Below the pieces are notes generated by a model that ran no database searches, was not told the DNA's origin, and worked only from the letters and a program-made list of their open reading frames with translations. DNA of 64,000 nt from an uncultured Acidobacteriota bacterium. GTDB taxonomy: Bacteria > Acidobacteriota > Vicinamibacteria > Vicinamibacterales > UBA2999. Below, one piece after another: positions 1 to 64,000 of this stretch. The translations under genes and the position numbers were made by a program. The number at the start of each line of letters is the position of its first letter. Position 1 is the first letter of the stretch. The stretch spans positions 312,304 through 376,303 of the forward strand of contig CAVVTC010000005.1 of the NCBI GenBank assembly GCA_963751025.1. The letters are read 5' to 3'.

Positions 1-2231
1 GACGAGCGGTCCTTCGATCTGGTCTGGCGTCTCGCCGACCTCGATTGGCGCGCCGACGCGCCGATGCCGGACGGCGCGATCTCCCGCGACGACATCATTC
101 AGATCATCTTCACCTCCGGCGCCACGGCCGAGCCGAAGGGCGTCGTGATTCGGCATCGCAACGTCCTGGCGAACATCGTCCCGGTCGAACGCGAGGTGAT
201 GAAGTACCGCGAGTACGCGCGGCCGTTTCATCCGCTCCGGTTCGTGAACCTGCTTCCACTCAGCCACATGTTCGGCCAGTCGATGGCGAGCAGCATTCCG
301 CCGATGGTGCGCGGAACGGTGATCTTCACCCGCAGCTTCAATCCGCACGACGTCCTGCGGCTGATCAAGACGCGGCGCGTGTCGGTGCTCGTCTGCGTGC
401 CGAAGATCCTCGACGTGCTTCGCGAGCACGTCGTGCACGCCTTTCCCGAAGCCGCCGAGGCCCCACCCCAGGGCATCTCGATCCCGGGGCGCTGGTGGAG
501 GTACCGCCGCGTGCACGCCGCGTTCGGCCTGAAATTCTGGGCCTTCGTCGTCGGCGCTGCGCCGCTGCCGCCCGATGTCGAGGAGTTCTGGCGGCGGCTC
601 GGCTTCGTCGTCATTCAGGGCTACGGCCTGACCGAGACCGCGCCGATCGTCACGCTCAATCACCCGTTCAAGACGAGCAAGGGATCCGTCGGCACGCCAA
701 TCGAAGGCGTCGAGATCCGGATCGCCGACGACGGCGAGATTCTCGTCCGCGGCGAGAACGTGACGACCGGTTACTACGTCGCCGAGAGCCGAAAGCCCAG
801 AGCCCAGAGCCATGCCGCGAACGCAGAGAGCGTGTTCGACAGCGAAGGCTGGCTGCACACAGGAGACATCGGCGAGCGCGACGCGCAGGGACGGCTGTTC
901 ATCAAGGGCCGCAAGAAGGAAATGATCGTGACGCCGGACGGCCTCAACGTCTTTCCCGAAGACGTGGAGCGCGTGCTCGACGAGCAGCCCGGAGTCCGCG
1001 AGTCGGCGGTCGTCGGCGCCGTCGACGGGGCACAGGAGCGCGTGCACGCGGTGCTCGTCGTCGATGCAGGCGCCCAGGTGGATGCGATCATCCGCGAGGC
1101 AAATGCGCGGCTGCAGGACCATCAACGGATCCGCACGTCATCGGTGTGGCCGGGGACGGAGCTGCCGCGGACAGAGGGCACGCGGAAGCTGAAGCGGCGG
1201 GCGATCCGCGACTGGGTGCGAGCGGGCGGAGCGCCGGTCGCCGCGCAGACCGGAGACTCGATCGAATCGCTGATCTCCCGCTTCGCGCACGGCCGCGGCG
1301 TGAGCGGCGCCACCACACTCGACGAGTTGGGATTGAGCTCGCTCGAACGCGTCGAGCTGATGGTCGCGCTCGAGGATCGCTTTCAGACGCGGATCGACGA
1401 GGGGCGCTTCTCGGAAGTCGCCAGCGTCGAGGATCTCAAGCGTCTCGTCGAGGCGCCGGCCGCGGTCGATGGCGTCGAGGAGCCGGTCGAGTTCCCGTCA
1501 TGGAATCGCACGTGGCCCGTGAAATCTGATCCGCCGGCTGTCACAGGCCACGTGGATCGTGCCGCTGACCCGCGCCTTCGCCTATGCACGCGTCGAAGGA
1601 CTCGAGCACCTGCGTGGCCTCGATCGGCCGGTCGTGTTCGCCTCGAACCACCAGAGCCACATGGACGTCCCGGTGATCCTGTCGGTGCTGCCAGGTCATC
1701 TCCGCGCGCGTGTGGCGCCGGCCATGGCCAAGGAGTTCTTCAAGGCCCACTTCTTTCCCGCCGAGCACACCTGGCGGCAGTGGTTCACGAACTCGCTCAA
1801 CTACTATCTGGCGTCGTTCTTCTTCAACGCCTTTCCGCTGCCTCAACGCGAGGCCGGCGCCCGGCACACGTTGAAGTACATCGGCGAGCTGTCCGGAATG
1901 GGCTGGTCCATCCTGATCTTTCCCGGAGGGCATCCGGTCGCCGACGGGACAGATGAAACCGTTCCGCGGCGGCATCGGCATGATCGGCGCACGGCTGGAT
2001 GTGCCGATCGTTCCGGTTCGCATCGATGACGTGGATGCGCTCATGCCGGTGGGGAGCACGTTCGTCAAACCCGGGCGCGTGCGCGTGGCGTTTGGAGCGC
2101 CGCTTCAGTTGCGTGGCGACGACTACGCCGCGCTCGCGGCGCAGGTCGAGACGGGCGGTGCGAGAGCTTCTGAAACCACACAATCTGATGGATTTGCTTG
2201 CTGTCGTGCAATGTGGCACACTGATTGCTAG
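1..2231 (+). CDS. Tri-domain fusion: acyl-AMP ligase (AMP-binding), acyl-carrier (PP-binding) and PlsC-type acyltransferase. The 5' end lies outside the window. The frame changes near 1523-1530 and 1928-1932. The 3' end is at 2231 or 2274.
   Basis: Frame 1 carries TSGATAEPKGV, GYGLTET and GWLHTGDIG...KGRKKEMI (adenylate-forming motifs), then LDELGLSSLERVELM (phosphopantetheine Ser). Frame 2 carries FASNHQSHMDVP (HX4D acyltransferase) and LIFPGG. Frame 3 carries KPFRGGIGMIGARLDVPIVPV. Frame 1 is open from base 1. Confidence 0.8.
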
Positions 2232-2339
2232 CCGGCGAGCGCTAATTGTTAGCGCCGAGGGTCGCCGTACGTAGCGGAAGCTTCCTAGGACGCCAGAGCG
2301 CAATGCGAGACGGCGGTAGCCTCCGCGAAAGGATGAGTA

Positions 2340-2558
2340 TTGAGTAAAGACGATCTGATAGATATGCAAGGCACGGTCGTGGCGGTCCACTCGGGCGGCC
2401 TCTATCGCGTGCAGTGCGATGCGGGTCACGAAGTGCTCGCGCAGTTGAGCGGCCGCATGCGCCGCTTCCGGATCAAGGTAGTCCCAGGTGATCGCGTCAC
2501 GGTCGGCGTGTCTCCCTACGATCCGGTCCGCGGCATCATCACTTTCCGGGCCAGATAA
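2340..2558 (+). CDS. infA: Translation initiation factor IF-1
   Basis: An intact 72-aa ORF with a TTG start. The sequence MSKDDLIDMQGTVV..YRVQCDAGHEVLAQLSGRMRRFRIKVVPGDRVTVGVSPYDPVRGIITFR has canonical IF-1 sequence and length. Confidence 0.95.
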   Translation: MSKDDLIDMQGTVVAVHSGGLYRVQCDAGHEVLAQLSGRMRRFRIKVVPGDRVTVGVSPYDPVRGIITFRAR

Positions 2559-2670
2559 AGTCAGACTTTGAGCAGTCACGTTACTCCACCACCTCAGAAA
2601 CGTCGCAGCCGCCGCGGACCACCGCGCCGCCGGGCACGCACCGCAACCGATCGCCAGGCCGGAACCCGCC

Positions 2671-3814
2671 GTGCTCGCCTACGAGCCGTCGGCGTTCGAT
2701 CCGGCACCCATCCCGTTCGACAAGCTCTCGCTCGACGAGCGGCTGCTGTCGGGCATCCGCGATCTCGGCTGGAAGGACACCCGGCCGGTGCAGAGCGGCG
2801 TGATCCCGCTCGCGCTCGGCGGCGGCGACGTGATCGCCTGCGCCGAGACCGGCACCGGCAAGACCGCCGCGTTCCTCGTTCCGATCCTGCAGCGCTTCCT
2901 CAACGAGCCGCGGCCGCTGCCGTCCCGCACGCGCGCCCTGGTGCTGGCGCCGACGCGCGAGCTCGCGGTGCAGATCGAAGATCAGGTTCAGGGGCTCACC
3001 TATCACACGACGGTCTCGAGCATCGCCGTCTTCGGCGGCGTGCCGATGGACGTCCAGGAGCGCGCCCTGCGCGCCGGCGTGGACATCGTCGTGGCGACCC
3101 CGGGCCGGCTGATGGATCACATGCGGCACGAGTCGGTCGATTACTCGGGCCTCGAGATCCTGGTGCTCGACGAAGCGGACCGCATGCTCGACATGGGCTT
3201 CTGGCCCGACGTGCAGCGGATCCTCTCCGGCGCTGCCGACGAAGCGGCAGACACTGCTCTTCTCGGCGACGATGCCCGGGGAAGTGCTGAAGCTGACGCA
3301 GGAGTTCCTGCACGAACCGAAGTACGTGCAGGTCGGACGACGAGGCGGTCCGGCGCAGACGATCTCGCACAACGTGCAGACCGTGGCCGCCGGCGAGAAG
3401 ACGCAGTGGCTCGGCAGATGGCTGCGTGAGGAAGCGACCGGCCCGGTGCTGATCTTCTGCCGCACGAAGATCGGCGCCGAGCGGCTGGCCCAGCGTCTGA
3501 GCGGCATGGGCATCCGCGCGGCGGCGCTGCACGCCGATCGCACGCAGCAGCAGCGGATGGCCGCCGTCGAGGGATTCCGGACCGGGACCTACCCGGTGCT
3601 CGTCGCCACCGACGTGGCCGCGCGCGGGCTCGACATCGATGGCATCGCTCACGTCGTCAATTACGAAGTGCCGGACACGCCCGAGGCCTACGTGCATCGC
3701 GTGGGCCGGACGGGCCGCGCCGAGTCAACCGGAAACGCGTTGACGCTGGTTGCCCCCGAAGAGATACGCGCGCTTCGCGCGCTGGAGAAAGCCGTTGGCG
3801 TCCAACTTCAATAA
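2671..3814 (+). CDS. DEAD-box ATP-dependent RNA helicase (RhlE-like). One frame change lies near 3230-3245. An Arg-rich N-terminal extension from 2568 is possible.
   Basis: GWKDTRPVQ, motif I AETGTGKTAAF, PTRELA and motif II VLDEADRM are in frame 1. The next frame continues RQTLLFSATMPGEV, LIFCRTK and motif VI HRVGRTGRA. Confidence 0.9.
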
Positions 3815-3906
3815 CGACCCGATGGGTCCGCCCGGCGACGATTCGCCCGATCGAGACGCCGACGGCGACCGAGGGCACCCCCTCGCCCTCGCAGTCAACG
3901 GGGTTC

Positions 3907-4095
3907 GTGCGCTTCACGTCCTGCCGGTGGCAGCAGCCAGCCGAGGACGGCAACGCCGCGTTCTGCACGCATCGCGAAGTGAAGCCGTACGCGGGCACGA
4001 CCGGGTTCGATCCCGATGCGTGGTGCAAGGACTGCCAGTACTACAAGCTGCGCCGCGCACCGAAGAAGCGGAATCCGGACGAATACCGCTACTAG
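3907..4095 (+). CDS. Small Cys-containing hypothetical protein (62 aa, GTG start)
   Basis: The only open frame between the helicase stop and the downstream repeat. It contains ..SCRW..FCTHREVKPYAGTTGFDPDAWCKDCQYYK.. with four Cys and a basic tail. I do not recognise a family. Confidence 0.35.
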   Translation: MRFTSCRWQQPAEDGNAAFCTHREVKPYAGTTGFDPDAWCKDCQYYKLRRAPKKRNPDEYRY

Positions 4096-4188
4096 CCGGT
4101 AGGCCGGTAGCCGTGCCGTAGCTAGGCTAGCGGGTGGCAGCGGGTTCGACGTTCTTGCTACCGGCTACCGGCTACCAGCTACCAGCTA
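4093..4188. repeat. Intergenic hairpin whose two arms are themselves ~7-bp tandem repeats. It exactly fills the spacer between two convergent stop codons.
   Basis: The left arm is tagccggtaggccggtagccgtgccgtagctaggctagc. The right arm is gctaccggctaccggctaccagctaccagcta, which is the reverse complement of the same unit. TAG 4093-4095 and the complement of cta 4186-4188 are the stop codons of the flanking genes. Confidence 0.8.
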
Positions 4189-5008
4189 ATCAGAGAATTC
4201 CTTCGCCAGATGCACCCATTCCCCATTGGGTGCCAGTTCCTGATACGCCTTCCAGTGCAGCCGCGCCTCCTGCGACTGCCCGTTCTTCTCCAGCGTCACC
4301 GCCAGATAGAAGTGCGCGTCGGCGTAGGTCGGATTCAGATGCAGCGCGTCGCGGTAGCACGTGCGGGCGTCGGAGTAGCGCCCAAGGTCGTGAAAGATGT
4401 TGCCCAGATTGAAGTGGGCTTCGAAGACCTCGGGCTCGAGCCCAATCGCACGCTCGTAGAGGGCCTGGGCTTCGGCAATCTCGTTCCGCGAGTAGTGGAT
4501 GTTGGCCAGGTTGATGAGCGCCGGAACGAGATCGGGATCGATCTCGAGCGCGCGGCGATACGCGACGAGCGCCTCGTCGAAGTGCCCGGGGTCGCCATCG
4601 TCGATCGTCGATGCGGCGACGAATTCCCGCTCGGCGGACCTGCGCCTCCTGGCGCGGCGACGCATCCATGAGGGCGGCGAGCGGCGGCGGTTCCGGCCGC
4701 CTGAGTTGCAGCACTTTCGCGGGCTCGGCTTCGAGCCGGAAGTCGAACGCGAGCTGGCCAACGCGTGAGGCCAGCAGGTTGCGCATGACCGCGCGGAAGC
4801 TGGCGCCCTCGGCCAGCTCGGCGTCGGCCTGCCTGATGACCGCGATGTCCGCGAACGCGTAGGAGACCTCGCCGTTGCCGCGCTGGGCGGGGTGGATGAG
4901 ACCCCACTTCTGCATATAGCGCAGCTGATCGTCTCGCAGATGCTTGCAGCGCTCGAGCATCTGACGACGCGAGACGGTGGTGGGACCGGGAGTGGCCACG
5001 CGCCACAA
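4186..5008 (-). CDS. MerR-like HTH / TPR-repeat protein, with a frame change near 4625-4640
   Basis: The N-terminal frame carries LRDDQLRYMQKWGLIHP..YAFADIAVIRQ (MerR-type HTH look). The C-terminal frame carries ALINLANIHYSRNEIAEAQALYERAIGLEPEVFEAHFNLGNIFHDLGRYSDARTCYRDALHLNPTYADAHFYLA (TPR units). Confidence 0.6.
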
Positions 5009-5030
5009 CTATAATCCACAGAGATCGTCA

Positions 5031-5999
5031 ATGCTGCTCGCAGGTGATGTCGGTGGAACGAAAACGCTGCTCGGACTGTTCGAGCGGCAGCAGCCGCGGC
5101 CGGTCCCGCACGGCGTCCGCAGCTACGCGACTGCATCGTTTGCACAGTTCTCCGACATCCTCGACGCCTTCGCGAACGATGTGCGCCAGCCCCTCATGGT
5201 CGACGCCGTCGCGCTCGGCGTCGCCGGTCCGGTGGTTGGCAGCCGCGCGATGCTGACCAACGTGGACCTCGAGATCGATGCCGACGAGGTCGGCGCGCGG
5301 CTGGGCGCGCGTCGCGTCCGTCTGCTGAACGATCTCGAAGCGGTGGCCAGCGCCATCGCCGTGCTCACGCCCGACGAGCTCGTCACGCTGCAGGACGGCA
5401 CACCTCTCGAAAATGGCAACCTCGCCGTGATCGCCGCCGGCACCGGGCTCGGTGAGGCGTTTCTGCATCGGGTGGAGGGGGGCTGGCGGCCGGTGGCGAC
5501 CGAAGCCGGCCACGCCGACTTCGCGGCACGCACGGATCGGGAGCTCGACTTCGTTCGCATGCTGCGCGACCGGTACGGGCGGGCCGAGATCGAACAGGTA
5601 CTGAGCGGCCAGGGCCTGCTCAACCTGCATCGCTTCACGCATCGCGGCGGCGAGTGTCCGATCGTGCAGGACCTGGAATCGCCCAACGCTCCGGCGCTGG
5701 TCTCGCAGGCCGCGCTGGGCGGACGCTGTCAGGGCTGCGCCGATGCCTTGAAGATGTTCGTCGCCGCGTACGGCGCGGAAGCCGGCAACCTCGCCTTGCG
5801 GACGATGGCCACGGCCGGCGTCTACATCGGCGGCGGCATCGCCAAGAAAATCCTGCCGGCGTTGACGACCGGCAGCTTCATGAAGGCGTTTCGAGCCAAG
5901 GACCCGATGACGGACCTGGTCGCGAAGATCCCCGTCCGCGTGATCCTCAACGAGGAGGCCGGACTCCTCGGCGCGGCCGTCGCCGCCCAGCGGTTGTAG
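5031..5999 (+). CDS. glk: Glucokinase
   Basis: Intact. Motifs seen are MLLAGDVGGTKT, LNDLEA, AAGTGLGEA, EAGHADFA and GVYIGGGI. Length is typical for Glk. The ATG at 5031 is in frame with ORF 4977..5999. Confidence 0.85.
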   Translation: MLLAGDVGGTKTLLGLFERQQPRPVPHGVRSYATASFAQFSDILDAFANDVRQPLMVDAVALGVAGPVVGSRAMLTNVDLEIDADEVGARLGARRVRLLNDLEAVASAIAVLTPDELVTLQDGTPLENGNLAVIAAGTGLGEAFLHRVEGGWRPVATEAGHADFAARTDRELDFVRMLRDRYGRAEIEQVLSGQGLLNLHRFTHRGGECPIVQDLESPNAPALVSQAALGGRCQGCADALKMFVAAYGAEAGNLALRTMATAGVYIGGGIAKKILPALTTGSFMKAFRAKDPMTDLVAKIPVRVILNEEAGLLGAAVAAQRL

Positions 6000-6002
6000 A
6001 GG

Positions 6003-6063
6003 GGCGGCTGAAGCCGCCGCGAGACACGGCGCACGGCTGAAGCGTGTCCGGCTCTAGCCGGAC
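6003..6063. terminator. Three consecutive GGCT-NN-AGCC-type hairpins between convergent genes. They are REP-like and a probable bidirectional terminator.
   Basis: The hairpins are ggcggctgaagccgcc (6003-6018), cacggctgaagcgtg, and gtccggctctagccggac (6046-6063). The last stem recurs at 12879-12944. Confidence 0.65.
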
Positions 6064-7428
6064 CTAGAGAAGCTCCGAGAAGAACTCGTTCACCATTCGC
6101 CGATCGGGGTCAACGACCCTGAGCCAGTCTCCGAGCTTCTTCCACCGGTCGCCGTACGCCGCGACCACGTGTTCCTTCTTCACGAACGGGCTCTGATTGA
6201 GCAGCGGGACGCCGCCGCGCTGGTGCGCCCACTCATTGAACGCCTTCAGGAAGGTCGGCCAGGCCTCGCGGTCCTTGCTCGCTCGGCGCGTGAATCGGAT
6301 CGAGCGAGATGATGTCGCCGTCCCAGGTGTACGACAGCAGCGAGCTCCTGTCCTTCCGGATGAAGTACGAGCCGAGCGGCATGTTGCAGCGGAATCCTGT
6401 CTGCTTGTAGTAGTCCGTCGGCCCACTTCACGTAGTCCTTGCATGTTCTTCACGTAGTTCGCGCGCGGAAAGGCCCAGAACGTGAACGCGTAGCGAGCTG
6501 ACTGCGGCGTCTTCGAGTAGTTGATCGTCTTGTCCGGACCTTCCAGCGTGAAGCCGCCGCCTGCGCTCAGCAGACGATAGAACGCCAGCTCGACTCCCGT
6601 ATCCGAGCCGCTCCTTGACCTTGCCGATGCCGTGTGCCGCCCGAAGCGATCGCGCAATCCGCGTCCGGTGTAGGCGCCCAGGAAGTTCCACCCGAACTCC
6701 CGCGCGTCGGCCAGCCACTCGTGCTTCAGCTTCCTGGCCTTGTTGCGCGACTGAATCACGATGTCGTCGCCGATCGTCCACAGCACGATGCTCTGGTTCG
6801 ACGAGATCGCCTTCTTGATGGTCGAGTCCTTGAGATCCTCGACGTCGTGCACGTCGTAGTCGAAGCTGATGATCTCGAGCGGCTTGATCTTGAACGTGAC
6901 CTCGTAGACGATGCCGGCCAGGCCGTAGCTGGCTCTGATGTACGGAAGCAGCTCGGGATTCTTCGTCTCGGATGCTTCCATCAGCTCACCCGAGGGACTC
7001 ACCCACTTGATGGCGGTCACGTACGAATTGACCTGCCCGAGCTCGACGCCATCGAGGGCGTCCTTGGTCTGGCAGCACGCCGCTGAACCGAGCGTGATGT
7101 TGCCGATCTCGATGTTCAGCATGAACTGCAGATCTTTCTTGCGGAGCGCCGCGGCAGCGTCCACGAGCTGAAGACCCGCCTGCGCGGTGAACGTCTTCTT
7201 CGCGGCGTCGATCTTCACGATCTTCGTGAAGCCGTCCATGCTGACGACGGTGCCGGTGGACACGGCGCACGGCGTGAGCGAGTGATTGCTCCCCATGGCC
7301 CGAACCGGGCCGGGATACTTCTGTCGATCGCGGAGGATCTCCTGCAGCTCCGCGACGCTCTTCGGATGAACGTGCTGCTGCGGAGTCGAGGTGATTCCGC
7401 CATCGTAGTTGGTGATCGTTGTGCTCAC
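6064..7428 (-). CDS. FAD-linked (PCMH-type) oxidoreductase, sugar-lactone-oxidase-like, with several frame changes
   Basis: PKSVAELQEIL, VRAMGSNHS and GNITLGSAACCQTKD are seen. Between 6250 and 6440 the sensible protein hops through three frames (KDYVKWAD / DYYKQTGFRCNMPLGSYFIRKDRSSLLSYTWDGDIISLDPIH / RRASKDREAWPTFLKAFNEW). More changes are likely near 6560-6640. The GTG at 7428 is preceded by GGAG. Confidence 0.75.
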   Translation of the reverse strand: MSTTITNYDGGITSTPQQHVHPKSVAELQEILRDRQKYPGPVRAMGSNHSLTPCAVSTGTVVSMDGFTKIVKIDAAKKTFTAQAGLQLVDAAAALRKKDLQFMLNIEIGNITLGSAACCQTKDALDGVELGQVNSYVTAIKWVSPSGELMEASETKNPELLPYIRASYGLAGIVYEVTFKIKPLEIISFDYDVHDVEDLKDSTIKKAISSNQSIVLWTIGDDIVIQSRNKARKLKHEWLADAREFGWNFLGAYTGRGLRDRFGRHTASARSRSGSDTGVELAFYRLLSAGGGFTLEGPDKTINYSKTPQSARYAFTFWAFPRANYVKNMQGLREVGRRTTTSRQDSAATCRSARTSSGRTGARCCRTPGTATSSRSIRFTRRASKDREAWPTFLKAFNEWAHQRGGVPLLNQSPFVKKEHVVAAYGDRWKKLGDWLRVVDPDRRMVNEFFSELL

Positions 7429-7531
7429 GGTGTGCTCCGTACGAAGAGTAGAGGCCGCCTTCAGGCGGCCCATCGGATGTGGGGCGCCACATTCTGAATG
7501 AAGCTCGAGCGCGCGCCAAGCTCAGGCGTAG

Positions 7532-10252
7532 CTAATTGCGTGCAGCGAGCGGCCAGTTCATGAGGACGACGTAATCGCGCGCGGGCCGCAGGAAGCAGTT
7601 GACGATGAATCGCTTGCCGTCCAGCGTGTCGTACGGATGGCCCCAGAACTGGCCGTTCATGGGTGGAGACTGCGTCGCGCTTCCCGGACACGGACGGAAC
7701 AGCGCTTGCGCGCGAGGCACGGGACCCTCGAGACGGAGCGTGCTGGTCGCCACCGCGTGAATCGTCGCGTCCTCGGACATGAAGTACAGCTCCTGTCCGT
7801 CAGGACGCCACACCGGAAAGTCGCCTCCGGACTCGGAGATCTGAACTTTTCTCTGCACCGACAGCTCCGTTCGCGAACGGCCGGACAAAGACCTCGAATC
7901 GTCCGGTCTCCTCGGAGGTGTACGCCACCCATTTCCCATCTGGCGAGAATCGAGTCCCGCCGTGGCGCGACGGGTTGTCGAACAGACGCTTCGCCGTACG
8001 GTCACCCGACGAGACGATCAGCGTCCTGGTGGCGCTCTGATCCAACGGGTACTCATCAACGGTAATCCATCGTCCGTCACGCGACCAGTCTGTCGGCGAA
8101 CCGAAGGTCGTCAGCAACTGCGTCTCCTCAGCGGCGGCGTCGATGGCAGCCTTCATGTAGAGCATCGTTTCCGGCTTGCCGCCGCGATCCGAGCCGAACA
8201 GCATCTGTGTGCCGTCGCCAGACCACACCGGGTGCCAGTCGTTCGCGGTGTTTCGAGTGAGTGGCGCGGCGATGCCGCGGTCGATCTCTATCGTCCACAC
8301 ATCGCGATTGCCGTTCTTGGGGTCCGGATACGTGAAGGCGATGCGATCGCCCGCGGGGGACAGCCGTGGCTGCGTGACGTCGCCTGGGGGTCCCACGGTG
8401 CTCACGTGCTGGCCGCTTCGATCGAACCATGTGAGTTGCGTGCCTCCGGCTCCAGGCGGCCGCACGACAATCACACCCCCGAGCGCGGCCGCCTGAAAGG
8501 CGGCGCCGATGCCGGCCGAGTTGTAGTCCACGCCGGCAATCACCGGTTGTGGAGCGCCGAGTGCGTTGCGGTCGGCGTCGAAGGTGCGGGCTTCGAGACC
8601 GCCGTCGCGGTAGTAGAGCAAGGCGCCCGTGCCGCCGCGTCCGGCCGGAAGATAGAGCGCCTTCGATTGCGCGCTCATCACCCGCTGAAGATCCGGTGAG
8701 TCGAGCGATCCGAGATACAGCGTGTTGTTCGCCGCGACCGCGCAGCGCGACGTGAAGAGAAACCGGCGGCCATCGGGCAGGAACGTCGGCCCGCGATGCG
8801 AGTTCTCGCCGAGCGCCTCGTTCAACTGCGTGAGCGGTGCAGGCTCGCCACCGGATTCGGAAATGCGAAACAGCGGCTGACGGTTGCTCGGGCGGAAGAT
8901 GATGACGCCGCTCGAGCCCCACGATGCCTGCTGAAATCCGGGCAACGTGGCAATCGTCTGCGGCTGTCCGCCGTTGACAGGGACCTTCTTCAGTCGTCCG
9001 TCGGCGAAGAAGCCAAGCCACGCGCCATCGGGAGACCAGATTGGCGTTTGTGCGCCTTCGGTGCCAGGGATCGAGCGCGACTCCGACGAATCGATCGCGC
9101 GAATCCAGAGCGACGGCACGCCTTTGTCGTTGGTCCCGATGAAGACAAAGCGGCTGCCGTCGGGAGAAGGCTCTGGCACCGTGCTGATCGCGACGTCTGT
9201 CATCTGCCCCGCGAACGACAGCGTGAACTGCGCGGGAGTGGCAGCCGCGCTACCGCTCGCGCCGAGAAAACGCGCCAAGCCGGCTCCCGCGATCGCCGCC
9301 ACACCGATCGCGGCAGCCGCCCACAGCCAGACGCGCATGCCTTTTGGGGCGGCGGACACCGCGGCACTAGTGGAATCGGCCGTCACCGCTCCCGCGAGGA
9401 TCTCGTCGATCTGCAAGCGCGCATCGCCAACGTCGCGCAGACGCTGCCGGGGATCCTTGGCAAGGCAGCGCTTGACCAGACTCGACACGCCGGCAGGTGC
9501 AATGGCGCGCAGCGAATTCCACTCCGGATCGTGATCGAGGATCGCGGCGATGGTGTCGGAGATCGTCTGGCGGGCGAACGCGGGGCGGCCAGCGATCATC
9601 TCGTAGAGCAGGCAGCCGAACGCCCAGATGTCCGTGCGCTTGTCCAGTGACTGACCGCGCATCTGCTCGGGGCTCATGTAGGCCGGCGTGCCGACGACGA
9701 GTCCTTCCTGCGTCGCGAAGGCGGTCACGGTGGACGCGTCTGCGTCATCGGGTTCGAGCTCATCTCCGGCGACGGCCTTGGCCAACCCGAAGTCCAGCAC
9801 CTTCACCAGCCCCGACGATGTCACCTTGACGTTGGCGGGCTTCAGATCCCGATGGACGATGCCGCGCTCGTGCGCGGTGTCGAGCGCGTCGGCAATCTGC
9901 CGCGCCACGGCAAGCGCCTCGGGAACTGGCAGAGTCCCGCGCAGGAGGCGCTCCGCGATCGTCTCGCCGTCGACCAGCTCCATGACCAGGGCGTGGATGC
10001 CGTCGCCGTCCTCCACGCCGTGGATGGTGGCGATGTTCGGATGATTCAGTGACGCCAGCGATGCGCGCTTCGCGCTCGAAGCGCGCGCGCCGATTCGGGT
10101 TGGCAGTGAACGCGTGCGGCAGGATCTTGATCGCCACGTCGCGCTGCAGGCTGCGTGTCGCGTGCGCGATAGACCTCGCCCATACCACCTGCACCAACGC
10201 GCTCGTGCAGCTGGTAGACACCGAGGCGACGGCCGGTCAATTCAGCATTCAT
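7532..10252 (-). CDS. Ser/Thr protein kinase fused to a TM segment and a TolB-like beta-propeller, with at least 3 frame changes (about 10150, 10030, 7830)
   Basis: Kinase motifs are GAGGMGEVY, VAIKIL, HRDLKPANV, DFGLAK and GTPAYMSPEQ. A hydrophobic segment WLWAAAAIGVAAIAGAGL follows. Repeated SPDG / WSPDG / FSPDGKWVAY propeller blades then run to the C-terminus. Confidence 0.85.
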
Positions 10253-10346
10253 ATTCTGAGCTTGCCTCGCCGGACCCTCGGCGGAGTGCGGGAGGCGGCG
10301 AAATTGTACCGTGTTAGCGCGCCAAACTCAGTGTATTGATGAGCGC

Positions 10347-10673
10347 TTAACGCGGACCCGCGGCTTGCCGGAGGAGCGCGGCAAAGGCTCGCTCGTCGAT
10401 TCCGGACGAGGTTCGCACCTTCGTGTGGCGCACGTATCTGCCCGAGCCTTCGAGCAGTCCCTGTGGATCCTTCAGGGACGATCCGCGGAAGAAACCGAAC
10501 TGGACGTACCCCGTGGCGGAGTAGACGTACGCAACGGGTCCGTCGCGGCCGAGCCAGCAGCCGTTTCCCCACTTGACGGCTTCGTCGAGCCCAGGCTGGA
10601 CGCGCTTCACGAAGCGGCGAAGCGCACGAATGATGGCCTGGTTCTTCGGGCTCTGATCCTTCAGGGTACTCAT
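10347..10673 (-). CDS. DUF1801 (YdhG-like) domain protein
   Basis: An intact 108-aa ORF with LRRFVKRVQPGLDEAVKWGNGCW..YVYSATGYVQFGFFRG.. Confidence 0.65.
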   Translation of the reverse strand: MSTLKDQSPKNQAIIRALRRFVKRVQPGLDEAVKWGNGCWLGRDGPVAYVYSATGYVQFGFFRGSSLKDPQGLLEGSGRYVRHTKVRTSSGIDERAFAALLRQAAGPR

Positions 10674-10737
10674 CGAAGCTGGCGTAGGTCTTCATCTTCA
10701 TCGCGATTCGCTCGCCGGACGCAAAGCCAGGCGCCTC

Positions 10738-11087
10738 CTACTGTCGTGCAGTTCGGCGCGCACGCTGCTTCGGCGACACCGACTTGATGACGAGACGACC
10801 CCGGCCGCTTCGCGGCAGTGGCGTGTCGCTTTCTTTGATGGCCGCGGTCACCAGGTCCTCGATCTCGGGCCGATCGAGCATGGCAGCCGACTCGAGTCGC
10901 ACGAACCGTCCCTGGTTGCCGCTTCCGAGCAGCAGGCGATTCGGATCGGGAAGCGCCACACCGTACATGAAGTAGAGGCTCACGCCGCGCGCACGACCTT
11001 CTGGATCGCCGGGTCGAACCGGCCAATGAATGTAGTGAGCTGCTTAGCCGGGGAGAGCGCCGTCGCCGCGGGCGCGCTTCGCTTCAT
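10738..11087 (-). CDS. Second DUF1801-like protein, with a frame change near 10985
   Basis: ATG 11087 opens MKRSAPAATALSPAKQLTTFIGRFDPAIQKVVRAAR. A different frame continues SLYFMYGVALPDPNRLLLGSGNQGRFVRLES..RLVIKSVSPKQRARR. The total length is not a multiple of 3. Confidence 0.5.
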
Positions 11088-11185
11088 GTGAGTCAAGGCT
11101 CATGGGAAGTCTAATTCGGGCTTCGCAACCAGCAGCACGGCAGAAACGCGGATCACGGTGAAAGCCATCAACATCTCTCCAAGGT

Positions 11186-12822
11186 TCAGTGGCGCATGGC
11201 GTCGAGCGCGCGGACGCCTGATCTCATCGCCATCCACCATGTCCCCATCCCGATCGCGACCACTGCGCTGAAGCACGCCCCGATGATCGCCTGGCGTCCG
11301 GGTGTCAGCCGGAATCGGAACTGCCCGGTCGTGGACATCATGTAGATGGACGAGGACCAGCCGAGCAGGACGATGGTGACGATGATGAACAGGACAGCGA
11401 GGATCATGAACATGACGCCGCCGTAGGAGCCGGCCGCCTGCGTCGCGTCGGCGCCGAAGCGCGGGTACCGCGCGCCAAGGCCAGTGGCGAGACCGACGAG
11501 CGCGAACGTCATCACGATGATGCCCCCCGCCGCGACGACCTTCAGGAACGGATCGACGCCGAGCAACTGGTTGGCCGCGATGGTCAGCACTTCGGTGAAG
11601 AGCAGGACGGGCACCAGCGCGGTCCAGAACTTCGACCACAGAAAGTCGTGCATCGAGATCGGCGACGTCCGGATGATCCAGAATGCGGATCCCTCGGCCG
11701 AGACCGCCGGAAAGACGAACCGCACCGCGACGGTCGCCATCACGAACCCGGCCATCCCGAGATTCACGAACGCGTAGATGTTCTTGACGAACCGGCCGAC
11801 GAACGGCATGCGCTCCAGGTCGAGCACCTGGAAGTTGTAGAGATAGAGCAGCACGAGCGCGAGCAGCGGCAGCAGCTGCACCCACTGGCTCACGTCGCGC
11901 AGGAACACCTTCACGTCCTTGACGAGCAGTTGACGCCGCACGGGCGACAGCGGCAGCGTGGCCGCGACGACATCGAGCGAGCGGAACTTGGCGAAGCGTG
12001 TCTTCGGCGCCTCCTGCGATCGACTGTAGCCGGCGAAGTGCCAGCGTTCGTGAGCGCCGGCGAGCAACACGGTGAATGCGCCGGCCGTCGTCCACAACGC
12101 GCCCTGGTGCACCCAGTCCACGCCGCCCTGAATCCCCGCGAACAGCGCCTCGCCGGCCCAGAACGACGGCAGCAGCGGCGTGATCGGCGACTGTAGCGTG
12201 GCGAAGAAGTCCGTGATATCCGGCAGCGACTCCACGCGCATCAGCCGCTCGGGCTGAATGAATCGCAGCAGCAGGACGATGCCGGCTGCGAAGACCAGGC
12301 CCATCAGCATCAGCAGGTCGCGCGCGCGACGGGCGGGAAATACGTTGACGACGAACAGCGTGCAGGCCGACCCGAGCGCGACCGGAATGATGGCGAACGG
12401 CACGACCGTCGCCGCCGCCGTGAGATAGAACGCCAGCGGCGCGCACCGGCCGACGCCGATACCGGCACAGCACCGGGCGTCATGAAGATGATCACCATCC
12501 ACGACGCGGATCCCAGCGTGCGCGTGAAGCGCGCGGCAAAGAGTCTGCGCGCCGCAATCGGACTGGTCATCAGCAGCCGCAGATCGTCGGACAGGAAGAA
12601 CGAGGACAGCGCCGTCACGATGCCGCTGAACGCGAGGAAGGCCAGGAACGAGAGGAAGAGCCACGACAGGCCGAGGCGCAGCAGGTAGTCGCCGAATTCT
12701 TCGTAGGCCGCGAGCTGCGGGGTCAGCCAGTACGCACCCCAGAACAGCGCCCCGACGACGACCAGCCCGACGCCGCCGAACAGCAGGCCGCGCAGCGAGT
12801 CGCCCCGCTCGCGCCGGAGCAT
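11186..12822 (-). CDS. Large ABC-2-type exporter permease, with a frame change near 12470. The start may lie upstream of 12822.
   Basis: A polytopic hydrophobic protein sits directly downstream of the ABC ATPase gene in the same orientation. The two ORFs (12310..12822 and 11186..12664) join sensibly. Confidence 0.6.
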
Positions 12823-12878
12823 GCGATTGCGCGCCGCCCAGTAGGACGGCAGCAGGAGATACGGGAAGGCAAGGTCGC

Positions 12879-12944
12879 GGTCCGGCTAAAGCCGGACACT
12901 ACGACAGAGCCGGGCGCCCCGAAGTGTCCGGCTTTAGCCGGACC
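12879..12944. repeat. Pair of inverted GTCCGGCT-NN-AGCCGGAC hairpins (BIME/REP-like) between the ABC ATPase and permease genes
   Basis: The sequence ggtccggctaaagccggacac ... gtgtccggctttagccggacc has the same 8-nt stem as 6046-6063. The two hairpins also pair with each other. Confidence 0.8.
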
Positions 12945-12948
12945 GATG

Positions 12949-13702
12949 TCAGATTTCATCGATTTCCTGCAGACCGCTGCCGCCCGTGAGTTTCAGGAAG
13001 ACCGACGTGAGGTGTTCGTCGTTCGTGCTGCCGGCAATCTGCTTCACCTCATCGACGGTGCCCTGCGCGATGATGTGGCCCTTTTGAATGATGCTGACCC
13101 GGTGGCACATCTCCTGTGCGACTTCGAGCGTGTGCGTGCTCATGAGGATCGCGACGCCGCGCTCGCTCATGCGCCGGAAGACGTCCTTGATCAGCCTCGC
13201 TCCGCGGGGATCGAGTCCGACCATCGGCTCGTCCACGGCCACGGCCTGCGGGCCGATGAAAGAACGCCGAGCTCATGACCAGCCGCTGCTTCATCCCGTG
13301 CGAGAAGCTCTCGATCAGCTCGTTCTTCCACTGACTGAGCTCGAACAACTCGAGCATCTCGTCCACGCGTCCGCTGACGTGGCCGTTGGTCATCCCGTAC
13401 AACCCGGCGTGGAACGAGAGGAACTCGCCGGCGGTGAGCTTGTCGTAGATGAACGGTCGATCGGGGATGAAGCCAAGCGACGCTTTCGCGGCCTCGGGCT
13501 CCTTCTCGAGGTCGTGGTTGTTCACGAGGATCCGGCCGGACGAAGGCTTCAACAGCCCGGCAATCATCCGCATCGTCGTCGTCTTGCCGGCGCCGTTGGG
13601 ACCGAGGAAGCCGTGGATCTCGCCCGGCGGCACGCTGAGCGTGACGCCATCGACCGCCTTGAAGCGGCCGTAAATCTTTACCAGGTTCTGCACCGCGATC
13701 AT
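12949..13702 (-). CDS. ABC transporter ATP-binding protein (ABC-2 exporter type), with a frame change near 13250
   Basis: Walker A GPNGAGKTT, signature FSHGMKQRL, then in the next frame Walker B VDEPMVGLD and H-loop STHTLE. Confidence 0.9.
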
Positions 13703-13735
13703 GTGTTGGTCTCCGGCCCGTTCACAACGACGGCC

Positions 13736-15368
13736 CTACTTCCTCGAGCACCGGCAGGACCCGGACTGCGCGGATGGCGCGACCGTCGCCAGCGAACCCA
13801 GATCCAGCGCTTCCGGCGCGCGGCCGACGATGACGCGGTTGGCGGCCGGCGCGAGCTCAAGGTCGAGGACGGTCATCTTCAAGCGCCCGATCAGCGGCAG
13901 CACGACCGCCTGCTTGTCCAGGCCGCCTCGCGTCAGCCGCACGTGCGTCGCGTCGGCGGGAAACTGATTCAACGTGGGATCGACGGGAAGCCAGAGGCCC
14001 TGACCACTCTTCTCGGCGACGTACACCTCGGGCCACGCGTGGTAGTAGAACGCGCCGTGCATGAAGACCAGGCCGACCGCGATGCGCGCCGGCATCCCGA
14101 TGGATCTGGCCATCGCGACGAAGAGCGCCGTGTGCTCGTTGCAGTCGCCGACCTTCGTGCGCAGGACCTCGCGCGCCGAGGGCAGGCTGACGGTCGGCTT
14201 CTTGTCCAGCAGTCCGTTCACGTAGCGCGTCAGGCGTTCGGCACGCGTGCGATCGTCGGACGCACCGCGGATGGCCTGCTCGGCCTCGGCTCGAATCTCT
14301 GGCGCATCGCTCTCGATGAGCGGCTCCGCGGCCAGATAGCGCTCGGCGTCCGCATCGCGTGGCCCGGGTTGCAGCGACTGCGGATCGACGATCTCGATCA
14401 CGTTCGCGTCGGCGCTCTGCCCTGCTCCGTCGAGCTCACCAACAGGCAGATCCACGCCGTCGAGCCGCAGCTTGAGACGCCGCACGTCACGCGGCTCATC
14501 GATCCGTCCTTTCATCGTCGGGACGATCGCGGCCAGCCTGGAGCAGATCCGCCTGCACGCGACCTGGAACGGCGAGGCCACGGGCGCGTTCAGGTGATTC
14601 GCGGATGGTCATGAGGCCGAGCGGACTCTCTTCGCGAACGACCTCGCCGGTGTCGGTCACCCACGACGTCGTCTTCAGGCCGCGGAATTCCGTCTCGACG
14701 CGGAACGCCGGCATCACCGTGTCGTTGGCCCGCACGACGCCACGATCGCCGACGGTCACCGTCATCACCGCGCTTTGCAGCGTGGCCGGGTCGAGCACGG
14801 TCCGCTTCAGGCTCGTGCCCGGGACCAGTCCGCCATTGGCGAGCAGGCGCGAGAGGTTCAGCGACAGCACCGGGGCCTCCGGCAGCTCGCGCGTTTCGGT
14901 GCGCGTGCCGCCGCCCGAATCGATTGCCAGCGTCAGCCGGTACGATCCGCCGGGCTGCGCCGGTCGATCGAGCGTGCCCTTCACCGTGATCGGGCCGGTG
15001 CCGGGATCGAGTGAGAAGTCGAAGGACCGCAGCATGAACGAGGTGTCCACACGCGCGGTGGTGCGAATCGTCGCGGCAGTGTCCTGGCCGAGCAGCAGCA
15101 TCTGCAGGCGGCCGTCCTCCTGCAACTCGAAGCCCTCGTCCGTGCGCGTCGTCTGGCTGACAGTGAAGCCGATCTTCTCGCCGCGGTAGTAGACGCCGCG
15201 CCAGACGGCCGTCGAGCCGTAGCGCGCGAGGTCGGTCGCGAGATTGGCCGGCGACGCCTGCACGTACGAGCGATTGACGAGGACCGCCATCACGGCAATC
15301 CACGCGACGAGGACGAGCAACGCGAACGGCCGGGTCAGCGTGCGGGGCAGGGGCCTGAAGAGGGTCAT
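13736..15368 (-). CDS. Membrane-anchored transglutaminase-like cysteine protease family protein, with a frame change near 14550
   Basis: The N-terminal TM is FALLVLVAWIAVMAVLV. The C-terminal core is GDCNEHTALFVAMARSIGMPARIAVG...YYHAWPEVY...DPT (Cys-His-Asp). Confidence 0.75.
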
Positions 15369-15465
15369 CGCAGATGGATCTACGATTCGTTTATCGGCCC
15401 TTCGACGGGCCGGGGGCAGGCCCGGGCCTGGCCTGTGCCAGGCCCTCACAACCCCATGGCTTACC

Positions 15466-15702
15466 TTGACTTACGCGGATTTCGAGCAGTACGCTGACCT
15501 TCTGACTATCATCCTGAACGGCGAGCGCTACGAGTTGGACGAGCCGATCTCGGTCGCTGGTCTGCTGGCCAGGCTGGAGATCGATCCGCGCCGCGTCGCC
15601 ATCGAGCACAATCTGACCATCATCAAGCGCCAGACCTTCCCCGAGGTCGTCATCGGCGAAGGCGACAGGCTCGAAATCGTGAACTTTGTCGGAGGCGGGT
15701 AA
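15466..15702 (+). CDS. thiS: Sulfur-carrier protein ThiS. The start is uncertain; TTG 15466 is the first in-frame candidate.
   Basis: ..ILNGERYELDEPISVAGLLARLEIDPRRVAIEHNLTIIKRQTFPEVVIGEGDRLEIVNFVGGG ends in Gly-Gly and lies immediately upstream of thiG. Confidence 0.8.
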   Translation: MTYADFEQYADLLTIILNGERYELDEPISVAGLLARLEIDPRRVAIEHNLTIIKRQTFPEVVIGEGDRLEIVNFVGGG

Positions 15703-15708
15703 GACCCA

Positions 15709-16489
<781 letters not shown>

Positions 16490-16500
16490 GTCGCCGGCGC

Positions 16501-17648
16501 ATGAGCGACACCGACGCCCGGGCGCGCAGCCAGCATCTGATCGAGCAGCTGAACACCCTCTGGCGCGTCGGTGAGTCCGAACCCGGCGCTCCCCCGTCCC
16601 TCGCGTACGGCGACTCCTCGCGCTGATTCGCACGAACCTGCTGCGTCGTCAGGAAACCTTCAACTCGGCCACCGTTCAATACATCAACGAATACGGTCCG
16701 GCCGCTCGAGCTGTCCATCGACGAGTACAAGACTGCCCGCGACGACGTGCGGCGGTTTCAGGAGGCGCTGGCTGCCCGCGAGCGGCGGATGGAGGCGCAC
16801 ATCGATGCGATCCGGACCGAGCATGCCGAGATCCGGACGTCGCTGGGCGTGCTGCAGCAGGCCACGCACAATCTCGCCAAGGAGCAGTCCGGTCGCGCGC
16901 GGACCAGCGTCACGCCCGCTTCAGCGACTGCCGCGGTCACGGCGGCGTCATCGACCAGCGTGGAGACGCTCAGCCACAAGTACGTCGGCTTCGAGGACGC
17001 CTTTCGCGGATCGAGCGACGACATCCAGGCCCGGCTGCGGGACTACGTGCCGATCTTCGCCGGCGCGTCGGACGTCCTCGACATCGGCTGCGGCCGCGGC
17101 GAGTTCCTCGGTCTTCTGCGTGAGGGCGGCGTCAGCGGGCGCGGCATCGATCTCAACGACGCGATGGTAGCAGTGTGTCGCGAGAAGGGGTTCGAGGCGA
17201 CGAAGGCCGATGCGCTTTCCTATCTGCGCGGACTGCCGCCCGGCTCACTCGGCGGGCTGTTTGCTGCCCAGGTCGTCGAGCACCTCGACCCCGCGTATCT
17301 GACGCGGCTCTCGAGGCCGCATTCGACGCGCTGCGGCCCGGCGCGCCGATCGTGCTCGAGACGATCAACCCCGCCTGCTGGTTCGCGTTCTTCGAGAGCT
17401 ACATCCGCGACATCACCCACGTGCGGCCTTTGCATCCCGACACGCTGAAGTTCCTGCTCATTGCCAGCGGATTCCAGCAGATCGAGATTCAGTACCGCGC
17501 GCCGTATCCCGAGCACGACAAACTGCAGCCGCTCGCCAGGTCAGATCGGCTCGGGGACTCGGTGGACACGCTCAACGCGAACGTCGAGAAGATCAACCGC
17601 CTGCTGTTCACGCATCTTGACTACGCCGCAATCGGCCGGCGTTCGTGA
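16501..17648 (+). CDS. Class I SAM-dependent methyltransferase with a coiled-coil N-terminal region, with at least 2-3 frame changes
   Basis: [23 protein letters not shown].., then ..[16 protein letters not shown].., then motif [20 protein letters not shown], and in another frame [12 protein letters not shown]...HPDTLKFLL. Confidence 0.7.
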
Positions 17649-17655
17649 ACCTGCC

Positions 17656-18946
17656 ATGCTCCGTCGGGCCCTCTGGGTCATCGTCGTCAACGTGGTCGTC
17701 TTCTGCGTGCTCGCGGAATCAGTCGCGCTCTTCATTTTCTACAACCAGACCGGACGCCTGTTTTACACCTACCGGAAGCCGTACGAGCCGATCCCTGAAA
17801 CGCAGCAGGGCCGGATCACCGGCGACGGACTTCATCCCTACTTCGGCCCGACGCATCGGCAGGGTCACCCGTTCGACATTCCCGAGACGCTCCGTGAGCG
17901 CTCAACGACACCAGCGCGCCTGACGACGAACAACTTCGGGTTCGTGGCGGCGCACGACTACCCGTTCGTCAAGACCAACCCGAACCAGTTCGTCATCGGC
18001 ATCTTCGGCGGGTCGGTCGGCGCGTGGTTCTGCCAGATCGGCATCAACCGGCTCCTCGACGACCTGAAGGCGAACCCGTACTTCAAGGGCCGGGAGCTCG
18101 TGCCGCTGTGCCTCAGCCACGAGGGCTACAAGCAGCCGCAGCAACTGCTGGTGCTGTCGTACTTCCTGTCGATCGGTCAGGCCTTCGATCTCGTCGTGAA
18201 CATCGACGGCTTCAACGAGGTGGCGCTCGCCAGCCTCAACCACCAGCGCGGTCTCGACATCTCGATGCCGAGCGCCATGCACCTGGAGCCGCTCGTCAAC
18301 CTGGTGAATCAGTCATCGCTTACGCCGGAGAAGCTGCAGTCCCTGGCGGCGATCAGCGAGTACAAGGAACGCATCAACTATCTGGTCGGACGACTGCAGC
18401 AAAACCGCATCGCGGCGATCAACGTCGTTTTGGAGCAGCTGCACGCGAGCGCGACAGGAAGCTATCAGGCCGAGCTCGGTCGCTTCGGCAGCCTGCCGTC
18501 GAATCCGTCGAACGCGTCGTTGATTCTCGCGACGCCAAGCGTGACCGCTCGGGACGAGGCACGCGCGCTGGCGGACGCGGCGACAAACTGGTCTGAAGCG
18601 TCGGCGTTGATGCAGACGATGCTCGCGGCCAGGGGGGTGACCTACTTCCACGTCCTGCAGCCGAACCAGTACTTCACGACGCGAACGTTCACCGCGGACG
18701 AAGCAAGGTCGCCCGTTCAGACTCCTCGCCTTTCAAGACAAGTGCCGAGGCCGGCTATCCGGCGCTGATGAGAGAGTCCGCGGCGCTGAAGACGCGAGTC
18801 AACTTCCTCGACGCCACGGGCATCTTCGATCGCGAGGCGTCAGCCGTGTATATGGACGACTGCTGCCACTACACGTTGCGCGGCAATCAGCTGCTCGCCG
18901 ACGCTATCGCCGGTCGGATCTTGACTTCAAAGGGACCCTGGAACTG
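17656..18946 (+). CDS. N-terminally anchored hypothetical protein, possibly an SGNH/AlgJ-like acyl-esterase or O-acyltransferase, with a frame change near 18710
   Basis: The TM is LWVIVVNVVVFCVLAESVALFIF. After the frame change the C-terminal end reads YMDDCCHYTLRGNQLLADAIAGRI, which resembles SGNH block V (DxxH..G..LA). Confidence 0.45.
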
Positions 18947-19474
18947 AACCGAGCCTCCCGACATTTACGCAGCCATCTTGCTACGCCTCAACACTCGACG
19001 ACGCTCGCCGACCGGAAGGTGCCGGACGAAACAGACGATCAGGTGACGAAGCATCAACCATCTGGGAAGCTGGTGGCGTCTGCACAGCGTCGCAAACATC
19101 GCGCGTGTATCGGGAGGAACGCGGTACGGTCAAGACCGGGTAGTCGCGCAATCGCTCGCCTCGCCGCACTCCTCCCCGGGGTCGCCCTCGCTTTCGCGCG
19201 GTCCTTGCGGTGTCGTCTCGCATGACCGAGTCGTCAGCAAATGATTTGCCAAGTTCTTTCGGTCAGTCAGACGGCCAGACCATCGGCTTTGACCAGCAAT
19301 TCTCTCGCCGAGCCAGGCAGGTGATCCGTGGATCGCCTCCACAGGGTGAGCGTATGCACTGAGGCGGCGAGGTTGAGCAGTGGCGTTCCTGGTGACTCGC
19401 AATTGTGGATGCACAAAATTGACGAGCGCTCGAGGCCCGCATACCGTAGAGGCGCTCGCGTCCAAGGAATTCGA

Positions 19475-19687
19475 ATGCCCGATCGACCGTGCCCACGTTG
19501 CCGCAAGACTGGCCGCTTTCTTGTGGACTCGTCCGCGAGCGCGACCGTGGACTACTTCCGCTGTGATGGCTGCGGCGAAGTTTGGGTGCTCGACCGGACC
19601 GATGCGTCCAAGCCGCCGCGGTCGGTGACGCTCCCGAAGCGCGACTCGGACGACCGGCCCGCTGCGAGCGAACCATTCACCGAGTAA
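19475..19687 (+). CDS. Small zinc-ribbon protein (70 aa)
   Basis: AAGGA lies 6 nt upstream of the ATG. The sequence MPDRPCPRCRKTGRFLV...YFRCDGCGEVWVLD has two CxxC pairs. Confidence 0.5.
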   Translation: MPDRPCPRCRKTGRFLVDSSASATVDYFRCDGCGEVWVLDRTDASKPPRSVTLPKRDSDDRPAASEPFTE

Positions 19688-19700
19688 CTCAGTCTCCCTC

Positions 19701-20192
19701 TCACTCAGGCGCTGCTGGACGCAACAGACTGATGTTGCCGGGCGTCTCGACGCTCTGCGCCAGCACCAGCGGATAGCGACTCAGCGCGTCCCGTTCCGTC
19801 TCGGTGAGCGCACTCGTCCGCGGGAGGGCCCCGGCGACCTGTGCCCCGCTGAAGGTGCCCGCGGGGCCGGTGACCGTCACCGGCATGTGCTGCACCACGC
19901 TCGCCGTTCCGGACTCCACGACGACGCCGACCCGGTCGCGGCCGCCGAGGCCGGCGACGTCCCGATGACCCACCAGGATGAACACGCGAGGGCTCACCAC
20001 ACGGTCCACGATCGCATCGGCCACACGTACTCGCAGCCCGGCGAACTGGACAACGTGCATGGAGAGATTCTCGACGCTCACCCTGATGGCGGCCGGGTCG
20101 GTCGGGGTGATCCGCAAATCCTGCCCGCTCAGCCGCACGCTGGTCGCAGCCATCCACGTCAGCATCACCACAGTCGTGGTCAGGCGATTCAT
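19701..20192 (-). CDS. Secreted hypothetical protein
   Basis: Intact, 163 aa, with a signal-peptide-like N-terminus MNRLTTTVVMLTWMAATSV. I do not recognise a family. Confidence 0.5.
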   Translation of the reverse strand: MNRLTTTVVMLTWMAATSVRLSGQDLRITPTDPAAIRVSVENLSMHVVQFAGLRVRVADAIVDRVVSPRVFILVGHRDVAGLGGRDRVGVVVESGTASVVQHMPVTVTGPAGTFSGAQVAGALPRTSALTETERDALSRYPLVLAQSVETPGNISLLRPAAPE

Positions 20193-20211
20193 GTGCGGTA
20201 CACCAAATCGT

Positions 20212-20973
20212 CTACCGGGAGAGGCGGCGCCTGAGAGTCAGTCCCAGCCCCGTCCCGAGAAACATCAGGCTCGTGAGTCCGATGAGAGGCCACGAACTGG
20301 CTGTCGACGGCAACGTCGCCCTTGCCTGCGCCGGTGGCGCTGGCGGCGATGCCGGTGGCGGCTCGGCCGCTCGCGGAGGCGGGGCTGGGGCCGCAGGGAC
20401 CGGTCGCGGCGCAGGAGGTGCGGCCGCGGCGACCGCCGGATCGAGTGTTGCCTTCACTTCCCGTTCGGTCAGGGTCTGCGGCTGCCTCGTGGTGATGATC
20501 GTCGCGCTCAGTACGTCGCCTTCACGGAAATCCGAAATTTCCGCAGGCTGGCCATCGCGCACGATCTTGATCCCGCGCTTGTCGATGTCCGACTGCGAGA
20601 ACCGCTTGACCGAATTGTCGGGCATCCGCACGACGATGGTCCCGCCACTTCTCTGCACGACCGTGCCGTTCTTCACCTCGGTGACGGTGACCGGCGTCAT
20701 CGTCGTTTTCGTCGTGATGGTGGCCGAGCCCTTCATGCCCACCTTCAACTCACGCACGGACAACGGCTGTCCGTTCACCATGAAGCGAAATTCATCTGGA
20801 ACGGTCAGCTCCCTCGTCCCTTCCGGCAGCCTGACAACCAGCTGGTTGCCGTCCACTGAAAGCACTTCGAATGTCTTCGTCTGCGTGGAGGCCGTCGTCT
20901 GCGCCTCCGACACGACGGCGGTGAGACATACGGCCGCAACGGCCAGCACTATCCGATTGATTGCACGTGTCAT
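20212..20973 (-). CDS. Predicted sortase substrate: signal peptide, beta-rich domain, Pro/Ala-rich stalk and an LPSTAS sorting signal
   Basis: The signal peptide is MTRAINRIVLAVAAVCLTAVVSEAQ. Later comes ...APPAPRPVPAAPAPPPRAAEPPPASPPAPPAQARAT. Then LPSTAS + WPLIGLTSLMFLGTGLGLTL + RRRLSR. The gene is directly downstream of a sortase gene. Confidence 0.65.
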   Translation of the reverse strand: MTRAINRIVLAVAAVCLTAVVSEAQTTASTQTKTFEVLSVDGNQLVVRLPEGTRELTVPDEFRFMVNGQPLSVRELKVGMKGSATITTKTTMTPVTVTEVKNGTVVQRSGGTIVVRMPDNSVKRFSQSDIDKRGIKIVRDGQPAEISDFREGDVLSATIITTRQPQTLTEREVKATLDPAVAAAAPPAPRPVPAAPAPPPRAAEPPPASPPAPPAQARATLPSTASSWPLIGLTSLMFLGTGLGLTLRRRLSR

Positions 20974-20990
20974 GACTCTCTCTCCATTTC

Positions 20991-21713
20991 TCAATGCTCT
21001 ACAAGAGGTGAGCGGACCACAACGCCGCGAGCAAGCGAAGACGTCGGTTGGTTGCTCACTCTCACGGCACGCACGATGAAGCGCTGGGGGGCCGAGCCGA
21101 CGAAGTAGAAGGGATAGCAGGTGACGAGCGTCAAGACCCGACCGGGCGCCGGGTCGAGGACCGACACGTCTTCCGGGTTGACGATCCACGTTCGCTCGAC
21201 GCGATACAGCTCTGTGCCGCGGAGCGTGTCCAGCTCGATCGCATCACCCAGGGCAACGTCTTTCAGTCCCCGGAAAAAACCGTCACGATGGCCGGCGATG
21301 CCCGAGTTCCCGTCCGTTCCAGGTTGTGCGGTGTCCTCGATGTGGCCGAGACCACGGTCGAGCGTGCGGTCGGCAGTGCCCTGCAGCACGGGCACCTCGA
21401 GTCCGATTCCCGGGATTCGCAGCACCGCGAGCGCAAGCTGGGCTGGTTCGCTCAGCGTCTTCCGCCACGAGTTGACGCGAATCGAGGACCACAGCGTTTG
21501 ATCGGGCAGCCCGGCGCGCATCACGACAGACTGGAGGGCGACAAAGCGCTCCAGATGACGCCGCGTCGCCGAGGCGGCCTCGATGTGGAAGGCGCCCCAG
21601 CACACCAAGCCGACCAGGCCGAGAGCCCAGCTGAGCCGCTCGGCGACGAGCAGAAGCCGGCGGAAACGGAGTGGATCCATCGTTCGAGCCACAGAATCTG
21701 CCTCTGTGGCCAC
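20991..21713 (-). CDS. Sortase family transpeptidase. An alternative start at about 21680 is possible.
   Basis: Intact, with an N-terminal TM. The catalytic His is in IAGHRDGFF, the Cys is in LTLVTCYPF (TLxTC), and the Arg is in QRFIVRAV. Confidence 0.85.
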   Translation of the reverse strand: MATEADSVARTMDPLRFRRLLLVAERLSWALGLVGLVCWGAFHIEAASATRRHLERFVALQSVVMRAGLPDQTLWSSIRVNSWRKTLSEPAQLALAVLRIPGIGLEVPVLQGTADRTLDRGLGHIEDTAQPGTDGNSGIAGHRDGFFRGLKDVALGDAIELDTLRGTELYRVERTWIVNPEDVSVLDPAPGRVLTLVTCYPFYFVGSAPQRFIVRAVRVSNQPTSSLARGVVVRSPLVEH

Positions 21714-21827
21714 TCGCGACTATGCCGTTCCGGCACACCACGGGCCCACTCCCCTTTTCGGAGATCTACAGATCAGACGGTCGGCGAACTCGAGGGGTTG
21801 GCGAGGAGGGACGCGTCGAGGCCGGCG

Positions 21828-22826
21828 CTATCTCGGAATCCAGTGTGTCCTGGGTGGCGCGGACGGCCCGGACAGCTTGGCGATGTCGGCGTCCACCATC
21901 ATCGCGACCAGCCCCTCGAACGAGACGGTCGGCTGCCACCCGAACGCCTGCGTCGCCTTCGCGGCGTCACCGATCAGGTGATCGACCTCGGCGGGGCGAA
22001 TCAGCGACGGGTCGGTGCGGACATGCTTCTGCCAGTCCAGACCGGCGTGGCCAAAGGCCGCCTCGACGAGGTTCTTGACGGAGTGGCTGACACCGGTCGC
22101 GATCACGTAGTCGTCGGCCTTGTCCTGCTGCAGCATCAGCCACATCGCCCGCACGTAGTCGCCAGCAAAGCCCCAGTCGCGGCAGGCGTCGAGGTTGCCG
22201 AGCGACAGGTGATCGGCCAGGCCGAGCTTGATGCGGGCAACCCCGTCGGTCACCTTGCGCGTGACGAACTCGTGCCCGCGGCGCGGCGACTCGTGATTGA
22301 ACAGGATCCCCGACACCGCAAACATCCCGTAGCTCTCGCGGTAGTTCACGGTGATGTAGTGGCCGAACACCTTGGAGACGCCGTAGGGACTTCGCGGATA
22401 GAACGGCGTGAGCTCGGTCTGCGGCACTTCCCTGACTCGTCCGTACATCTCGCTCGAAGACGCCTGATACAGACGGATCCCGACGTCCACCTGCCGAACG
22501 GCCTCGAGCAGGCGCGTGACGCCCATCGAGTTGTAGTCGCCGGTCAGCAGCGGTTGATCCCAGGAGGCCGGCACGAACGACATCGCCGCCAGGTTGTACA
22601 GCTCATGGGGCTTGACGTCCGACACGATCCGCATCAGCGACTGCTGATCCAGCAGATCACCCGGACGCAGCGTGATGCGATCGAGCAGGTGCTCGATCCG
22701 CCACAGATTCGGGGCGCTCGAGCGGCGGATGACGCCGGTGACTTCGTAGCCCTTTTCGAGGAGCAGCTCCGCGAGATACGAACCGTCCTGCCCGGTGATT
22801 CCGGTGATGACCGCGCGCTTAGACAT
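21828..22826 (-). CDS. gmd: GDP-mannose 4,6-dehydratase
   Basis: Intact, 332 aa. Motifs are [43 protein letters not shown] and [10 protein letters not shown]. Confidence 0.95.
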
Positions 22827-22837
22827 GAACTGTCATT

Positions 22838-23701
22838 CTATCCTCGTCCCTCCAGCCATCGCCGGAGCGCATCGCGCCACGTCGGCATCGCGAACCCGGT
22901 CGCCGCCAGCTTCCTGGTCGAGAGCGCGCAGTAGCGCGGGCGCGGAACCTTCAGCGGCATCTGGTCCACGGTGATCGGGACCAGACGCGGCTCGATGCCG
23001 AGAATCGCCGCGACCTCGCCGGCCACCTCGAACCAGCTCGCCTGTCCGTCGTTGACACAGTGATACAGGCCAGCCGGCGCCTCGCTCGCCACGAGATGCC
23101 GGGTCGCCGCGGCGACATCCTTCGAGTAACTGGGCGAGACAATCCGGTCGGTGAACACCTTCACGTCCCGCCCCTGCCGGATGCCATCGACGATGTGATC
23201 GAGGGTGCCGCGGCGGCCGGTCCAGCCGGCCGGCGATCCGAACAGGCTCTCGACCCGGAGCACATACGCCCGCGGGACCTCGAGCGCGAACCATTCGCCC
23301 AGCAGCTTGGACGAGGCGTACACACCGGAGGGCGACGGCCGTACGTCTTCGTCGTGGGGCTCGGTGCTCTGGCTGTTGAGGACGAAGTCGGAGCTGTAGT
23401 GCACCAGCATCGCGCCCGCGGCCTCGGCCGCGCGGGCCAGGCTGCGCACGGCCAGCGCGTTGATCGCCAGCGCCTCGCTGGCCCGGTTCTCGGCGCCATC
23501 CACATCGTTGAACGCGGCGCAGTTGACGATGAGGTCTGGCGCGGCGGCGGCGACCGCCGCAGCCACAGCGCCGGCATCGGTCACGTCCAGCGACTGGCGC
23601 GTGAACGCCGTCACCTCGCGATCGGCAAACGCCTGGAGGATAAAGGCGGCGAGCTGTCCGTTGGCCCCTGTGACGAGGACGCGATCGATCGGCAAGATCA
23701 A
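22838..23701 (-). CDS. RmlD-fold NAD(P)-dependent 4-keto-6-deoxy-sugar reductase. Next to gmd, it is likely a GDP-4-keto-6-deoxymannose reductase.
   Basis: TTG start at 23701. Motifs are [31 protein letters not shown] and YASSKLLGE. The frame is intact. Confidence 0.75.
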
Positions 23702-23717
23702 TAATCGTAATTCAGAG

Positions 23718-24809
23718 ATGGAACAGATCGACACCGTCGTGATCGGCGCCGGCGTGGTCGGACTCGCGGCGGCGTGGTCGCTCGCCGAGCGCGGCCACAG
23801 CGTCTGCGTCCTCGAACGCGAGCCTCGCGCCGGCATGGGCACGAGCACGCACAACAGTCAGGTCATTCATGCCGGCATGTACTATCCGGCCGGCAGCCTC
23901 AAGGCGCGCCACTGCGTCAACGGCGCGCGAATGCTGTACGAATTCTGTGGCAGGCACGGCGTGCCGCACGCCCGAAGCGGCAAGCTGATCGTCGCGCACG
24001 ACGACACGGAGGTCGAGGCGCTCGAGGCGATCCGGCAGCGCGGCGAGGTCAACGGCGTCGAAGGCCTCCGGCTGGTGGACCAGACATTCATCCGCGCGCG
24101 CGAGCCGCACGTGGCCGCGCGCACGGCGCTGTTCTCGCCGAATACCGGCATGCTCGAAGCGGAGGCGCTGGTGCGGACCCTGGTGCGGCTCTGCACCGAT
24201 CGGGACGTGGCGGTGCTTCCCGGCTCACCGCTCGTGGGCGCCGATTCGCGGGCCGACGGCGTCGAGCTGCGCACGAGGGCGGAAACGATCGTCGCGCGAG
24301 CGGTCGTCAACGCCGCCGGCCTCTACGCCGACGAGGTCTCGGCCATGCTCGACGGACAGACGTTCCGGATCTACCCGTGCCGGGGCGAGTACGCCGAGCT
24401 CGTGCCCGCAAAGCGCGGGTTCGTGAACGGCCTCGTCTACCCTCTGCCGCACACGCACGGCCTCGGCGTCCACCTGACCAAGACCATCGCCGGCAACGTC
24501 ACGCTCGGTCCGACGGTGTGCTATCAGAACCGGAAGGACGACTACGAGGACAACCGGCTCCCGATCGAGGCGTTCCTGGAACCGGCACAGCGGCTCCTGC
24601 CCGAGCTGCGGCTGGACGATCTCCGGCTCGGTGGCAGCGGCATTCGAGCGAAGCTCCACCCTCCTGAGCAGTCGTTCTCGGATTTTCTGATTGCGAGGGA
24701 TGAGAAGAACCCGCGCCTGGTTCAGGCCGCGGGCATCGAGTCGCCGGGGCTCACGTCATGCCTGGCGATTGGGGAGCACGTGGCGGGGCTGGTCGAGGAG
24801 ATTCTGTGA
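23718..24809 (+). CDS. FAD-dependent oxidoreductase, L-2-hydroxyglutarate-oxidase-like (LhgO/DAO family)
   Basis: Intact. Motifs are [29 protein letters not shown] and [17 protein letters not shown]. This is the only plus-strand gene in this stretch. Confidence 0.75.
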
Positions 24810-24987
24810 CTGCGCTGCTTCTCACGGTGACTGCACGTGACTGCTCATGTCACGAAACCGCCGAGGCACTGAGGCACGGAGCTTTTTCTTGGACGACTGC
24901 ACGTGCAGTCATGACCAAGACAAGCCTCCGCGCCTCCGTGTCTCCGCGATGTCGTGCGACGAGCGAAGTCATGTGAAGTCACTGCTA
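24806..24987. repeat. Copy A of a ~180-bp palindromic intergenic element whose arms contain 8-bp CCTCCGCG-type tandem units. It spans stop codon to stop codon.
   Basis: The sequence is gtgactgcgc..gtgactgcacgtgactgc..cgaggcactgaggcacggag..gactgcacgtgcagtc..cctccgcgcctccgtgtctccgcg..gaagtcactgctag. It aligns by eye with the reverse complement of 27959-28151. The flanking stops TGA 24807-24809 and TAG (complement of 24985-24987) lie inside its termini. Confidence 0.85.
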
Positions 24988-25840
24988 GACCTTTCGCAGC
25001 TGCCACCAACAGCTCGCGTCGAGCAGCACGCGCGCGAGTACACGCTTCGGATTGAGCGCACCCGGCGCCACATGCGTCGCGTAGTAGAGATACGCGCTCT
25101 CGTGGAACGCCTTGATCGACGCCGCGCGCGCCGTTCGGCTCGAATGGCCGACGCGATGCACCGCGGTGGCTGCGGGCACGTAGCGCACCTCGTGGCCGCG
25201 CGCACGCAGGCGGCGGCAGAGGTCGGCATCCTCCCAGTAGAGAAAGTAGCGCGGGTCGAACCCGTCCACCTCGTCGAACGCACTCCGGCGCACGAGCATG
25301 CAGGCGCCCGACACCCAGTCCACGACCGTGCTCTCGCGGCCGCTGGCCGTCGTGACGACATTGCGCGTTGCGGCCGACGATGATGGCAGCAGTCGCCGCA
25401 GCGGGCTGGTGCGACCGAAGAGTCCGGTGAGCATGTCCGGATCGCCGCGCGCGCTTCCCTGCACCGAGCCGTCAGGGTCGAGCACGCGCGGTCCGACGAT
25501 CGCGCGCCGCGGATGCGCCTCGAGCTCGGCCCGCATCGCGGCGACCGCCCCGCGCGCGAGCGCGGCAGTCGGGGTTGATGATCAGCACGAGCGGCGCGCT
25601 CGACGCGGCAACGCCCTGGTTGACGCCGCGGCCGAACCCGACGTTGGCCGTGTTCCGCACGATGCGCGCGTGAGGCGCGAACTCCGCGGCGATGTCGGCG
25701 CTGCCGTCCTCCGACGCGTTGTCCACGACCACGGCTTCCCATGCCCGGCCGGTCATCTCGTCGGCAATCGATCGCAGCGCCGCGCGGAGCTCGTCCCCGG
25801 CGTTGTAGTTGACGATCACCGCCGCCAGCTCCGGCGTCAC
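24985..25840 (-). CDS. Family 2 glycosyltransferase (second of a pair), with a frame change near 25540
   Basis: GTG 25840 overlaps the upstream stop (GTGA). Motifs are AAVIVNYNAGDEL, VVVDNASEDGS, ANVGFGRGVNQG and IINPDC, then YWEDADLCRR in the next frame. Confidence 0.8.
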
Positions 25841-26845
25841 CGGTTGTCTCCGGCCAGATCCAGATCGAACTGCTTCTCGCGCCGCTTCGTCGCCAGCCAG
25901 CGCGGCTCGAGGAGCGGCCAGATCGCATCGGCGCCCACGCGTCGTGTCCGCTGGACGTGGCCGCGCTTGCGAAGCAGACGCGGCAGGCCCGCGAGCGCCG
26001 ACCACTTGGCGCGGAGAAAAGGACCGAGCAGGCCCGATGCGCGTGAAGTGCACGGCCGCGGCGGCCGTGTAGACCAGGTGCCCGGGCATCGTCCGCAGCA
26101 GCAGCCACGCCGGCGTGTTCTTGAGATACATCCACTCGAGGTTGCGCTGACCGTGAAAGACGGCGAACGGGCTGATGCGTCCGAGCGTCGCGCTGCCGTG
26201 ATGCCGCACCACGGCGTCGGCCACATAGCGGCACCGGTAGCCGAGCAGCCGCGCACGATAGGAGAGATCGACGTCCTCGTGCGAGACGAAGAAGTCCTCG
26301 TCGAATCCGCCGAGCTCGTCGAACACCTGTCTGGGAATCACGCACGCCGCGCCGCAGACGCCGAACACCTCACCCGATTCCGTGGCGGCATCGACGCTGG
26401 CGCCGTGGTGCCGCTTGAAGGCGCCGCCCCATCGCAGCAGGCCGTCGCCGGCGCTGTCGATGACACGTGGATCGTGCATGTAGACGATGCGGGACGTCGC
26501 CAGCGCGTTGGGGCCACCGGCGTCGCGGCCGCGCAGCAGCGCCTGCAGCCATCCGGGCTCCGGCACGGTGTCGTTGTTGAGCAGGACCACGAAGCGGCCG
26601 CGCGCCTCGCGCACGCCGGCGTTGTTGCCGCCGGCAAAGCCGCGGTTGTCGTTCAGCGCGACCAGCCGGACCCACGGGAACCGCTCGCGCACGAACGCGG
26701 CCGTGCCGTCAGTGGATCCGTTGTCCACGAGAAGCGTCTCGGCATCCACGCCCTGCTGGGCGGCGACTGCCGTCAGGCACGCCTCCAGATACTGGCGCCC
26801 GTTCCAGCTGACGATCACGATCGAGGCGAGCGGCTCGTTGCTCAT
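25837..26845 (-). CDS. Family 2 glycosyltransferase (first of a pair), with a frame change near 26035
   Basis: Motifs are SIVIVSWNGRQYLEACL, LLVDNGSTDGT, NDNRGFAGGNN, LLNNDT and HEDVDLSYR. The C-terminal end continues in the frame of ORF 25837..26256. Confidence 0.8.
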
Positions 26846-27958
26846 CGCGCCGGACGACTGTCCGCAACCTGTCGATACACGTCGAGGGTGAGGCGTGCCG
26901 TGCGCGCCCACGTGAACTCCGACGCCCGCGCCAGGCCGGCCGCGCGCATCCGTCCTCTGTGCCACTCGTCAGTGATCACCCGCGCAATCTCCGTCCGCCC
27001 AGCCGGGTTCGTCGTCGGGATCCAGCAGCACACCAGCCTCGCCGAGCACTTCGGGGATCGACGCGGCACGCGACGCGATCACCGGCGTGCCGCAGGCCAT
27101 GGCCTCGAGCACCGGCAGACCGAAGCCTTCATAGCGCGACGGATACACGAGCGCCGCCGCACTTCGATACAAGCGTCAGGAGTTGGGCGTCGGTCACCGT
27201 GCCGAGACAGACCACCGCGTCAGGCGAGTTCGCCTCCCGTGCGTACGCCCGTAGACGATCGCCGATGCCGCGATCGACGCCCGCCAGCGCCAGTGACAAG
27301 CGGCGGCATACCGGGGCGTCGCTGCGCCTCGAGCATGGCATCGAACGACCAGCGGCAGGTTGCGCCGCTCGTGCAGGTCGCCGACGTGCAGCAGGAACGG
27401 CGTCGTCAGACCTGCCGGCAGCGCGTCCCTCGTCGTGCCGTCCGCGGGTGTGAAGTGACTGGACACGCCCAGCGGCGCCACGGTGATCCGTTCGCGCGGA
27501 ATCGAATACGCGGCGGCGATCTCGCCGGCCGAGAACTCGGAATCGGTCAGCACGTGCGCGGCCGCGTGTGCGCTGCGGCGATAGAAGAGGCGGCGCAGCC
27601 CGTCGCGGCGGTACGGATACCACTCCGGGTGACGCTCGTAGCTGACGTCGTGAATGGTCACGACAAGGGGAACGCTCGACCACAGTGGCGCGGTGTACGC
27701 CGGGGCATGAATCACATCGACGCGGGCCCGGGCTGCCGCGCGCGGGAGGCCCACGGTGCTCCAGCCGAGATTCGTCGGCGGATGCCGCGGCTCGTCGATA
27801 CGACCGAGACCCGCGGGCACGGCATCGCGCGATCCGCCGAGCGCCACCAACTCGAGATCCCCGCCCACGGCTCTCAGCGCCGGTACAAGCCCGGAAACGT
27901 ATCGCCGCACGCCGGCCGCCGGTGAGCTGAAACTGCGGCCGTCGATGCCGACGCGAAG
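26842..27958 (-). CDS. Family 4 (GT-B) glycosyltransferase, with at least 3 frame changes and no canonical start at the conserved N-terminus
   Basis: [21 protein letters not shown].. begins directly after an in-frame TAG at the edge of repeat B. Later come [11 protein letters not shown] and [26 protein letters not shown] (E-x7-E). The stop overlaps the next ATG (ATGA, 26842-26845). Confidence 0.75.
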
Positions 27959-28151
27959 CTACCTGACGTGACTGACTGCGCATGACTTCACATGTCCACG
28001 AACCGCGGAGACGCGGAGACGCGGAGGCTTTCTTCCGTCAATGACTGCACGTGCAGTCACCAAGAAAAGAATCCTCCGCGCCTCCGCGCCTCCGCGGTTT
28101 CGTGAACAAGAGCAGTCACGTGCAGTCATCGTGAGCAGCATGTGCGAGTCA
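27959..28151. repeat. Copy B of the ~180-bp palindromic element, inverted relative to copy A
   Basis: The sequence is gtgactgactgcgcatgacttcacatg..cgcggagacgcggagacgcggagg..gactgcacgtgcagtc..cctccgcgcctccgcgcctccgcgg..cagtcacgtgcagtcatcgtgagc..gagtcac. It occupies the whole spacer between the GT4 N-terminus and the stop at 28149. Confidence 0.85.
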
Positions 28152-29942
28152 CGTAATCTCCATGTGAAGCGGCGCACTGGCCGCTCCAGCGCCGCGCACA
28201 CCTGCCGGATCTGCACTTCGACGTTGCCGTTGATCGCCGGGCTGCTGAGGACCACTTCGTCCACCCTGTAGGCGCGCATCACCTGCTCGAGCTGATCGAG
28301 CGGACCGTGCACCGGCACGCCGACGATCCAGCGGTGCGCCTTCAGCGGGTCGTCGTCGATGAATCCAATCGGGTTCATGCTCCAGGCGGCATTGGCGCGC
28401 ATCTCGCGCACCAGCAGCTGGCCGAAGCCGCCGGCGCCGTAGACGAGGACGCGGCGGCTCTGCTTGTTGCGCGTCCGAGGCCACCAGGTTCATCATCTGG
28501 AACGACACGCGCGTGGTGATGATGGCCGCGGCCAGCAGCAGCGCGTCGAGGACGAACACGACGCGCGAGAACCCTCGCCGCGATAGAGGTAGTACGAGGC
28601 CACCACCGCCAGCAGCGATCCGATGCCCACGCCCCGGACGACCGCCGTGAGATCGCGCAGGCCGAACGTCTCCCACGATCGCTGATAGAGACCGGAGCCG
28701 TAGCAGCGCCGCGAGCTTGCACCCGAGCACGACGGGCAGCGAGGCGGTGAAGTACGGCAGGAACGGGTCGAGGCTCTCGCCGTCGAAACGCAGCCGGTAG
28801 GCGGCGTAGTAGCACACCGTGATGAGGACGAGATCGAGCAGCACCTGACCGGCATGCCAGCGGAACGCCAGGTCCTTGAGAAACGGCGCGAACGACGACT
28901 TCTGCAGCGCGACGAAGTCCTGCGCGTTGTAGGCCGGCACGCGCGCGAGGTAGATGCCGATCAGGATGACGATCACGCCGAACAGCGCGACGAACGGCAG
29001 CATCGGCTCGACGGCGCTGAATTTCTGCAGCCCCCACGCGGTCATGCCGCCGACCAGGCCGAAGAGATACAGAATCCGCACCGCGCTCCGCTCGGAGAAG
29101 CCGAGCGACACCAGCCGATGCGAGACGTGATCGGTGCCGCCCTTGCTCGCCTTGCGCCCGGCGAGCCGCCGCAGCACCAGCACGAACGCCGTGTCGAACA
29201 GCGGCACGACGAGGATCAGCACGACGAGCACCGCCGGGCTGACGAACGCGACGCGGGCGTTGAAGATCGGCACGAGCGAGGCGCCGGCCAGCACCGCGCC
29301 GATGAACAGGCTTCCGCAGTCGCCCATGAACAGCCGCGCCCGCGGACGGTTCCAGTAGAGGAACCCGACCAGCGCGCCGGCCAGCGCGACGAGCAGCAGG
29401 ACCAGCATCGAGCCGAGCGAGGGAGCCAGGAGCGCGGCGAGAAACGCCGTGGCGATGAGCGCCACGCCCGTCGCCAGGCCGTCCATGTTGTCGAGCAGGT
29501 TCAGCGCATGGCACATGCCGGCGAACCACACCGTACCGAGCAGCGTGTAGCTCCACGGCAGCGCGCCGGCCGGCTCCGCTCCCGCGAGCGCGAAGACCAG
29601 GAAGGCGCCGATCGCCAGCGACGCGACCAGCTTGGCAATCGGCGACAGCTGCAGGCGGTCGTCGAAGAAGCCGACCACGAACATCGCCAGCGCCGCCAGG
29701 AGCACCCACGCCCACGCCGACGCCTGCGACGCGGAGTCCGGGCTGATCAGGCCCACGATCGTGAACCCGACGATGGTCGCCAGCGCGATCGCGATCCCGC
29801 CCATCGTCGGCGTCGGCTTGGTGCTCCAGCGATCCGGCCGCGGCGGGACGACCGCGCCGATCACCGGCGCGACGCGGCGCACGGCGGCACCGAGCGCAAC
29901 GGCTGTCGCCGTGGCGATCACGAAGCTGAGGAGAGCAATCAC
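28149..29942 (-). CDS. WecA/MraY-family polyprenyl-phosphate N-acetylhexosamine-1-phosphate transferase. It is fused to a C-terminal TM + Rossmann-like extension. There are at least 3 frame changes and the 3' end is ambiguous (28149, or read-through to 27959).
   Basis: Motifs are FFDDRLQLSP, NLLDNMDGLA, FMGDCGSLFIG and VPLFDTAFVLVLR. Extra TM helices follow. Then RRVLVYGAGGFGQLLVREMRANAAWSMNPIGFIDDDPLKAHRWIVGVPVHGPLDQLEQVMRAYRVDEVVLSSP. Confidence 0.8.
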   Translation of the reverse strand: MIALLSFVIATATAVALGAAVRRVAPVIGAVVPPRPDRWSTKPTPTMGGIAIALATIVGFTIVGLISPDSASQASAWAWVLLAALAMFVVGFFDDRLQLSPIAKLVASLAIGAFLVFALAGAEPAGALPWSYTLLGTVWFAGMCHALNLLDNMDGLATGVALIATAFLAALLAPSLGSMLVLLLVALAGALVGFLYWNRPRARLFMGDCGSLFIGAVLAGASLVPIFNARVAFVSPAVLVVLILVVPLFDTAFVLVLRRLAGRKASKGGTDHVSHRLVSLGFSERSAVRILYLFGLVGGMTAWGLQKFSAVEPMLPFVALFGVIVILIGIYLARVPAYNAQDFVALQKSSFAPFLKDLAFRWHAGQVLLDLVLITVCYYAAYRLRFDGESLDPFLPYFTASLPVVLGCKLAALLRLRSLSAIVGDVRPARSHGGRPGRGHRIAAGGGGLVLPLSRRGFSRVVFVLDALLLAAAIITTRVSFQMMNLVASDAQQAEPPRPRLRRRRLRPAAGARDARQCRLEHEPDWIHRRRPAEGAPLDRRRAGARSARSARAGDARLQGGRSGPQQPGDQRQRRSADPAGVRGAGAASAPLHMEIT

Positions 29943-29958
29943 AAAGCGGATGTGTAAA

Positions 29959-31675
29959 TCACGAATTCACAAGCTGCGGCGTGCGCGCCGCCTTGTCGCG
30001 GAGCACGAAGGGCCCCCTGCCAAGGATGCCGTCGCAGATTGTATCCAGTCCGTCGGACTCCCCGGGAAGCAACTGCCGCAGGCGTCGAGCTTGAGCCGGT
30101 AGATCGGATAGCCCGCCTTGGGCTCGATAAACGGCAGCGGAATCATCCGGTTGAAGAAGAAATGGTAGGCGTAGCGCCGCGCCCGTGAGAGCTGGGCCGG
30201 GCCAAGCCGCTCCGGGAACGGCAGACGCTCGAGGATCCGGAAGTATTCCTCGGGTGTCTGGCGTCGTGGGTCAGGCCCTTGTTGCGAATCCACGCCTCGC
30301 CGGCGACGATGACCGGCAGCCCCACGCTGGTCAGCTCGACGCCCATCTTGGTGCCGTAGATGATGGCGCTGTTGCACAGCGACATCAGCGCGTAGGTGCT
30401 CATCCCGCTCTCCGGCGGCACGACGAGGATGTTCGGCGCGCAGCACGGGTATGTGCTTGCGCAGCTCACCGAGGATCGGCTGCCGCGAGGGCGGGAATCC
30501 GCTGATCTCCGCGGGATGGACCCGAACGAGCAGCTGCAGATCGGGCCGCGTCGCGAAGTACCGGCACGTCTGGACCAGCCACTCGAGCATGTTCGGGAAC
30601 GCGTTGGCCGGGTAGTGCAGCTGCGCGTCCCACGACACGTTCGTCAGCAGGCCGATCACCGGACGGTCGGCGATCGAGCCCGATCGTCGTCGCGATGTCC
30701 GGCGCGTCCTGCGTCGTCGGGCGATGGAACACGATCCAGTCGAACATGCCCTCGCGCCGGCTGGCGAGGTACTGCATCAGCTCGCGCTCCTGCGCGGCGG
30801 TGAGCTCGTGGCCCTCCCACTGCGACGTCGGCTCGGTCATCAGCGTGTGGTGATAGGTGTCGTCGTGGCTGAAGATGAAGCGCCGCTTGCGGTAGGCGAC
30901 GTTCCAGGTGGAGACGCTGACGCGCTCCTGCCGCGCGACCTCGCCGACGAGGCCCCACGGCACGTAGATGCCGTGCGTGAAGACCGCCGACGAGAACCCG
31001 ACGGCCTTGATCAGCCGGCGGGTCGCGAACGTCGTCAGCAGCGCCGACTCGAGATAGCGGCGCAGCACGGCCTCGCCGCGCGGCTCGTCGTCGAGCGAGC
31101 CGGTCGCGAAGAATCGCAGCGCGCCGGCGTGGGCGTGCTCGCCGATCGCCAGGCCGTCGCAGCGTGAAGCCCTCGATCTGATCGTGCGGCAGCGTGGTCG
31201 CCATGCGCCGCGCCTCGGCGCGATGGTCGGCGGTCAGCCAGTCGCCGTAGCGATGGACCTTGAGCCCGAGCTGCGCGTAGACGCGTTCGGCCGGCCACTG
31301 ACAGTCGCGGCACAGATCGCGCGACGGCCCGTGCTCGACGAACCTGGCGACGTTGGGATAGAGCGAGGCTTCGCACTCAGCGCACGCCGTCATCGCGCCG
31401 TCGCAGAGCAGCGCGTGCACCTCGGCGCCGCGGAAGGTCAGGGCCGCGGCCAGCGCGCTTTCGAGCGTCACGGCATGCGCGTACGAGCCGATCGAGGTGG
31501 CCATCAGCACGCGCGGGCCGCCAGCCGCGGCGGCGCGCGCGGACTGCCAGCGCTCCGGATCGGCGGCGACCAGTTGACGCCAGTCCGGATAGGCGCCGGC
31601 ACGCGCGTGGTACCAGCGCCGCGCCAGCCGCGTCGCGCGCCAGAGCCGCGGGAAGCGGCGGATGCCGTGCTTCAT
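29959..31675 (-). CDS. Capsule-polysaccharide-biosynthesis-type (KpsS/KpsC-like, GT-B-like) protein with a Cys-rich N-terminal region, with at least 5 frame changes
   Basis: ATG 31675 opens MKHGIRRF... Later come LLCDGAMTACAECEAS..LCRDCQWP, ..LLVRVHPAEISGF.. and ..STYALMSLCNSAIIYGTKMGVELTSVGLPVIVAGEAWIRNKGLT. The sensible tail LLPGESDGLDTICDGILGRGPFVLR ends at TGA (complement of 29959-29961). Confidence 0.45.
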
Positions 31676-32358
31676 GCCGGGCGCGCCCCGATCGATCAGG
31701 CGGGCAAACTCCTCGGCCGACGGCAGCTCGCTGAAGGCGCGCCACGGACGATGCGATTCGAGCTCGTCGAGCGTGTAGCCGCCGGTCGCGACCGCAATCG
31801 TCCTCGCGCCGATGGCGTTGGCGCACTCGATGTCGTGCGGCGTGTCGCCGATGACGAACACGCCATCATCGGCAACCGGACCCGCCGCGCGCGCCAGCTC
31901 CAGCGCGCGTGTGGCAATGCGTCGCCCGGTCGCCCGCGTCCTCGGCGAACGCGCCGTCGAGGAAGTAGTGGAACAGGTCGTAGTGCGTGAGCTTGGCGCG
32001 GGCGCCGCCGCGCGTGTTGCCGGTGAGCAGGTACGACCGGACGTCGGTCCGGCCGCGCAGGTGCTCGAGAATCTCGCGCACGTTCGGGAGCACGCGGCCC
32101 TGTTTCTTTGGCAGCTCCGTCGGCAGCAGCTCCTCGTAGCGGCCGACCATTCGCCGGATGGTCGCCTCGTCGGCTGGGACCTCGAGCATCTCGAACGTGC
32201 GAACGGCGATCTGATAGTCGGTCAGGCCGGCCACTCGAAACGACGACAGCTGGAAATCCCGCTGGACGATCTCGTAGACGGCCTGCTCCCACGCCGGTAC
32301 GCCTGCCTTGCCGGTCGTCAGCAGCGTGCCGTCGATGTCCCAGAACAGATACGATCAT
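31672..32358 (-). CDS. HAD-superfamily phosphatase, with at least 2 frame changes. The stop is inferred from the ATGA overlap at 31672-31675.
   Basis: ATG 32358, then after a shift YLFWDIDGTLLTTGKAG (DxDxT), LLTGNTR and VIGDTPHDIECANAIGARTIAVATG. Confidence 0.7.
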
Positions 32359-34306
32359 GCGATCTGAGGGACCGCCCGCCGAAGGCTCGACACCAGACTC
32401 GCCACGTCCAGCTTGTGATGCGCGAGCACCTCGTCGTTGGTGCCGCACTCGGGAAGCGCCATCACGCCGACGCGCGCACACGCGCGAGGCCGGCTCGAGG
32501 CCGAGCTCGGCGATCGCCGTGGCGACCATCTCGCCCTGCCCGCCCTTCAGGTAGTGATTGTCGAGCGTGACGATCGATCGACGGCCGCCGACGATTTCGC
32601 GCAGCCACCGCAGGTCGATGCGGTTCAGCCACGGCAGGTTGACCAGGCGGATGCTGGCGCCGGTGCTCTTCTCGATCTCCTCGGCCGCCTCGAACGCGTT
32701 CGACAGCAGCCATGGGCCGTAGCCGAAGCAGATCGCATCGTCGCCATCGCGGACGATCCAGCCCTTGCCGATCTCGACCTTGTGGTGCGACGGATAGTCA
32801 AAGGGCATCGGCCACTTCACCGACACGAGGCGGAGGTACACGCTGTCGATCGCCGAGTTGACGAGCGTAGTCGACGAGCGCGCCGACCTCGGCCTCCATG
32901 CACGGCTCGAGCAGCGACGAGGTTCGGCACGCCGCGGAGCGCCGAGATGTCGCGCACCGACTGGTGCGAGTGGCCCGGACCGCCGGGCAGCAGGCCGGCC
33001 AGCGAGCCGACGTAGATGACCTTCGTGCCCTCGCTGCACTGGTTGTAGATCTGCTCGTTGGGCCGCGCCGACAGGAAGCAGGCGAACGAGTGCACGATCG
33101 GCAGCACGCCGCGGCGCGCCATGCCGCCGGCCATCGACACCATGTCCTGCTCGGCGATGCCGCACTCGACGAAGCGATCGGGGTAGCGCTTCGCGAACTG
33201 CACCAGCCCGCAGTCCTTCACGAGATCGGCGTCGAGCGACGATCAGGTTCGGTGGCGCTCGCCCTGCCAGAGCAGCGCCTGCTCGTAGGCGGCGATCAGG
33301 TTGTCGGTCTGCCGCGGCTCGCGGCGCGGATTGCGCAGACGCGTCTCGGTCTTCACCGTCGCCGAGGCCGAGCTCGGCGAACAGCGCGTTCGCGGTGACG
33401 AGCAGCTCCGCCAGCCCCTCGGTGTACTGCTGCTCGCCCGGCGCGCCCGAGTGATAGCCGTACAGCTCACCCGCCGCCATCGCCGGACCTTCCATGAAGG
33501 AGACGCCCTTCCCCTTCACGGTGTCGGCGATGATCACCTTCGGCAGGTTCTCCACCTCGTCGAGCGCGCGGAACGTCCGTTCGAGCGCGGCGACGTCGTG
33601 GCCGTCGCAGCGGACGACGTGCCAGCCGAAGGCGCGGAACTTGGCCTCGATGTCGCCGAGATCGCTGACGCTGCGGACCCAGGTGTCCGACTGAATCTTG
33701 TTGTGATCGACGATCGCGACGATCTCGCCGAGCCCGCGATTGGCGGCCGATCCCAGCGACTCCCAGAACTGCCCTTCCTGCAGCTCGCCGTCGCCGGTGA
33801 GCACGAAGACGCGGCGTTCGTTGCCGGCCAGACGGTTGGCGAGCGCCATGCCCTTGGCCTTCGAGATGCCCATGCCGAGCGAGCCGGTGTTGGCCTGGAT
33901 GTACGGCGTCTCGACGTGCGGATGCCCCGGCAGGCCGTGCAGACGACGCAGCTGGTGCAGCTTCTCGTCGGGCAGCAGGCCGAGGCCGATCAGCACGCTG
34001 TAGAGCGCGGGCGCGTCGTGCCCCTTCGACGAGAAGAAGACGTCGCACGCCTGCGGGCCCTTCGTCGAGATCGCGAATCTCGTTCAGGAACAGCCAGCTC
34101 ATGATCTCGAGCGAGCTGAAGCTGGTGCCGATGTGGCCGGACCACGCGCCGGCAATCATGTACAGCGTGTTGATGCGCGCCAGCGCGGCGAATGCGCTGG
34201 CCCGGGCCACGTCGGGCACGTTGGCGTCGAGCAGGCGATTGAACTCGTCAACGGGAACGAACTGAAGCTCGAGCGCTTCGCCCTGGTCGGTCTGTATGTC
34301 ACCCAT
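32355..34306 (-). CDS. Fused transketolase-like TPP enzyme (N-terminal TPP-binding plus C-terminal Pyr/C domains in one gene), with about 8 frame changes traced
   Basis: Motifs are GHIGTSFSSLEIM, SSKGHDAPALY, GSLGMGISKAKGMA, LTGDGELQEGQFWE and VDHNKIQSD. The second half carries ECGIAEQDMVSMAGGMA, GPGHSHQSVRDISALRGVPN and LVNLPWLNR. The stop overlaps the HAD start (ATGA). Confidence 0.8.
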
Positions 34307-34346
34307 CAGCGTCGGGCGGGTCCTGCCTTTCGGACCCGCCGGTCCT

Positions 34347-35160
34347 TTATGTTCTCACTGTTGCGAACGGTTCCTGCGTCAGCTTCGGCAGCGCGACGGT
34401 TCCGTCCGCGAGCAGGCGCTCGGCCACGATCCAGTCAAAGCGCATCGTTGATGTCGAAGCCTTCGTAGCCTTCGGTCAGGAACGGCACGAGCACGTCGCC
34501 GGCAATCGTCCGGCGCTCGCGGACGACGCGCGTCCAGGCGATCTCGAGCGACGCGTTCTGCACGTAGACCGGCGGCAGCGCCTGATACGGCGTGCTGTGC
34601 CACGGCTGTTCTTCGCGTGGGCCGCCTTCGTGGGGGCCGCCTTCGTGGGGGCCGCCTTGCAGGCGGCCCTGCCGTGCCGAATGGCAGCAGCGGAAACATC
34701 CGCTGCCCCCGCACCACCCACATCTTGCCCGGATGCTGGGCGCACTGCTCGACCGCACGCAGCGAATCGACGCCCGGCTGCGACGTGAACGCTGCCCACG
34801 CCCGCCGAATCGTCGCCGCGGTGCGAAACGGACTGGTCGGGCGCAGCAGGCTGAAACAGTCCCACGTGCGGCCCCGCGCGCCAAGCTCGGCAAGCGTGTA
34901 TTCGAGCCACTCGATGTCGGGCGACGTGTCGCTGGCGAGCGCCGCCGGACGCAGGAACGGCACCTCGGCGCCGTAGTGGCGCGCAATCGCCGCGATCTCC
35001 TCCGAGTCGGTCGAGACGATCACGGAGTCGAACACCTGCTCTCGAGCGCCGGCGCGATCGTGTAGGCAATCATCGGATGCCCGCCGAGCACACGCACGTT
35101 CTTTCCCGGCACGCGTTTGGAGCCGACTCGCGCCGGGATGAAGGCAACCGCTGACGGCAT
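34347..35160 (-). CDS. Acylneuraminate-type (NeuA/KdsB fold) cytidylyltransferase, copy 1. The frame changes at the internal tandem repeat (34617-34669) and near 34438.
   Basis: Motifs are AVAFIPARVGSKRVPGKN, IVSTDSEEIA, LLRPTSPFR and PWHSTPYQALPPVYVQNASLEI. The tail FDWIVAERLLADGTVALPKL ends at TAA (complement of 34347-34349). Confidence 0.8.
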
Positions 35161-36638
35161 CAGACCTGACTCGGATTGTGATTGATGTAGATCGTCTTGA
35201 GATCGGAGTAGACGTCGAGCGCCTGCGTCCCGGCTTCGCGCCAGCCGTTGCCGGACTGACGCAGGCCGCCGAACGGCATGTGCGGCTCGCTGCCGTAGGT
35301 GCCGCCGTTCACGACCGCGACGCCGGACTGAATCCGGTTGAGGAACGTCATCGCCCGGTTGATGTTCTGCGTGTGGATCGACGCGGTGAGCCCGAACGGC
35401 GAATCGTTGGCCAGCGCGATGGCCTCCTCGAAGCTCGAGACGCGATACAGACACGTGATCGGACCGAACAGCTCGCTGCGCGTGATCTCGTCGTTGGCGC
35501 CGACCTGCTCGATGATCGTCGGCGCCACGAAGTACCCGTCGCCGTACGCCGCGCCGGTGAGCCGCTGGCCGCCGGTGAGCACCGTGGCGCCGCGCCGCCT
35601 TCGCGCGCTCGACCGCGCCGAGCATGTTCGTCATCTGCTCTTCGTTGATCACCGGCCCGTAGTCGTCGGTGTCGGCCGTGCCGACCTTCAGCTTCTCCGC
35701 CGCGTCGACCAGCATCGCCTTGAAGCGATCGTATACCCCGTCGAACACGATGATGCGGCTGCCGGCCGCGCAGCGCTGGCCGGCATTGCTGAACGCCGAG
35801 CCGAGCGTCCACGTCACCGCATTCTGCAGATCCGCATCGTCGCAGACGATGAGCGGGTTCTTGCCGCCGAGCTCGAGACAGGTCTTGGCCAGCCGGCGCC
35901 CCGCCGTCTCGGCGATCCAGCGCCCGACCTCGCACGACCCCGTGAAGCTGACGACGGCGACGTCCGGATGCTCGACGAGCGGCGCGCCGGCCTCCTCGCC
36001 GAAGCCGTGCAGCGTCGTGTAGACGCCTTCGGGCACTCCCGCTTCGCGCGCCAGCACGCCGAAGGCCCAGGCCGAGAGCGGCGTGTCCTCCGCCGCCTTG
36101 AGAATCGCGGCGTTGCCGCAGAGCAGCGCCGGAAACGCTTTCCACGCGACGTTGGCGATCGGCGTGTTGGCGGCGATGATCAGTCCGGCGACGCCGAGCG
36201 GCTGCCGCACCACCATCGCCGCTCTTGTTCGGCACCGCGCTGGTCGTCGTCTGGCCGTAGAAGCGGCGGCCCTCGCCGGCGACGAAGAACCCCATCTCGA
36301 TCGCCGCGTCGGTCTCGCCAAGCGCGTCCTTGCGCGACTTGCCGGTCTCGCGCGCGACCAGATCGGCGATCGCGCCGCCGATGCTCCTGCATCAGCATCG
36401 CGATCTGGCGGAGGATCTCGCCGCGCTTGACGACCGTCGTCGCCGCCCACGCCGGCTGCGCCTTCTTCGCGCACTCGACGGCGGACTGGACGTCGGCGGC
36501 GCTCGAGCGCGCCACGCGGCAGCACTCGCGGCCGGTGGCCGGATCGATCTTCGAAAAGGTGCGGTTGTCGGCGGCGGCACGCTCGTGGCCGCCGATCTGG
36601 TTCGGGACAGTCGCCGGGATCGAGAGATCGATGCTCAC
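35160..36638 (-). CDS. NAD(P)-dependent aldehyde dehydrogenase, with at least 3 frame changes. The start is GTG 36638 or ATG 36686.
   Basis: Motifs are KKAQPAWAA, ANVAWKAFPALLCGNAAILKAAEDTP, FTGSCEVGR, ELGGKNPLIV, FSNAGQRCAAGSR (catalytic Cys) and GSEPHMPFGGLRQSGNG. Confidence 0.85.
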
Positions 36639-36728
36639 GTAGTCACCACTGGAGCATTGTTGATCCAGGCGTAGTAGGGGAACCACTCCGTAAAGTACCG
36701 TCTGGACGCTGCGACGCAGCGCCGGCTA

Positions 36729-37544
36729 TCACCACGCGGTGAAGCCCCCGTCGACGCGCAGCTCGTGGCCGGTGACGTACGACGAGGCCGGCGAGGCGAG
36801 GAAGATGAGCGGGCCCTTGAGATCCTCGGCATCGGCCATGCGACCGAGCGGCACGCGCGCGCCGTACTTCGCCTTGAACTGATCGTCCTGACCCGCCAGC
36901 ACGCCGCCCGGCGACAGCGTGTTCACGCGCACGCCGCGGCCGGCCCAGTGCGTCGCGAAGAACTTGGACAGGTTGACGACCGCCGCCTTCGACGCGCCGT
37001 AGGCCGGCGACTTGATGAACGGCGCGTTCCCGGCGAGGTGATCGTAGAAGTGCGGGTCCGGCGACACCGAGGCGTAGAGCGAGCCGATGTTGATGATCGA
37101 CCCGCCGCCGCGCTGCCGCCATCCGCTCGCCGAACACCTGCGTCACCTGAAACGTGCCGAGCAGATTCACCTCGACCATGCGGCGGAACTCGTCGATCGG
37201 CAGCTCGTGCAGATGGTGCCGGCCGCCGGGACTGTCGGGCGGCTGGTCGATGCCGGCGTTGTTCACGAGGATCGACGGCTCACCGAGCGCGCTCGGCGAC
37301 GCGCCCGCGGCGGCCTCGATCGACTCGCGTCGGTGATGTCGCAGTCGAAGCACTGGAGCGCCGTCGCCGGCGCAGCCGCGTCAGCTCTTCGAACCGCGGC
37401 GGTCGGGGACGCGCTGCCAGAGTCGAGGGCGGCGACGCGCGCGCCCGCTTCGAGCGAGCGCCTCGGTCCAGACGGCGCCCAGCTTGCCGCAGGCGCCGGT
37501 GACGACGGCGATGCTGGTTGTCGAGGCGAAAAGCGTCCGCTCAC
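36729..37544 (-). CDS. Short-chain dehydrogenase/reductase, with at least 2 frame changes. One lies in the homopolymer at 37529-37532 just after the GTG start.
   Basis: Motifs are IAVVTGACGKLG, ILVNNAG, YGASKAA (YxxxK), VRVNTLSPGG and SSYVTGHELRVDGGFTAW. GTG 37544 overlaps a TGA (GTGA). Confidence 0.8.
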
Positions 37545-38621
37545 GAAGCGCGCGAACTCGGCGTTCGGACTTGCTCAGCACGTCGAACGACAGGAAGTCG
37601 TCCTCGTGGAGCGGCTTGAGCGTCGTCCGGCCGATCACCGTGTCGAGCTCGTACGGCGGAATGCCGCCGCCCGGCGACTTCATGACGATGTCCTCGGGGC
37701 CGAGCACGTGACCGCTCGGCAGGTCGCGCGCGACGACCAGGCTCTTGCCCATCTTCACGATCGGCGCACGCTCGCTGTCGTAGATCTTCTTCGTGCCGTC
37801 GCCCATCGCCTTGAACGTGCGCTCGAGGTCGCGCACCATCTTGCGCAGACCGACCGGCTCGAGCGAGAACGCGTGGTCGGTGCCCTTCATCGCGCGGTTC
37901 AGCGTGAAGTGCTTCTCGACGATCCGCGCGCCGAGCATGTAGGCGGCGACCGGCATGGCGATGCCGTTGTCGTGGCTCGAGAAGCCGATGACCGCGTCCG
38001 GGAAAGCGATCGCGGTAGGTCGAGATCACGCGCAGGTCGAGCTCCTCGAACGCCGCCGGATACCCGGCGGTGCACTGCAGGATGGCCAGCTGCGGGTTGA
38101 TCGGCATGATCGCGTCGTAGGCGCGCTGCACGTCCTCGAGCTGCGCCCCGCCGGTCGAGACGATCATCGGCTTGCCGAACGACGCGACGTGCTTCAGCAG
38201 CGGCGTGCTCTTGAGGTCGCCAGAGGCGATCTTGTACGCGGGGACGTCGAGCGCTTCCAGGAAGTCGGCGCTGGCCATGTCGAACGCCGTCGCGAAGAAG
38301 TCGACGCCCAGCTCTTTCGCATAGGCCTGGAGCTCGATGTACTCGTTCGCGACCGAACTCGAGGAACTCGCGATGCTCGCCGTAGGTCGCGCCGAAGCTG
38401 TTCTCGTTGTCGTACGGCTTGTCGTAGGCGGCGCGGGTGTAGAGGCCGCGGTTGTCGCGCTTCTGCAGCTTGACCGCGTGCGCGCCGGCCAGCTTCGCCT
38501 CGCGGAACAGCTCGCGCGCCTTCTCGAGGCTGCCCTGATGGTTGTGGCCGATCTCGGCGATCACGTAGCACGGCGTGTGATCGCCGATCGCTCGCGAGCC
38601 GATGTTCAGTGTCCTGGCCAT
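37541..38621 (-). CDS. NeuB-family ulosonic acid synthase (N-acetylneuraminate/legionaminate/pseudaminate-synthase-like), with at least 2-3 frame changes. The 3' end is inferred from the GTGA overlap.
   Basis: GGAGA RBS followed by ATG 38621. Motifs are CYVIAEIGHNHQGSL, AHAVKLQKR, YKIASGDL, MIVSTGG, LQCTAGYP, GFSSHDNGI and ARIVEKHFTL, followed by a SAF-like tail ARDLPSGHVLGPEDI. Confidence 0.85.
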
Positions 38622-38632
38622 AGTCGTCTCCG

Positions 38633-39558
38633 TTAGGTGCGAACCACGGGCCGCAGCTGCGCCACCAGCTGATCCCATCCGTACTCGGCCGTGCGCGATC
38701 TCGCGCGCCGCGCGGCCGATCCGCTGCGTCTGCTCGACGTCCGGCAGCCGGTCGCACAGGTTGATGTCGATCACGTTCTGCATGTGGGCGAGCCCGGCCG
38801 GCGAGTGCTCGTCGAGGTTGGTGATCACCGCGCAGCCGACCTCCATCGCCGCGTTGACGGTGGTGTTGTTCGCGCGCAGGCCCTTTTCGAAGAACGCCGC
38901 GAGGAACGTGCAGTCCATCAGGTGATTGAAGACCGCCGTGTCGGACAGGTAGCCCATGAAGTAGACCTGCCCGTTGAAGATCGACTGCAGCTCCTCGAAC
39001 CGCACGACGAACGAGCCGTCGAAGCTGGTGTTCTCGTGCAGCGCCGTCGAGACGTACACCGAGTAGCTCTGGCCGGTGGCGTCGAGCAGGTCGCGCAGCC
39101 GGCGGTAGAGCGGCACGCGGATCTTGTGCGCCATGCCGAAGGTGAACACCGACAGCTCGGTCCGCTGGAACCGCTGCGGGTTGAGGATCGTGCCCGGGCA
39201 GAACAGCTCCTGGATGTCCGGGCGCATCGGCCGCAGCTGGGTGAAGAGCTCGCTGTTGCCGCAGTACACCTTCGCCGCCGCGGCGACCAGCCGCTGCTCG
39301 ATCTCGGTCCCGTCGAACGCGTGCAGAAACAGCTCGAACTGGCCCGACCGCGAACTGGCCCACAGGTCGAGATCCGCCGCATCGGCCGAGTCGAACTCCG
39401 AGAGCTTCAGGGACAGGAGCGGGCGGCGATGACTGCCGAGCTCGACGGCGCGCAGACCCGACCACGGGAACGTCGAGATATTTGGCCAGAATCGCGTTGA
39501 ATTTCGCGATCCCGCACGTCCACGGGTTCAGGTGATAGCCGGCGATACAGTCGATCAT
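38633..39558 (-). CDS. Hypothetical GT-B-like glycosyltransferase-type protein, with at least 2 frame changes
   Basis: MIDCIAGYHLNPWTCGIAKFNAILAKYL.. Later comes VYVSTALHENTSFDG.. Then NTTVNAAMEVGCAVITNLDEHSP (GT-B C-terminal look). The tail EYGWDQLVAQLRPVVRT ends at TAA. Confidence 0.4.
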
Positions 39559-39594
39559 CGTGTGTTTGGAAACTCGTCTGGCGAACGGTCCATC

Positions 39595-41298
39595 TTACCG
39601 AAAACACGGCAGGCCGGTCATGCGGTAATGCCCGGCCGCGGCGCGTCCCCGGAGCGTGAACACCTGAACCGGAGGTCCGGCTGGCGCCGGCAGGACGCCC
39701 GCGCGTTCGTACGACGCCATCACGTGATCGTGGATCAGCCGGAACTGCGGAACGAAGTGCGAGCTGTACGAGCGCTCGTCATCGAGCAGCACCACGGGAA
39801 CCGATTCGCGTCGCATCCGCGCGAGCGTGAGCTGCTGATCGCTCTCGAGCGTATAGAAGCCCGGGCGGAACGTCGGCTGGCCACCGGCGAACGAGCGCCC
39901 GGCGATCGCCAGAATCTCCGGCGCGTCGGCGACGACGAGCACACGGTCGGCGGGAGCCGTGCACAGACGCACGTACTCCGCGGCGTTCGGTTCCGGATCG
40001 GCTGGAGCGCCCGCGGGTGAAGACACAGGTGGAGGCAGCGCGCGAAGCTCCGTGGTCACGGCCGCGAGCCGCCGGCCGATCTTCTTGACGCTGTCGCCGA
40101 GTCCGGTCGTGTCGAGCTCGTGCCACACGCTGCCCGTGGTGGCGAGCGCCATCATCGTCGGCACCAGCACCAGCGCTGCGGTCGTCCACACCAGCCCACG
40201 CAGCCATGGCGCGCCATCCTGAAACCGTGACGGCAGCCAGGCCGCGAGGATGGCGAGGGGAGCGCCCAGATCGCCGAATCTGGCGCCGAAGTTGTTCCGC
40301 AGGAAGAAGCGATCGAGGATCAAGGCGAGCACGGCCAGGCTGGCGATCACGGCGCGGGTTTGCCGGGTGTCGAGATTCCTGGCGCGGGGTGCGCCGATGA
40401 GGACGAGCAGCGCCACGATCGGGATGGCGACACTGACGTCGTAGAGCCACGCCACCGCGTTGCCTTCCTCGGACAGAACCGACCAGATGCCGCCCGTCGA
40501 GGGCCCGAAGTGCGGCCAGCGGAACGTCGTGCGGTTGGCCTCCTGGGCGACGAGCGCGCGAGCCGTTTCGAGATAGGAGCCGATGCCGACGTAGTGCTGG
40601 ATCGAGTAGACAGGTAAGGCGAGCAGCAGCACGACCGTGCCCGCGTAGACCGCCAGCCGGTCGAACGCCTCGCGCCAGCGCGGCGTTCCCAGCAGCATCA
40701 GGATCGCGACCGGCGGTGCGAGATAGACCAGAAAGTCGTGGCGAAACAGGAACGCGACCGCGGACCACGCGCCGAGCTGCGCCGCACGCACGCGAGTCGG
40801 CTGCCGCACGTAGCGGAGGAACAGCGCCGCCGCGACGGCAAACACCAGTACTTTCGAATAGCCATACAGCTTGGTGGAGGCGAACAGCGTCGCGATCGTC
40901 GCGATCACCGCGGTCGCCCTGCCCGAGAGCTCGGTGGCGGTGCGAGCCGTGAGCGCGAGCGCGAATGCGAGCAGACCCACGGTGAAGACGGCTTCCGCGA
41001 AGAACGTCTCGCCGATCACGCGCTGCGCGAGCGCCGGCAGCTCGTAGGTCAGCGCCGGCCACGCGCCCATGACGCCGGCATCGGCGAAATCCCTGAGCGG
41101 ACGCTCGCCGTGCGCAACGGCCGACGCGCCCAGGGAGTAGATGAAGTGATCGCCGTCGAAGCCGCCGAGCGCGCCGCCGAGCGCGTTGAAGCGGTACAGG
41201 AAGGCCAACAGGAAAATGGCGATCGGTACGACCAGCGCGTGTCTGGCTGCGCGAGCAATCGCCTGACGGAACCCGGGCCGCCTCAAGGCGGCCCCCAC
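39595..41298 (-). CDS. P-family polytopic membrane protein, paralog P1 (567 aa, intact). Function unknown; proposed to be GT-C-like.
   Basis: Family motifs are YRFNALGG..GGFDGDHF, GERPLRDFAD, KLYGYSKV, AFLFRHDF, LRNNFGARFGD, CTAPADRVLVVADAPEI..RSFAGGQPTFRPGFY, and a terminal TGLPCFR. Confidence 0.7.
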   Translation of the reverse strand: MGAALRRPGFRQAIARAARHALVVPIAIFLLAFLYRFNALGGALGGFDGDHFIYSLGASAVAHGERPLRDFADAGVMGAWPALTYELPALAQRVIGETFFAEAVFTVGLLAFALALTARTATELSGRATAVIATIATLFASTKLYGYSKVLVFAVAAALFLRYVRQPTRVRAAQLGAWSAVAFLFRHDFLVYLAPPVAILMLLGTPRWREAFDRLAVYAGTVVLLLALPVYSIQHYVGIGSYLETARALVAQEANRTTFRWPHFGPSTGGIWSVLSEEGNAVAWLYDVSVAIPIVALLVLIGAPRARNLDTRQTRAVIASLAVLALILDRFFLRNNFGARFGDLGAPLAILAAWLPSRFQDGAPWLRGLVWTTAALVLVPTMMALATTGSVWHELDTTGLGDSVKKIGRRLAAVTTELRALPPPVSSPAGAPADPEPNAAEYVRLCTAPADRVLVVADAPEILAIAGRSFAGGQPTFRPGFYTLESDQQLTLARMRRESVPVVLLDDERSYSSHFVPQFRLIHDHVMASYERAGVLPAPAGPPVQVFTLRGRAAAGHYRMTGLPCFR

Positions 41299-41311
41299 GT
41301 CAGAGTCGTAT

Positions 41312-41812
41312 TCACCACCAATCGCGGCGCGGATTCGGATCGGTACGCGCCACGGCTCGCGCGGCGCTCATGAGATTGTCGATCGATCCCGGACCGCACG
41401 CAGGCCCGGCCGCGGCGGCCATTTGCTGAATGCCAATGAGCGCCGCGGGGATCGCAGCGGCCCGGTCGTCGCCGATCACCGTGATACCGTAAAGATGCCG
41501 TGCCAACTGCGTGCGCTGCGATTCATCGAGCCAGGTGGTTCCACATGCGACGAGCGCTTCGGCGAGCGCGCGGCTCGCCTTCGCGTCGGGCGGGAACGGC
41601 CCGAACGAGCGCAGTCGTTCGTCGATGTCAACGGCAGTGGACGACGGCGATCCCAACCGCGCTGCAAGGTCGATGATCTTCGCCTCCTGTTCCGGCGATG
41701 GCGGCGGCTCAGCCGTGGGCCGCCAGAGGGCAAGCGCGAGCGCCGCGATGACGACCATCGGCAGTGCCTGCAGCCACCCCGCGTACGGGTTGTGATCCGA
41801 CGTTTCGTTCAT
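41312..41812 (-). CDS. Small N-terminally anchored hypothetical protein upstream of P1
   Basis: Intact, 166 aa. The TM is LQALPMVVIAALALALW. The soluble part is Ala/Leu-rich. I do not recognise a family. Confidence 0.45.
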   Translation of the reverse strand: MNETSDHNPYAGWLQALPMVVIAALALALWRPTAEPPPSPEQEAKIIDLAARLGSPSSTAVDIDERLRSFGPFPPDAKASRALAEALVACGTTWLDESQRTQLARHLYGITVIGDDRAAAIPAALIGIQQMAAAAGPACGPGSIDNLMSAARAVARTDPNPRRDWW

Positions 41813-43302
41813 CTCGCGTCGCGGCTCGCTCCCCGACTCGTCTGTGTCGCGTGCATACCCGTTCTGACCATTGTGCTCGTCCGCTGGCTCTTTGGTGTAT
41901 CGGTCTCAGCATTCCGTCCCGTACTCAGCGACGAGGTCTATTACTGGCACGAGGCGCTCACGTTTGCGCATGCCGGCCTTCGGGGCGGTTACTACACACT
42001 CGAAGAAGTCACCAATCCGTCCGGATTCACGCCGTTCGGCCCGCACGGCGCGGGCTTCGTCATGCTTTACGGTCTGTTCGGCAAAGTGTTCGAATGGCAC
42101 CGCCACAGCATCCTCGTGCTGAATCTCGTCGCTATCGGCGCGGCGGCCTGGGTGTGGACGGCCTGCGCGCGGCTGTCGAACGCCAAGCTGTGGATGTCGG
42201 CGCTCCTGCTCGGCACGTTCTGGCAGATGGTCTTCTGGGCCTCGACCGGCATGCAGGAGTCCCTTCACCATGCCGGCGCCATCGTCATGGCGGCGCTGTT
42301 TGCGAACGTGCTCGCGTCGCCGCCGCGAACCTGGATCACGGTGACCGGCGCCGCGACGCTGTGTCTATTGGCTTTCGTCCGGCCGACGTGGATCGTCATC
42401 ATGCCGCTGTGGGCGCTCATCACCAACCGATACGCCAGCCGCACGCGCACCATTGCAGCGGTGGCGGCGTCACTCGCCGCCGCCGCCGTGATGCTGATGA
42501 TCTTCAATCGCACCGTCGCTCCGTACTCCCGCGGCTTCTCGTTCGTCGAGGTCTTCAGCCTGTCTGTCGGCACACGGTCCGTCCTCGAGAACCTGCTGTT
42601 CAATCTGAACCGGACCGTCACCTTCTCGGAATACGACGACCTCGAGATCCTGCACCGCGTTCAGGTACCTGGGGCTTTCTCGTCGCCTCGCTGGCGCTTG
42701 CGGTTGCACTGTGGTGGCGTCGGCTGAACTGGCGCTCGGGGCCCCTCGCGCACCTGGCTGTCGCGACAACGGCGATGTTCACCATCCTCGGGCTGATGCT
42801 GGTGCTGTATTCGCTCACCAACTGGGCCGAGCACCGGGTGCTGTCGGCATTTCTTCTGTTCGGCGCCCTGCTGACGCTCGCCGCCCCGGGACGCGCCCCT
42901 CTCGTGCTGGTCGCGGCGCTGATCGTCTCGAACGTGGCCACCGCCGGTACGTTCGTCCGCGTCTTCGAGGCCAAGCGACAGGAGCAGTTCATCTGGGATC
43001 ATCGCGGCGTGAACGTGTTGCAGGAGACGCTGGAGGCAAACCGGGTGGTCTACCGCAAGGACCAGTCACGCTGGTGCAACACGTTGTTGACCGCACAGGA
43101 GCCACCACACTTGATCGCCGTGCCAGCCGGAATCGGCATCTCGGTCGTCCGCGAATCCGATCAGATGTCGATGCCGCCGCGTTCGCGCTACCTGCTCCTC
43201 GACGAGTCGGCGCTCGCACATTTCCAGCGGCCGGTACGCGTGCAGCCGCTGGCGACACTGCCGTACGGCACGCTCTATCTGAACCTCGAATCGGGCTGCG
43301 AT
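41792..43302 (+). CDS. Polytopic membrane protein with an N-terminal DE motif (GT-C/ArnT-like look), with a frame change near 42660-42700. The start is uncertain and the open frame runs on into the MITE.
   Basis: The first TM is ..VCVACIPVLTIVLVRWLF. Then SDEVYYWHEALTFAHAGL follows. Many hydrophobic segments come next. The soluble tail ..FIWDHRGVNVLQETLEANRVVYRKD..LLLDESALAHF.. has no stop until 43449, inside the repeat. Confidence 0.5.
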
Positions 43303-43449
43303 GAGTGGACCGTATCAACTGGAAGAGTACCGCTCACAACCAGCCTCGACCGCGGTTTCCCGGCCGCGACAACCCGTCCCGGGCGCACGCATGCGCGCTG
43401 GGGTGGGAGCGGAGCGGCCGGTAGTGAATCGGGAAGGACATACCACTAG
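43302..43449. mobile_element. MITE-like element, copy 1 (~148 bp), inverted relative to copy 2
   Basis: Its reverse complement, ctagtggtatgtccttcccgattc..ccggccgctccgctcccaccccagcgcgcatgcgtgcgc..gttgtgagcggtactcttccagttgatacggtccactca, matches 48217-48369 at roughly nine of ten positions by eye, with small indels. The terminal CTAG supplies the stop codon of P3. Confidence 0.85.
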
Positions 43450-45103
43450 TATCCGAAGCACGGGAGCCCATTCGGACCCGACGGCGTCCCAACCAGTCCA
43501 CGGCGAACCAGCACACGAAGCGAGCCTTCGGTGATCGAGACGCTGCCGACCTCGTCGTACCGCAGCGAAGTACTCGGCCAGCCCGAGTCGCGGGTCGTCG
43601 AGCAGTTCGCCGCCCAGAACAATGGGAACCGACTGCGAATCGAGCATGGCGATGGTTTCGCGCGCATAGCGGGGATCGGCGTAGTAGCCGACGACGAAGG
43701 TCACGCGCCCGCCGGCGAACAATCGATCCGAAAACGCCGGCACGTCGGGGTAATACCCGATCGCAATCACTCGATCGGTCGGCCGCGTACATCGATGCAG
43801 GTAGTCGGCGGCCTGTGCCCGATCGTTCCCCTGGCTCTGCCGGAGCGAATGCGGCATCTCAGCCAGATCTCGAGACGCCTGCTGGACACGGCGCACGACG
43901 TCGAAGGGCTCGAGCAGTCGCGCGGTCCGCAACTCTCCGCTCACGCTCCCCAGCTGCCAGATGCAGGCAACGGTCACCGCCAGGATCGCAACCGCGGGCG
44001 CGCCGGACGCCAGGACGCGTGGCCAGGGCCGGTGACCTGCCGTCGCCATCGACAACACGTACGCACCGAGCACTGCGACCAGTGGAGCCATGTCCCCGAA
44101 CCGCGCTCCGAGGTTGCCGCGAAGCAGGAAGTGCCAGGCCACCGCGCTCATCAGGCTCAAGGCGACGAGCGCGGCCGCGTGCGTGTCTTCTTCCGCGCCG
44201 CCACGCATGCGTCTCCGCAGCGTGATGACTGTGACCACAATGGGCACGCTCAGGAAGAGGTAGTAGATCCACGCCTCGCTGTTGTCTTCGTTGTCGAGCG
44301 TCGCGGACGGTGAACCCTCGAGCGCGACACGAGGCCAGCCGATCCGCGTGCGCTCGGTACTCGTTCGCGCTCATCTCGCGCGCGTTGCGCACGTACTCGG
44401 TCAGGCCGCGATAGTGCTGAATCCACCAGAACGACGGAGCCAGCAGGACCAATGTGATCACGCCGTACGCGGCGACTCGTCCGATCCGATCCCGCCACAC
44501 TGCGTTGCCTGACAGCGCGATCAACGCGAGAAACCCCACCGCGCAGTAGACCGCGTAGTCGTGCCTGAACAGAAACGCCACGGCCGTCCACGCGCTCATC
44601 AGCGCCACGCGCCGCCAGGTCGGCAATCCGCGGCAGCTGACAATGAGCAGCGCCGCCACCGCAGTGGTCAATACTTTCGGATAGCCATAGAGCTTGGGCG
44701 ACATCAGCGCGGACAGGAGCGCCATCGCCAGCGCCCACGGCCACCGCGCCACGACGCTGCCAGCCAGGAACGCCACCGCCGTGCCAAGCGCCATGCCTCC
44801 AACGGTGAGCCAGGCTTCCGAGCGCAGGTTGTCGCCGAAGTAGCGCTGTGCGGCCGCCGAGAACTCGTAGGTCAGCGACGGCCAGGCTCCGTGCATCGCA
44901 TCGTGGAAGTCGCGGAGCGGCTGCTCGCCCGCCTGGACCTGCTTGGCGAGCGCGAAGTAGAGGAAATGATCGTTATCGAATCCGCCGAACGCGCCGCCGA
45001 GCGTGTTGAACCGGTACAGAAACACCCAGCCGAACAGCAGGATCGCGACGACGCCGACGACGATCCGGCGCGAGAGCGGCTCAGAGGCGCGCTGATCGAG
45101 CAT
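43446..45103 (-). CDS. P-family polytopic membrane protein, paralog P3, with frame changes near 44330 and 43560
   Basis: Motifs are YRFNTLGGAFGGFDNDHF, GEQPLRDFHD, KLYGYPKV, AFLFRHDY, LRGNLGARFGD, CTRPTDRVIAIGYYPDV..RLFAGGRVTFVVGYY, and a terminal NGLPCFGY. Confidence 0.7.
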
Positions 45104-46029
45104 CGATCGAGACGGTCGGACCGGCCGCAGCCTCGATCACATATAGCGGCCGGCGCCGCGACTGGTCGAGTGATCGCCACACATACTCGCCAACCATGGC
45201 GATGGCGGACAGGACGACGCCGCAGCGCACCCGCGATCGCCCCGAGGAGAACGACGACCGCCGCCTGCAGGCTTTCGAACCACACCAGGCCGACGATCAC
45301 GGCGGCCAGACCGATCACCATCAACGCCGCGCCGGCGAGCCAGCAAGCCTTGATCGGGCGCGTCGGAGAACGCGGTGATCGAGTCGATGACCAGCTTGAT
45401 CTTCCTCGCGATGGTCCACCCCGAGCGGCCGGCGGCGCGAGGCAGCTTGTCGTACTCGATGTAGTCCTGGCGGAACCCGAGCCACGTAATCAGCGCAAAC
45501 ACGCTCACGTGCTGCTCGTCGCAGCGCCGGAACGCGTCAATCACCACGCGGTCCACGAGGAAGAAGTCGGCGCCGCGGGCCGGGATCTCCTTCATGCCGA
45601 CGATGTGTCGCATCACCCAGTAATAGAGCGCCGCAAACCCAGCGTGCGTCTGATCGCCCGGCCGTTCGCGCCGCGTCGCCCAGACGACCTGGGCGCCGGC
45701 GCGCCACTTCTGGAGCAGGGCGCCGAGCGTCTCCGGCGGATCCTGCAGATCCGACGCCATCATGACGGCCGCATCGCCGCGCACGTGATGCAGGCCGCAG
45801 GTAATGGCCACATGCGATCCGCGGTTCCGGGCGAGCCGGACGCCGCGCACGCGCGAGTCCACGACCGCCAGGCGCTGGATCACGGCGAAGGTGTCATCAC
45901 TCGAGTGGTCATCGACAATCAGCCACTCCCAGTCCTCCCCCAGCTGCGCCATCGTCTGCGTGAGGCGCGCGTGCAGGGCTTCGAGGTTGGTGGACTCGTT
46001 GAATGCCGGAGTGAGAATCGAGAAATCAT
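45081..46029 (-). CDS. ArnC/polyprenyl-phosphate-sugar-synthase-like family 2 glycosyltransferase with two C-terminal TM helices, with about 3 frame changes. One is in a T-run right after the ATG.
   Basis: ATG 46029 overlaps the upstream stop (ATGA). Motifs are SILTPAFNEST, WLIVDDHSSDDT, ARNRGSHVAI and MASDLQDPPE. The C-terminal TMs are AALMVIGLAAVIVGLVW and VLSAIAMVGEYVWR. Confidence 0.8.
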
Positions 46030-47189
46030 CGCGATACGGCCTGCTTCAGCGACGACGCGACCCGCTGCTGTTCCTCGTCGGTCATCTGGTGATAGAGCGG
46101 CAGTACGATCACCGTGTCTTGTGCCTGCTCGCCGCGGACCAGTGGTCCGGCCGAGCGCCATGAACCGGCCGGGTATGCCGGCTCGCGGTGGGCGTTCATC
46201 ACGCCGCGCCGCGTGGACACGCCCTCGTCCAGCATGCGCTGCATCACGCGACGCTGATCGAGCGGCGGCTCGAGACGAACGGTGTAGCTTTGCCAGTTCG
46301 TCCGCGCCCACGCGGGCTCGACCGCTGGGATCACACCGGGTGTGCCGCGCAACAGCTCTCCATATCCAGCCGCGAGCGCGCGGCGCCGCTCGACGATGGT
46401 CGAGAGGCGTGCGAGCTGTTCACGGCCGATCGCCGCCTGGATATCGGTCATCCGGTAGTTGAATGCCGGAACCGCGTATTCCTCGAACACGACCTGCGAC
46501 GAGGCGTGCCTGACGGTATCGGGGACCGTCATGCCGTGCTGGCGCAGAAGGCGGAACGTCGCATCCAGCTTCGGGCTGCGCGTGGTCAGCATGCCGCCGT
46601 CGCCGGTGGACAGCAGCTTGCGCGGATGGAACGAGAAGCACGCGATGTCCGCATGCGGGCGGCCGACTCGTTCCCATTGCCCTTCCCACAACAGCTCGCT
46701 GCCGATGGCGCAGGCCGCGTCTTCGATCACCGGCACACCGCGCCGCCGGGCAACCGCCAGGATCGGGGCCAGCTCGCACGGCATGCCGAGCTGGTGCACG
46801 ACGAGAATCGCCTTCGTGCGATCGGACATCGCCGGTTCGACGAGCGATGGATCGATGTTGAAGGTGTCGGAGGTGACGTCCACGAACACCGGCGTCGCAC
46901 TGCAGCAGCGGACGGCGTTCGCGGTGGCGATGAACGAATGACTGACCGTGATCACTTCGTCGCCGGGCCCGACGCCGACCGCCAGCAGGGCCAGATGCAG
47001 CGCGGTCGTGCAGCTCGAGACCGCGCAGGCGTGCGGCGCGCCGAGCGCGGCGGCGAACTCGCGCTCGAATGCGGCGACTTCCGGACCCTGCGTCACCCAT
47101 CCCGACAGGATCGCGCGGCGAGCGGCTTCGGCGTCGCGCTCGTCGAGCCAGGGTCGAGCCACAGGAATGAGCGCGGTCGTTCTGGTCAC
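46026..47189 (-). CDS. DegT/DnrJ/EryC1/StrS-family sugar aminotransferase (ArnB-like)
   Basis: Intact, 387 aa, with a GTG start overlapping the upstream stop. Motifs are ARPWLDERDAEAARRAILSGWVTQGPEV, SHSFIATANAV and FSFHPRKLL (PLP Lys). Confidence 0.9.
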   Translation of the reverse strand: MTRTTALIPVARPWLDERDAEAARRAILSGWVTQGPEVAAFEREFAAALGAPHACAVSSCTTALHLALLAVGVGPGDEVITVSHSFIATANAVRCCSATPVFVDVTSDTFNIDPSLVEPAMSDRTKAILVVHQLGMPCELAPILAVARRRGVPVIEDAACAIGSELLWEGQWERVGRPHADIACFSFHPRKLLSTGDGGMLTTRSPKLDATFRLLRQHGMTVPDTVRHASSQVVFEEYAVPAFNYRMTDIQAAIGREQLARLSTIVERRRALAAGYGELLRGTPGVIPAVEPAWARTNWQSYTVRLEPPLDQRRVMQRMLDEGVSTRRGVMNAHREPAYPAGSWRSAGPLVRGEQAQDTVIVLPLYHQMTDEEQQRVASSLKQAVSR

Positions 47190-48216
47190 ACGGTGTTGGA
47201 GGCGGGAATCCAGTTGCGGACGATCTCCTGCTCGAGGAGCTCCTCCGGCGTCTTGTGCTGATCGCGATACCAGTGCAGCAGCCGCTGCAAGCCTTCGGAC
47301 AGGGAGACCTTCGGCGCGAAGCCGAGGAGCGTACGCGCCCTGGTGACGTCGGCGATCAGCCGGTAGACGTCGCCGGGCCGCGGCTCATCGTGCTCGACGA
47401 CCGCGTCCGGCCTGCCGGTTTCAACCGCCACGAGTCGAGCGAGATCGTTGAATCGTCAGATCGACGCCGGTGCCGATGTTGATCGTCTCGCCCACCGCAT
47501 CCGGATGCTCACCGGCGAGCAGTATGCCGGCCGCGGTGTCGCTCACATAGGTGAAGTCACGGGACTGCGAGCCGTCGCCGAAGACCACCATCGGGCGCCC
47601 GGCCAGACAGCGGAGGAGGAACTTGGGAATCACTTCCCCGCTGTCGCCCTCGTGGTGCGATCGCGGACCGTAGGTGTTGAACGGACGCACGACGACGGTG
47701 GGATAGCCATAGGTGCGGAAATACGCACGGGCGTACGCACTCGCCGGCGAGCTTCGAACCACCGTAGACGGTGCAGGGAAAGGCCGGGTAATCCTCGCCG
47801 ATGCGTTCCCCCCGGATCGGCGTGGACTGCACGCCGCCGTACACCTCCGAGCTCGAGACGCAGACGAACCGCGGCACGTCGGCCTGCCGCGCGGCCGCGA
47901 GCAGCTGCAGCGTGGCAGTCGCGTTCACCTCGTGGTTTTCGTGAGGCGAGTGAACGGAATGGCGCACGCCGAGGCAGGCGAGGTGATACACGGCCCGCGT
48001 CTCGTGCAGATGCGGCGCGATCGCCCCCACGTCCCTGATATCCGTCACGAGCAGCGTCACGTGCCGCGACAGTACGTCGGCGACGTTCTCGCGCTTCCCG
48101 TTGACCAGATTGTCGACGATGACCACGCGCTCCCCGCGCGCGGCGAGCTGCCGTACCAGCTCGGAGCCGATGAACCCGGCGCCGCCCGTCACCACCACCG
48201 TCGATCGATCGGCCAT
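47186..48216 (-). CDS. NAD-dependent sugar epimerase/dehydratase, with 2 frame changes (about 47760 and 47430)
   Basis: Motifs are VVVTGGAGFIGSELV, VSSSEVYG, YGGSKLAGE, VVVRPFNTYGP and RDFTYVSD. The ATG at 48216 directly abuts MITE copy 2. Confidence 0.8.
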
Positions 48217-48369
48217 CTAGTGGTATGTCCTTCCCGATTCGTAACCGGCCGCTCCGCTCCCACCCCAGCGCGCATGCGTGCGCGCCGGGGACCCCGGGTT
48301 GTCGCGGCCGGGACATCGCGGTCGAGGCTTGTTGTGAGCGGTACTCTTCCAGTTGATACAGTCCACTAG
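48217..48369. mobile_element. MITE-like element, copy 2 (~153 bp) with CTAGTGG terminal inverted repeats. It fills the whole intergenic spacer.
   Basis: It starts ctagtggtatgtcc and ends gatacagtccactag. It contains an internal palindrome gcgcgcatgcgtgcgcgc. The left end touches ATG 48216. The right-end CTAG contains the stop of the upstream methyltransferase (complement of 48366-48368). Confidence 0.85.
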
Positions 48370-49136
48370 ACCCGCCGGGTGAGCACGAGGAACGCCACGC
48401 GGCTCACCGCTCCGAAGTCCTGCAGGTGCACCGCCAGTTGCGCAGCGGTGCGGTTGATCGGGGAATCATAGACCGGCGACTCCGGCGCCACGGCCATCGG
48501 GTGCACGATCCGCGAGACGAAGTCGTAGACGCCGAAGTGGCGTCGCGCCTCGACGGTGAAGAACCGATCGAGCCACGGCAGCAGCGTCGTCTCCTCGAAG
48601 TCCACGTTGTGCCACACCGCCGGCATCTCCGACAGTCCCATGCGCGTGCGCATCGCGTTCAAGGCGCGACGCCCGTCGGCCAGGCCCTCGACGAAAATGA
48701 ATCGCGAGCCGGGCGTGAGCAGACGGGCAATGTTCTCAATCGCGCGCTGCTGCAGCGCCCAGCTCTCGAGGTTGATCAGGCAGCGGATCGAGAGCGCGAC
48801 GTCGAACGTCCCGAGGGACGCGGGATCGAGGTCGAGCGCGTTGCCGACCTCGAAGCGCAGGCTCGGGTTGCCGGCAGCCGCGGTGCGGGCGCGGGCGATC
48901 ATCGATTCGCTGAAATCGACGCCAAGCGTCTCGCGGACGAGCGGCGCCAGGAGTCGCGTGGCGTACCCGGATCCGCACCCGACATCCACGACCCGATCGC
49001 TCGGCTCGAGAAACGGCTTGATGGTCTCGATCTCGAGCCACCGCTGCCAGACGTCGTTATGGGTCGCCTCGGCGTCGGTCAAAGATTGATCCTGGGCTCG
49101 TGTCTCCCAGAACTGCTTCACTCGCGAGTCGTGCAC
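48366..49136 (-). CDS. Class I SAM-dependent methyltransferase
   Basis: Intact, 256 aa. Motif I is VVDVGCGSGYAT, with later FDVALSIRCLINL. Confidence 0.8.
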   Translation of the reverse strand: MHDSRVKQFWETRAQDQSLTDAEATHNDVWQRWLEIETIKPFLEPSDRVVDVGCGSGYATRLLAPLVRETLGVDFSESMIARARTAAAGNPSLRFEVGNALDLDPASLGTFDVALSIRCLINLESWALQQRAIENIARLLTPGSRFIFVEGLADGRRALNAMRTRMGLSEMPAVWHNVDFEETTLLPWLDRFFTVEARRHFGVYDFVSRIVHPMAVAPESPVYDSPINRTAAQLAVHLQDFGAVSRVAFLVLTRRV

Positions 49137-49172
49137 GCGTACTCCTCGAAGGGTTCGAACGGCTCCGTCATT

Positions 49173-49600
49173 CTAGTCGAGCGCACGCACGTCTCCCGTT
49201 CTCCATCCACACCACGAACGACTTGTCGCCGGCGATCGCGAACCGCTCGGCTTCGTGGTAGTGCTGCCGACGTGAGCACCGATGCGCGGATAATCGTCGA
49301 GCATCTCCTGCTGCGTCTGGCTGTCCAGAATGACCAGCGGCACGTCCTCTGCCGGCAGCAGATCACGCGGCGGGCTCGGCGTTCGCGACTTACGTCGAGC
49401 TCGGCATCCCGCGATGACTGCGCTTTCGGCAGGCGCGCAGGTCGGCTCGGCGAAGGTTTGCGATCGGAGCTGATCGCTGCGCGATGGAGAGGTGCATGTA
49501 GTGGTCGTTCGAACTCCTCGAACGACAAGGACCGGTACACAAACGTGAGCACGCCGAGCGTGACCGCGCAGGCAGCCACGCGATAGCCGCGGCCGCCGGG
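49173..49600 (-). CDS. Fragmented small hypothetical protein, with several frame changes and low confidence
   Basis: Pieces in three frames read plausibly: AAIAWLPA..VTLGVLTFVYRSLSFEEFERPLH / DLLPAEDVPLVILDSQTQQEMLDDYPRIGAHV / HYHEAERFAIAGDKSFVVWMENGRRACARLE. No family is recognised. Confidence 0.25.
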
Positions 49601-49601
49601 A

Positions 49602-50697
49602 TCACGCGGACAGGATGCCTTCCAGACCGAGACGTGTCATGCCACGCAGATCGAGCGGGCTGAACTCGGCGGCGCCGGCCCGGGCTCCGGCCTGCCGCGC
49701 CACGAGCAGGTGCGGCGCGAGCAACTGGTCGGTGTCGTAGACGGCCACCGTCGGCACACCGAGGAACGGCGCGAGCCACGCCAGCCCGCCACAGGTGCTC
49801 AGGAAGAATCGCGATCGGGCAATGAGCGCGATCTGCACGCCGAGATTCGTCCGCGCATGCATCAACGAGCGCGCGCTCGTCACGCCGGGGATGTCACCCA
49901 GCTCCAGATCGCGATGCTCGTCGATCCCGAGATCGACGTCGAGCAGCAGCACCGGCGCGATGGCCGCGGCCCTGGCGACCAGGTGTCGCAGCGGCTCGCG
50001 CGTCCGATCGCTCATCGACAGAGCCGGTCCCGAATACAGCTTCACGGCGATGAAATCATCGGGGACTGGCAGGATCCCCGGCGCAAGACGATCGACCGAG
50101 TACCGGGTACGCCGCCACAGGAGGTCCATCGGCAGGTTGCCGTGCCATACCTCTCGAAACAGCTTGAACATCAGCGACGGATGACACACGCGGGCGTCAG
50201 TCAGGTCGAAGCGCGTACTGACCGCCTCCAGCAGCTCATCGTCGAACGCGCTCGACCCGGACTGTTTCTGACCGCCGCCCTCTGCGCTGGTGCGGCGCTG
50301 TTGGTTTCGAGCCGCGAAGTCAGACGGCGTCGTCAGATCGAAGAGATCGACGTAGCGTCCGGCGATTCCCGCGTAGGCGCTCTCCATCCCGCCGCGTGAC
50401 ACGACGATGAAGCGGTCGCTCGGGATCCCGTGCGCATCCTGAAACCAGCGGAGAAACGGAATCCAGTAGAGCACCTCATAGCCGACCTCGGCCAGCCAGG
50501 GCCCAAGGATGATGGGAGCCTTTCCCTGAGCGAGGCCCGCCAACGTCACCTCGATCTCCTCGGCGTCGCGCCGAAACGCGCGGTGTTCCTGCTCGCGCGC
50601 CTGACGTCGCATCATCCGCACGAATGGCTTCGGCGCGGCCTGCAGCCGCCGGGCGGCCTTGAGTCCGAGATTGCGCACGGCGTCGAATCCGCTCATG
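49602..50697 (-). CDS. R-family hypothetical protein, paralog R1 (intact); possible GT-B-like enzyme
   Basis: The probable start is MSGFDAVRNL (ATG 50697). Motifs are ILGPWLAEVGYEVLYWIPFLRWF, FIVVSRGG, GGGQKQ and FLSTCGGLAWLAPFLGVPTVAVY. It is paralogous to 60128-61177. Confidence 0.6.
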
Positions 50698-50712
50698 AAG
50701 AAAATCCCATCG

Positions 50713-50830
50713 CAGAGGACGCAGGGGAGCAGAGGTACGCAGAGGCTTGCGACGGGTGGACCCGCGCGTAGCGCGGGCATGGATCGAGCCCGCGCCTCCG
50801 CGATCTCCGCGATTGGTTTTCTCCGTGACA
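50713..50830. repeat. Degenerate third copy of the periodic-arm palindromic element
   Basis: The left arm is gcagaggacgcaggggagcagaggtacgcagaggc. The centre is cccgcgcgtagcgcggg. The right arm is gcgcctccgcgatctccgcgattggttttctccgtgac. It has the same 8-bp CTCCGCG periodicity as copies A and B. Confidence 0.55.
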
Positions 50831-50839
50831 TCTGTCCGC

Positions 50840-51277
50840 TCATGGCCGGTCGATTACTGCCTGCAATGCGACACCGGGCGGACATGTCGGCGCGTCGGCA
50901 ATCTGCGTGCGAACCGCCCGCGCACCGACGTCGCGCGCGAGACAGCTGAGATCGGGAGTCACACTCGCCCCGCGCGACCTGAGGTACTCGAACGCCGTTG
51001 CCGCGTCCACCAGCACCGCGGCCTCGAGCGGTGTGGCCAGTACGGGCTGGCTCGAGAGAATCCCCGCGCGAATCAACCCGATCGCATCGACGCCGTCGCC
51101 GTCCTCGAGCAGCCGCGCGGCAGTGGCCTCGTCTTTGAGCGCGATCGCTTCAGGCACGCTCCGCGGCGCACCCATCGTCAGGGGATGCGACCCTGACAAC
51201 TCGGCGCCGGCAAGCGCCGCGAGCCCGATCGTCACGACGAGCGGAGGCGCCACGAGAAGCACGCGTGTGAGATTCAC
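50840..51277 (-). CDS. Small TM-anchored ankyrin-like protein, copy 1
   Basis: GTG 51277 overlaps the Q1 stop (GTGA). The TM is VLLVAPPLVVTIGLAALAG. Then ..EAIALKDEATAARLLEDGDGVD....ATPLEAAVLVDAATAFEYLRSRGA follows. It is paralogous to 55959-56402. Confidence 0.5.
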   Translation of the reverse strand: MNLTRVLLVAPPLVVTIGLAALAGAELSGSHPLTMGAPRSVPEAIALKDEATAARLLEDGDGVDAIGLIRAGILSSQPVLATPLEAAVLVDAATAFEYLRSRGASVTPDLSCLARDVGARAVRTQIADAPTCPPGVALQAVIDRP

Positions 51278-52682
51278 CAGTCGATGTCGAACCACGCCGC
51301 CCAGCTCGATGGCGGCTGATAGGGCGTCGGATGATTCCACAGCGCGTCGCGCCTGAGCGCGTCGCGAAGCGCCGGACCATCTGCGCCACGAAGCGCGATG
51401 CGCTGTCGATCGAGCCAGGAGTCAACCGATACCCACGCCGCACGCTGCTCGGCCGCCGTCCAGCGCAGGTTGTAGTGATTGCCGGCGACACGGTAGGCCC
51501 ATCCGCAGGTCAGGACGGCGAAGAGCACCAGCGTCGGCACGATGCGCGCCGTCGCGGTGTTGCGAAACCATTCGCGCGAGGCGACGCTCACCGCGAGCCC
51601 GAAGAACACGCCGGCCGGACTCATGATGACGTTCTTCGTATAGGGAAAGCTGATCGCCGCGTTGGCAGCAAGGACGACGAGAAAGAGCGCGACCAGACGA
51701 TCGCCGTGATCGAAATTCCAGGTCCGAATCCGATCCCGACCGCGTCCACAGGAACCAGGTCACGAGTGCCGTTGCCGCGGTTGACGAGACGACCGACACG
51801 GCGCTCCACGGATGGATCGTCCCGGTCGTCAGCTCGTAGACGAAGCGCCACACGCCACCCTTCGGCTCCGCGAACAGCACCGTCGAAATCGAGCTCACGA
51901 CGTTGTAGGCGTAGAACGGCCAGGCCCGGCCCTCGAAACGCGCCGTCAGATCGGACGGCTCGAGAATACCGAACCCGAAGCCTGACGCGCGCTCCGCGAG
52001 CGTTGGAGTGCCGACGTCGAGGACGAATGCGCGGGCAACGAGATACGTCACCAGGCACGCGGTCATCGCCAGCACCGCTCGCCGCGAGACACCCCGGGCG
52101 CCGAGCGCATAGGCAGAAACACAGATCACCCAGACGAGGACCCCGGACTCGACGGTGAGCACCGATCCGACGAAGAGCGCGATGGCCAGAAGGTCCCAGT
52201 ACCAACGCGATCGTTCCCGAAGAGCCAGCGTCGCCACGGCGACACAGCACACCGCCATCGTGAGGAAGCCATTGATCGGGAAGGCCTCGCGAACCATCGG
52301 GACGAACGTGTGCGCACCGATCAGCACGGCGAGCGAGAGCGGCACGAGTGCCGCGTCGAGCGCGGTCCTCGGTCGCACCAGATGCACGAACAACACGATG
52401 AGCAGCAGGACCTGGGCGAAGTGAATGCCGCGGAACCAGAGAAAGTAGTGCCCGCCCGACAGCTCGTAGACGATCTTCAACTGGGCCCAGAGCAGCGGCC
52501 TGAGATACGCGCGTTGCGAGAACTGATCGCGAACCAGCTCGCCGAGCGTCGGCGTCTGCACCGCAAGCAGATTGCCGAAGCTGTCGCTGACCTGGATGAC
52601 GAGGCCGAACAGAAAGTAGCCGAGCACCGCCGCCACGAGCAGGGCGTAGGCATAGGCGAGCCGCGTCCACCTCCTGCGTCAC
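51274..52682 (-). CDS. Q-family polytopic membrane protein, paralog Q1, with frame changes near 52650 and 51620
   Basis: GGAGG lies 4 nt before GTG 52682. Motifs are YLRPLLWAQLKIVYELSGGHY, REAFPINGFL, TVESGVLVWV, PTLAERASGFGF, LEPSDL and FYAYNVVSSISTVLFAEPKGG. The tail is ..WNHPTPYQPPSSWAAWFDIDW. Confidence 0.6.
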
Positions 52683-54305
52683 GTCGCCTCCGTCGTACCG
52701 CGTGAAGCATGGCCAGCCGGTCGTCTGGTCGATGCGGCTCGGCGGCAGACCTGTATGCACGAGGATCCGGACGCTGCGCTCCTCATCAATCGGGATCTCG
52801 GCAAGCTGGCGAAACCGGCCGGCGACGAACGTGTCGAGCTCGGGGAGGTTTCGTTGCCAGTCGTCGTACTGGTCGGTCATCACCAGCGTGAACGCCACGA
52901 CCTGCTCCTGCACACGGGTGAGGAGACGTTGGCGATCGGCGTCCGACTGGTAATAGCCTTCGATGAAGCTGCTGTGCCCGGCGGCGAATGGCCGCTGCGC
53001 GTAGACGTAAATCTCCGGTGCGTTCCCGGTGACCAGCAGGCGATGACGCCCGGTCGTGCAGCGTTCGAGATAGTCGAAGAACGGAAAGAGCGGGATGAGG
53101 CGGCCGTCCGGGAGTTGCCGTCGCGAAAACCTGTCCGTCAGCTGGGCGGTCTTCTCTCTCAGCAGGCGCGGTACCTGACCGACACCGACCCACAGGTCGG
53201 TACGATGCAGCTGCTCGCCGGCCCGGCCAACCGCCGACACGGTGACCAGCCCTCCGACCCACATCACGGCGACGAGCGCCGTTGCTCCGACGCGGGCGAC
53301 GAGGGACCGCATGCGAAGCGCCTCGCCCGTCAGCCACGCGCCGACGAGCACGGCCGGCACGATGACATCAGGAAGCCGCGCCGCCAGCGGATCGCGAAGG
53401 AAGTTCCAGTTCACGAGCACCGCGCTCACGACGAGCGCCGCGGCGATCGGCACGTCGGTCGATCCGCGCCTGTACCCGAGCCACACGCACGCGGCCGCGA
53501 CGAAGGCCAGTACGTGCACACCGTAGTAGAGCCACGCCTGACTGCCGCGTTCGATCATGCCGAAGTGAAGTTGGGTGCGGTCGGCTTCACGACTGGAAAA
53601 CGTCAGCGACGAGACCGCGTACTGCCACAGCCCCTGGTGCGACTGGACGAACGCGAGATACGGCAGCAGCGCCAGCACGACGAGGCCACCGAACACGAAC
53701 AGCCGGACCAGCCGTGTGCGCCGATCCATCGGCGGCGTCAGCAGAATGGCCGCGACCGCCGCGGCACCGAGATAGAGGCCGTGGTCGTGGCGAAACAGGA
53801 ACGCCATCGCGACGAGGATCGCAGGCACGACGAGCCGTCGATGAGCGGGCGACCGCACCCACGCATAGATGGCGAGCGGCACGACCGCATAGAGCAGCGC
53901 CTTTGGATACCCGTAGGGTCGTGGAAAGGCGAGCATCGACACGATGCTCGCAATCACGCCGACCGCAACCGACCGCGACACCTGCCATCCGGCGATCGCC
54001 ACGCACGCGGCCGCCAGTCCGAAGGCCAGCGAGGTCATCAGCGCCTCGGCCAGCAGCGTGCGCCCGAGCACCAACTGCGCGCCGGCTGACATGGCGAACA
54101 TCAGGGGCTGGCCGGGATCGACGAAGTCTCTCGTCGGCAGTTCGCCCATGAGCATCTGCTGCGCGCCGGCCAGATACTGGTAGTGATCGTTCGACAGGCC
54201 GCTGAGCGACAGGTAGCGAATGAACGCGGTCGCCAGCAAGAGGCACACGGACGCGGCGACGATGGGCCACGTGATGCGCTGCCGCGTGTGATCGGGAGTC
54301 GTCAT
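52679..54305 (-). CDS. P-family polytopic membrane protein, paralog P5. The 3' end is inferred from the GTGA overlap at 52679-52682.
   Basis: Motifs are IRYLSLSGLSNDHY, GELPTRDFVD, RPYGYPKA, AFLFRHDH, LRDPLAARLPD, CTTGRHRLLVTGNAPEI..RPFAAGHSSFIEGYYQSDADRQ and TTGWPCF. Confidence 0.7.
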
Positions 54306-55968
54306 CACACTGCGCCGGCCGCGGTCGGCAGCGGCACGAAACACGGCCAACCCGTCGGAACGTCTATCGCTATGCGCGGGCGGGCCCGCTCGACGAGGAT
54401 GCGAACGCCCTTCAATCCGTCCACCGGGATGTCGGTCAGCACGTCGTACGCAGCGGTCAGGTGCGCCAGGATGTGCGGGAAGCTCCGGGCGAACGCATCC
54501 TGATCGTCGAGCGGCAGCACGACGAAGGGAACGGACTCGCGCTGTCATTCGTTCCAGGGTCAGCCGCTGATCGGCGTCGGAGTGATAGAAGCCTTCCGTG
54601 AACCCGATGTGCCCTCCCGCGAACCCGCGACGGGCGAGGACGAACACGTCGGCATACGGGCCGGAGACGAGCAGGCGATCCGTCGTGGCGGTACAGCGAT
54701 CCAGGTAGCGGAAGAACGGCAGCAGCCCGGCGGAGACGCGGCTGGGCAGCTTACGCGCGTCCATTTCGGGCCGCGTGAGCGCGTCGACAACGGCCGCGGT
54801 GTGCTGCTGCAGATGTTCGAGGTCGTCCTCGAACACACCGACCTCGTCCAGCTTGTCGTGCACGTCGCCGACACGCCAGATGGCGACTGTGGTCACCGCG
54901 AGCAGGACGATCGCCGCGAGACGAACCGGAATCACGATCGGGAGACGGCCTTTCATCGTCCACGCGAGGCCGAGCAGCCACGCGCCGAGCAGGCATGCCG
55001 GTACCGTGGCGTCAGCGAGACGCGTCTCGAGCGGGTTGCGAAGAAAGCTGGCGTCGAGGGCCAGGCCGATGAGTGCGATGGCACCGACGGCAACAGACTC
55101 GCCCGCCCATCCCTCACGTCGCGTGATTCGACGCCACACAGCGAGGAGCAGGCAGACACACGCCAGAGTCCAGAACAGGTAGTACAGCCACGCATGCACG
55201 TTCTCCCTGCGTCAAGCCAGCGGAGAGCTGCAGGTATGGAAGGTCGCGCAGGATCGAGATGTCGGCTTCCCGGCGCGACACGGCGATTCCCGTCTCGAAG
55301 TACGGAACCAGTCCCTGGTAGTACTGCACCCATGCGGCCCAGGGCGCCAGCACGACGGCGACAACGGCGGCAAAGATCGCCATCCGTCGCGCAGCCTCGG
55401 CGAGACCCGACGCGCTGAGCACGATCGCGACCGCACATGCCGCGCCGATGAAGAGACCGTGATCGTGGCGCATGAGGAACGCCACCGCCGTCAGGACCGC
55501 CGCGGTGATGACCCGCGCGCGTGAGGCATGCGCGGCGACGGCAACGATCGCGCAGCCGGCGAGCCCGTAGAACAGCATCTTCGGATAGCTGTAGCTGCGG
55601 GGCGAGGCGAGAATCTCGAGCAGGGTGACGCCGACGCCGACGATCGTCGAACGCGCCAGCCACGACGCGGCAACGGCAGTCGCCGCCGCGCCGATGCCAA
55701 CGCCCGTCGCCACCACGAGGAGCTCGGAGCCGGCGACGTCGCCGAACATCCATCGCGACAGGGCGGAGGGCACGTACATCAGCGGCGCACCGACATCGAC
55801 GAAGTCTCGAATCGGCCAGTCGCCGAGGAGCATCTGACGCGCCCGCGCGACATGAAAGTAGTGATCGTTGGGAAAGCCGTTGTAGGTGAGGAACTGCCAG
55901 AGGACGGCGAGCAGAAACATCGCGAGCGCCGCCGCCCAGATCCGGACGCTCGACTGGACTACTTCCAC
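54305..55968 (-). CDS. P-family polytopic membrane protein, paralog P4, with frame changes near 55150-55200 and 54530
   Basis: Motifs are WQFLTYNGFPNDHY, GDWPIRDFVD, RSYSYPKM, AFLMRHDH, LRNPLETRLAD, CTATTDRLLVSGPYADV..RGFAGGHIGFTEGFYHSDADQRLTLERM and PTGWPCFVPLP. The stop overlaps the P5 start (TGATG). Confidence 0.7.
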
Positions 55969-56402
55969 GGACGCGTCACGCCGCTACACTCGAGCACCGC
56001 CGACTCGGGCTTGTATCGATCGAGGACCTCGCCCATGTCCTCGTCCTCTTCGAGCTGGGCGAGGCATCGCAACTGCTGCCACACCGCCGGCTCCGGCCGC
56101 GGTGCGGACCAGAGGATGACTTCAGCGACCTCCGGCCGCCCGGAGGCGATTGCCGCCTCGAGCGGCGTCAGCTCGGCTCGATCGTTGAACAGGAGATCCG
56201 CGCGTACCTCGCGGCGTTGATAGGGGTCCTCGCCTCGGCGAATCAACCGCACGACCGTCGCCGGATCGCGCAGGGCCGCGGCCTCTGACAGATTGACCGG
56301 CTCGACGCGCCAGAGCGGATGGGTACCAACGACCGCGCGAAGCAACATGCCCGCGGTGAGGACGCCGAGATACGCAGCGGGCAGCGCGGCCGCCGCGATC
56401 AT
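55959..56402 (-). CDS. Small TM-anchored ankyrin-like protein, copy 2
   Basis: ATG 56402 lies within the double stop TGATGA of Q2. The sequence is MIAAAALPAAYLGVLTAGMLL, then ..EAAALRDPATVVRLIRRGEDP....LTPLEAAIASGRPEVAEVIL. Confidence 0.5.
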   Translation of the reverse strand: MIAAAALPAAYLGVLTAGMLLRAVVGTHPLWRVEPVNLSEAAALRDPATVVRLIRRGEDPYQRREVRADLLFNDRAELTPLEAAIASGRPEVAEVILWSAPRPEPAVWQQLRCLAQLEEDEDMGEVLDRYKPESAVLECSGVTRPWK

Positions 56403-57839
56403 CAGTCGCCGTACCACTGGCTCCTCCACTCGGGGACCATCTGCGGATTGGGCACATCGGTGTCGAGCGCGGTCGTCTCTCAGCCCCTCGACGAGCGCCC
56501 GCGGCGCCGCGTCCGAGGGCCATCGGCCTTCCCGCTGCCACTTGATCGGCAACTCCGCCCAGTCGTTGCGCGTTCTGAACGCGTGCTCGTTCATCACGTG
56601 ATGCACGCCCGAGCTGCGCATCGCCCACGCCGATCCGAGCGCCAGCATGGCGATGGACACGACCGCGGCGCGCATGAATCCGCCGCCCTGTCCGTACTCG
56701 AGCACCGCGCGTACAGAGGCAAACGCCGCAATCGCGTAGAACACGCCGGCCACGGCGATGATGTCGTCCTTCGCGTACGAGAAAGACAGCGCGGCGTTGG
56801 CCACCAGCACCACGACAGCGACGATCGCCAGCCGGCCGCTCCGGCCGAGCGTTGCCCGCTTTCTCCACGAGGCTCTCCACCAGGCGAAGGCTGTCCACGC
56901 CATCACGACGGTCATCGCCAGCGACGACAGAACCGTGAGATAGGCATGCGGGTGAACGTCGCCGCCGCGCCACGCGCGGGTCGCGACGAAGAGGCCATCG
57001 CGCGGCTCCGAGAACAGCACGGACAGTATCGAGGCGACGACGTTGTAGGCGTAGAACACGAACGCCCGATCGCCGAACCGCTGCTGGAGCTCCGACGGCT
57101 CCAGGCGTTCGAGAAAGTATCCCGAGGTCCGCTCGGTCAGGGACGGCAGGCCGGTGTCGAGATACCAGAATCGCAGCACGAAGTACCCGGCGAGGAGGGC
57201 GGTCACCAGCACGAGCCCGCGAGCCGAGACGCCGCGCAGCCCGGCCATCCACGCGGTCGCGATCACGACCCAGATCAGCACGCCTGACTCGAGCGTCAGT
57301 GCCGCGAAGACGAAGGTGATCGCAGCCAGCAGGTCGATCAGCCAGCCCCTCCAACCGGCTCGGGGCACGCCGCCATTGGAGAGCGTGAGATTCAACGCGA
57401 TCAGGACGAGGACCGCGATCTCGAGGAAGTGGTTGATCGGGAACGCCTCGCGCAGGAATCCCAGGAAGGTGTGCAGGCCGGTCAGCACCGTCAGCGCCAC
57501 CGCGGCGGCGGCCGCATCGAGCGGCGACTCGATCGGCAGCGCGCGCACGAACAGCCAGATCAGCGCGACGATGAGCAGCGCGTGGAAGCCGCGATAGACG
57601 AGGCGATAGTGCCCCTGGGACAGATCGAAAAGGGCCTTGATCTGGGCGATGCGCAGCGGGCGGAGATAGGACGTCGTGCCGACCGCGTTCCCGAAGGAGG
57701 TGGCGACCGATGGCGAGGCCTGCGCGTCGAGGAGCTCGGTCAGCGCGTCGGAGGGCTGCACCGGCATGCGCCAGAGATCGAACGCGATCGCTGAGGCGAG
57801 CACTCCAGCCAGCACCAGGACGGCGGCGCGGCTGCTCAC
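56402..57839 (-). CDS. Q-family polytopic membrane protein, paralog Q2, with a frame change near 56440
   Basis: Motifs are YLRPLRIAQIKALFDLSQGHY, REAFPINHFL, TLESGVLIWV, PSLTERTSGYF, LEPSEL and FYAYNVVASILSVLFSEPRDG. After the shift the tail reads LDTDVPNPQMVPEWRSQWYGD. Confidence 0.6.
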
Positions 57840-57861
57840 CGGCTCACCGTTGTGTCCGGCG

Positions 57862-58539
57862 TCAGCCGGACCGCCCTTTCACCTTCTCGAGCACGAGCAC
57901 GCGGCCCTTCTTGCCCCAGTCCATCCGCTCCTCGAGATCCGGCCGCGAGCGGCAGCCCTCGAGCACGAACATCAGCCGCAGCATGTCCTTGTTGAGCAGC
58001 GTGATGTGCGAGGGGTCCAGATCGTCGCTCGTGTTGAAGTCGAGCAGCGTCGGCGGGTTCGGGTGGAACCGCGTCGTGACGTAGATGAACTTCGAGGTCA
58101 GGCGCACCATGTTGGCGACCGCCTTCTTCACCTCGAGCACCGTCAGGTGCTCCAGCACCTCGCGGCAGATGACGAGGTCGTACGAGCCGTCCTTCTTGAT
58201 CGAGGCGTCGGTCGCATCGCCGATCGCAATGCGGTCCCTGACCTCCGGCGTCGCCAGCTTCAGGCTCATCTCGTTGTAGTCGATGCCGTCGGCTTCGACG
58301 CCAATCTCCTGCAGCAGGTGCATCAGCGCGCCGGGTCCGCAGCCGAGGTCGATCACACGCGTCGGCTGGAAGACGTCTTTGATGAGCTGCGGATTCTTCG
58401 CCTCGATGCGGCGGCGCGTCTCCAGCGAGTAGTTGTTGTCGCCGGCGCGCCATTCGCCCAGCCAGTAGTTCTCGTCGTAGTGCTGTTGCGCCGTCGGCTT
58501 CTGTGCGAAGACGGCGGCTTCGAACTCGGTGATGGTCAT
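57862..58539 (-). CDS. Class I SAM-dependent methyltransferase
   Basis: Intact, 225 aa. Motif I is VIDLGCGPGALM, with later YDLVICREVLEHL. Confidence 0.8.
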   Translation of the reverse strand: MTITEFEAAVFAQKPTAQQHYDENYWLGEWRAGDNNYSLETRRRIEAKNPQLIKDVFQPTRVIDLGCGPGALMHLLQEIGVEADGIDYNEMSLKLATPEVRDRIAIGDATDASIKKDGSYDLVICREVLEHLTVLEVKKAVANMVRLTSKFIYVTTRFHPNPPTLLDFNTSDDLDPSHITLLNKDMLRLMFVLEGCRSRPDLEERMDWGKKGRVLVLEKVKGRSG

Positions 58540-58989
58540 TGCGTGGTTCTGCTGCTCCTGCGGCGAACTGTTGAAGAAGGCGGCTCGACGAATCCAGCAC
58601 GGTGTCGAGATAGACGATCTCGATGCCGTGCTCGCGGCAGATGACGGCCTGCTCGGGCGGCAGGCCGCGCGCGCGCCAGTCGCTTCCCTTCACGTAGTAG
58701 CGCGGGCGCAGCTGCCGCAGGACGGTCTCGGTGTCGATCTCGTAGATGTGCACGTAGTCGATGTAGCGGATCGCGTCGATGACCGTGGCGCGCTGCGTTT
58801 CGGTCAGCAGCGGCCGATGCTTGGTGCGGACGTAGCGGTCGGACGCGACGTTGCACAACACCGGCACGCCCAGCTCGCGCGCCGCCTTGAAGTACTCGAT
58901 GTGGCCGTGGTGCAGCGGGTCGAAGGCGCCGTCCACCATCGCCACCTGGCTCGCGGTAGTCCACCAGCTGCGTCGAACGTCAGAATCAC
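58536..58989 (-). CDS. Cytidylyl/adenylyl-transferase-like nucleotidyltransferase (TagD/RfaE-domain-II type), with at least 2 frame changes
   Basis: GTG 58989 overlaps the upstream stop (GTGA). Motifs are VDGAFDPLHHGHIEYFKAARELG (HxGH) and YVKGSDW. The stop is inferred from the ATGA overlap with the next gene. Confidence 0.7.
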
Positions 58990-60131
58990 GACTTGACCAG
59001 CAGCCCCTTCTGCTTGAGCTCGTCGAGCGCGCGATCGAAGAAGTCGGTGGCGACGTCAGGCGTGGTCTTCGCCCACTCGACCAGCTCCGAGAATCCCTGA
59101 TCGAGCGTCACCTTCGGCTGGAACCCAAGCGTCGTCTTCGCGCGCGTGATGTCGGCGGTGTTGTGCCGGATGTCGAACTTCCGGCCGGCCTGGGTCACCT
59201 ACGGCTCGATCGACTTGCCCAGGATGCGGTTGAGCGTGTTCGCGATCTCGAGGATCGTCACCGTCTCCCCCGAGCCGACGTTGACCGGCAGGAAGTCGGC
59301 GCCCGGCGTCTCGATCATCAGCACCAGGCAGTCCACGACGTCGTGAATCGACACGAAGTCGCGAAGCTGCCCGCCGTCCTCGAACACCACCGGCTGGCTT
59401 GATCGTTCAGCAGGCGACTCAGCCAGATGGCGGCAACGCCCGCGTACGGGTTGCTCAGGCTCTGCCGCGGGCCGTAGACGTTGAAGAAGCGCGGCGCGAC
59501 CGACGGGATGCCGTAGGTCTTGCCGATGAGCAGCACCATCTCTTCCTGGTGCAGCTTGGTCATCGAGTAGATGTTGTCGCGGTAGAGCGGCTTGTCCTCC
59601 GGCGTCGGGACCGACTGCGACGTGCTCGCGGCACATCGGGCAGCGCTGCTCCCAGTCGCGCGCGGCGAGCTGCTCTTCCGGATCGAATCGTCGGCGCCAC
59701 CGCGCCGTGCGTCGGCGCAGCGATAGGCGCCTTCGCCGTAGACGCCGATCGACGAGGCGACGAGCACCTTCTCGACGTGGTGCTTGGCGTTGACGAGGAT
59801 GTCGAGCAGCAGCGCCGTGCCGCGCGTGTTGACGTCCACGTAGCGATCGACCTGATACATGCTCTGGCCGACGCTCACCGCCGCGCCGAAGTGCACGACG
59901 GCATCGGCCGCGAGCACCAGCGGCTCGAACACCGCGCGGTCGCGCACGTCGCCGCGCACGTAGCGTCGCCTTCGGGTTGGCGTACGACGGCCACGTGCCG
60001 GAGCGATGGACCTGCGGCTCGAGGTTGTCGAGCACGGTGACGCTGGTAGCTCGCGCGCGACGAGCGCGTCGACGAGATGCGAGCCGATGTAGCCGGCGCC
60101 GCCGGTGACGAGGATCGTGACGAATGCTCAT
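58986..60131 (-). CDS. NAD-dependent sugar epimerase/dehydratase with a Cys-rich insert, with at least 4 frame changes
   Basis: Motifs are ILVTGGAGYIGSHLV, VTVLDNLEPQV, SSIGVYGEG, YSMTKLHQE, FFNVYGPRQ and RDFVSIHDV. The insert reads ..YRCA...RDWEQRCPMC.. in alternative frames. Confidence 0.75.
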
Positions 60132-61177
60132 GCGGTGTGTGACTCTCTCGTGGATCGGATCGTGGACGGTGCGTCGGCCGCACGTCGAGCAGCGCGTGCG
60201 GCGCCGATGCGATCGAGCGCCGAGCGCGCCATCACCAGGTGCCGCTGCGAGAAGCCGTCGGGATCGGCAAAGTACGCCGTCGAGCGGACGCCGAGGAACG
60301 GCGCCAGATACGAGAAGCCGCCGTAGGTGCCGACGAACGCCGACGCGCCGGCCGACGACCGCCGTCTGCAGCGCGAGATTCTCACGCGGATGCATGTCGG
60401 CGGCAGCGTCTGCACGCCGATGGCGTCCGCACACGTCACCGTCGTGATCGTCGAGCCGAAGCCCGGTGGCCAGCGAGACGACCGGGCCGCGGTCGCGCAG
60501 CGACCTGAAGCGTGCGTCGCGCGAAGGCGCGATTCTCGCGCGTGTCGGGAAAGCAGTCGTTGAAGTAGAACTTCACCGCGGTGTACGGCGATGCGGGCCG
60601 CCTGAAGGCGGCGCCCACGTTCGGCCCCGGCGTCGTCCGGCGGCGAGCGGCGCGTACGTCGTGAACCGATGCACCCACTCTTCCTGCACGTGTCCCCACC
60701 AGAACGGATTGAACAGTCGGTACATCGTCGACGGGTGCAGCATCGAGCGGCTGTGGACGTCCGTGGTGAGCTCGCGCAGCAGCTGACGCTCGAACGCCAG
60801 CACCTGCGTCTGCTTCTGCTCGCCGTTGGCCGCGACGCGCTCGTCGTGCCGCTGCCGGAACTCCTCGGGCGTCAGATAGTCGAAGATGTCGCGATAGCCG
60901 GCGGCAAACGGCCGATACCAGGCGGCCGTGCCGCCGCGCGAGACGATCAGCAGGCGTTCCGGCGCGACGCGAAACGTTCGGCGAACCAGCGCAGGAACGG
61001 CACCCAATAGAGCAGCTCGAAACCGACCTCGCCGAGCCACGGGCCGACGACGATCGTGTCGCGGCCCGCGGCCAGCCGGCCGAGATCCGACGCCAGGCGG
61101 CTCGCATGGACCTTCGCCAGCTGCGCGCTGATGCCGTGACGGATCGATCGCGGCACGAGCTGCCGCACGATGTTCAT
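60128..61177 (-). CDS. R-family hypothetical protein, paralog R2, with at least 3 frame changes
   Basis: Motifs are VVGPWLGEVGFELLYWVPFLRWF, LLIVSRGG, NGEQKQ, YTAVKFYFNDCFPD and FVGTYGGFSYLAPFLGV. The stop overlaps the next ATG (ATGA). Confidence 0.55.
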
Positions 61178-61208
61178 GGCTTTACGTTAGACGCAGAGAC
61201 GAGGCCCG

Positions 61209-61913
61209 TCACTGAGCGCCCCGATCCTGGAGCCGGCGCTCGGCTTCGGCCCAGTCGTCTGGAGTGTCAATCGACAGCGAGTCTGCGGCGTGGACGAGGA
61301 GCGGCTGGCAGCGCTCGCCGTAGATGGTGCCGAAGCGATCGAGCGTCGCGCGCCAGCACGCGTAGACGGTGCCGTCTCGCGAGTAGGCCGGCCGCGCATC
61401 CTGGCGACGGGTCAGCGCGCGCTCCCTCGGGCAGGAACGGCCGCAGCACGCCCGTCCTCGATGCGCATCACGTAGTCGGGCGACAGATGCCTGGGCAGCT
61501 CGACCACGGTCACGACCGAGTCGGCCTTCGTCTCGCGCAGCATCGTCACGGCGTCGCGCACGTGCGAGGGACGGCGAAGCGGCGAGGTCGGCTGCAGCAG
61601 CACGATCACGTCAGGCGTCCAGCCGCTCGCGGACAGCGCGTCGATCGCGTGCCGCACGACCGGCAGCATCGGCGTGTCGTCGGCGGCCAGCGACGCGGGC
61701 CGCATGAACGGGACCTCGAGACCGGACCGTCGGCCCGCGTCGGCGATCTCGTCGGAGTCGGTCGAGAGCACGATCCGATCGATCACGCCCGACTCACGCG
61801 CGGCGCGCGCGGTGTACTCGATGAGCGGCCGGCCGGCCAGCGGCCGAACGTTCTTTCCGGGCACGCCCTTCGATCCGCCCCGGGCCGGCACGATGGCGAG
61901 GACGTCGACTCAC
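61209..61913 (-). CDS. Acylneuraminate-type cytidylyltransferase, copy 2, with at least 3 frame changes
   Basis: GTG 61913 overlaps the P6 stop (GTGA). Motifs are LAIVPARGGSKGVPGKN, VLSTDSDEIA and LLQPTSPLR. Later come VLRPFLPEGA.. and ..SLSIDTPDDWAEAERRL, ending at TGA (complement of 61209-61211). Confidence 0.75.
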
Positions 61914-63519
61914 CGGTAACACAACCAGCCGGTCGCAGGGTCGTGCCCGACCGCGAGCGCCTGGCTGAACGCGAGCGTGATCCGCGGCCATCCTCCGTGT
62001 TCAGCGCAACCCGGTCGGGGAAGTGTTGCTCGAGATACACCCCGAGTTCGCCAAACCTGGCCACGACGCCCTCGGCCGACGGCGACAGGAGGACCGCGAC
62101 CGGTACGCGCTGCGCTGCGAGCCGGCGCATCACTTCGCGATGGTCCTCATCCCGTGTCAGCAGTCCCGGCTGAAACCACGCCTGCCCGCCAGCGAACGGG
62201 CGGCGGGCCCACACGAACACCTCGGGAGCGTACGCCGGGAGCAGGATGTGATCGCGGCGGTCGAGACACCGATCGGCGTACTCGAGAAATGGCATGAGCG
62301 CCGAGGCCACGGCAGACGGCATCTGGGCCTGCGGAAAGCGCTCGTGCAATTCCGCCGTGCGGGCTCGCGCGTGATCCCACAGTCGGGCCAGGCCGCCAAG
62401 CATCTCGGCCTTCTCGAGTTGTTCCTTCGTGGAGGAGATGACCGTCGCGCTCGCCAGCGTGACCGTGACGAGGGCCGTGGCGGCGACCCATGCCAGGCCA
62501 CGGCCCCTGAGGGAGTGCATTCGCATGGCTCCCGCGAGCAGCCATCCGAGGAGCAGGGACACCGGCACGATCGCGTCCGGCAGTCGAGCCGAGATGGTGT
62601 CCCGAATCAGCCCGGCATTCGCCAGTACCGCCACCACGATCAAGGGCACCACCATCGAGCGTTCGAGTGGATCGGGATGACGGGGCCAGCGCATCCACAC
62701 GACGATGGCCGCGCACACCGGCAGCAGATGAAAGAAGAAGAACAGCCAGGGGACCGCGTTCGAGTCCAGCAGACTGCCATCGAACGCGAACTCCGGTATC
62801 GTGCGGCCTCGCGAGCTCTCGACCGCCTGCAGCTCGATGCCGCGCATGAGGTGCCGCCACAGCCCGTCGTGCGTCGCCACGAACATGATGTACGGCGAGA
62901 GCATCAGGAGCACTGCGCCGCTGAACGTCATCGCGGTGCGCAGGACCGTCTTGCCATCCACCGTCATCCCCACCAGGACGACGGTCAGCAGACTGCCGAC
63001 GCCAAGGTAGAACCCGTGGTCGTGCCGCAGCCCGAAGGCCAGGACGACGACGGCGGCCAGCTGCGCCAGGCGCGACAGCGACGGGCGCTCCACGTATCGC
63101 CACATCACCAGGAAGCCCGCTGCATACGCCAGGATCTTGGGATAGCTGTAGGTCCGCGGGAAAATCACGACCTCGAGCGCCACGACGAGCACCGCGATCC
63201 ACCACGAGCCGGTGAGCCGCCGCGCCGCGTAGAGCGTGAGCACTGCGGCCAGACCGAACATCAGCGCGACGAGCACGGCTTCGCCGAAGAGCGGGGCATC
63301 GGGAAGGGTCCAGAACGGAATCGCCGACAGCAGCTCCATCAGCGGCAGGCCGAACTCCACGTAGTCGCGCGACGGCAACTCCCCCATGGAGATCTGCTGA
63401 CCCGCCGCCACGTGCATGTAGTGATCGTTCGAGAATCCTGCGACTGACAGGTACCGGAAGACCCCGACAAGGAGTCCCAATGCCACCGCGATCGCCACTC
63501 GGATCGTCCGGTGCTTCAT
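61910..63519 (-). CDS. P-family polytopic membrane protein, paralog P6, with a frame change near 61985
   Basis: Motifs are FRYLSVAGFSNDHY, GELPSRDYVE, RTYSYPKI, AFGLRHDH, IRDTISARLPD and CLDRRDHILLPAYAPEV..RPFAGGQAWFQPG. After the shift the end reads ITLAFSQALAVGHDPATGWLCYR. Confidence 0.7.
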
Positions 63520-64000
63520 CGAGGCCCTGGCGCGTTCTGCACGTACCGGATCTCACGAAACAGATCGGCGACGCTGGTCGGATCGGGCAGCGCCTGAGGC
63601 GCCGGCTGCGTCGGGCGGCACAGGTAGCTGACATGCAGGTGATCGGCCGCGTAGGCCACGCGCATGCCTTCGAATCCCGCCCGCCGCAGGTACGCGGTCA
63701 TCGTGTCCTGCGTCAGGTAGTACGGGTGATCGATCTTGGTCGCGTCCTCCACCGACCAGTTCCGCAGATACGCCGCCCGGAAGTCCACGATGTCGATGAA
63801 CAGGTAGCCGTTCGGTGTGAGCAGCTCGCGCACGCGCTTCAGCGTGCCGGCCACGTCCAGCAGGTGATCGACCGTCTGGCAGATCAGCACGACGTCGAAG
63901 CGGCGGCCGCCGAAGTCGTGCTCCTCGACCAGCCCGGTGATCGTCTCGAGACCGAAGGCGCGGGCCTCCTGCACCTCGAGCGGCGCCGGATCGATCAGCG
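63516..64000 (-). CDS. Class I SAM-dependent methyltransferase, C-terminal part. The N-terminus lies beyond the window end.
   Basis: The frame is open to base 64000. Motifs are FDVVLICQTVDHLLD, LLTPNGYLFIDIVDF and IDHPYYL. The stop overlaps the P6 ATG. Confidence 0.7.
   Translation of the reverse strand, partial: LIDPAPLEVQEARAFGLETITGLVEEHDFGGRRFDVVLICQTVDHLLDVAGTLKRVRELLTPNGYLFIDIVDFRAAYLRNWSVEDATKIDHPYYLTQDTMTAYLRRAGFEGMRVAYAADHLHVSYLCRPTQPAPQALPDPTSVADLFREIRYVQNAPGPR

Follow-up and report, generated by a model that had tools for sequence, protein, structure and literature searches.

How a surface glycan is built and exported is the question raised by a cell-surface sugar-polymer gene cluster of more than 55 kb in an uncultured soil acidobacterium (Vicinamibacterales, Acidobacteriota). 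An earlier note on the window (the whole 64,000-nucleotide stretch that was analysed) had listed eight large polytopic proteins in the interval 64000–21828, seen no recognisable flippase, polymerase or exporter, and suggested that much of the polymer is assembled at the membrane's outer face. We re-examined that interval using Pfam and NCBIfam profile searches on frame-corrected proteins, structural models and orthologous contigs.

Extent and reading frames of the locus

Gene calls from a codon-usage HMM and tblastn with clean orthologous proteins place every gene between 64000 and 21828 on the minus strand, bar two: an FAD-dependent oxidoreductase of the DAO family (23718–24809, plus strand; Pfam DAO, E=1.6e-67; NCBIfam) and the DE-motif protein (41789–43320, plus strand). 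These are the two exceptions given earlier (23718–24809 and 41792–43302); all coordinates below are minus strand unless stated. The overlapping start and stop codons described earlier are also genuine, with the 4-bp overlaps present on the clean contigs L002, L003 and L036, and the synteny comparison proposed there shows gene order kept in at least 15 related loci. Position 64000 is no boundary. On orthologous contigs the operon runs at least 13 kb further upstream, carrying further unannotated families (R and T), and the 42-kb interval is about the downstream two-thirds of a cell-envelope glycan locus exceeding 55 kb.

Measured against intact orthologues, at least 24 frame changes fall within genes of the window, so that raw open reading frames are fragmented or falsely fused; a single Pfam model (GDP_Man_Dehyd, in Epi2) spans three frames. 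The breaks come from assembly indels, as the genes are intact on near-identical contigs and on orthologous ones: L002/L003 is 96–98% identical to the window with its genes intact, and L001 is broken at sites other than those of the window. A 626-aa open reading frame at 55959–57839 was rejected as one gene, being Q1 joined to the next gene, S1.

Eight polytopic proteins in three families

The eight polytopic proteins (five P, two Q and one DE) are real, and occupy about 12.6 kb (about 13 kb by the earlier estimate). Neither Pfam nor NCBIfam gave a match to any of them. Each family has some 180–700 homologues, all unannotated; wherever a source is named, it belongs to the Vicinamibacterales or Acidobacteriota.

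The P family comprises P1 (61913–63519; frame broken once near the 3' end; 26–34% identical to its paralogues), predicted to be GT-C from the family model, and the GT-C candidates P2 (54308–55976; two frame breaks; codon-usage HMM, tblastn), P3 (52662–54305; a single intact frame whose start overlaps the P2 stop codon; 29% identical to P5) and P4 (43452–45076; two frame breaks; 36% identical to P5), together with the intact P5 (39598–41298; paralogue alignment), whose sequence was used for modelling. The AF2 model (pLDDT 88.5, pTM 0.89) predicts a GT-C fold followed by an alpha/beta domain of some 130 aa at the C-terminus. Foldseek against the PDB returned GT-C enzymes for all of the top 31 matches (probability 1.00, TM 0.32–0.48; STT3, AglB, DPY19, AftA, ArnT, Pmt4, ALG3/9, Emb and PglB), with TM near 0.1 for non-GT-C entries. 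The best matches are oligosaccharyltransferases (GT66), whose donors are lipid-PP-oligosaccharides. The loop after TM1 carries a near-invariant D48 and an invariant D50, the N-terminus is K/R-rich, and the only two cysteines (C446, invariant, and C565, in at least 90%) both lie in the C-terminal domain.

Q1 (56405–57839; 478 aa; AF2, Foldseek, tblastn) is likewise predicted to be GT-C, and Q2 (51277–52678; one frame break; 39% identical to Q1) is a further candidate. The Q model (pLDDT 89.3, pTM 0.91) gave as best Foldseek matches AglB, AftA, Pmt4, EmbA/B and ArnT (TM 0.39–0.46; probability 0.97–1.0, EmbB 0.91), and in the related locus L006 the Q1 slot is taken by a Pfam PMT_2 GT-C. In three relatives (P0216, P0229 and P0240) Q carries a fused GT2 at its N-terminus, and this domain finds its best PDB matches in DPMS, ArnC and GtrB; in L100 a GtrB-like gene immediately precedes Q. 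Each Q gene is followed by a gene for a small one-TM protein, S1 (55962–56417; tblastn; weak ankyrin-like signal) or its paralogue S2 (50843–51277; tblastn), a pairing conserved in L004, L005, L077 and L100. A further small one-TM protein, s166, is encoded at 41315–41812 (tblastn with a clean orthologous protein).

The GT-C likeness proposed earlier for P and Q thus holds in the models, since only GT-C entries gave meaningful PDB TM-scores. At TM 0.4–0.47 and 10–16% identity, this likeness defines a superfamily, neither donor nor acceptor. The DE protein is about 500 aa long, its frame broken once near 42665, and has 192 homologues of 485–520 aa, none annotated, with D48-E49 invariant directly after TM1. 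A PDB search and hhalign gave no link for it, and it is a suspected GT-C candidate. The eight membrane proteins are accordingly described here as glycosyltransferase candidates in three unannotated families, two of them predicted with high confidence to adopt the GT-C fold.

A relic of another, deleted polytopic membrane gene (U400) was also seen at 36650–36700, a 17-aa segment, RYFTEWFPYYAWINNAP, that is 88% identical by tblastn to residues 337–353 of the 394-aa L008 protein. The complete gene fills the same slot in L005, L008 and L012.

Sugar donors, priming and soluble transferases

Pfam and NCBIfam bore out each enzyme listed earlier. By homology, two pathways to CMP-activated nonulosonic/ulosonic acids are encoded. 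The first set runs NeuB1 (37561–38621; synthase with SAF, two frame breaks; Pfam NeuB E=1e-74, NCBIfam NeuB E=3.5e-86), an SDR oxidoreductase (36732–37400; adh_short_C2), an aldehyde dehydrogenase (35164–36643; Aldedh E=3e-151), a second CMP-ulosonate cytidylyltransferase, NeuA2 (34350–35157; frame-broken; CTP_transf_3, NCBIfam PseF-like), a split transketolase (32358–34306; N-terminal subunit, then pyrimidine-binding/C-terminal; Transketolase_N, Transket_pyr, Transketolase_C) and a HAD-family phosphatase (31679–32348; HAD_2). The second has NeuB2–NeuC just outside the window and the PseF/NeuA-like CMP-nonulosonate cytidylyltransferase NeuA1 within it (61212–61903; two frame breaks; CTP_transf_3; NCBIfam PseF E=2e-45 with the clean orthologue).

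Homology similarly shows a GDP-6-deoxyhexose pathway, from GDP-mannose 4,6-dehydratase at the downstream end of the locus (21828–22826; NCBIfam gmd, 433 bits) and an RmlD-type 4-keto-6-deoxy-sugar reductase (22838–23854; rmlD, 230.6 bits), both above their equivalog cut-offs (415 and 224). The pathway to a heptose-like nucleotide sugar consists of the frame-broken NAD-dependent epimerase Epi1 (58993–60047; heptose 6-epimerase/GalE-like; Pfam Epimerase E=3e-40; NCBIfam, clean orthologue) and an RfaE domain-II-like sugar-1-phosphate nucleotidyltransferase (58541–58948; CTP_transf_like; rfaE_dom_II E=3.5e-25). That to an amino-deoxy sugar consists of Epi2, a LegB/RmlB-like nucleotide-sugar 4,6-dehydratase (47189–48216; GDP_Man_Dehyd residues 2–331 of 332; NCBIfam), and a PseC/ArnB-type aminotransferase (46029–47189; Pfam DegT E=2e-104; NCBIfam PseC E=1.5e-90, ArnB E=1e-78). 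Three or four methyltransferases are indicated by homology, including the SAM enzymes MT2 (57865–58539; Methyltransf_25/11/23) and MT3 (48369–49136; Methyltransf_25/11/31) and the C-terminal half of a class-I SAM enzyme, MT1 (63519–64000; Methyltransf_23/11/12; tblastn 98% identity to its L003 orthologue), whose gene runs past the window end and encodes 309 aa on a clean contig.

The Arn-type likeness noted earlier is visible in gene order: dehydratase, aminotransferase, a GtrB/ArnC-type polyprenyl-phosphate glycosyltransferase (45084–46024; GT2 with C-terminal TM helices; PDB, NCBIfam PgfS and ArnC) and, directly downstream, P4. The ArnC-like synthase recognised earlier aligns over its full length with GtrB (5EKP, E=2e-48) and ArnC (9BHC, E=6e-32), and also matches DPMS (5MLZ). 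Relatives add Formyl_trans_N and Polysacc_deac_1, resembling the ArnA formyltransferase domain and ArnD of the Arn system. With no GtrA, SMR or MATE flippase in the window, the three-component scheme is not complete.

The initiating enzyme is a WecA/MraY-family polyprenyl-phosphate N-acetylhexosamine-1-phosphate transferase (28127–29960; Glycos_transf_4, PF00953, E=2e-28; NCBIfam WecA, MraY) fused to a CoA_binding_3 domain. The soluble putative transferases of the locus are a GT4 (GT-B) enzyme (26860–27952; Glyco_transf_4, Glycos_transf_1), GT2a (25843–26854) and GT2b (24988–25831; both Pfam and NCBIfam), u307, u571 and two R proteins. GT2a and GT2b were rejected as GtrB-type, being MftF/EpsD-like in NCBIfam. 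R1 (60048–61177; codon-usage HMM, paralogy), soluble, heavily frame-broken and carrying the motif GPWLGEVGFELLYWVPFLRW, is a putative novel glycosyltransferase module without a Pfam, NCBIfam or PDB match; R2 (49602–50885) has no NCBIfam match. The R family comprises 1,333 representative clusters and is elsewhere fused to GT2 or to sulfotransferase; three further R copies and three T copies lie upstream of the window. The conserved u307 (38685–39558; homologue comparison) always follows the last P gene, and u571 (29962–31675; 571 aa, at least three frame breaks) gave a sub-threshold Capsule_synth-like signal (E=0.13). R, T, u307 and u571 are putative transferases, judged by context, fusions and sub-threshold GT-B hints (E=0.015–0.3).

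Assembly and export

Assembly of much of the polymer on the outer face, after the manner of mycobacterial arabinan/LAM or Arn-type systems, is partly supported. It agrees with the predicted GT-C folds of P and Q, the Arn-type block with its ArnC-like synthase, and the lack of canonical Wzx/Wzy/Wzm/Wzt genes in the interval. However, "much" does not follow, because the window has one polyprenyl-phosphate-sugar synthase for eight GT-C candidates, and it is over-stated, because soluble putative transferases are many and CMP- and GDP-sugars are cytoplasmic donors. Also arguing against it are the ABC-2 (Wzm-type) permease and ATPase genes of three relatives, which adjoin P genes in L017 and L028 and lie close to T in L095.

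The absence reported earlier was borne out: profile searches gave no match to Wzx, Wzy, Wzz, Wza/Wzc or ABC-2 families in 64000–21828, a six-frame hydrophobicity scan revealed no further polytopic open reading frame, and about 13 kb beyond 64000 on orthologous contigs, where the earlier note had suggested looking, holds no canonical Wzx/Wzy/Wzz/Wza/Wzm/Wzt. This covers the visible 42 kb and 13 kb upstream of a locus cut by the window end. A polymerase may lie among P and Q, as polymerases of the Wzy type also belong to the GT-C class (PMC10920833) and fold alone cannot tell them apart. A transporter may also lie within the locus, further upstream than these 13 kb. Donor flippases and the main export machinery must be encoded outside the 42 kb and 13 kb covered; by analogy with the relatives above, an ABC-2 transporter is a likely form.

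The reading we favour begins with the WecA/MraY-type enzyme, which, by homology, primes polyprenyl phosphate. The GT4, the two GT2, R, u307, u571 and upstream T proteins would then extend the chain in the cytoplasm from nucleotide sugars, and at the periplasmic face the eight membrane enzymes (P and Q predicted GT-C(A), DE suspected) would add sugars from polyprenyl-phosphate-linked donors. Dehydratase, aminotransferase, GtrB/ArnC-type synthase and P4 would form one Arn/Gtr-style module; Q, fused to or adjoining a DPMS/ArnC-like GT2 in relatives, would be a second type. We put at slightly better than even (roughly 55%) the probability that cytoplasmic assembly of the glycan on a WecA-primed lipid is followed by repeated Arn/Gtr-style glycosylation in the periplasm, with the genes for its transport located elsewhere.

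Organisation and extent of the locus

The gene content of the locus was annotated from frame-chained translations or from clean orthologues; GC3-filtered ORF calling alone was misled by frameshifts, and a codon HMM with frame-chained pseudo-proteins was used instead. The codon HMM and the mapping of orthologous proteins placed every gene from 64000 down to 21828 on the minus strand, as the earlier note had described, with the exception of an FAD oxidoreductase (23718-24809) and of DE (41789-43320). In the direction of transcription the locus begins with a methyltransferase, MT1, that is cut by the window end, followed by P1, NeuA1, R1 and the epimerase Epi1; an RfaE-II-like nucleotidyltransferase, the methyltransferase MT2, Q1 and S1; P2, P3, Q2, S2, R2 and a third methyltransferase, MT3; and a 4,6-dehydratase, a PseC/ArnB-type aminotransferase, a GtrB/ArnC-type GT2 and P4. 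Beyond DE, on the opposite strand, come s166, P5, u307, NeuB1, an SDR, an aldehyde dehydrogenase and NeuA2, then a split transketolase, a HAD protein, u571, the WecA-type transferase, a GT4, GT2a and GT2b, and finally the FAD oxidoreductase, again on the opposite strand, an RmlD-type reductase and GMD. Here P, Q and DE are three families of unannotated polytopic membrane proteins, R, u307 and u571 are unannotated soluble proteins, and S1 and S2 are small proteins that follow Q1 and Q2. Most adjacent genes share a 4-bp overlap on the clean contigs.

The locus is longer than 55 kb. Its downstream end lies within the window, where GMD is followed by a sortase and unrelated genes. The sortase-domain protein (20422-21682, minus strand; PF04203, E=2.5e-30) adjoins GMD, has a long C-terminal extension and is notable for a Gram-negative phylum. 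At the far end of the window, 1-2200 (plus strand) encodes a fusion of AMP-binding, phosphopantetheine-attachment and PlsC-type acyltransferase domains that is cut by the window start. Upstream of the truncated MT1, the near-identical contig section L003 carries genes for a UDP-GlcNAc 2-epimerase of the NeuC type that exceeds the NCBIfam cut-off, for another NeuB+SAF protein and for a 496-aa protein without a Pfam match. On the short-read contig L036, the co-directional, overlapping operon goes on for at least 10 kb more, with a 707-aa GT2-containing protein, an FkbM methyltransferase and further unannotated proteins. The same upstream arrangement, again with no transporter, was present in eight further relatives, and the upstream end was reached in none. 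Scans of the window for tRNAs, Rfam families, promoters and terminators added nothing, exact searching of public assemblies with GMD and P1 gave no match, and no description of this locus type was found in the literature.

Candidate transferases and sugar pathways

The eight polytopic proteins that had been singled out as uncharacterised (P1-P5, Q1, Q2 and DE) total about 12.6 kb and indeed have no match in Pfam or NCBIfam; for P, neither these libraries nor PDB sequences gave a match even at permissive thresholds, and NCBIfam gave none for any unannotated family of the locus. Likewise, profile searches against the PDB with P, Q, DE, R, T (a further soluble family), u307, u571 and U400, an additional polytopic family of sister loci, returned matches at chance level only, and P, Q, DE and U400 are mutually unrelated at the sequence-profile level (hhalign). 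The homologues found (around 180 scored for P5, 700 scored for Q1 and 190 for DE) are all 'hypothetical' and carry no Pfam domain, and the named organisms among P, Q and DE homologues all belong to the Vicinamibacterales or Acidobacteriota. One P-family locus (L021, CAZGLC010000002.1) lies in a MAG labelled 'uncultured Bifidobacteriaceae', the other 28 all being from Acidobacteriota, and is probably a mis-binned contig. On L003 (11919-15158), P2 and P3 were called as one 1079-aa protein; they are separate genes with overlapping stop and start codons in the window, single-domain P proteins are the rule in relatives, and the fusion is probably an indel artefact of that contig.

The fold of P was assessed with an AlphaFold2 model of P5, built on a 51-sequence alignment (pLDDT 88.5, pTM 0.89), which has about 11-13 long helices in residues 23-419; hydropathy gives 9-12 transmembrane (TM) helices in all P paralogues. 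When the model was compared with the PDB using Foldseek, the best 31 matches were all GT-C enzymes (STT3, AglB, PglB, DPY19, AftA, ArnT, Pmt4, ALG3, ALG9 and EmbA/B/C), with a probability of 1.00, E-values down to 7e-6 and TM-scores of 0.32-0.48. STT3 and AglB (GT66) ranked best, transporters came after the GT-C enzymes at TM-scores near 0.1, and no GT-C(B) structure, WaaL included, was among the top 50 matches. A conserved GFDGDHF motif, in which D50 is invariant and at least 90% of sequences keep D48, lies together with an R69-D70 pair in a loop (39-98) after TM1; since the N-terminus has five K/R and no acidic residues, a periplasmic position is predicted for the D48/D50 loop. Cysteine occurs only twice, as C446 (invariant) and C565 (in at least 90%), each time in the 130-aa C-terminal domain, and the pair would fit a periplasmic disulfide. 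From the model, P is predicted to have a GT-C fold of subclass GT-C(A).

The AlphaFold2 model of Q1 (pLDDT 89.3, pTM 0.91) matched AglB, AftA, Pmt4, EmbA and ArnT at probabilities of 0.97-1.0 and TM-scores of 0.41-0.46, and EmbB at 0.91 and 0.39, with E-values of only 6e-3 to 0.13, weaker than those of P; SEDS or GT-C(B) proteins (RodA, FtsW) lay far behind at TM-scores of 0.23-0.24. D31 and E35 are invariant in the loop (24-60) that follows TM1. In three relatives, Q is fused to an N-terminal GT2 that is matched best in the PDB by dolichol-P-mannose synthase, ArnC and GtrB, and because this cytoplasmic GT2 directly precedes TM1, the D31/E35 loop is placed outside the cytoplasm. Furthermore, in L100 a GtrB-like gene directly precedes Q, and in L006 the Q1 slot is held by a genuine Pfam PMT_2 GT-C. 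These fusions and neighbours lend independent support to the GT-C fold predicted for Q by modelling, and the earlier view of P and Q as GT-C-like is borne out by predicted folds that match solved GT-C enzymes best. An S-type protein always follows the Q gene, in the window and in relatives; S1 (55962-56417) and S2 (50843-51277), both on the minus strand, are about 145-155 aa long with one TM helix and a weak ankyrin-like signal (E=0.23), and may be accessory subunits of Q.

DE has about 9-11 predicted TM helices, the invariant pairs D48-E49 and W53-H54 immediately behind TM1, and two invariant cysteines, C432 and C506, in its C-terminal domain. Profile comparison linked it neither to P, nor to the PMT_2 protein of L006 (hhalign), nor to the PDB; from its topology and the invariant D-E after TM1 it is suspected to be a GT-C. 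U400 proteins (394-426 aa, 8-10 TM helices) are often encoded between the SDR and the aldehyde dehydrogenase in sister loci, and an intact gene occupies the same position in L005, L008 and L012. The window retains a relic at 36650-36700 (minus strand) of 17 aa, RYFTEWFPYYAWINNAP, which shares 88% identity with the L008 protein at residues 337-353; the same relic is present in L002, from the same near-identical contig as L003, and another fragment survives in L004. U400 has been deleted in the window lineage and in L002, which shows that this lineage can do without it.

Along its entire length, including the C-terminal TM helices, the GT2 at 45084-46024 aligns with GtrB (5EKP, E=2e-48) and ArnC (E=6e-32), confirming the polyprenyl-P-sugar synthase proposed earlier. 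Before it come a LegB/RmlB-like dehydratase and a PseC/ArnB-like aminotransferase, and P4 begins just downstream, at 45076; the synthase-P4 adjacency is kept in L004, L008, L012 and L014, and relatives carry additional synthase copies of this type. This module (48216-43452) shows the order of functions of the Arn system, namely dehydratase, ArnB-type aminotransferase, ArnC-type synthase and predicted GT-C-fold transferase (P4), and L100 and L110 also encode a formyltransferase and a Polysacc_deac_1 protein that resemble the ArnA formyltransferase domain and ArnD. In contrast to Arn, P4 has no detectable sequence similarity to ArnT (GT83/PMT_2), an ArnE/F-type SMR flippase is absent, and the module sits in a far larger locus with seven more GT-C candidates. 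With a dehydratase that is LegB/RmlB-like and not ArnA-like, a 4-amino-4,6-dideoxyhexose is the probable sugar, not L-Ara4N.

The module matches, minus the donor flippase, the three-component logic of periplasmic glycosylation set out for GT136 pentofuranose systems (Kelly et al., 2024; PMC11127046), in which the GT-C families are often new to CAZy. As in Gtr and GT136 systems, the synthase lies beside a GT-C candidate and the backbone is started separately by a WecA-type enzyme. However, the visible locus has no GtrA, SMR or MATE component, its GT-C candidates number eight, from three families, instead of one, and the synthase-GT-C fusion of relatives (GT2-Q) is an arrangement not in PMC11127046. 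Pfam gave no match to a donor flippase (GtrA, ArnE/F-type SMR or MATE) and the six frames held no small multi-TM ORF across 21-64 kb, nor was a donor flippase present in the 13 kb upstream on L036. With P4 directly downstream of the GtrB/ArnC homologue, the putative donor of P is a lipid-phosphate-linked sugar.

Homology further identifies WecA-type initiation, several nucleotide-sugar pathways, a single polyprenyl-P-sugar synthase and soluble GT4 and GT2 enzymes among the functions of the locus. The WecA/MraY-type enzyme (28127-29960, minus strand) bears a C-terminal CoA_binding_3 domain, which is more usual in WbaP/PglF-type proteins. At 32358-38621 (minus strand), conserved NeuB, SDR, aldehyde dehydrogenase, cytidylyltransferase, split transketolase and HAD genes form an unusual ulosonic-acid set that may make a non-standard CMP-activated sugar acid.

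The soluble R proteins (about 340-430 aa) are present in at least five copies, including R1 (60048-61177) and R2 (49602-50885), both on the minus strand, and those on L036 at 2989-4275, 5377-8088 and 8085-9335. Their GPW..E.G.E.LYW.PF motif is invariant, they form 1,333 representative clusters in a 50%-identity library with no annotation in any library, and elsewhere they are fused to GT2 and to a sulfotransferase; R is probably a new glycosyltransferase or glycan-modifying domain. T (about 500 aa) occurs in three copies just upstream of 64000 (L036 9332-10822, 5377-6939 and 60-872), one of them fused to R in a 903-aa protein. Its RPHP and VVG(L)NTSAL(V)EA motifs are suggestive of a GT-B C-terminal domain; the only match was a sub-threshold Glyco_transf_4 (E=0.015), and permissive Pfam searches (E up to 10) with the unannotated families gave only sub-threshold GT-B hints. 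Multi-domain GT2 fusions are typical of cytoplasmic polymerising enzymes in ABC-dependent pathways.

Transport and assembly of the glycan

Profile searches and a six-frame scan agreed with the earlier note that the cluster holds no canonical Wzx, Wzy, Wzz, Wza or ABC-2 gene. Models for Wzx (Polysacc_synt/MurJ), Wzy_C and Wzz had no Pfam match in 21.8-64 kb or in the 13 kb upstream, Wzm/Wzt (ABC-2 permease and ATPase) was absent from the same regions, and Poly_export/OPX with a tyrosine autokinase (Wza/Wzc) had no Pfam match in the entire window or L036. The sole polytopic proteins of the interval are P, Q, DE, WecA and the tail of the synthase. Outside the assigned membrane genes, the six-frame scan gave only 18 isolated hydrophobic 19-mers, never clustered, showing that no polytopic gene was missed through frame errors.

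The absence of transporters held for the window locus and the 13 kb upstream but not for all relatives, since ABC-2 genes lie beside P or T in L017, L028 and L095. In L028, a GT2_707-like gene, T, an ABC-2 permease and two ATPases form an operon divergent from two P-like genes, and L017 and L095 show a similar ABC-2 linkage to P or T; an ABC-dependent backbone, as suggested by this linkage, is plausible. The locus shares with ABC-dependent O-antigen and capsule systems, besides these permease and ATPase genes of relatives, WecA-type initiation, the lack of Wzy and multi-domain soluble transferase candidates (the T+R protein; GT2-R elsewhere). It differs from them in having no Wzm/Wzt in the window or the 13 kb upstream, and the only ABC genes nearby, at 10300-15371 (minus strand), encode an ATPase, a transglutaminase-core membrane protein and a permease of the PF16949 (ABC_tran_2) type, 6.5-11.5 kb from the locus end on the same strand. 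This 10.3-15.4 kb operon was rejected as the exporter of the locus, as its permease belongs to a different family and thiS/thiG, a methyltransferase and the sortase lie between.

We propose that a lipid-linked glycan would be assembled in the cytoplasm from many nucleotide sugars, with limited support for R, T, u307 and u571 as extra transferases at this stage. The glycan would be translocated by machinery encoded elsewhere, and P, Q and DE would then add multiple sugars in the periplasm from polyprenyl-P-sugars. By analogy, the locus would work like the GT-C-based periplasmic glycosylation of Arn, Gtr, GT136 and mycobacterial Emb/Aft systems, with GT-C candidates that belong to no described Pfam or NCBIfam family; the number of such candidates is unusual for one Gram-negative locus, which moreover lacks the donor flippase, and relatives have synthase-GT-C fusions.

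A polymerase, ligase or oligosaccharyltransferase (OST) role for some P or Q proteins is a live rival. In such a disguised Wzy/OST pathway, which we consider unlikely, P, Q and DE would act on undecaprenyl-PP-oligosaccharides as polymerase, ligase or OST to lipid or protein, and the missing polymerase would be found among the unannotated families. The GT-C class includes Wzy-type polymerases, WaaL and SEDS proteins, and the polymerase clan GT122-124 has a long loop near the N-terminus (PMC10920833), a placement shared by P and Q. Furthermore, the GT66 enzymes that best match P take a lipid-PP-oligosaccharide as donor, exactly what the WecA, GT4 and GT2 enzymes would make, and sister loci have in U400 one more unannotated polytopic protein, reduced to a relic in the window. 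Nevertheless, identity between paralogues (five P, two Q) is only 26-39%, and every one of them is kept as an orthologue across genomes, which suits different specificities rather than one polymerase. The fusion or adjacency of Q to a DPMS/ArnC-like polyprenyl-P-sugar synthase and the position of P4 directly after the GtrB/ArnC homologue also tell against this pathway, as do the weak RodA/FtsW matches of Q, the absence of such matches from the P top 50, and the lack of Wzx and Wzz.

The earlier note had proposed instead that the polymer is largely built at the membrane's outer face from polyprenyl-phosphate sugars. Its GT-C candidates and its synthase stand, and the crowding of eight GT-C-type candidates into one locus, as is otherwise typical for mycobacterial arabinan/LAM loci, is in its favour, together with the lack of a Wzy, Wzz or ABC-2 gene in the interval and the further synthase copies of relatives. 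However, the claim that most of the polymer is made outside the cytoplasm is not favoured, because eight GT-C candidates share the window with a single polyprenyl-P-sugar synthase, and because the donors are mostly sugars activated with CMP, GDP or other nucleotides (three cytidylyl/nucleotidyl-transferases, NeuB, GMD) and used in the cytoplasm. Moreover, at least ten known or putative transferases are soluble (GT4, two GT2, five R, T, u307, u571 and the 707-aa GT2), R and T occur in multi-domain fusions with GT2, and ABC-2 transporters are linked to P or T in relatives; we judge predominant outer-face assembly improbable. The mycobacterial arabinogalactan/LAM system (Emb, Aft, Mpt, PimE; DPA/PPM donors) resembles the locus in having many GT-C enzymes for one glycoconjugate and no Wzy, and AftA and EmbA/B/C are among the structural matches. 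In contrast, the host here is a Gram-negative acidobacterium without a DPPR synthase or DprE-type donor pathway, the donors are mostly nucleotide sugars, and P and Q, far smaller than Emb, have none of its carbohydrate-binding modules.

A more daring variant, which we hold to be quite doubtful, is that Q, and possibly P, are self-sufficient GT-C enzymes that work with a fused or adjacent DPMS/ArnC-like synthase and would themselves open the way for the polyprenyl-P-sugar to the periplasmic active site. This would explain why a donor flippase (GtrA, SMR or MATE) is never encoded in the loci. Such loci span tens of kb in dozens of Vicinamibacterales genomes, and flippase-independent, multi-GT-C assembly of a surface glycan in Gram-negative soil bacteria, with three new GT-C families besides R and T, would follow if this variant were true.

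Integrity of the sequence and significance of the locus

The window (67% G+C) is coding nearly throughout, as judged by third-position GC phase and a six-frame codon-usage HMM, and the codon HMM switches frame at intervals of a few hundred bases, with no stop codon where the frames join. One Pfam GDP_Man_Dehyd model (positions 2-331/332) spans three frames at 48216-47189, and NeuB, Aldedh, DegT and transketolase models likewise run across frame junctions, indicating that the frame jumps are real indels in the window sequence. Mapping of intact orthologous proteins back on the window gave at least 24 frame changes within 15 genes, and 1-nt indels are frequent over the whole of 1-64000 (for example at 48216-47189, 31675-29962 and 38621-37561). 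In comparison with L002, the indels are mostly of 1 nt and only 3 of 86 lie in homopolymers of at least 3 nt, ruling out the expectation that they sit in homopolymers; this is unusual for long-read errors.

That these breaks are real pseudogenising mutations in a decaying, non-functional locus, as their number, their predominantly 1-nt size outside homopolymers and the one real gene loss (U400) might suggest, is hardly credible and was rejected, since ERZ25039469:contig_30896 (L002 and L003), 96-98% identical to the window, carries the same genes intact, orthologues in short-read assemblies are unbroken, codon bias is fully kept on both sides of every break and the unrelated flank at 1-21 kb is hit as well. 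The intact near-identical contig and short-read orthologues, together with L001, an equally close contig broken at other sites, identify the frame breaks as assembly-specific errors and not pseudogenes. A practical warning follows, as ordinary ORF-based annotation is blind to such genes in indel-rich long-read assemblies.

GT-C enzymes act in N-glycosylation, O-mannosylation, lipid A modification and mycobacterial cell-wall synthesis, and to our knowledge new GT-C families are rare and usually found one at a time. Here a single operon-like locus, from an abundant and almost uncultured order of soil bacteria, brings together eight genes of P, Q and DE, families that neither Pfam nor NCBIfam contains, along with two large unannotated soluble families; R by itself accounts for over 1,300 representative clusters. 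If these predictions are right, the P, Q and DE proteins would be founding members for new CAZy families, the GT2-Q proteins would offer a natural synthase-GT-C fusion for studying the hand-over of lipid-linked donors, and the locus would represent periplasmic glycosylation without any known donor flippase.

Follow-up and report, generated by a model that had tools for sequence, protein, structure and literature searches.

Several families of prokaryotic MITEs form long hairpins, among them Correia/NEMIS in Neisseria, ERIC/IRU in enterobacteria and Chunjie in Geobacter (PMC10969869). These elements measure 100–250 bp, are non-coding, occur in many dispersed intergenic copies with terminal inverted repeats, fold as a hairpin over their entire length, vary in size from copy to copy and are tolerated within operons and at the 3' ends of genes, and the element described here resembles them in all of these respects (PMC10969869). 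Unlike them, it is GC-rich instead of AT-rich, has arms of tandem 8-mers and 10-mers, shows no sequence similarity to them, has no known parent IS and has no visible target-site duplication (TSD). Among the properties that define a MITE, a length below 500 bp, lack of coding capacity, multiple dispersed copies and terminal inverted repeats are all present, and a TSD is missing.

The second group of related systems are the REPINs, pairs of REP units in inverted orientation that are mobilised by RAYT tyrosine transposases. A single REP unit is 20–40 bp long and has a GTAG or CGTC tag that stays unpaired (PMC3733652). The likeness consists in symmetric, extragenic, hairpin-forming doublets without TSD and in sequence populations that co-evolve within a genome and are inherited vertically in a lineage (PMC3116915, PMC3337134). 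Here, too, two inverted units make up one extragenic hairpin, but the element has about double the length and a tagged 20–40-bp unit is lacking: GTAG does not occur in either copy studied here, and CGTC/GACG is present without a fixed terminal position. Furthermore, the gene calls of the syntenic loci contain no RAYT. Foldback (FB) transposons of Drosophila and other eukaryotes have long inverted arms of short tandem repeats in variable number; they are kilobase-sized, and some carry coding loops. Our element shares the inverted arms built as arrays of short tandem repeats whose number varies between copies, a likeness of architecture only, as nothing points to a common origin. With integron attC sites it has in common that imperfect palindromes lie between gene cassettes and that structure is conserved more than sequence; in contrast to attC sites, relatives do not differ in cassette content, copies are also located between convergent ordinary genes and the genes of the cluster include no integrase. 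Because of this constant content, and because the core sites RYYYAAC/GTTRRRY are found neither within nor adjoining the two copies, an attC identity was rejected.

The window, i.e., the whole 64-kb stretch of DNA analyzed, carries two copies of the element, A (24807–24981, plus strand, 175 nt, TGACT...AGTCA) and B (27969–28151, minus strand, 183 nt), which a covariance model of the family scores with 115.6 bits (plus) and 105.1 bits (minus) for A and with 142.9 bits (minus) and 140.1 bits (plus) for B. The preliminary description had presented them as inverted copies of a long palindrome with tandem 8-mers in its arms, and each part of this picture was confirmed. The global identity of A to the minus strand of B is 79.8% compared with 67.6% to its plus strand and about 52% for shuffled sequences, so that A and B are truly inverted relative to each other, even though either one alone is palindromic. 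Both are centred on the same sequence GACTGCACGTGCAGTC (24895–24910 in A, 28043–28058 in B), a single decamer fused to its own reverse complement, which matches exactly in both copies and has no other occurrence in the window, and both fold far better than their shuffles (A, −97.3 kcal/mol, z −7.7; B, −128.9 kcal/mol, z −12.3). The outer arms are composed of GTGACTKC 10-mers, clusters of which are restricted to A and B within the window; in the left outer arm of A (24806–24849, plus strand) the decamer motifs (GTGACTGC) start at 24806, 24827 and 24837. The inner arms are composed of tandem 8-mers detected by TRF: with period 8 in the right inner arm of A (24924–24948, plus strand; CCTCCGCG, CCTCCGTG and TCTCCGCG), again in A at 24863–24881, and with 100% matches in B as three units of CGCGGAGA/CGCGGAGG (28004–28026, plus strand) and three of CCTCCGCG (28073–28096, plus strand). 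Copy B has type-II octamers in both arms and forms a nearly perfect hairpin, and copy A is a hybrid with type-I octamers (CCGAGGCA-like) on the left and type II (CCTCCGCG) on the right. The TGA-rich decamers leave no long open reading frame in the element; the idea that they supply stop codons in all three frames was dropped, as the stops of A and B reach no more than two frames. A third, degenerate copy had been suggested at 50713–50830, but this region gives no covariance-model match even at E ≤ 10 and folds no better than shuffled sequences (z −1.05), so that we do not count it as a family member. Neither the rest of the 64-kb window nor the syntenic loci of 20 kb contain additional decamer clusters.

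A and B belong to a dispersed repeat family. The preliminary description had made its proposal depend on copies elsewhere, and these are present: the exact pattern TGACTGCACGTGCAG-N10-25-CCTCN4CCTC matches 15 JGI metagenome contigs, in which the element has unrelated flanks. These contigs represent about 11 further sites and, together with A and B, about 13 distinct ones. All of these contigs reach 100–155 bits with the covariance model, and anything else stays at or below 58 bits. The copies are 150–200 nt long, nearly all aligned copies have the ends TGACTKCRCGTG...CACGYGMAGTCA and thus terminal inverted repeats, the number of outer decamers differs between copies, and these decamers are the least conserved region of the family alignment. 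A central 14-mer is invariant in 17 copies, which partly follows from the fact that all additional copies were ascertained via the central 15-mer. Flanking open reading frames end 55–116 nt from the element centre at the approximately 13 sites, the gene pairs being convergent at about eight and co-directional at about four of them. The 64 kb of the window contain only two copies, and about 84 kb from more distant relatives contain none. The exact pattern has no match in 185,579 GTDB species representatives, and a BLAST search with copy B had no match in 72,556 plasmids. Rfam returned no match in the window at the gathering threshold and only chance-level matches at E ≤ 10, the octamer strings have no match in full-text literature, and searches on inverted tandem repeats, Acidobacteria MITEs and REPINs led to general REP/MITE papers only. 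This hairpin-forming repeat has thus not been described before; it has become dispersed among the spacers between genes in an uncultured lineage of soil Acidobacteria.

The long hairpin proved to be the conserved feature of this family. In the alignment 93.5% of the cells are paired, and the two arms covary: compensatory changes occur in 10 of 33 pairs, and 39 cells carry double changes, compared with 13.8 ± 2.8 in shuffled alignments, none of which (0/500) reached this number. Among the mispairs, G.T (15) and A.C (17) are equally common, as expected of a palindrome at the DNA level.

Both copies fill their intergenic spacers, as the preliminary description had stated. The TGA stop codon (24807–24809) of an intact LhgO/DAO-type FAD oxidoreductase gene (23718–24809, plus strand; Pfam PF01266, 1.6e-67) provides the first three bases of A within its terminal TGACT, and the stop codon CTA of the convergent first GT2 glycosyltransferase gene lies at 24985–24987 beyond the right end of A. 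The homologues of the oxidoreductase have 363 aa and are annotated as L-2-hydroxyglutarate oxidase; an exact-sequence look-up of the window protein found no record. On the minus strand follow this GT2 gene (24985–25840, assigned by Pfam), a second GT2 gene (25843–26845; PF00535, 5e-44), a GT4 gene (26860–27958; PF13439) and a WecA/MraY-like glycosyl-1-phosphate transferase gene (28149–29942; PF00953, 597 aa as in relatives), the stop codon of which (TCA, 28149–28151) is part of the terminal AGTCA of B. The three glycosyltransferase genes contain frame breaks near 25540–25565, near 26035 and near 27000, respectively, the first of which splits the gene into two frames in a tblastn search with the L002 protein. 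In the WecA-like gene, internal compensating 1-nt indels shift the C-terminal CoA_binding_3 part to another frame (tblastn, gap list), and PF13727 is found in the frame 27959–28411.

Two anomalies had been described as consequences of the element, namely that GT4 lacks a canonical start codon and that one frame of the WecA-like gene stays open through B. As sequence facts both hold, since a TAG (27959–27961) precedes LRVGIDGR and the frame 27959–28411 is open across B; the out-of-frame ATG at 27983 inside B is likewise present. As effects of the element they do not, since the relatives are normal: their GT4 genes start with ATG-CTT-CGC (MLRVGIDGR) or GTG-AAG-ACA-CTT, and their WecA-like genes end with MEIT* or MEIN* at the equivalent of 28149–28151, about 25 nt behind the position of a 1-nt deletion in the window. 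As the window contains about 23 frame-breaking 1-nt indels per approximately 10 kb of otherwise conserved genes, the transketolase gene included, these anomalies lie within the assembly error rate, and the lost GT4 start and the WecA read-through are most likely assembly errors. For the window itself the element matters little, the glycosyltransferase cluster being ordinary and vertically inherited.

Comparison with syntenic relatives revealed insertion polymorphism. At site A, the window, L001 and L002 carry the element, and the three more distant relatives L019, L023 and L022 have just a spacer (18, 4 and 20 nt), so that the element is an insertion. At site B a type-II copy in the window corresponds to a type-I copy in L001 and to a different tandem-armed hairpin, with CAGAATKC arms, in L002, L019 and L023. 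A candidate for an extra copy in L002 (2406–2618) turned out to be coding sequence. Orthologous copies are less alike (A in the window and L001, 62%; B in the window and L001, 68%) than copies from elsewhere (A and B of the window, 75%; B and the copy on L007, 84%), which points to turnover of copies by replacement or gene conversion. The genes themselves did not rearrange: LhgO (plus), GT2, GT2, GT4 and WecA (all minus) keep their order and orientation in the window, L001, L002, L019 and L023 with or without elements, at 83–96% protein identity, and the content GT2-GT2-GT4 is fixed. In L022 (79%), LhgO followed by minus-strand glycosyltransferase genes is retained and the downstream gene calls differ.

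We consider A and B as non-autonomous, MITE- or REPIN-like palindromic repeats of foldback type from a Vicinamibacterales-like lineage, and give this joint reading a probability of about 0.65. Each copy would be an inverted dimer of one module, which from outside to inside consists of 2–4 tandem decamers GTGACTKCRC, CACGA, a tandem array of three octamers (type I, CCGAGGCA, or type II, CGCGGAGG), a linker rich in T and one decamer; such a dimer explains why the centre is a decamer followed by its reverse and why the ends read TGACT...AGTCA. Copies would insert into short spacers between genes, for the most part where a gene has its 3' end; many of these spacers separate convergent genes and some separate cistrons. 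There the copies would replace or join small native hairpins. Later overwriting or homogenisation by other family members would make both arms with their three octamers switch type together and give rise to hybrids like A. The two copies probably bracket GT2-GT2-GT4 only because they occupy the two spacers that are available in this polysaccharide cluster, which is densely packed and inherited vertically. Mobility could be provided in trans by an enzyme recognising the decamers or the hairpin; neither a transposase nor another partner gene is among the gene calls of the loci examined. There is no consistent direct repeat around the 17 aligned copies, and only A of the window lies between two CTG triplets. 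As TSDs may disappear from old copies, their absence is not decisive against a MITE. The repeat seems to be tolerated where transcripts end and may have been exapted in this position. It might influence the transcript, for instance by forming a 3' stem-loop or by providing a site for RNase III-type processing in the WecA-GT4 message.

It is possible, though in our view doubtful, that the elements are primarily functional RNA, i.e., intercistronic or 3'-end stem-loops selected in the polysaccharide operon and elsewhere because they define where transcripts end, how stable they are or how RNase III processes them, with mobility being secondary. Correia and ERIC elements are indeed cut in transcripts by RNase III or RNase E (PMC10969869). 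In line with such a role, the elements are located at gene 3' ends, the empty sites A of L019 and L022 have small GC hairpins, and a long hairpin occupies site B in the window, L001, L002, L019 and L023 despite differing sequence families, which could reflect selection for structure and not selfish spread. However, L023 manages with just 4 nt at site A, and strand-specific selection on RNA should appear as an excess of G.U over A.C, of which there is no sign (15 versus 17). An intrinsic terminator scan found no site and no U-tract in A or B, and the T-rich linker precedes instead of follows the central hairpin on both strands, so that an identity as intrinsic terminators was rejected. A fixed orientation relative to transcription was rejected as well, since B of L001 and the L005 copy point one way and the L004 copy the other.

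A protein-binding DNA array, in which a dimeric protein (for example a transposase, nucleoid protein or regulator) would recognise each of the iterated GTGACTKCRC decamers, seems unlikely as the main explanation. The decamer period of 10 bp corresponds to one helical turn, the motif is found at either end of the element and again in its middle (CACGTG cores), and the central 14-mer is invariant, partly by ascertainment; no candidate protein is known, however, and the outer decamers are precisely the part that varies most. This idea is compatible with the MITE/REPIN-like reading if the bound protein is the mobilising enzyme.

Formation of the hairpins in situ by replication slippage and intrastrand template switching, without any transposition, would account for tandem-repeat arms, for a variable number of outer decamers, for the lack of a TSD and for the occurrence of tandem-armed hairpins with many unrelated units across many phyla. 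We regard it as highly improbable, because a sequence of about 150 nt, with the centre and the linkers outside the repeats included, is shared at 62–84% identity by copies in about 13 unrelated flanks, which independent origin cannot yield, but slippage or template switching may shape the copies after insertion. That the copies are recombination substrates that invert or exchange GT2-GT2-GT4 as a phase- or antigen-variation switch, an idea favoured by two inverted, about 80% identical copies 3 kb apart in an arrangement repeated in L001, is hardly credible, since all syntenic relatives have the same order, one orientation and the same three genes (in L022, LhgO and the minus-strand glycosyltransferases), the Pfam calls of the cluster contain no recombinase domain, the longest exact match between A and B (about 18–35 nt) is short for homologous recombination and the approximately 11 further sites are unconnected with glycosyltransferases; nothing in the compared sequences indicates that the copies flip the genes between them.

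Using an arms-only pattern with unconstrained centre, we identified at least 120 loci in ten or more phyla. Among the 120 matches listed, adjacent units are identical in 69 and the opposite arm is exactly complementary in 54 (about 0.5–1 expected by chance), and 26 have the octamer type of the present element, GAGGCRCR (about 2 expected). Nineteen of these wide-class loci have no Rfam match at gathering or permissive thresholds. A polarity rule with the G-rich arm always 5', connected with SD/anti-SD or Chi-like ideas, was rejected, as viral contigs have 7 GAGG-first and 4 CCTC-first cases and L154 carries the octamer of the present element in reversed polarity, (CCTCCGCG)3...(CGCGGAGG)3. Only tentatively, and with more doubt than belief, we suggest that the element is one lineage's version of an undescribed, phylum-spanning class of intergenic hairpins with tandem 7–8-mer arms. 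In that case the recurrence would reflect a shared mechanism and not many unrelated MITEs, be it a common mobilisation chemistry acting on repeat-armed hairpins or a conserved host factor reading the octamers, and, unless coincidental, would point to small mobile or structural DNA of a class that has so far gone unrecognised.

The family itself is a clean, previously unrecorded bacterial foldback-like repeat with re-occupation of its sites by other hairpin families and concerted switching of both arms in addition to insertion polymorphism, and is well suited to study how long near-perfect palindromes are made, homogenised and tolerated in bacterial chromosomes. Such repeats will be under-represented in MAG collections because short-read contigs break inside them, and contig L003 ends within an element. 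The window also contains a separate REP-like family with the sequence GTCCGGC-TNNA-GCCGGAC.

The two long imperfect palindromes at positions 24806-24990 and 27955-28155 of the window are real members of a family of long palindromic interspersed repeats that appears to be undescribed so far. Trimmed to consistent ends (TGACT...AGTCA), they span 24807-24981 (element A) and 27969-28151 (element B). The preliminary description of both as reverse-complement copies with tandem 8-mers in their arms holds: the plus strand of A is 79.8% identical to the minus strand of B and 67.6% identical to its plus strand, compared to about 52% for shuffled sequences, which shows that both are truly opposite in orientation despite their near self-complementarity (self reverse-complement identity of 65% for A and 71% for B). 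Tandem Repeats Finder detected period-8 arrays in each arm of both elements, each of the two centres carries the 16-mer GACTGCACGTGCAGTC, which has no other occurrence in the window, and clusters of GTGACTKC/GMAGTCAC are confined to A and B. Single-strand folding yielded -97.3 kcal/mol (z -7.7) for A and -128.9 kcal/mol (z -12.3) for B. A degenerate third copy had been proposed at 50713-50830, but its fold (z -1.05) is no better than that of shuffles and the covariance model of the family has no match there at E<=10, and this repeat-rich stretch is not significantly structured and does not belong to the family. The region (50711-50830) is intergenic, lies upstream of the start of a minus-strand gene (ATG at about 50697) and contains about four tandem 9-mers CGCAGAGGA followed by two units of CTCCGCGAT. 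A 15-nt tandem repeat, CTTCGTGGGGGCCGC, is present in 3.2 units with 93% matches at 34611-34658 and overlaps an inverted repeat at 34619-34669.

Further copies elsewhere, which the preliminary description had set as a test, were found with the census pattern TGACTGCACGTGCAG-N10-25-CCTCN4CCTC in 15 contigs of JGI metagenomes, each with a full-length element and with differing flanks (three of the contigs, L005, L008 and L018, represent a single site and L006 represents site A, the spacer of element A). The same pattern had no match among 185,579 GTDB species genomes. One 2-kb short-read contig (L003) stops within the site-A element, leaving a weak model match at 1971-2013 that is cut by the contig end, which suggests that such repeats interrupt short-read assemblies, so that MAGs contain too few of them.

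An alignment of 17 copies revealed a common anatomy with, from the outside to the inside, two to four decamers GTGACTKCRC, CACGA, three octamers, a T-rich linker and the centre TGACTGCAC followed by GTGCAGWCA, and then the mirror image. Two subfamilies, type I with octamers CCGAGGCA / CCTCRGTG and type II with CGCGGAGG / CCTCCGCG, differ by two substitutions per octamer, which are mirrored in the opposite arm and present in all three units. B is of type II, both elements of the syntenic contig L001 are of type I, and A combines the two as a hybrid, type I on the left and type II on the right. In the RNAalifold structure the arms pair with each other, with compensatory changes in 10 of 33 pairs; 93.5% of the alignment cells are paired on this structure, which falls to 31-46% if the partners are slid, and the 39 double-change cells exceed the 13.8±2.8 of shuffled alignments (0 of 500 as high). 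G.T and A.C mispairs are equally common (15 vs 17), which gives no hint that a single RNA strand is under selection. With the covariance model R1, family members score 100-155 bits on both strands, and it detected no further members, neither in the window nor across 84 kb from the more distant relatives.

On either side, the neighbouring ORFs terminate 55-116 nt away from the centre of the element, so that the copies fill their spacers. Convergent gene pairs flank about 8 of about 13 sites and co-directional genes about 4; at the co-directional site represented by L005, the element lies exactly between the stop codon and the following start. The slightly asymmetric centre has no consistent orientation relative to transcription across sites, and neither terminator-like nor promoter-like sites were found within the elements. 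The family behaves most like hairpin-forming MITEs and REPINs, and its architecture most resembles that of foldback elements; how it moves and any use of the hairpin in transcripts are points that we infer. A literature search retrieved no published description of a hairpin architecture with tandem-octamer arms, and a review on MITEs (PMC10969869) does not mention tandem repeats.

According to Pfam, the elements reside in a gene cluster (G+C content of the window about 67%) with the order LhgO/DAO-type oxidoreductase (+), two GT2 genes (-), GT4 (-) and a WecA/MraY-like transferase with a CoA_binding_3 tail (-), and RmlD-like genes are located upstream. Relatives of the LhgO protein with 91-96% identity are found in soil metagenomes, and the first named match (78%) belongs to a Vicinamibacterales MAG, which assigns the window to an uncultured Vicinamibacterales-like acidobacterium. 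Syntenic contigs were collected via LhgO protein identity (L001 96%, L002 91%, L019 88%, L023 83% and L022 79%). The order and orientation of the cluster, including the same three glycosyltransferase genes, are common to the window, L001, L002, L019 and L023, and L001 has the same inverted element pair; in L022, LhgO (+) is followed by minus-strand glycosyltransferase genes and the downstream calls differ. This constancy leaves the proposed inversion or exchange of a GT2-GT2-GT4 cassette unsupported at the level of assembled contigs, and the bracketing of these genes by A and B is incidental.

Site A is filled in the window, L001 and L002 and is a short spacer in L019 (18 nt with a small hairpin, GTCCGC-TTCAG-GCGGAC), L023 (4 nt) and L022 (20 nt), which identifies the element as an insertion in the sub-lineage of the window. 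Site B, the spacer of element B, harbours a type II element in the window, a type I element in L001 and another hairpin with arms of tandem CAGAATKC units in L002 and L019, of which L023 has a degenerate form. Because orthologous copies (62% and 68% identity) are less alike than the pair in the window (75%) or than B and a copy at another site of another organism (L007, 84%), while the flanking genes of the window and L002 share 82-91% of their DNA sequence, the pattern is characteristic of family members that undergo replacement or gene conversion and not of slow in-place divergence. No target-site duplication is visible in the alignment of copies.

The hairpin in the WecA-GT4 spacer of the relatives (L019 14060-14160, L002 14255-14335, L023 14055-14160) has arms of 4-5 tandem CAGAATKC/AATGCAG units and is bordered by the decamer-like CACGTGACTGG and ACGTGAAGACAC, and the GTG of ACGTGAAGACAC appears to serve as GT4 start codon (MKTL[R/T]VGIDG) in these relatives. 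The small hairpin at site A of L019 resembles a separate REP-like family in the window, GTCCGGC-TNNA-GCCGGAC (8 strand matches vs 0.05 expected), with units at 6046-6063, 12880-12897, 12926-12943 and 57854-57871. Two of them form an inverted doublet at 12878-12945 with 26-nt arms of 96% complementarity, which looks REPIN-like.

Loss of the GT4 start and read-through of the WecA-like gene had also been attributed to the elements, but both boundaries are normal in the relatives: GT4 starts with ATG-CTT-CGC-GTC (MLRVGIDGR) in L001 and with GTG-AAG-ACA-CTY in L002 and L019, and the 597-aa WecA-like protein ends in MEIT*/MEIN* with a TGA at the equivalent of window position 28149-28151. Compared to these, the window has CTA instead of CAT at 27959-27961 and lacks 1 nt near 28175, roughly 25 nt ahead of the WecA-like stop, changes within the error rate of this assembly. 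Tblastn with intact L002 proteins uncovered frame breaks in both GT2 genes, GT4, WecA, a HAD hydrolase and a 430-aa protein, at least three in a 571-aa protein and four in transketolase, and nucleotide alignment over about 10 kb revealed 23 gaps with a length not divisible by three, mostly single-base insertions outside homopolymers. As transketolase cannot bear such a load in a genome, the window looks like an unpolished long-read-type assembly, which makes frame-based inference unsafe there, and judging from these comparisons the gene-boundary anomalies are most likely assembly artefacts. Single-base indels break conserved genes about every 400-500 nt at 24985-34306 and also at 17656-18944.

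Furthermore, an arms-only pattern (GAGGN4GAGGN4GAGG-N35-65-CCTCN4CCTC) matched at least 120 loci, and the matches listed come from Myxococcota, Gemmatimonadota, Bacteroidota, Planctomycetota, Verrucomicrobiota, Chloroflexota, Cyanobacteria, Proteobacteria and Acidobacteriota, the latter including Vicinamibacteria and Vicinamibacterales MAGs. Adjacent units have identical free positions in 69 of the 120 matches listed and the opposite arm is exactly complementary in 54, so at least half of these are genuine tandem-octamer-armed hairpins. They carry 3-8 units per arm and are located in tight intergenic spacers, several loci have at least two copies or copies with conserved flanks, and no Rfam family was matched by the 19 loci compared. 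The octamers GAGGCGCA, GAGGCACA, GAGGCACG and GAGGCGCG, which are of the type of the window element, account for 26 of the 120 matches listed, far above the expectation from composition. Some hairpins are built from 7-mers or from other 8-mers, and both arm polarities occur (7 vs 4 in viral contigs). A predicted viral contig from IMG/VR (L154) contains two hairpins, at 5876-5949 and 7780-7851, with the type II octamer of the window in reversed polarity, (CCTCCGCG)3 ... (CGCGGAGG)3. Near-identical designs recur across phyla in GTDB loci (L025-L144; e.g., L033, L052, L060/L070, L104, L111, L118, L136, L139 and L143), with GAGGCRCR as a unit recurring between phyla. The form ACCGCA-(GAGGCGCA)2-3-GAGG ... 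CCTC-(TGCGCCTC)-TGCGGT is present in Rhodocyclaceae, Akkermansia, Kapaibacterium, Victivallales, Brocadiaceae, Sphingomonadales and Gammaproteobacteria, and a (CACRGAGG)n form in Sorangium, Polyangiaceae, Ramlibacter, Pirellulaceae and Gemmatimonadaceae.

Follow-up and report, generated by a model that had tools for sequence, protein, structure and literature searches.

Why should a NeuB-type synthase and a NeuA-type cytidylyltransferase be encoded side by side with a short-chain dehydrogenase (SDR), an aldehyde dehydrogenase (ALDH), a transketolase-like enzyme (TK) and a HAD phosphatase, and what could such a set of enzymes make? The genes lie within the window, which is the whole stretch of 64,000 nucleotides analysed here. 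The block is a translationally coupled operon in a large surface-glycan locus of a soil Vicinamibacterales acidobacterium and, judging from its sequence, it probably makes a new CMP-activated, side-chain-modified 3-deoxy-2-ulosonic acid by means of an unusual transketolase. No published description of the operon was found.

Organisation of the gene block

The block and the genes associated with it are as follows:

38636..39558, minus strand: U307, a 307-aa protein; 2 frameshifts
37541..38621, minus strand: NeuB-family PEP-aldose condensing synthase, NeuB TIM barrel plus SAF domain; 3 frameshifts
36729..37544, minus strand: classical SDR of the sugar-acid/polyol dehydrogenase type (Pfam adh_short); 8 frameshifts
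35160..36638, minus strand: NAD(P)-dependent ALDH (Pfam Aldedh); 3 frameshifts
34347..35160, minus strand: CTP_transf_3 cytidylyltransferase (CMPt) of the NeuA/KdsB/PseF type (Pfam CTP_transf_3); 3 frameshifts
32355..34306, minus strand: single-chain 'short' mammalian-type transketolase-like ThDP enzyme (TK), 648 aa (Pfam); 7 frameshifts
31672..32358, minus strand: HAD_2-type (C1-cap) phosphatase (Pfam HAD_2, Hydrolase, Hydrolase_like); 2 frameshifts
29962..31675, minus strand: U571, putative glycosyltransferase of 571 aa, GT-B-like and weakly Capsule_synth/KpsC-KpsS-like; 5 frameshifts
28149..29966, minus strand: Glycos_transf_4 (WecA/MraY-type) polyprenyl-phosphate sugar-phosphate transferase with a CoA_binding_3 domain; intact 606-aa ORF
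61209..61913, minus strand: second CTP_transf_3 cytidylyltransferase, a paralog (tblastn, Pfam); at least 1 frameshift

The original prediction described the six genes from NeuB to the HAD phosphatase as consecutive and coupled, and for the families and their boundaries this holds. Pfam matches in the three minus-strand frames include NeuB with SAF, adh_short, Aldedh, CTP_transf_3 and Transketolase_N/C, and the genes are colinear by tblastn with the intact orthologs of a related locus, L003 (NeuB 38612-37564, SDR 37530-36732, ALDH 36638-35163, CMPt 35157-34365, TK 34306-32358 and HAD 32354-31691). ATG codons at 38621, 34306 and 32358 provide the starts of NeuB, TK and HAD. The SDR start codon overlaps the NeuB stop, and TGATG/ATGA stop-start overlaps link ALDH to CMPt, TK to HAD (ATGA, the HAD start overlapping the TK stop) and HAD to U571, whose start overlaps the HAD stop. 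What does not hold is their status as open reading frames, as all six are frameshifted in the window, none is intact and the mechanical ORF list contains only fragments of them.

Frameshift-aware protein-DNA alignment places 26 frameshifts in the 6.95 kb of these six genes, those in NeuB falling near 38345, 37993 and 37560, and the GC3 phase shifts every few hundred bases. The block could thus be a truly degenerating pseudogene cluster in this strain, from which nothing is made. In keeping with decay, intact genes lie elsewhere in the window, including a 1.1-kb DegT gene with zero frameshifts (46029-47171) and ORFs at 39595-41367 and 28149-29966, and so uneven a density of frameshifts is unusual for uniform sequencing error; the exact sequence is also found in no public run, the best share of words being 0.25. 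The nature of the shifts nevertheless argues against decay. They are nearly all +1 insertions, with a single extra base in the window accounting for 22 of the 26, whereas bacterial gene decay is deletion-biased. Frameshift-aware alignment reveals no in-frame stop inside the six genes other than the terminal stop of CMPt itself, identity to the L003 orthologs is 82-89% over the full length, the corrected-frame GC3 is ~0.9, and frame switching is frequent throughout the window. Moreover, the extra base is missing at 38344, 38000, 36222, 33358, 37364, 34441 and 32350 in related contigs built from Illumina data of four soil or rhizosphere runs, and NeuB, SDR and ALDH are unbroken in a 95.6% identical locus (L001). 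Because the related contigs lack the extra base at these seven sites, the 26 frameshifts look like assembly or sequencing errors, with decay being very unlikely; if they are errors, the operon is to be taken as functional in the organism.

A cassette conserved across phyla

All of the gene families in the block are common and each gene alone would be annotated generically, and hence the TK, ALDH and SDR might simply belong to an unrelated neighbouring pathway. This is contradicted by the synteny data. The order U307-NeuB-SDR-ALDH-CMPt-TK-HAD-U571 is found intact in Vicinamibacterales (Acidobacteriota) genomes, with identical gene order in dozens of independent genomes, and the arrangement extends to at least five further phyla. 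The core NeuB-SDR-ALDH-CMPt-TK is present in Obscuribacterales (L080), a gammaproteobacterium (L082) and Sideroxyarcus (L083), a Latescibacterota locus (L077) has NeuB-SDR-CMPt-TK without ALDH, and the cyanobacterium Cyanosarcina (L075) has ALDH-CMPt-TK-HAD-U571. In the cultured Streptomyces sp. NBC_01237 (L084), NeuB-SDR-TK are contiguous and ALDH and CMPt are absent.

The six-gene combination is far beyond chance and, because the gene order recurs across Vicinamibacterales and other phyla, the block is considered to be one functional unit, as had been predicted. A search of gene neighbourhoods for NeuB with transketolase and ALDH finds the combination in several phyla, where TK, ALDH and SDR accompany NeuB and CMPt. 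Given that the arrangement is kept in many species-level genomes, that the genes share stop/start overlaps and that the transketolase represents a distinct subfamily rather than the housekeeping enzyme, chance adjacency is scarcely credible. The block is likely to represent a single conserved route to a non-canonical CMP-ulosonic acid.

The composition of the cassette does vary. Eleven related Vicinamibacterales loci keep U307-ALDH-CMPt-TK-HAD-U571 with NeuB and SDR absent within 10 kb, and three additional ones have SDR but not NeuB, so that the model needs the missing NeuB/SDR to be encoded elsewhere in those genomes. CMPt lies directly upstream of TK in every related locus showing both, and no other two genes of the cassette are so tightly linked. 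As the presence of the HAD_2 phosphatase follows that of TK and U571, not that of NeuB, the role assigned to it in the pathway below is uncertain. The partner enzyme of the TK changes with lineage; in this block it is the ALDH, whereas L077 has a Zn-ADH/GFO fusion and Streptomyces a class-III aminotransferase. Some related loci contain inserted methyltransferase and further tailoring genes, the cassette of the gammaproteobacterial MAG directly follows flgK and a flagellin gene, and in Cyanosarcina an ABC-2 transporter adjoins it.

The NeuB-like synthase and the cytidylyltransferases

NeuB is 85-95% identical to at least 120 metagenomic proteins among the matches listed, and the few named relatives among them are from Vicinamibacterales or Acidobacteria. 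Among PDB entries it best matches SpsE and N. meningitidis NeuB. Against NCBIfam it scores 291 bits with NeuB_NnaB (cut-off 399.65) and 232 with PseI (cut-off 340.25), whilst CMPt reaches 138.6 bits with PseF (cut-off 205.7). The cassette NeuBs and CMPts of four other phyla also fall under the NCBIfam equivalog cut-offs, and with all scores below threshold these enzymes lie outside the characterised equivalogs, in agreement with the atypical system first proposed. A Gly/Pro/His/Glu repeat is inserted in CMPt at about 34609-34677. The second NeuA-type gene is present where it was expected (tblastn match 61900-61224); its frame-corrected translation matches Pfam CTP_transf_3 and is 47% identical to the block CMPt over the N-terminal 150 residues.

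A transketolase with an altered substrate channel

The TK contains the Pfam domains Transketolase_N, Transket_pyr and Transketolase_C, and its best PDB match is human transketolase (E=3e-60). In a comparison of 43 orthologs from several phyla, H37, H77, H110, N185, H258, E366, F389 and F392 never vary, and 42 retain D155. R318, S345, H416 and R474, which from known transketolase structures we take to be phosphate-binding, are uniformly replaced by a gap, D, L and S, respectively, and D424, presumably the contact for the acceptor 2-OH, is replaced by P. The corrected translation from the window and the Streptomyces enzyme have the same residues. The replaced positions are those that engineers mutate in E. 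coli transketolase for non-phosphorylated or non-hydroxylated aldehydes. All five have been described as active-site residues around the substrate adduct (PMC8016368). The residue pattern points to an intact cofactor and catalytic site beside a remodelled substrate channel, with the phosphate-binding residues all lost.

The dehydrogenases and phosphatases

The nearest NCBIfam models to the SDR, all under cut-off, are D-mannonate oxidoreductase, gluconate 5-dehydrogenase and KduD, and its nearest PDB entries are gluconate 5-dehydrogenase (best) and the sorbitol, galactitol and mannitol dehydrogenases. In these structurally solved enzymes the oxidised position is the penultimate carbon of an acyclic polyol or aldonate. 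The ALDH has the catalytic motifs ELGGKNP and GQRCAAGSR, and its nearest NCBIfam models, 2,5-dioxovalerate and alpha-ketoglutarate-semialdehyde dehydrogenase (416 and 412 bits, under cut-off), have the omega-aldehyde of a 2-keto-3-deoxy acid as their substrate. Both assignments are thus suggested by below-cut-off similarity. The only PDB relative of the HAD phosphatase is 2hcf, the function of which is unknown. KdsC-sized small HADs with a Hydrolase_3 match adjoin NeuB in L077, L080 and L082, and that of L077, the one scanned with NCBIfam, exceeds the KdsC subfamily cut-off (111.2 versus 106.95).

A proposed pathway and its alternatives

The preferred but tentative route, in which the TK acts after NeuB, would lead to CMP-3-deoxy-heptulosaric (Dha-like) acid. 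We infer the step order from family resemblance and gene co-variation, and every chemical step is likewise inferred. The NeuB-like synthase would condense PEP with a sugar phosphate of central metabolism, such as hexose 6-phosphate, and the HAD phosphatase would free the terminal CH2OH. Oxidation of the penultimate carbon by the SDR would generate a terminal -CHOH-CO-CH2OH ketol, the donor motif of transketolase. The TK-like ThDP enzyme, with a channel that would no longer bind phosphate or an acceptor 2-OH, would then cut off the last two carbons to leave an aldehyde; the model names no C2 acceptor. The ALDH would oxidise this aldehyde to a second carboxylate, thereby turning a nine-carbon precursor into 3-deoxy-hept-2-ulosaric (Dha-like) acid, which CMPt would activate with CMP and U571 and U307 would transfer to the glycan.

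An aldehyde is placed after the TK step because the TK partner varies by lineage, and a phosphorylated NeuB product is favoured because a KdsC-type phosphatase adjoins NeuB in L077, L080 and L082. A proposed precedent is the conversion of 5-keto-D-gluconate by transketolase to tartaric semialdehyde and by a semialdehyde dehydrogenase to tartrate (PMC7970118), and an engineered mutant transketolase is reported to cleave 5-keto-gluconate to tartaric semialdehyde (PMC12016104). The original prediction raised, as one possibility, a two-carbon transfer that would build the aldose before NeuB. The complete loss of the TK phosphate-binding residues speaks against this, as do the ulosonate-phosphate phosphatase beside NeuB in distant versions of the cassette and the changing companion of the TK.

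The main rival to the late action of the TK is nonetheless an order in which HAD, SDR and TK-like enzyme act before NeuB to give an unusual aldehyde for condensation with PEP, for instance via 6-phosphogluconate, gluconate, 5-keto-gluconate and tetruronate (tartaric semialdehyde). The end product would again be heptulosaric-type, and the ALDH would only clear a two-carbon by-product or have a side role. The contiguity of NeuB-SDR-TK in Streptomyces even without ALDH and CMPt, and gluconate 5-dehydrogenase as the best PDB match of the SDR, are consistent with such a supply of substrate. So too is the AHBA pathway, a precedent in which a dedicated transketolase, Rif15, feeds an enzyme that condenses PEP, the aminoDAHP synthase RifH. 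The cleavage of 5-keto-gluconate, as proposed (PMC7970118) and as reported for an engineered mutant (PMC12016104), also fits. Against it, the phosphorylated NeuB product implied by the KdsC-type phosphatases calls for a phosphorylated aldose, which is not expected from a TK without a phosphate site; the lineage-specific ALDH, ADH or aminotransferase is left without a role; and loss of Asp424 fits a 2-hydroxy aldehyde such as tetruronate poorly. Action of the TK before NeuB is considered rather unlikely.

It is more doubtful still that the product of NeuB, HAD and CMPt is a conventional nonulosonic acid (Kdn-, Leg- or Pse-like), with SDR, TK and ALDH providing a small hydroxy-acid of the glycolate/glycerate/tartrate type for later attachment to the acid or glycan. 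Nonulosonic acids bearing glycolyl or glyceroyl groups exist, and the tailoring genes inserted in some loci would suit such decoration. SDR, TK and ALDH also correspond to the enzymes of the proposed tartrate route (PMC7970118). However, the conserved core is without an acyl-activating enzyme or acyltransferase, NeuB and CMPt do not fall within the canonical equivalogs either, and it is CMPt and TK that are most tightly paired.

Relationship to known systems

The 9-phosphate route to sialic acid or Kdn (vertebrate NANS-NANP-CMAS; Kdn-9-P synthase, phosphatase and CMP-Kdn synthetase of Bacteroides thetaiotaomicron) similarly brings together a NeuB-family synthase, a HAD phosphatase and a CTP_transf_3 cytidylyltransferase, and the NeuB-adjoining phosphatase of distant cassettes is of the KdsC/Kdn-9-P-phosphatase type. 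In contrast, the block NeuB and CMPt score under all equivalog cut-offs, the Vicinamibacterales phosphatase is HAD_2 type, and SDR, TK-like enzyme and ALDH have no counterpart there. With the Kdo/capsule linker pathway (KdsD/KpsF, KdsA, KdsC, KdsB/KpsU and KpsC/KpsS) the block would share the logic of sugar phosphate plus PEP, phosphatase, CMP activation and Capsule_synth-type transfer, along with the weak Capsule_synth signal of U571, a tentative assignment, and the ABC-2 transporter of Cyanosarcina; its aldolase is NeuB-type, not KdsA, and arabinose-5-P isomerase is absent from it.

The proposed tartaric-acid route (PMC7970118) employs the same three enzyme types to oxidise the penultimate carbon, remove C2 and oxidise the aldehyde. 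There, the transketolase step is a housekeeping side activity or the work of an engineered mutant, whereas the block TK is a dedicated conserved subfamily that presumably acts on an ulosonic acid later to be activated with CMP. Canonical transketolase (EC 2.2.1.1) shares the three-domain architecture, ThDP, Mg and catalytic His/Glu residues, but both mammalian-type and split bacterial enzymes differ from the block orthologs at the four phosphate positions and the acceptor-2-OH Asp. Finally, as in Pse/Leg flagellin islands and nonulosonic O-antigen or capsule loci, NeuB and a CMP-transferase reside within glycan loci, although the block core does not contain their set of dehydratase, aminotransferase, acetyltransferase and hydrolysing epimerase.

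Flanking glycan genes

U307 has no Pfam or NCBIfam match, and is 94% identical to its L003 ortholog (tblastn, frameshift-aware alignment). It is found in nearly all related loci, even where NeuB and SDR are missing, always just upstream of the block, and is taken to be a putative glycosyltransferase from a GT-B-like E-x7-E-type motif spotted by eye. U571 has only a weak Pfam Capsule_synth match (E=0.045); among its listed orthologs three have a precomputed PF05159 match and one is named 'capsule biosynthesis protein'. Its AF2 model (pLDDT 63) retrieves generic GT-B folds with Foldseek (TM 0.2-0.35), and it co-occurs with TK in Cyanosarcina and Sideroxyarcus. The Glycos_transf_4 gene is an intact high-GC3 ORF whose L001 and L003 orthologs carry PF00953 and PF13727, and its product presumably initiates synthesis of the glycan. 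DegT, dehydratase and hexapeptide-transferase genes also occur near the block in the window and its relatives; they are separated from it and are followed by an ArnC-like GT2.

Condition of the six genes in the window

The window has a G+C content of 67%, and G+C by codon position places all coding between about 28 and 64 kb on the minus strand. The original prediction of six coupled genes in 31672-38621 was right about the families, their order and their start and stop coordinates, but the genes are not open reading frames in the window, since 26 frameshifts interrupt them. Both the mechanical and the GC3-filtered ORF lists show the six genes as fragments only, none in the form predicted, and this seeming absence was resolved by Pfam searches in three frames and by frameshift-aware alignment. 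Pfam, run on the three minus-strand frames of 30.4-39.6 kb, recovers pieces of NeuB, SAF, adh_short, Aldedh, CTP_transf_3 and Transketolase_N/C in one frame. With the genes of L003, an intact related locus that serves as reference (with L004, DATDOE010000040.1), tblastn finds every gene colinear with its counterpart but split into 2-6 frame pieces.

Frameshifts in the genes of the block (31672-38621, minus strand), counted by frameshift-aware protein-DNA alignment
NeuB-like synthase (NeuB): 3 frameshifts
Short-chain dehydrogenase (SDR): 8 frameshifts
Aldehyde dehydrogenase (ALDH): 3 frameshifts
Cytidylyltransferase (CMPt): 3 frameshifts
Transketolase-like enzyme (TK): 7 frameshifts
HAD phosphatase (HAD): 2 frameshifts

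One extra base in the window accounts for 22 of the 26 frameshifts. In the same alignment the full-length amino-acid identity of the six genes is 82-89%, and no in-frame stop is found within them apart from the terminal stop of CMPt itself; neighbouring genes overlap by ATGA or TGATG. Real decay producing 26 indels would be expected to bring stop codons and an eroded codon bias, neither of which is present. Against the Illumina-assembled close relative L002 (93.6% identity) the window mostly carries single inserted bases, which lie outside homopolymers. Four independent metagenomes from soil or rhizosphere supplied Logan contigs that lack one base at 38344, 38000, 36222, 33358, 37364, 34441 and 32350, positions at frameshift sites. 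A second close relative, L001 (95.6% identical), has intact NeuB, SDR and ALDH genes and is broken elsewhere. We conclude that the frameshifts of the block are assembly or consensus errors; real pseudogenisation of the block is less likely.

Frame switching is frequent across the whole window, and its density is very uneven. The block has about one frameshift per 270 bases; a DegT gene (46029-47171) and two ORFs of 590-606 aa (39595-41367 and 28149-29966) have none. Co-assembled strains that were collapsed locally in a long-read assembly could account for this. The exact sequence of the window was found in no public run (best word share 0.25), so that the frameshifts can be tested only against contigs of related strains and not against source reads. 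The window sequence itself is of poor quality.

The synthase and the cytidylyltransferase

The cassette falls within the known family of CMP-ulosonic-acid pathways, its new part being a dedicated transketolase subfamily. Both in the window frames and in the orthologues, the NeuB-like protein consists of a NeuB TIM-barrel (PF03102) followed by a SAF domain (PF08666), and its closest solved structures are SpsE and the NeuB of N. meningitidis. CMPt shows the CTP_transf_3 fold and, near its N-terminus, the CTP-binding motif (for the L003 orthologue, PF02348 at E=6e-21), and the window frame matches as well. The suggestion that the block makes a non-canonical acid agrees with the position of both proteins outside the characterised clades, as judged by scores under the NCBIfam cut-offs for NeuB_NnaB, PseI, PseF and KdsB. 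The L003 synthase reaches 291 bits against a cut-off of 399.65 for NeuB_NnaB and 232 against 340.25 for PseI, whilst its CMPt scores 138.6 against 205.7 for PseF and at most 49 against 155-281 for the KdsB models. The cassette synthases of four other phyla and of Streptomyces are likewise below the cut-offs (247-310 bits for NeuB_NnaB, 203-258 for PseI), as are the distant cytidylyltransferases with the PseF model (133-142 bits, cut-off 205.7).

At about 34609-34677 the CMPt gene contains a repeat rich in Gly, Pro, His and Glu, GGPHEGGPHEGGP. In related soil contigs this stretch is skipped or other sequence takes its place, and it represents either a hypervariable loop or an artefact of assembly.

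Distribution and gene order of the cassette

In L003 the intact order is U307 (a putative glycosyltransferase, 38636-39558 in the window), NeuB, SDR, a 409-aa insert, ALDH, CTP_transf_3, a 648-aa transketolase, HAD, U571 (the putative glycosyltransferase of the downstream flank, 29962-31675 in the window) and Glycos_transf_4. A scan with the transketolase as query, limited to one genome per species, gave 325 relatives, the best 80 loci of which were examined. Gene content was compared by maps of each locus; automated ORF clustering over all loci was dropped because mis-called or frameshifted ORFs merged families. Among these best 80 of 325, nearly all Vicinamibacterales loci have the same block. 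The cassette also occurs outside the phylum.

Cassettes outside the Acidobacteriota
L075, Cyanosarcina: ALDH, CMPt, TK, HAD, U571
L077, Latescibacterota: NeuB, SDR, CMPt, TK
L080, Obscuribacterales: NeuB, SDR, ALDH, CMPt, TK
L082, gammaproteobacterium, MAG BTQY01000052.1, locus 1215-11950: NeuB, KdsC-like, SDR, ALDH, CMPt, TK
L083, Sideroxyarcus: NeuB, SDR, ALDH, CMPt, TK and U571
L084, cultured Streptomyces sp. NBC_01237, 1.6-Mb linear plasmid NZ_CP108509.1 (record 809003-830874), locus 4586-15440: contiguous NeuB, SDR, TK

Because the cassette recurs in these six loci, the transketolase and dehydrogenase genes do not belong to an unrelated adjacent pathway, and the original prediction stands in treating the block as one unit; chance adjacency of its genes is less likely. 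The reconstructed NeuB has at least 120 relatives among metagenomic proteins at 85-95% identity, the few named ones being Vicinamibacterales or Acidobacteria MAG proteins, and on this sequence conservation the operon appears to be among the most conserved glycan modules of the Vicinamibacterales. Vicinamibacterales are widespread in soils, and to our knowledge next to nothing has been established about their surface chemistry.

NeuB and SDR are both absent within 10 kb in 11 Vicinamibacterales loci (L008, L013-L016, L018, L021, L026, L032, L071 and L078), and NeuB alone is absent within 10 kb in three (L045, L058 and L063), of which L045 has an unassigned 351-aa gene between SDR and ALDH. All of these loci retain U307-ALDH-CMPt-TK-HAD-U571, and a low-threshold search for a diverged NeuB or SDR found none where these genes are missing. 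The MAGs CAVRQR01 and CAWFTF01 are among the genomes whose loci have neither NeuB nor SDR. The HAD_2 gene tracks TK and U571, not NeuB. Both this and the missing NeuB and SDR genes weigh against the route proposed below.

The transketolase-like enzyme

Pfam and NCBIfam identify the PP, Pyr and C-terminal domains of a transketolase in TK, whose best solved match is human transketolase, although it scores below the NCBIfam cut-off (392 bits against 488 for the best transketolase model). A DXS-like reading was rejected, as the full length aligns best to transketolases. When 43 orthologues are aligned to the human enzyme, H37, H77, H110, N185, K244, H258, E366, F389 and F392 are invariant, and D155 is present in 42 of the 43. 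Residues R318, S345, H416, D424 and R474 line the substrate in human transketolase (PMC8016368). All 43 orthologues lack R318 and have S345 replaced by Asp, H416 by Leu, D424 by Pro and R474 by Ser (human numbering), a pattern that the Streptomyces TK shares. In the human enzyme R318, S345, H416 and R474 hold the phosphate and Asp424 the 2-hydroxyl of the acceptor. Judged by its sequence, TK forms a separate conserved subfamily, whose members should catalyse the transketolase reaction with a substrate that lacks both a phosphate at the usual distance and a free hydroxyl beside the aldehyde carbon. Biocatalysis groups obtain transketolases for non-phosphorylated substrates by mutating the same positions, and if the chemistry holds TK would be a natural scaffold of this kind.

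The dehydrogenases, the phosphatase and U571

The nearest relatives of the SDR are gluconate 5-dehydrogenase and the sorbitol, galactitol and mannitol dehydrogenases, together with models for KduD and mannonate oxidoreductase. Such enzymes act on open polyol chains and oxidise the carbon adjoining the terminal CH2OH. The closest models for ALDH are the 2,5-dioxovalerate and alpha-ketoglutarate-semialdehyde dehydrogenases, and a PDB search at the overly strict threshold of 1e-90 gave it no match. All of these SDR and ALDH assignments are under the family cut-offs, which is a further weak point of the proposed route.

The HAD of the window is a 227-aa HAD_2 protein with a C1 cap, has no KdsC match and is not a small capless HAD of the YrbI family (type C0). 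Though not a family member, it may work like an ulosonate-phosphate phosphatase such as KdsC or Kdn-9-P phosphatase. KdsC-sized HADs (164-185 aa) with a Hydrolase_3 match stand beside NeuB only in the distant cassettes L077, L080 and L082; that of L077, the sole one of the three scanned with NCBIfam, passes the KdsC subfamily cut-off and also matches the Kdn-9-P phosphatase model.

U571 has a weak match to the Capsule_synth (beta-Kdo transferase) family (PF05159, 13.7 bits at E=0.045, the cut-off being 20), and a precomputed PF05159 match exists for 3 of its listed orthologues. No match was returned by a PDB sequence search, and its AF2 model is mediocre (pLDDT 63), with Foldseek returning generic GT-B folds only. 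U571 is probably a GT-B-like protein with a weak Capsule_synth signal, its link to KpsC/KpsS being putative.

A possible route to a heptulosaric acid

The KdsC-type HAD beside NeuB in L077, L080 and L082 implies that NeuB would yield a phosphorylated ulosonate from a sugar phosphate, and it lends indirect support to the reaction expected of the NeuB family, in which PEP is condensed with a 2-acetamido or 2-hydroxy hexose or its 6-phosphate. The partner of TK differs by lineage: it is ALDH in most, a Zn-ADH/GFO-type fusion in L077, which has no ALDH, and a class-III aminotransferase in Streptomyces. Aldehydes are typical substrates of all three families, which suggests that TK yields an aldehyde that is itself the pathway intermediate. 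A clue to the order of steps is that NeuB and SDR are adjacent and coupled.

In the proposed sequence NeuB would condense a sugar phosphate with PEP to an ulosonate phosphate, and a phosphatase would free the terminal CH2OH. The SDR would then oxidise the penultimate carbon to give a ketol, from which TK would remove two carbons to leave an aldehyde, and ALDH would convert this to a second carboxylate. After CMP activation, U571 and U307 would transfer the acid within a WecA-initiated glycan. With a nine-carbon acid of the Kdn/Neu5Ac type, the 8-keto side chain read from C9 would be 3S,4R as in normal transketolase donors, the ring oxygen would occupy the position of the would-be donor 4-hydroxyl, consistent with the loss of Asp424, and the route would end in a C7 diacid of the Dha (3-deoxy-hept-2-ulosaric acid) class. 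Tentatively, and with the odds somewhat against it, the cassette can be read as the first known route to this acid, in which a dedicated TK, naturally independent of phosphate, shortens the side chain of a NeuB-made nonulosonic acid that has been oxidised at C8, and ALDH supplies the second carboxylate ahead of CMP activation.

The chief rival takes the steps in the order of the original prediction, in which SDR and TK act first to make the aldehyde for NeuB, for example a tetruronate from gluconate, the end product again being a heptulosaric-type acid. The AHBA pathway is a precedent for it, but such an order leaves unexplained both the KdsC-type phosphatase and the variable aldehyde-processing partner. 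A decoration model is less likely. Chain extension, with TK adding C2 to an aldehyde, was rejected, since the irreversible ALDH would have no role in it and an enzyme to make the aldehyde would be lacking.

A route from 5-keto-gluconate to tartrate has been proposed on the same three-enzyme logic as the truncation route (PMC7970118), and an engineered mutant transketolase is reported to cleave 5-keto-gluconate (PMC12016104). How Dha is made, and in what form it is activated, is still given as unknown (PMC3355719, PMC12168206), and a Dha-type heptulosaric acid is reported in rhizobial LPS cores by a reference cited in PMC5713287.

In the searchable full-text literature no description of the combination of NeuB, transketolase, ALDH and cytidylyltransferase was found, co-mentions of transketolase and nonulosonic acids being incidental, and a search for Vicinamibacter with sialic acid gave nothing relevant. 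Should the model hold, the truncation of the chain to a diacid is also new: ulosonic acids would be diversified by shortening of the carbon chain with a ThDP enzyme, and the cassette would be a candidate route to heptulosaric acids, the origin of which is still to be explained in plant rhamnogalacturonan-II, in the walls of green algae and in rhizobial LPS. The cassette is conserved, uncharacterised and directly testable, its chemistry being what we infer, and the Streptomyces cluster offers a cultured strain for experiments.

Genomic contexts and the surrounding glycan locus

In L082 the cassette comes immediately after flgK and a flagellin gene, as in a flagellin glycosylation island; that of L075 adjoins an ABC-2 transporter, and that of L083 is accompanied by a GT4 and a Wzx-like flippase. 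In L084 the NeuB-SDR-TK genes are followed by an RraA-like aldolase, an RmlD-like reductase, a HAD_2 phosphatase and the class-III aminotransferase. Its neighbours include an HmaS-like dioxygenase, an FMN-dependent (Hmo-type) dehydrogenase, an aminotransferase, an AMP-binding enzyme, an O-methyltransferase, a P450 and a LuxR regulator, and the cassette appears to be reused there in a probable natural-product cluster. The differing neighbours of these four loci indicate reuse for different end products.

Outside the block, the window forms a large glycan locus with two dehydratase/epimerase genes, DegT, an ArnC-like GT2, methyltransferases and a CTP_transf_like gene. It also holds the following.

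61224-61900, minus: second CTP_transf_3 cytidylyltransferase, with at least one frameshift
about 60000-61180, minus: protein of about 400 aa with the motif GPWLGEVGFELLYWVPFLRWF, after the second CTP_transf_3 gene
about 49606-50734, minus: paralogue of the GPWLGEVGFELLYWVPFLRWF protein, about 10 kb away

These genes suggest that the same locus also encodes a second CMP-activated sugar, together with its transferases. Also present are polytopic membrane proteins, at least five paralogues of 560-640 aa that have the N-terminal motif NDHY...G(E/Q)xPxRDF in common.

39601-41367, minus: paralogous membrane protein
43452-45061, minus: paralogous membrane protein
52704-54305, minus: paralogous membrane protein
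54552-55884, minus: paralogous membrane protein
62014-63537, minus: paralogous membrane protein

None of those in the window has a Pfam match; they share 28-67% identity with two proteins of this type in L003 and are possible GT-C-like glycosyltransferases or polymerases.

Follow-up and report, generated by a model that had tools for sequence, protein, structure and literature searches.

An uncultured acidobacterium from soil carries five genes of one protein family, here designated P1 to P5, in a single gene cluster for sugar biosynthesis, within a 64,000-nt stretch of DNA (the window). A tblastn search with two intact copies located exactly five loci (E values 1e-28 to 1e-79) at the positions given in the first-pass annotation, and the same five were recovered when all six-frame ORFs were searched with an HMM of the family. 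Neither search found a sixth copy in the window. All five genes are on the minus strand and their products are 535–567 aa long. P1 (coordinates 39595 to 41298 including the stop codon; coding 39598 to 41298) is intact and encodes 567 aa. In three of the remaining genes the reading frame is broken by single-base indels and the stop codon of a fourth is affected, and the coordinates of P2 to P5 were revised after frame correction. P2 (43446 to 45103; ~553 aa) consists of segments 44357–45103, 43561–44355 and 43449–43565, with apparent 1-nt frameshifts near 44356 and 43561–43565. P3 (52686 to 54305; ~541 aa) has lost its stop codon, which falls within a locally divergent stretch, and 1 nt is shared between its start and the stop of P4. 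P4 (54305 to 55968; ~554 aa; segments 55201–55968, 54546–55202 and 54308–54544) contains two frameshifts, and P5 (61910 to 63519; ~536 aa; segments 61987–63519 and 61913–61984) contains one.

A public contig (L080) that is 97% identical to the window and covers P3, P4 and P5 was used as the reference for checking the indels. In L080, P3 (541 aa) and P5 (536 aa) are intact, and both of the sites at which P4 is shifted in the window are read through, with a separate shift at a different P4 site. Relative to L080, the window includes single extra bases at ~55210 and ~54544 in P4 and lacks one base at ~61983 in P5. This comparison shows that P3, P4 and P5 owe their indels to assembly errors and not to pseudogenisation. 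The frameshifts in P2, which lies outside the region covered by L080, were assumed to be assembly errors as well.

A five-way alignment of the P proteins contained every motif listed in the first-pass annotation, in the same order. The N-terminal motifs are G(F/L)x(N/G)DH(F/Y) followed by G(E/D)xPxRD(F/Y)x(D/E), the middle motifs are (P/T)(K/R)xY(G/S)Y(P/S)K, AF(L/G)(F/M/L)RHD(H/F/Y) and (L/I)R(N/D/G)xxxxR(F/L)xD, and the C-terminal motifs are CxxxxD(R/H), RxFA(G/A)G and a terminal G(W/L)(P/L)C(F/Y). Some details of the earlier description were adjusted. The motif reported as beginning P(K/R) begins TK in P1, and the reported TG(W/L)PCF terminus holds in the broader form above, but P2 ends in NGLPCF and lacks the TG. 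The final motif is close to the C-terminus as described, but is followed by 1–11 residues after C(F/Y) rather than 2–10.

Pairwise identity among the five P proteins is 25.6–38.3%. P2, P3 and P4 are only 28–38% identical to one another, whereas they share 52–72% identity with syntenic orthologs in other MAGs, including a P2 ortholog in L002 (67% over 321 aa) and intact P4 orthologs in L033 (72%) and L005 (63%), a contrast in keeping with selection. The family comprises ~3,200 clusters at 50% identity. A survey of genome relatives found that nearly all are Vicinamibacterales MAGs and that most carry more than one copy, with 2–3 copies in ~20 of 79 related loci and 5–7 copies in several MAGs. 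Hence, five copies in 24 kb, which had been considered unusual, are not exceptional for this lineage.

The cluster also contains genes for sugar dehydratases, an aminotransferase, a Leg/Pse-type nonulosonic-acid pathway and methyltransferases and, upstream, a WecA-type GT4, a further GT2 and a GDP-mannose dehydratase. A sortase gene is also present upstream in the window. Directly upstream of P2 is a GT2 gene (45137 to 46045, minus strand; Pfam PF00535) of the GtrB/ArnC/PgfS (polyprenyl-phosphate sugar synthase) type, the product of which has two C-terminal TM helices, in agreement with the earlier report of a co-located ArnC-like synthase. The C-terminus of this GT2 is frameshifted in the window; its L002 ortholog aligns over the full length to PgfS (9.6e-48) and ArnC (1.4e-35), both below the model cut-offs. 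PgfS is the best NCBIfam match, at 163 bits against a cut-off of 500. This one GtrB-type GT2 accompanies five P genes in the window, and at only 11 of the 79 loci was a strong match to it encoded on the same strand and no more than 10 kb away.

The tightest partner of the P genes is not the GT2 but a family of polytopic membrane proteins (M), a second unnamed family that is probably GT-C-like. One M gene (51277 to 52678, minus strand, frameshifted) is directly downstream of P3, and another (56340 to 57839, minus strand) is upstream of P4, from which it is separated by a small gene for a single-TM partner. A further polytopic membrane protein with no family match (W; approximately 41830 to 43400, plus strand, frameshifted) has the sequence SDEVYYWH after TM1. 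Among the genes of the cluster, none was recognised as a flippase (GtrA, SMR, MATE or Wzx type).

When all five P proteins were searched against Pfam using hmmscan (E ≤ 1), no GT-C family was matched. There was also no match among NCBIfam profiles, and the P-family profile gave no matches to PDB sequences at E ≤ 10. These searches agree with the initial view that the family is not a described one, and they matched it to no characterised family. A few members are labelled 'ArnT-like glycosyltransferase' in JGI annotation, and the GT-C resemblance has thus already been caught by automated annotation, though never described.

An AlphaFold2 (AF2) model, listed with P3, had a pLDDT of 91.8 and a pTM of 0.91. 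It includes 11 TM-length hydrophobic helices, in agreement with hydropathy and within the GT-C span of 8–13, and a C-terminal alpha/beta domain of ~140 aa. The first outside loop, between TM1 (residues 13–33) and TM2 (84–110), folds as two juxtamembrane helices (39–52 and 67–80), which is a feature of GT-C_A enzymes. When the model was compared with the PDB using Foldseek, the top 26 matches and every later match with a probability >0.9 were GT-C enzymes, as were all 18 matches at E ≤ 1e-3, each with a probability of 1.00. The GT-C matches included AftA (2.4e-6), ArnT (TM-score 0.50), PglB, STT3, DPY19, AftB, EmbB, ALG3 and PMT, while matches outside GT-C had probabilities <0.3. For the 18 matches at E ≤ 1e-3, TM-scores normalised to the query ranged from 0.40 to 0.51; values of ~0.5 show a common fold, not a common function. 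The predicted structure therefore supports the GT-C-type fit proposed initially, with AftA, ArnT, PglB/STT3 and DPY19 the nearest solved structures, and supports placing the P proteins in the GT-C fold (GT-C_A-like) as an undescribed sequence family.

Predicted inside loops are rich in positive charge (K+R 10.8, D+E 2.9) relative to predicted outside loops (K+R 8.7, D+E 12.1). In addition, some natural fusion proteins have an extra domain immediately N-terminal to TM1, either GT2 (P0109 and P0129) or Ser/Thr kinase (P0151), requiring a cytoplasmic N-terminus; the GT2 domain of P0109 is 30% identical to the window GT2. The positive-inside rule and these fusions to cytoplasmic domains indicate an N-in topology, in which the conserved charged motifs and the two-Cys C-terminal domain would all be outside the cytoplasm. 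The acidic/His motif, directly after TM1, is thereby placed in the first extracytoplasmic loop, as had been suggested, and not in the cytoplasm.

Conservation was measured over 332 full-length members. D40 of the NDH motif, 7 residues past TM1 in the first outside loop, is 98% conserved, and the RDFxD motif in the same loop includes D60 (99%) and D63 (98% as D/E). Further outside-facing motifs are PRxYGYPK, RHDH (R172, 100%; D174, 95%) and FLRDxxxxRLxD (R304, 98%; R310 and D313, each 97%). D40 may be the counterpart of the catalytic Asp of ArnT or PglB. The C-terminal domain contains C416 (100%) and C533 (98%), which presumably form a disulfide that staples this domain; this family-invariant pair accounts for both of the cysteines in P1.

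The best structural match, AftA, belongs with Emb and AftB to the arabinofuranosyltransferases of Mycobacteriales (GT-C; PDB 8IF8, 7BVF and 9DLH). As in P, a polytopic membrane domain is followed by a C-terminal extracytoplasmic domain, and several diverged GT-C paralogs are present per genome, which are thought to assemble one envelope polymer from the same polyprenyl-monophosphate sugar donor. However, the likeness is at the level of the fold, as no sequence match to AftA/Emb (GT85, GT53) or AftB was found using Pfam, NCBIfam or PDB sequence profiles. The P motifs (NDH, RDFxD, RHDH and the terminal GWPCF) are different, and the C-terminal domain, which has a pair of invariant cysteines, is small and gave no family match. 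The P genes come from a Gram-negative acidobacterium, and no DPA pathway genes were seen. The GtrA/GtrB/Gtr* systems and GT136 of Citrobacter (PMC11127046) also combine a polyprenyl-phosphate sugar synthase with a GT-C enzyme and modify a finished glycan outside the cytoplasm, as proposed here for P. Unlike these three-component systems, the P cluster has no recognised flippase gene and many GT-C genes per synthase, and the Gtr* enzymes are unrelated to P in sequence as far as HMM libraries show. GT136 is a precedent for a new CAZy family based on a GT-C enzyme that resembles none of the existing families in sequence (PMC11127046).

Given that the significant fold matches include PglB, STT3, DPY19 and PMT, the P proteins might instead transfer lipid-linked sugars to secreted or envelope proteins, as O-type (PMT/Pgf) or PglB-type OST enzymes. 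PgfS, the best NCBIfam match of the adjacent GT2, is part of the Pgf protein-glycosylation operon of Streptococcus mutans (PgfS, PgfM1, PgfE and PgfM2), in which genes for an epimerase and for two distinct polytopic membrane proteins accompany that of a GtrB-like GT2, an arrangement resembling the GT2, P, M and SDR genes of the window; the sortase gene would also be in keeping with a protein substrate. The window differs from the Pgf system in that the PgfS match is below its cut-off and the P host is Gram-negative. Against protein glycosylation, the WWD(YG) motif was found in 0 of 5 P proteins, and there was no Pfam match to STT3 (PF02516) or PMT and no MIR domain. Polysaccharide-type genes predominate in the cluster (the WecA-like initiator, GT2s and deoxy-, amino- and nonulosonic sugar pathways), and 5–7 paralogs per genome better fit linkage-specific decoration of a polymer, making protein glycosylation unlikely. 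That P proteins are Wzy/WaaL-like polymerases or ligases acting on undecaprenyl-diphosphate-linked oligosaccharides, rather than single-sugar transferases, would account for the failure to recognise any other Wzy, WaaL or Wzx in the window, and would suit the WecA-type initiator and the presence of OSTs, which use PP-linked donors, among the fold matches. Nevertheless, this is very unlikely, as no WaaL, Wzy or RodA-type structure was among the 50 best Foldseek matches, no Wzy_C (PF04932) match was found in Pfam, the adjacent and fused GT2s of the GtrB/DPM1 type indicate single sugars linked through a monophosphate, and five such enzymes in one cluster would not be expected.

The run of genes for an SDR sugar 4,6-dehydratase/epimerase (LegB-like; 47189 to 48216, minus strand, frameshifted), a DegT/PseC/LegC/ArnB-type sugar aminotransferase (46026 to 47384, minus strand), the ArnC-like GT2 and P2 mimics ArnA (C-terminal domain)/ArnB/ArnC/ArnT. 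ArnT (GT83; PDB 5F15/5EZM) is also of similar size (~540 aa) and a top fold match, and the JGI name points the same way. The P family differs from the ArnT system in the 11 TM helices predicted and in having five paralogs in place of one. An ArnT-like role in adding a cationic amino sugar to lipid A or the LPS core is nonetheless highly improbable, as none of the five proteins matched the ArnT/PMT_2 HMMs (PF13231, PF02366; Pfam E ≤ 1, NCBIfam) or PDB sequences, and no genes for the ArnA formyltransferase, ArnD deformylase or ArnE/F were seen. Moreover, the best matches are LegB/RmlB-type 4,6-dehydratases for the SDR and PseC for the aminotransferase, and an ArnT-like role would explain at most one copy (P2) of the five. 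The dehydratase and the aminotransferase could instead be part of the nonulosonic-acid pathway. TM-scores of only ~0.5 and the lack of an identified flippase in the cluster would also be compatible with non-enzymes (transporters, flippases or scaffolds) that share only the helix packing of GT-C. This is extremely improbable given that the significant fold matches are all GT-C enzymes, with transporters at probabilities <0.3, and that near-invariant Asp, Arg and His residues are grouped in the outside loops, the precise location of GT-C active sites.

It is therefore likely that the P genes encode undescribed GT-C-fold integral-membrane glycosyltransferases that add sugars to an envelope glycan. 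As their predicted fold is that of enzymes using lipid-linked sugars, the P proteins are probably active on the outer side of the cytoplasmic membrane, decorating a glycan of the cell surface. In the proposed mechanism, a sugar would be loaded onto polyprenyl phosphate by the cytoplasmic GtrB/ArnC-type GT2 and flipped across the membrane, where each P paralog would bind the lipid-linked sugar at the membrane–periplasm interface. The phosphate would be held by the conserved Arg residues, perhaps also by a His/Asp-bound metal, and the aspartate of the first outside loop (EL1) would act as the base in transfer to a particular position on the envelope glycan. This acceptor, which probably derives from the undecaprenyl-linked, WecA-type pathway of the upstream genes, would be selected by the C-terminal domain. 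Each of the five old, diverged P paralogs and of the adjacent M proteins would be responsible for its own residue or linkage, a division of labour resembling that among the several Aft/Emb enzymes of mycobacterial arabinan synthesis or among serotype-specific Gtr enzymes.

The five genes of the P family, a group of unnamed polytopic membrane proteins, had been proposed in the first-pass annotation to be diverged copies sharing one co-linear series of motifs. A tblastn search with two uninterrupted copies located five loci on the minus strand at the coordinates of the first-pass annotation (E 1e-28 to 1e-79), P1 (39595-41298), P2 (43446-45103), P3 (52679-54305), P4 (54305-55968) and P5 (61910-63519), and a family HMM run against every stop-to-stop ORF of the window found the same five and no sixth copy. 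After correction of two frameshifts in P2, two in P4 and one in P5, and of a lost stop codon in P3, the predicted proteins are 535-567 aa long, with pairwise identities of 25.6-38.3%. When the five were aligned, all of the listed motifs were present in each and in the same order, and the descriptions needed only trivial amendment (TK in P1, NG in P2, and a tail of 1-11 residues beyond the terminal C(F/Y)).

A public contig, L080 (ENA accession number ERZ25039469, contig_30896; 268 kb), is ~97% identical to window positions 46174-64000 and differs by 53 small indels in ~17 kb, most of which are single extra bases in the window that lie outside homopolymer runs. Small indels occur throughout the window at ~1 per 300-500 bp. 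P5 (536 aa) and P3 (541 aa, ending in GGT-stop) are uninterrupted in L080, and P4 is open there at both sites where the window copy shifts, with a shift of its own at another site. Intact P4 orthologues were also found in more distant MAGs, at 72% (locus L033) and 63% (L005) identity. The possibility that P3, P4 and P5 are pseudogenes was rejected, as L080 is intact at the window shift sites and shifted elsewhere and the indels are found throughout the window; comparison of the two sequences indicates that the frameshifts in these three genes are assembly errors. Given the L080 reading frames and the intact P4 orthologues in distant MAGs, the P genes were treated as intact, and P2, which is not carried by the segment that L080 covers (46174-64000), was assumed to be intact too. 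The G+C content of the window is 66-70%, and frame plots revealed that many genes across its whole length change frame; the sequence is error-rich and its gene calls need frame correction.

No meaningful match in Pfam-A or NCBIfam was obtained for any of the five P proteins at E <= 1, the only profile matches, to Chitin_synth_2 (0.086), LA_3751/2 putative GT (0.019) and IcmF (0.17), being at chance level, and a 40-sequence P profile gave no matches to PDB chain sequences at E <= 10. A word-indexed search returned 196 homologues, mostly named 'hypothetical protein' with a few 'ArnT-like glycosyltransferase' entries (JGI), and none contained a Pfam domain except one GT2 fusion protein. At 50% identity, 3,195 cluster representatives match the family at E <= 1e-3, 995 of them at E <= 1e-30. 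A literature search on GT-C with Acidobacteria or Vicinamibacter found nothing on the P family.

At the level of fold, the earlier proposal of a GT-C-type enzyme was upheld. P3 was modelled with AlphaFold2 from the P family alignment, giving a confident structure (pLDDT 91.8, pTM 0.91). The model includes TM1 at residues 13-33 and ten further hydrophobic helices, two short helices in the first loop (39-52 and 67-80), an amphipathic helix (226-243) in the loop that joins TM helices 7 and 8, and an alpha/beta domain from ~residue 400 to the end. Foldseek comparison with the PDB gave 18 matches at E <= 1e-3, all of them GT-C glycosyltransferases, among them AftA (2.4e-6), ArnT (TM-score 0.50), PglB, yeast and human STT3, and DPY19. 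Weaker matches with a probability near 1.0 (AftB, EmbB, ALG3 and PMT) were also GT-C enzymes. Transporters and receptors appeared only with a probability below 0.3. From these matches, the GT-C fold predicted from the model is considered a solid assignment. The TM-scores of ~0.5 mean a common fold, not a close relationship, and the P proteins are predicted to work like GT-C_A enzymes.

Topology was assessed using the helices of the P3 model as TM segments, with charge averaged over the 40-sequence alignment. The predicted cytoplasmic loops contain 10.8 K+R versus 2.9 D+E and the predicted outside loops 8.7 K+R versus 12.1 D+E, a bias that fits a cytoplasmic N-terminus. Three metagenomic relatives (P0109, P0129 and P0151) are N-terminally fused; two of the fusions, 82% identical to each other, have a DPM1/GtrB-type GT2 domain directly before TM1, and the third has a Ser/Thr kinase domain in this position. 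GT2 and Ser/Thr kinase domains both work in the cytoplasm, and the fusions thus provide independent support for the N-in topology, under which the conserved acidic/His loop lies outside, where the first-pass annotation had placed it. The kinase fusion may hint at phosphorylation-linked control or may be a gene-calling artefact.

Given this topology, the strongly conserved polar residues of the family are all predicted to face outwards. Among 332 near-full-length members, conservation was 98% for D40, 99% for D60 and 98% for D63 (D/E) in the first loop, 100% for R172, 95% for D174 (D/E 100%), 98% for R304, 97% for R310 and D313, and 98% for R438. Two cysteines, C416 (100%) and C533 (98%), are similarly conserved, the latter within the terminal GWPCF, and P1 has no cysteines beyond these two equivalents. 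The obvious reading is a putative C416-C533 disulfide that would fasten the C-terminus onto the outside domain, which is consistent with a periplasmic location. One P subfamily carries ~100 extra residues at profile position 245-250, within the outside loop that follows the amphipathic helix, and this is a likely acceptor-facing region.

Scanning one genome per species revealed 139 relatives, and the best 79 loci, which were examined, are almost all in MAGs of Vicinamibacterales or other Acidobacteriota, with a few stray matches in Phycisphaerae, Acidimicrobiia, Dehalococcoidia and a MAG labelled Bifidobacteriaceae. Two or three P copies are found within 20 kb at about 20 of the 79, and the total per MAG reaches 5-7 in several cases. 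Five copies in 24 kb, previously called unusual, are thus towards the upper limit of what is typical for the lineage and are not exceptional. Synteny of the cluster was seen in seven related loci in other contigs or MAGs (L001-L005, L033 and L080). Orthologues of P2, P3 and P4 are 52-72% identical and paralogues 28-38%, indicating that the duplications are old and that each copy has been maintained.

The five P genes lie within a glycan-biosynthesis region at 21-64 kb of the window. The order on the minus strand is methyltransferase, P5 and a CMP-nonulosonate synthetase (PseF-like); an S-family protein, SDR epimerase/dehydratase, cytidylyltransferase-like protein and methyltransferase; an M-family protein, small single-TM protein, P4 and P3; a second M-family protein, small single-TM protein, S-family protein and methyltransferase; a LegB-like dehydratase, PseC/LegC/ArnB-like aminotransferase, GT2 and P2; the W gene on the opposite strand; and a small single-TM protein, P1, a ~340-aa protein with no family match and NeuB. 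The cluster includes at least four SAM methyltransferases. Genes for a Leg/Pse-type nonulosonic acid (window 37384-38500, 46026-48216 and 61415-61909; L080 821-3066; L033 509-1666) encode a NeuC-type hydrolysing 2-epimerase, a NeuB-type synthase, a PseF-like cytidylyltransferase, a LegB-like dehydratase and a PseC/LegC-like aminotransferase. At lower coordinates than the P cluster (20994-29966) are genes for a sortase, GDP-mannose 4,6-dehydratase, RmlD-like reductase, GT2 and WecA/MraY-type GT4, the last of which is probably the initiating enzyme for the glycan acted on by the GT-C proteins. The gene between P1 and NeuB (38500-39527, minus strand) is strongly coding (GC3 near 1.0), and neither its ~340-aa product nor the 496-aa product of its L080 counterpart has a Pfam match.

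A 151-bp repeat is present at 43304-43449 and 48217-48367 in opposite orientation (91% identity). It ends in inverted repeats (CTAGTGG...CCACTAG) and is predicted to fold strongly (-62.6 kcal/mol), and its copies flank the dehydratase-aminotransferase-GT2-P2 module. That the flanking repeats mark an invertible or mobile cassette was considered and looks less likely, as a third copy occurs at an unrelated intergenic site in L080 (8676-8824). This third copy is absent from the matching window site (58989-59001). The repeat is more probably a small, dispersed, mobile MITE-like element.

The presence of an ArnC-like polyprenyl-phosphate-sugar synthase near the P genes, noted earlier, was corroborated. 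The GT2 gene directly upstream of P2 (45137-46045, minus strand) is of this type, and an intact orthologue of its product aligns end to end with the PgfS (9.6e-48) and ArnC (1.4e-35) models, in both cases under the equivalog cut-off. It has two C-terminal TM helices and a GEYxWR...RRPLY tail, which are typical of GtrB/ArnC, and shares 30% identity with the GT2 domain of the P-family fusions. Of the 79 related loci, 11 have a strong GT2 match no more than 10 kb away. The dehydratase and aminotransferase beside GT2 could supply it with a 4-amino-4,6-dideoxy sugar, or could equally belong to the Leg/Pse-type nonulosonic-acid pathway instead.

Among the 79 loci, the closest gene partner of the P family is not GT2 but the M family, which occurs in 32 of them; of 44 M genes, 22 are immediate neighbours of a P gene and share its strand. 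M proteins are polytopic and ~470-480 aa long, and the two window copies (51277-52678 and 56340-57839, minus strand; L080 10001-11437 and 15155-16591) are matched by no Pfam or NCBIfam model. D31 and E35, just past TM1, are invariant, and some M proteins are fused to a GT2 domain. The five best PDB fold matches of an AlphaFold2 model (pLDDT 87, pTM 0.90) were to AftA, AglB and Pmt4 (probability 0.99-1.0, E 0.015-0.04), suggesting that M is probably another GT-C-like family. That P and M form one family was rejected on profile-profile comparison (hhalign probability 2%). After each M gene is a small gene (window ~55962-56400 and ~50790-51277, minus strand; L080 11422-11880 and 16588-17025) encoding 145-152 aa with one N-terminal TM helix, a soluble domain and no family match; in the window, the one after the upstream M gene is fused to the M ORF, probably by sequence error.

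Neither Pfam nor NCBIfam gave a match for W, a third unnamed polytopic protein (window ~41830-43400, plus strand; L001 13744-15390, minus strand; 549 aa in L001), whose 'SDEVYYWH' directly past the first TM helix resembles the DE motif found in GT-C enzymes of the PMT/ArnT type. The S family of unnamed soluble proteins (~350-400 aa; window 49605-51149 and 60436-61107, minus strand; L080 17282-18487 and 6342-7388) is represented by two paralogues with a common 'GPWLxEVGxExLYWxPFLRWF' and occurs in 13-18 of the 79 loci. It also lacks a Pfam or NCBIfam match, and S proteins may act as glycosyltransferases in the cytoplasm, perhaps transferring the nonulosonic acid.

By analogy with the established mechanisms of ArnT, AftA, PglB, PMT and Gtr enzymes, GT2 would make a polyprenyl-phosphate sugar in the cytoplasm that would then be flipped across the membrane. 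In each P protein, the conserved arginines would bind the phosphate of the sugar-lipid, possibly with a metal held by RHDH, an aspartate of the first extracytoplasmic loop would activate the acceptor hydroxyl, and the C-terminal domain and the variable outside loop would select the acceptor. The five P paralogues and M, perhaps also W, would each contribute distinct residues or linkages to an envelope glycan whose synthesis the WecA-type enzyme initiates on undecaprenyl phosphate. Rival readings place the P proteins in protein glycosylation or in an ArnT-like modification of lipid A, make them a polymerase or ligase of Und-PP-oligosaccharides, or give them a role other than as enzymes. The P proteins passed the tests for GT-C_A enzymes made at the level of fold and failed all tests of sequence-level membership in GT83/GT39, GT66, GT85/GT53 and Wzy/WaaL.

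A joint reading of these data, tentative and on balance doubtful, is that the cluster is a Vicinamibacterales-specific extracytoplasmic glycan assembly line. Undescribed GT-C-like families, at least two (P and M) and possibly a third (W), in alternating arrays with the small single-TM proteins and S, would use polyprenyl-phosphate sugars to assemble an extracytoplasmic envelope polymer or to decorate it heavily, and P would merit a CAZy GT family of its own, one whose acceptor domain is stapled by a disulfide. Such an assembly line would, if true, be a Gram-negative counterpart of mycobacterial arabinan assembly, and the P/M/W array would be of higher interest if proven to be dedicated to it.

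With ~3,200 clusters at 50% identity, no Pfam or NCBIfam name and 5-7 copies per genome, the P family is a large annotation blind spot. As the fold and general mechanism are known, the advance is in coverage and biology, not in principle. Orphan GT-C enzymes become new CAZy families once activity is shown, as for GT136 (PMC11127046). If the P proteins are active GT-C enzymes, they would likewise found a new glycosyltransferase family and point to an extracytoplasmic route of surface polysaccharide synthesis that is unusually rich in GT-C enzymes. Vicinamibacterales (Acidobacteriota subdivision 6) rank with the most abundant bacteria of soil and also with the least cultured, and we know of no description of their envelope glycans; such a route would be relevant to soil aggregation, to tolerance of desiccation and to recognition by phages or predators.
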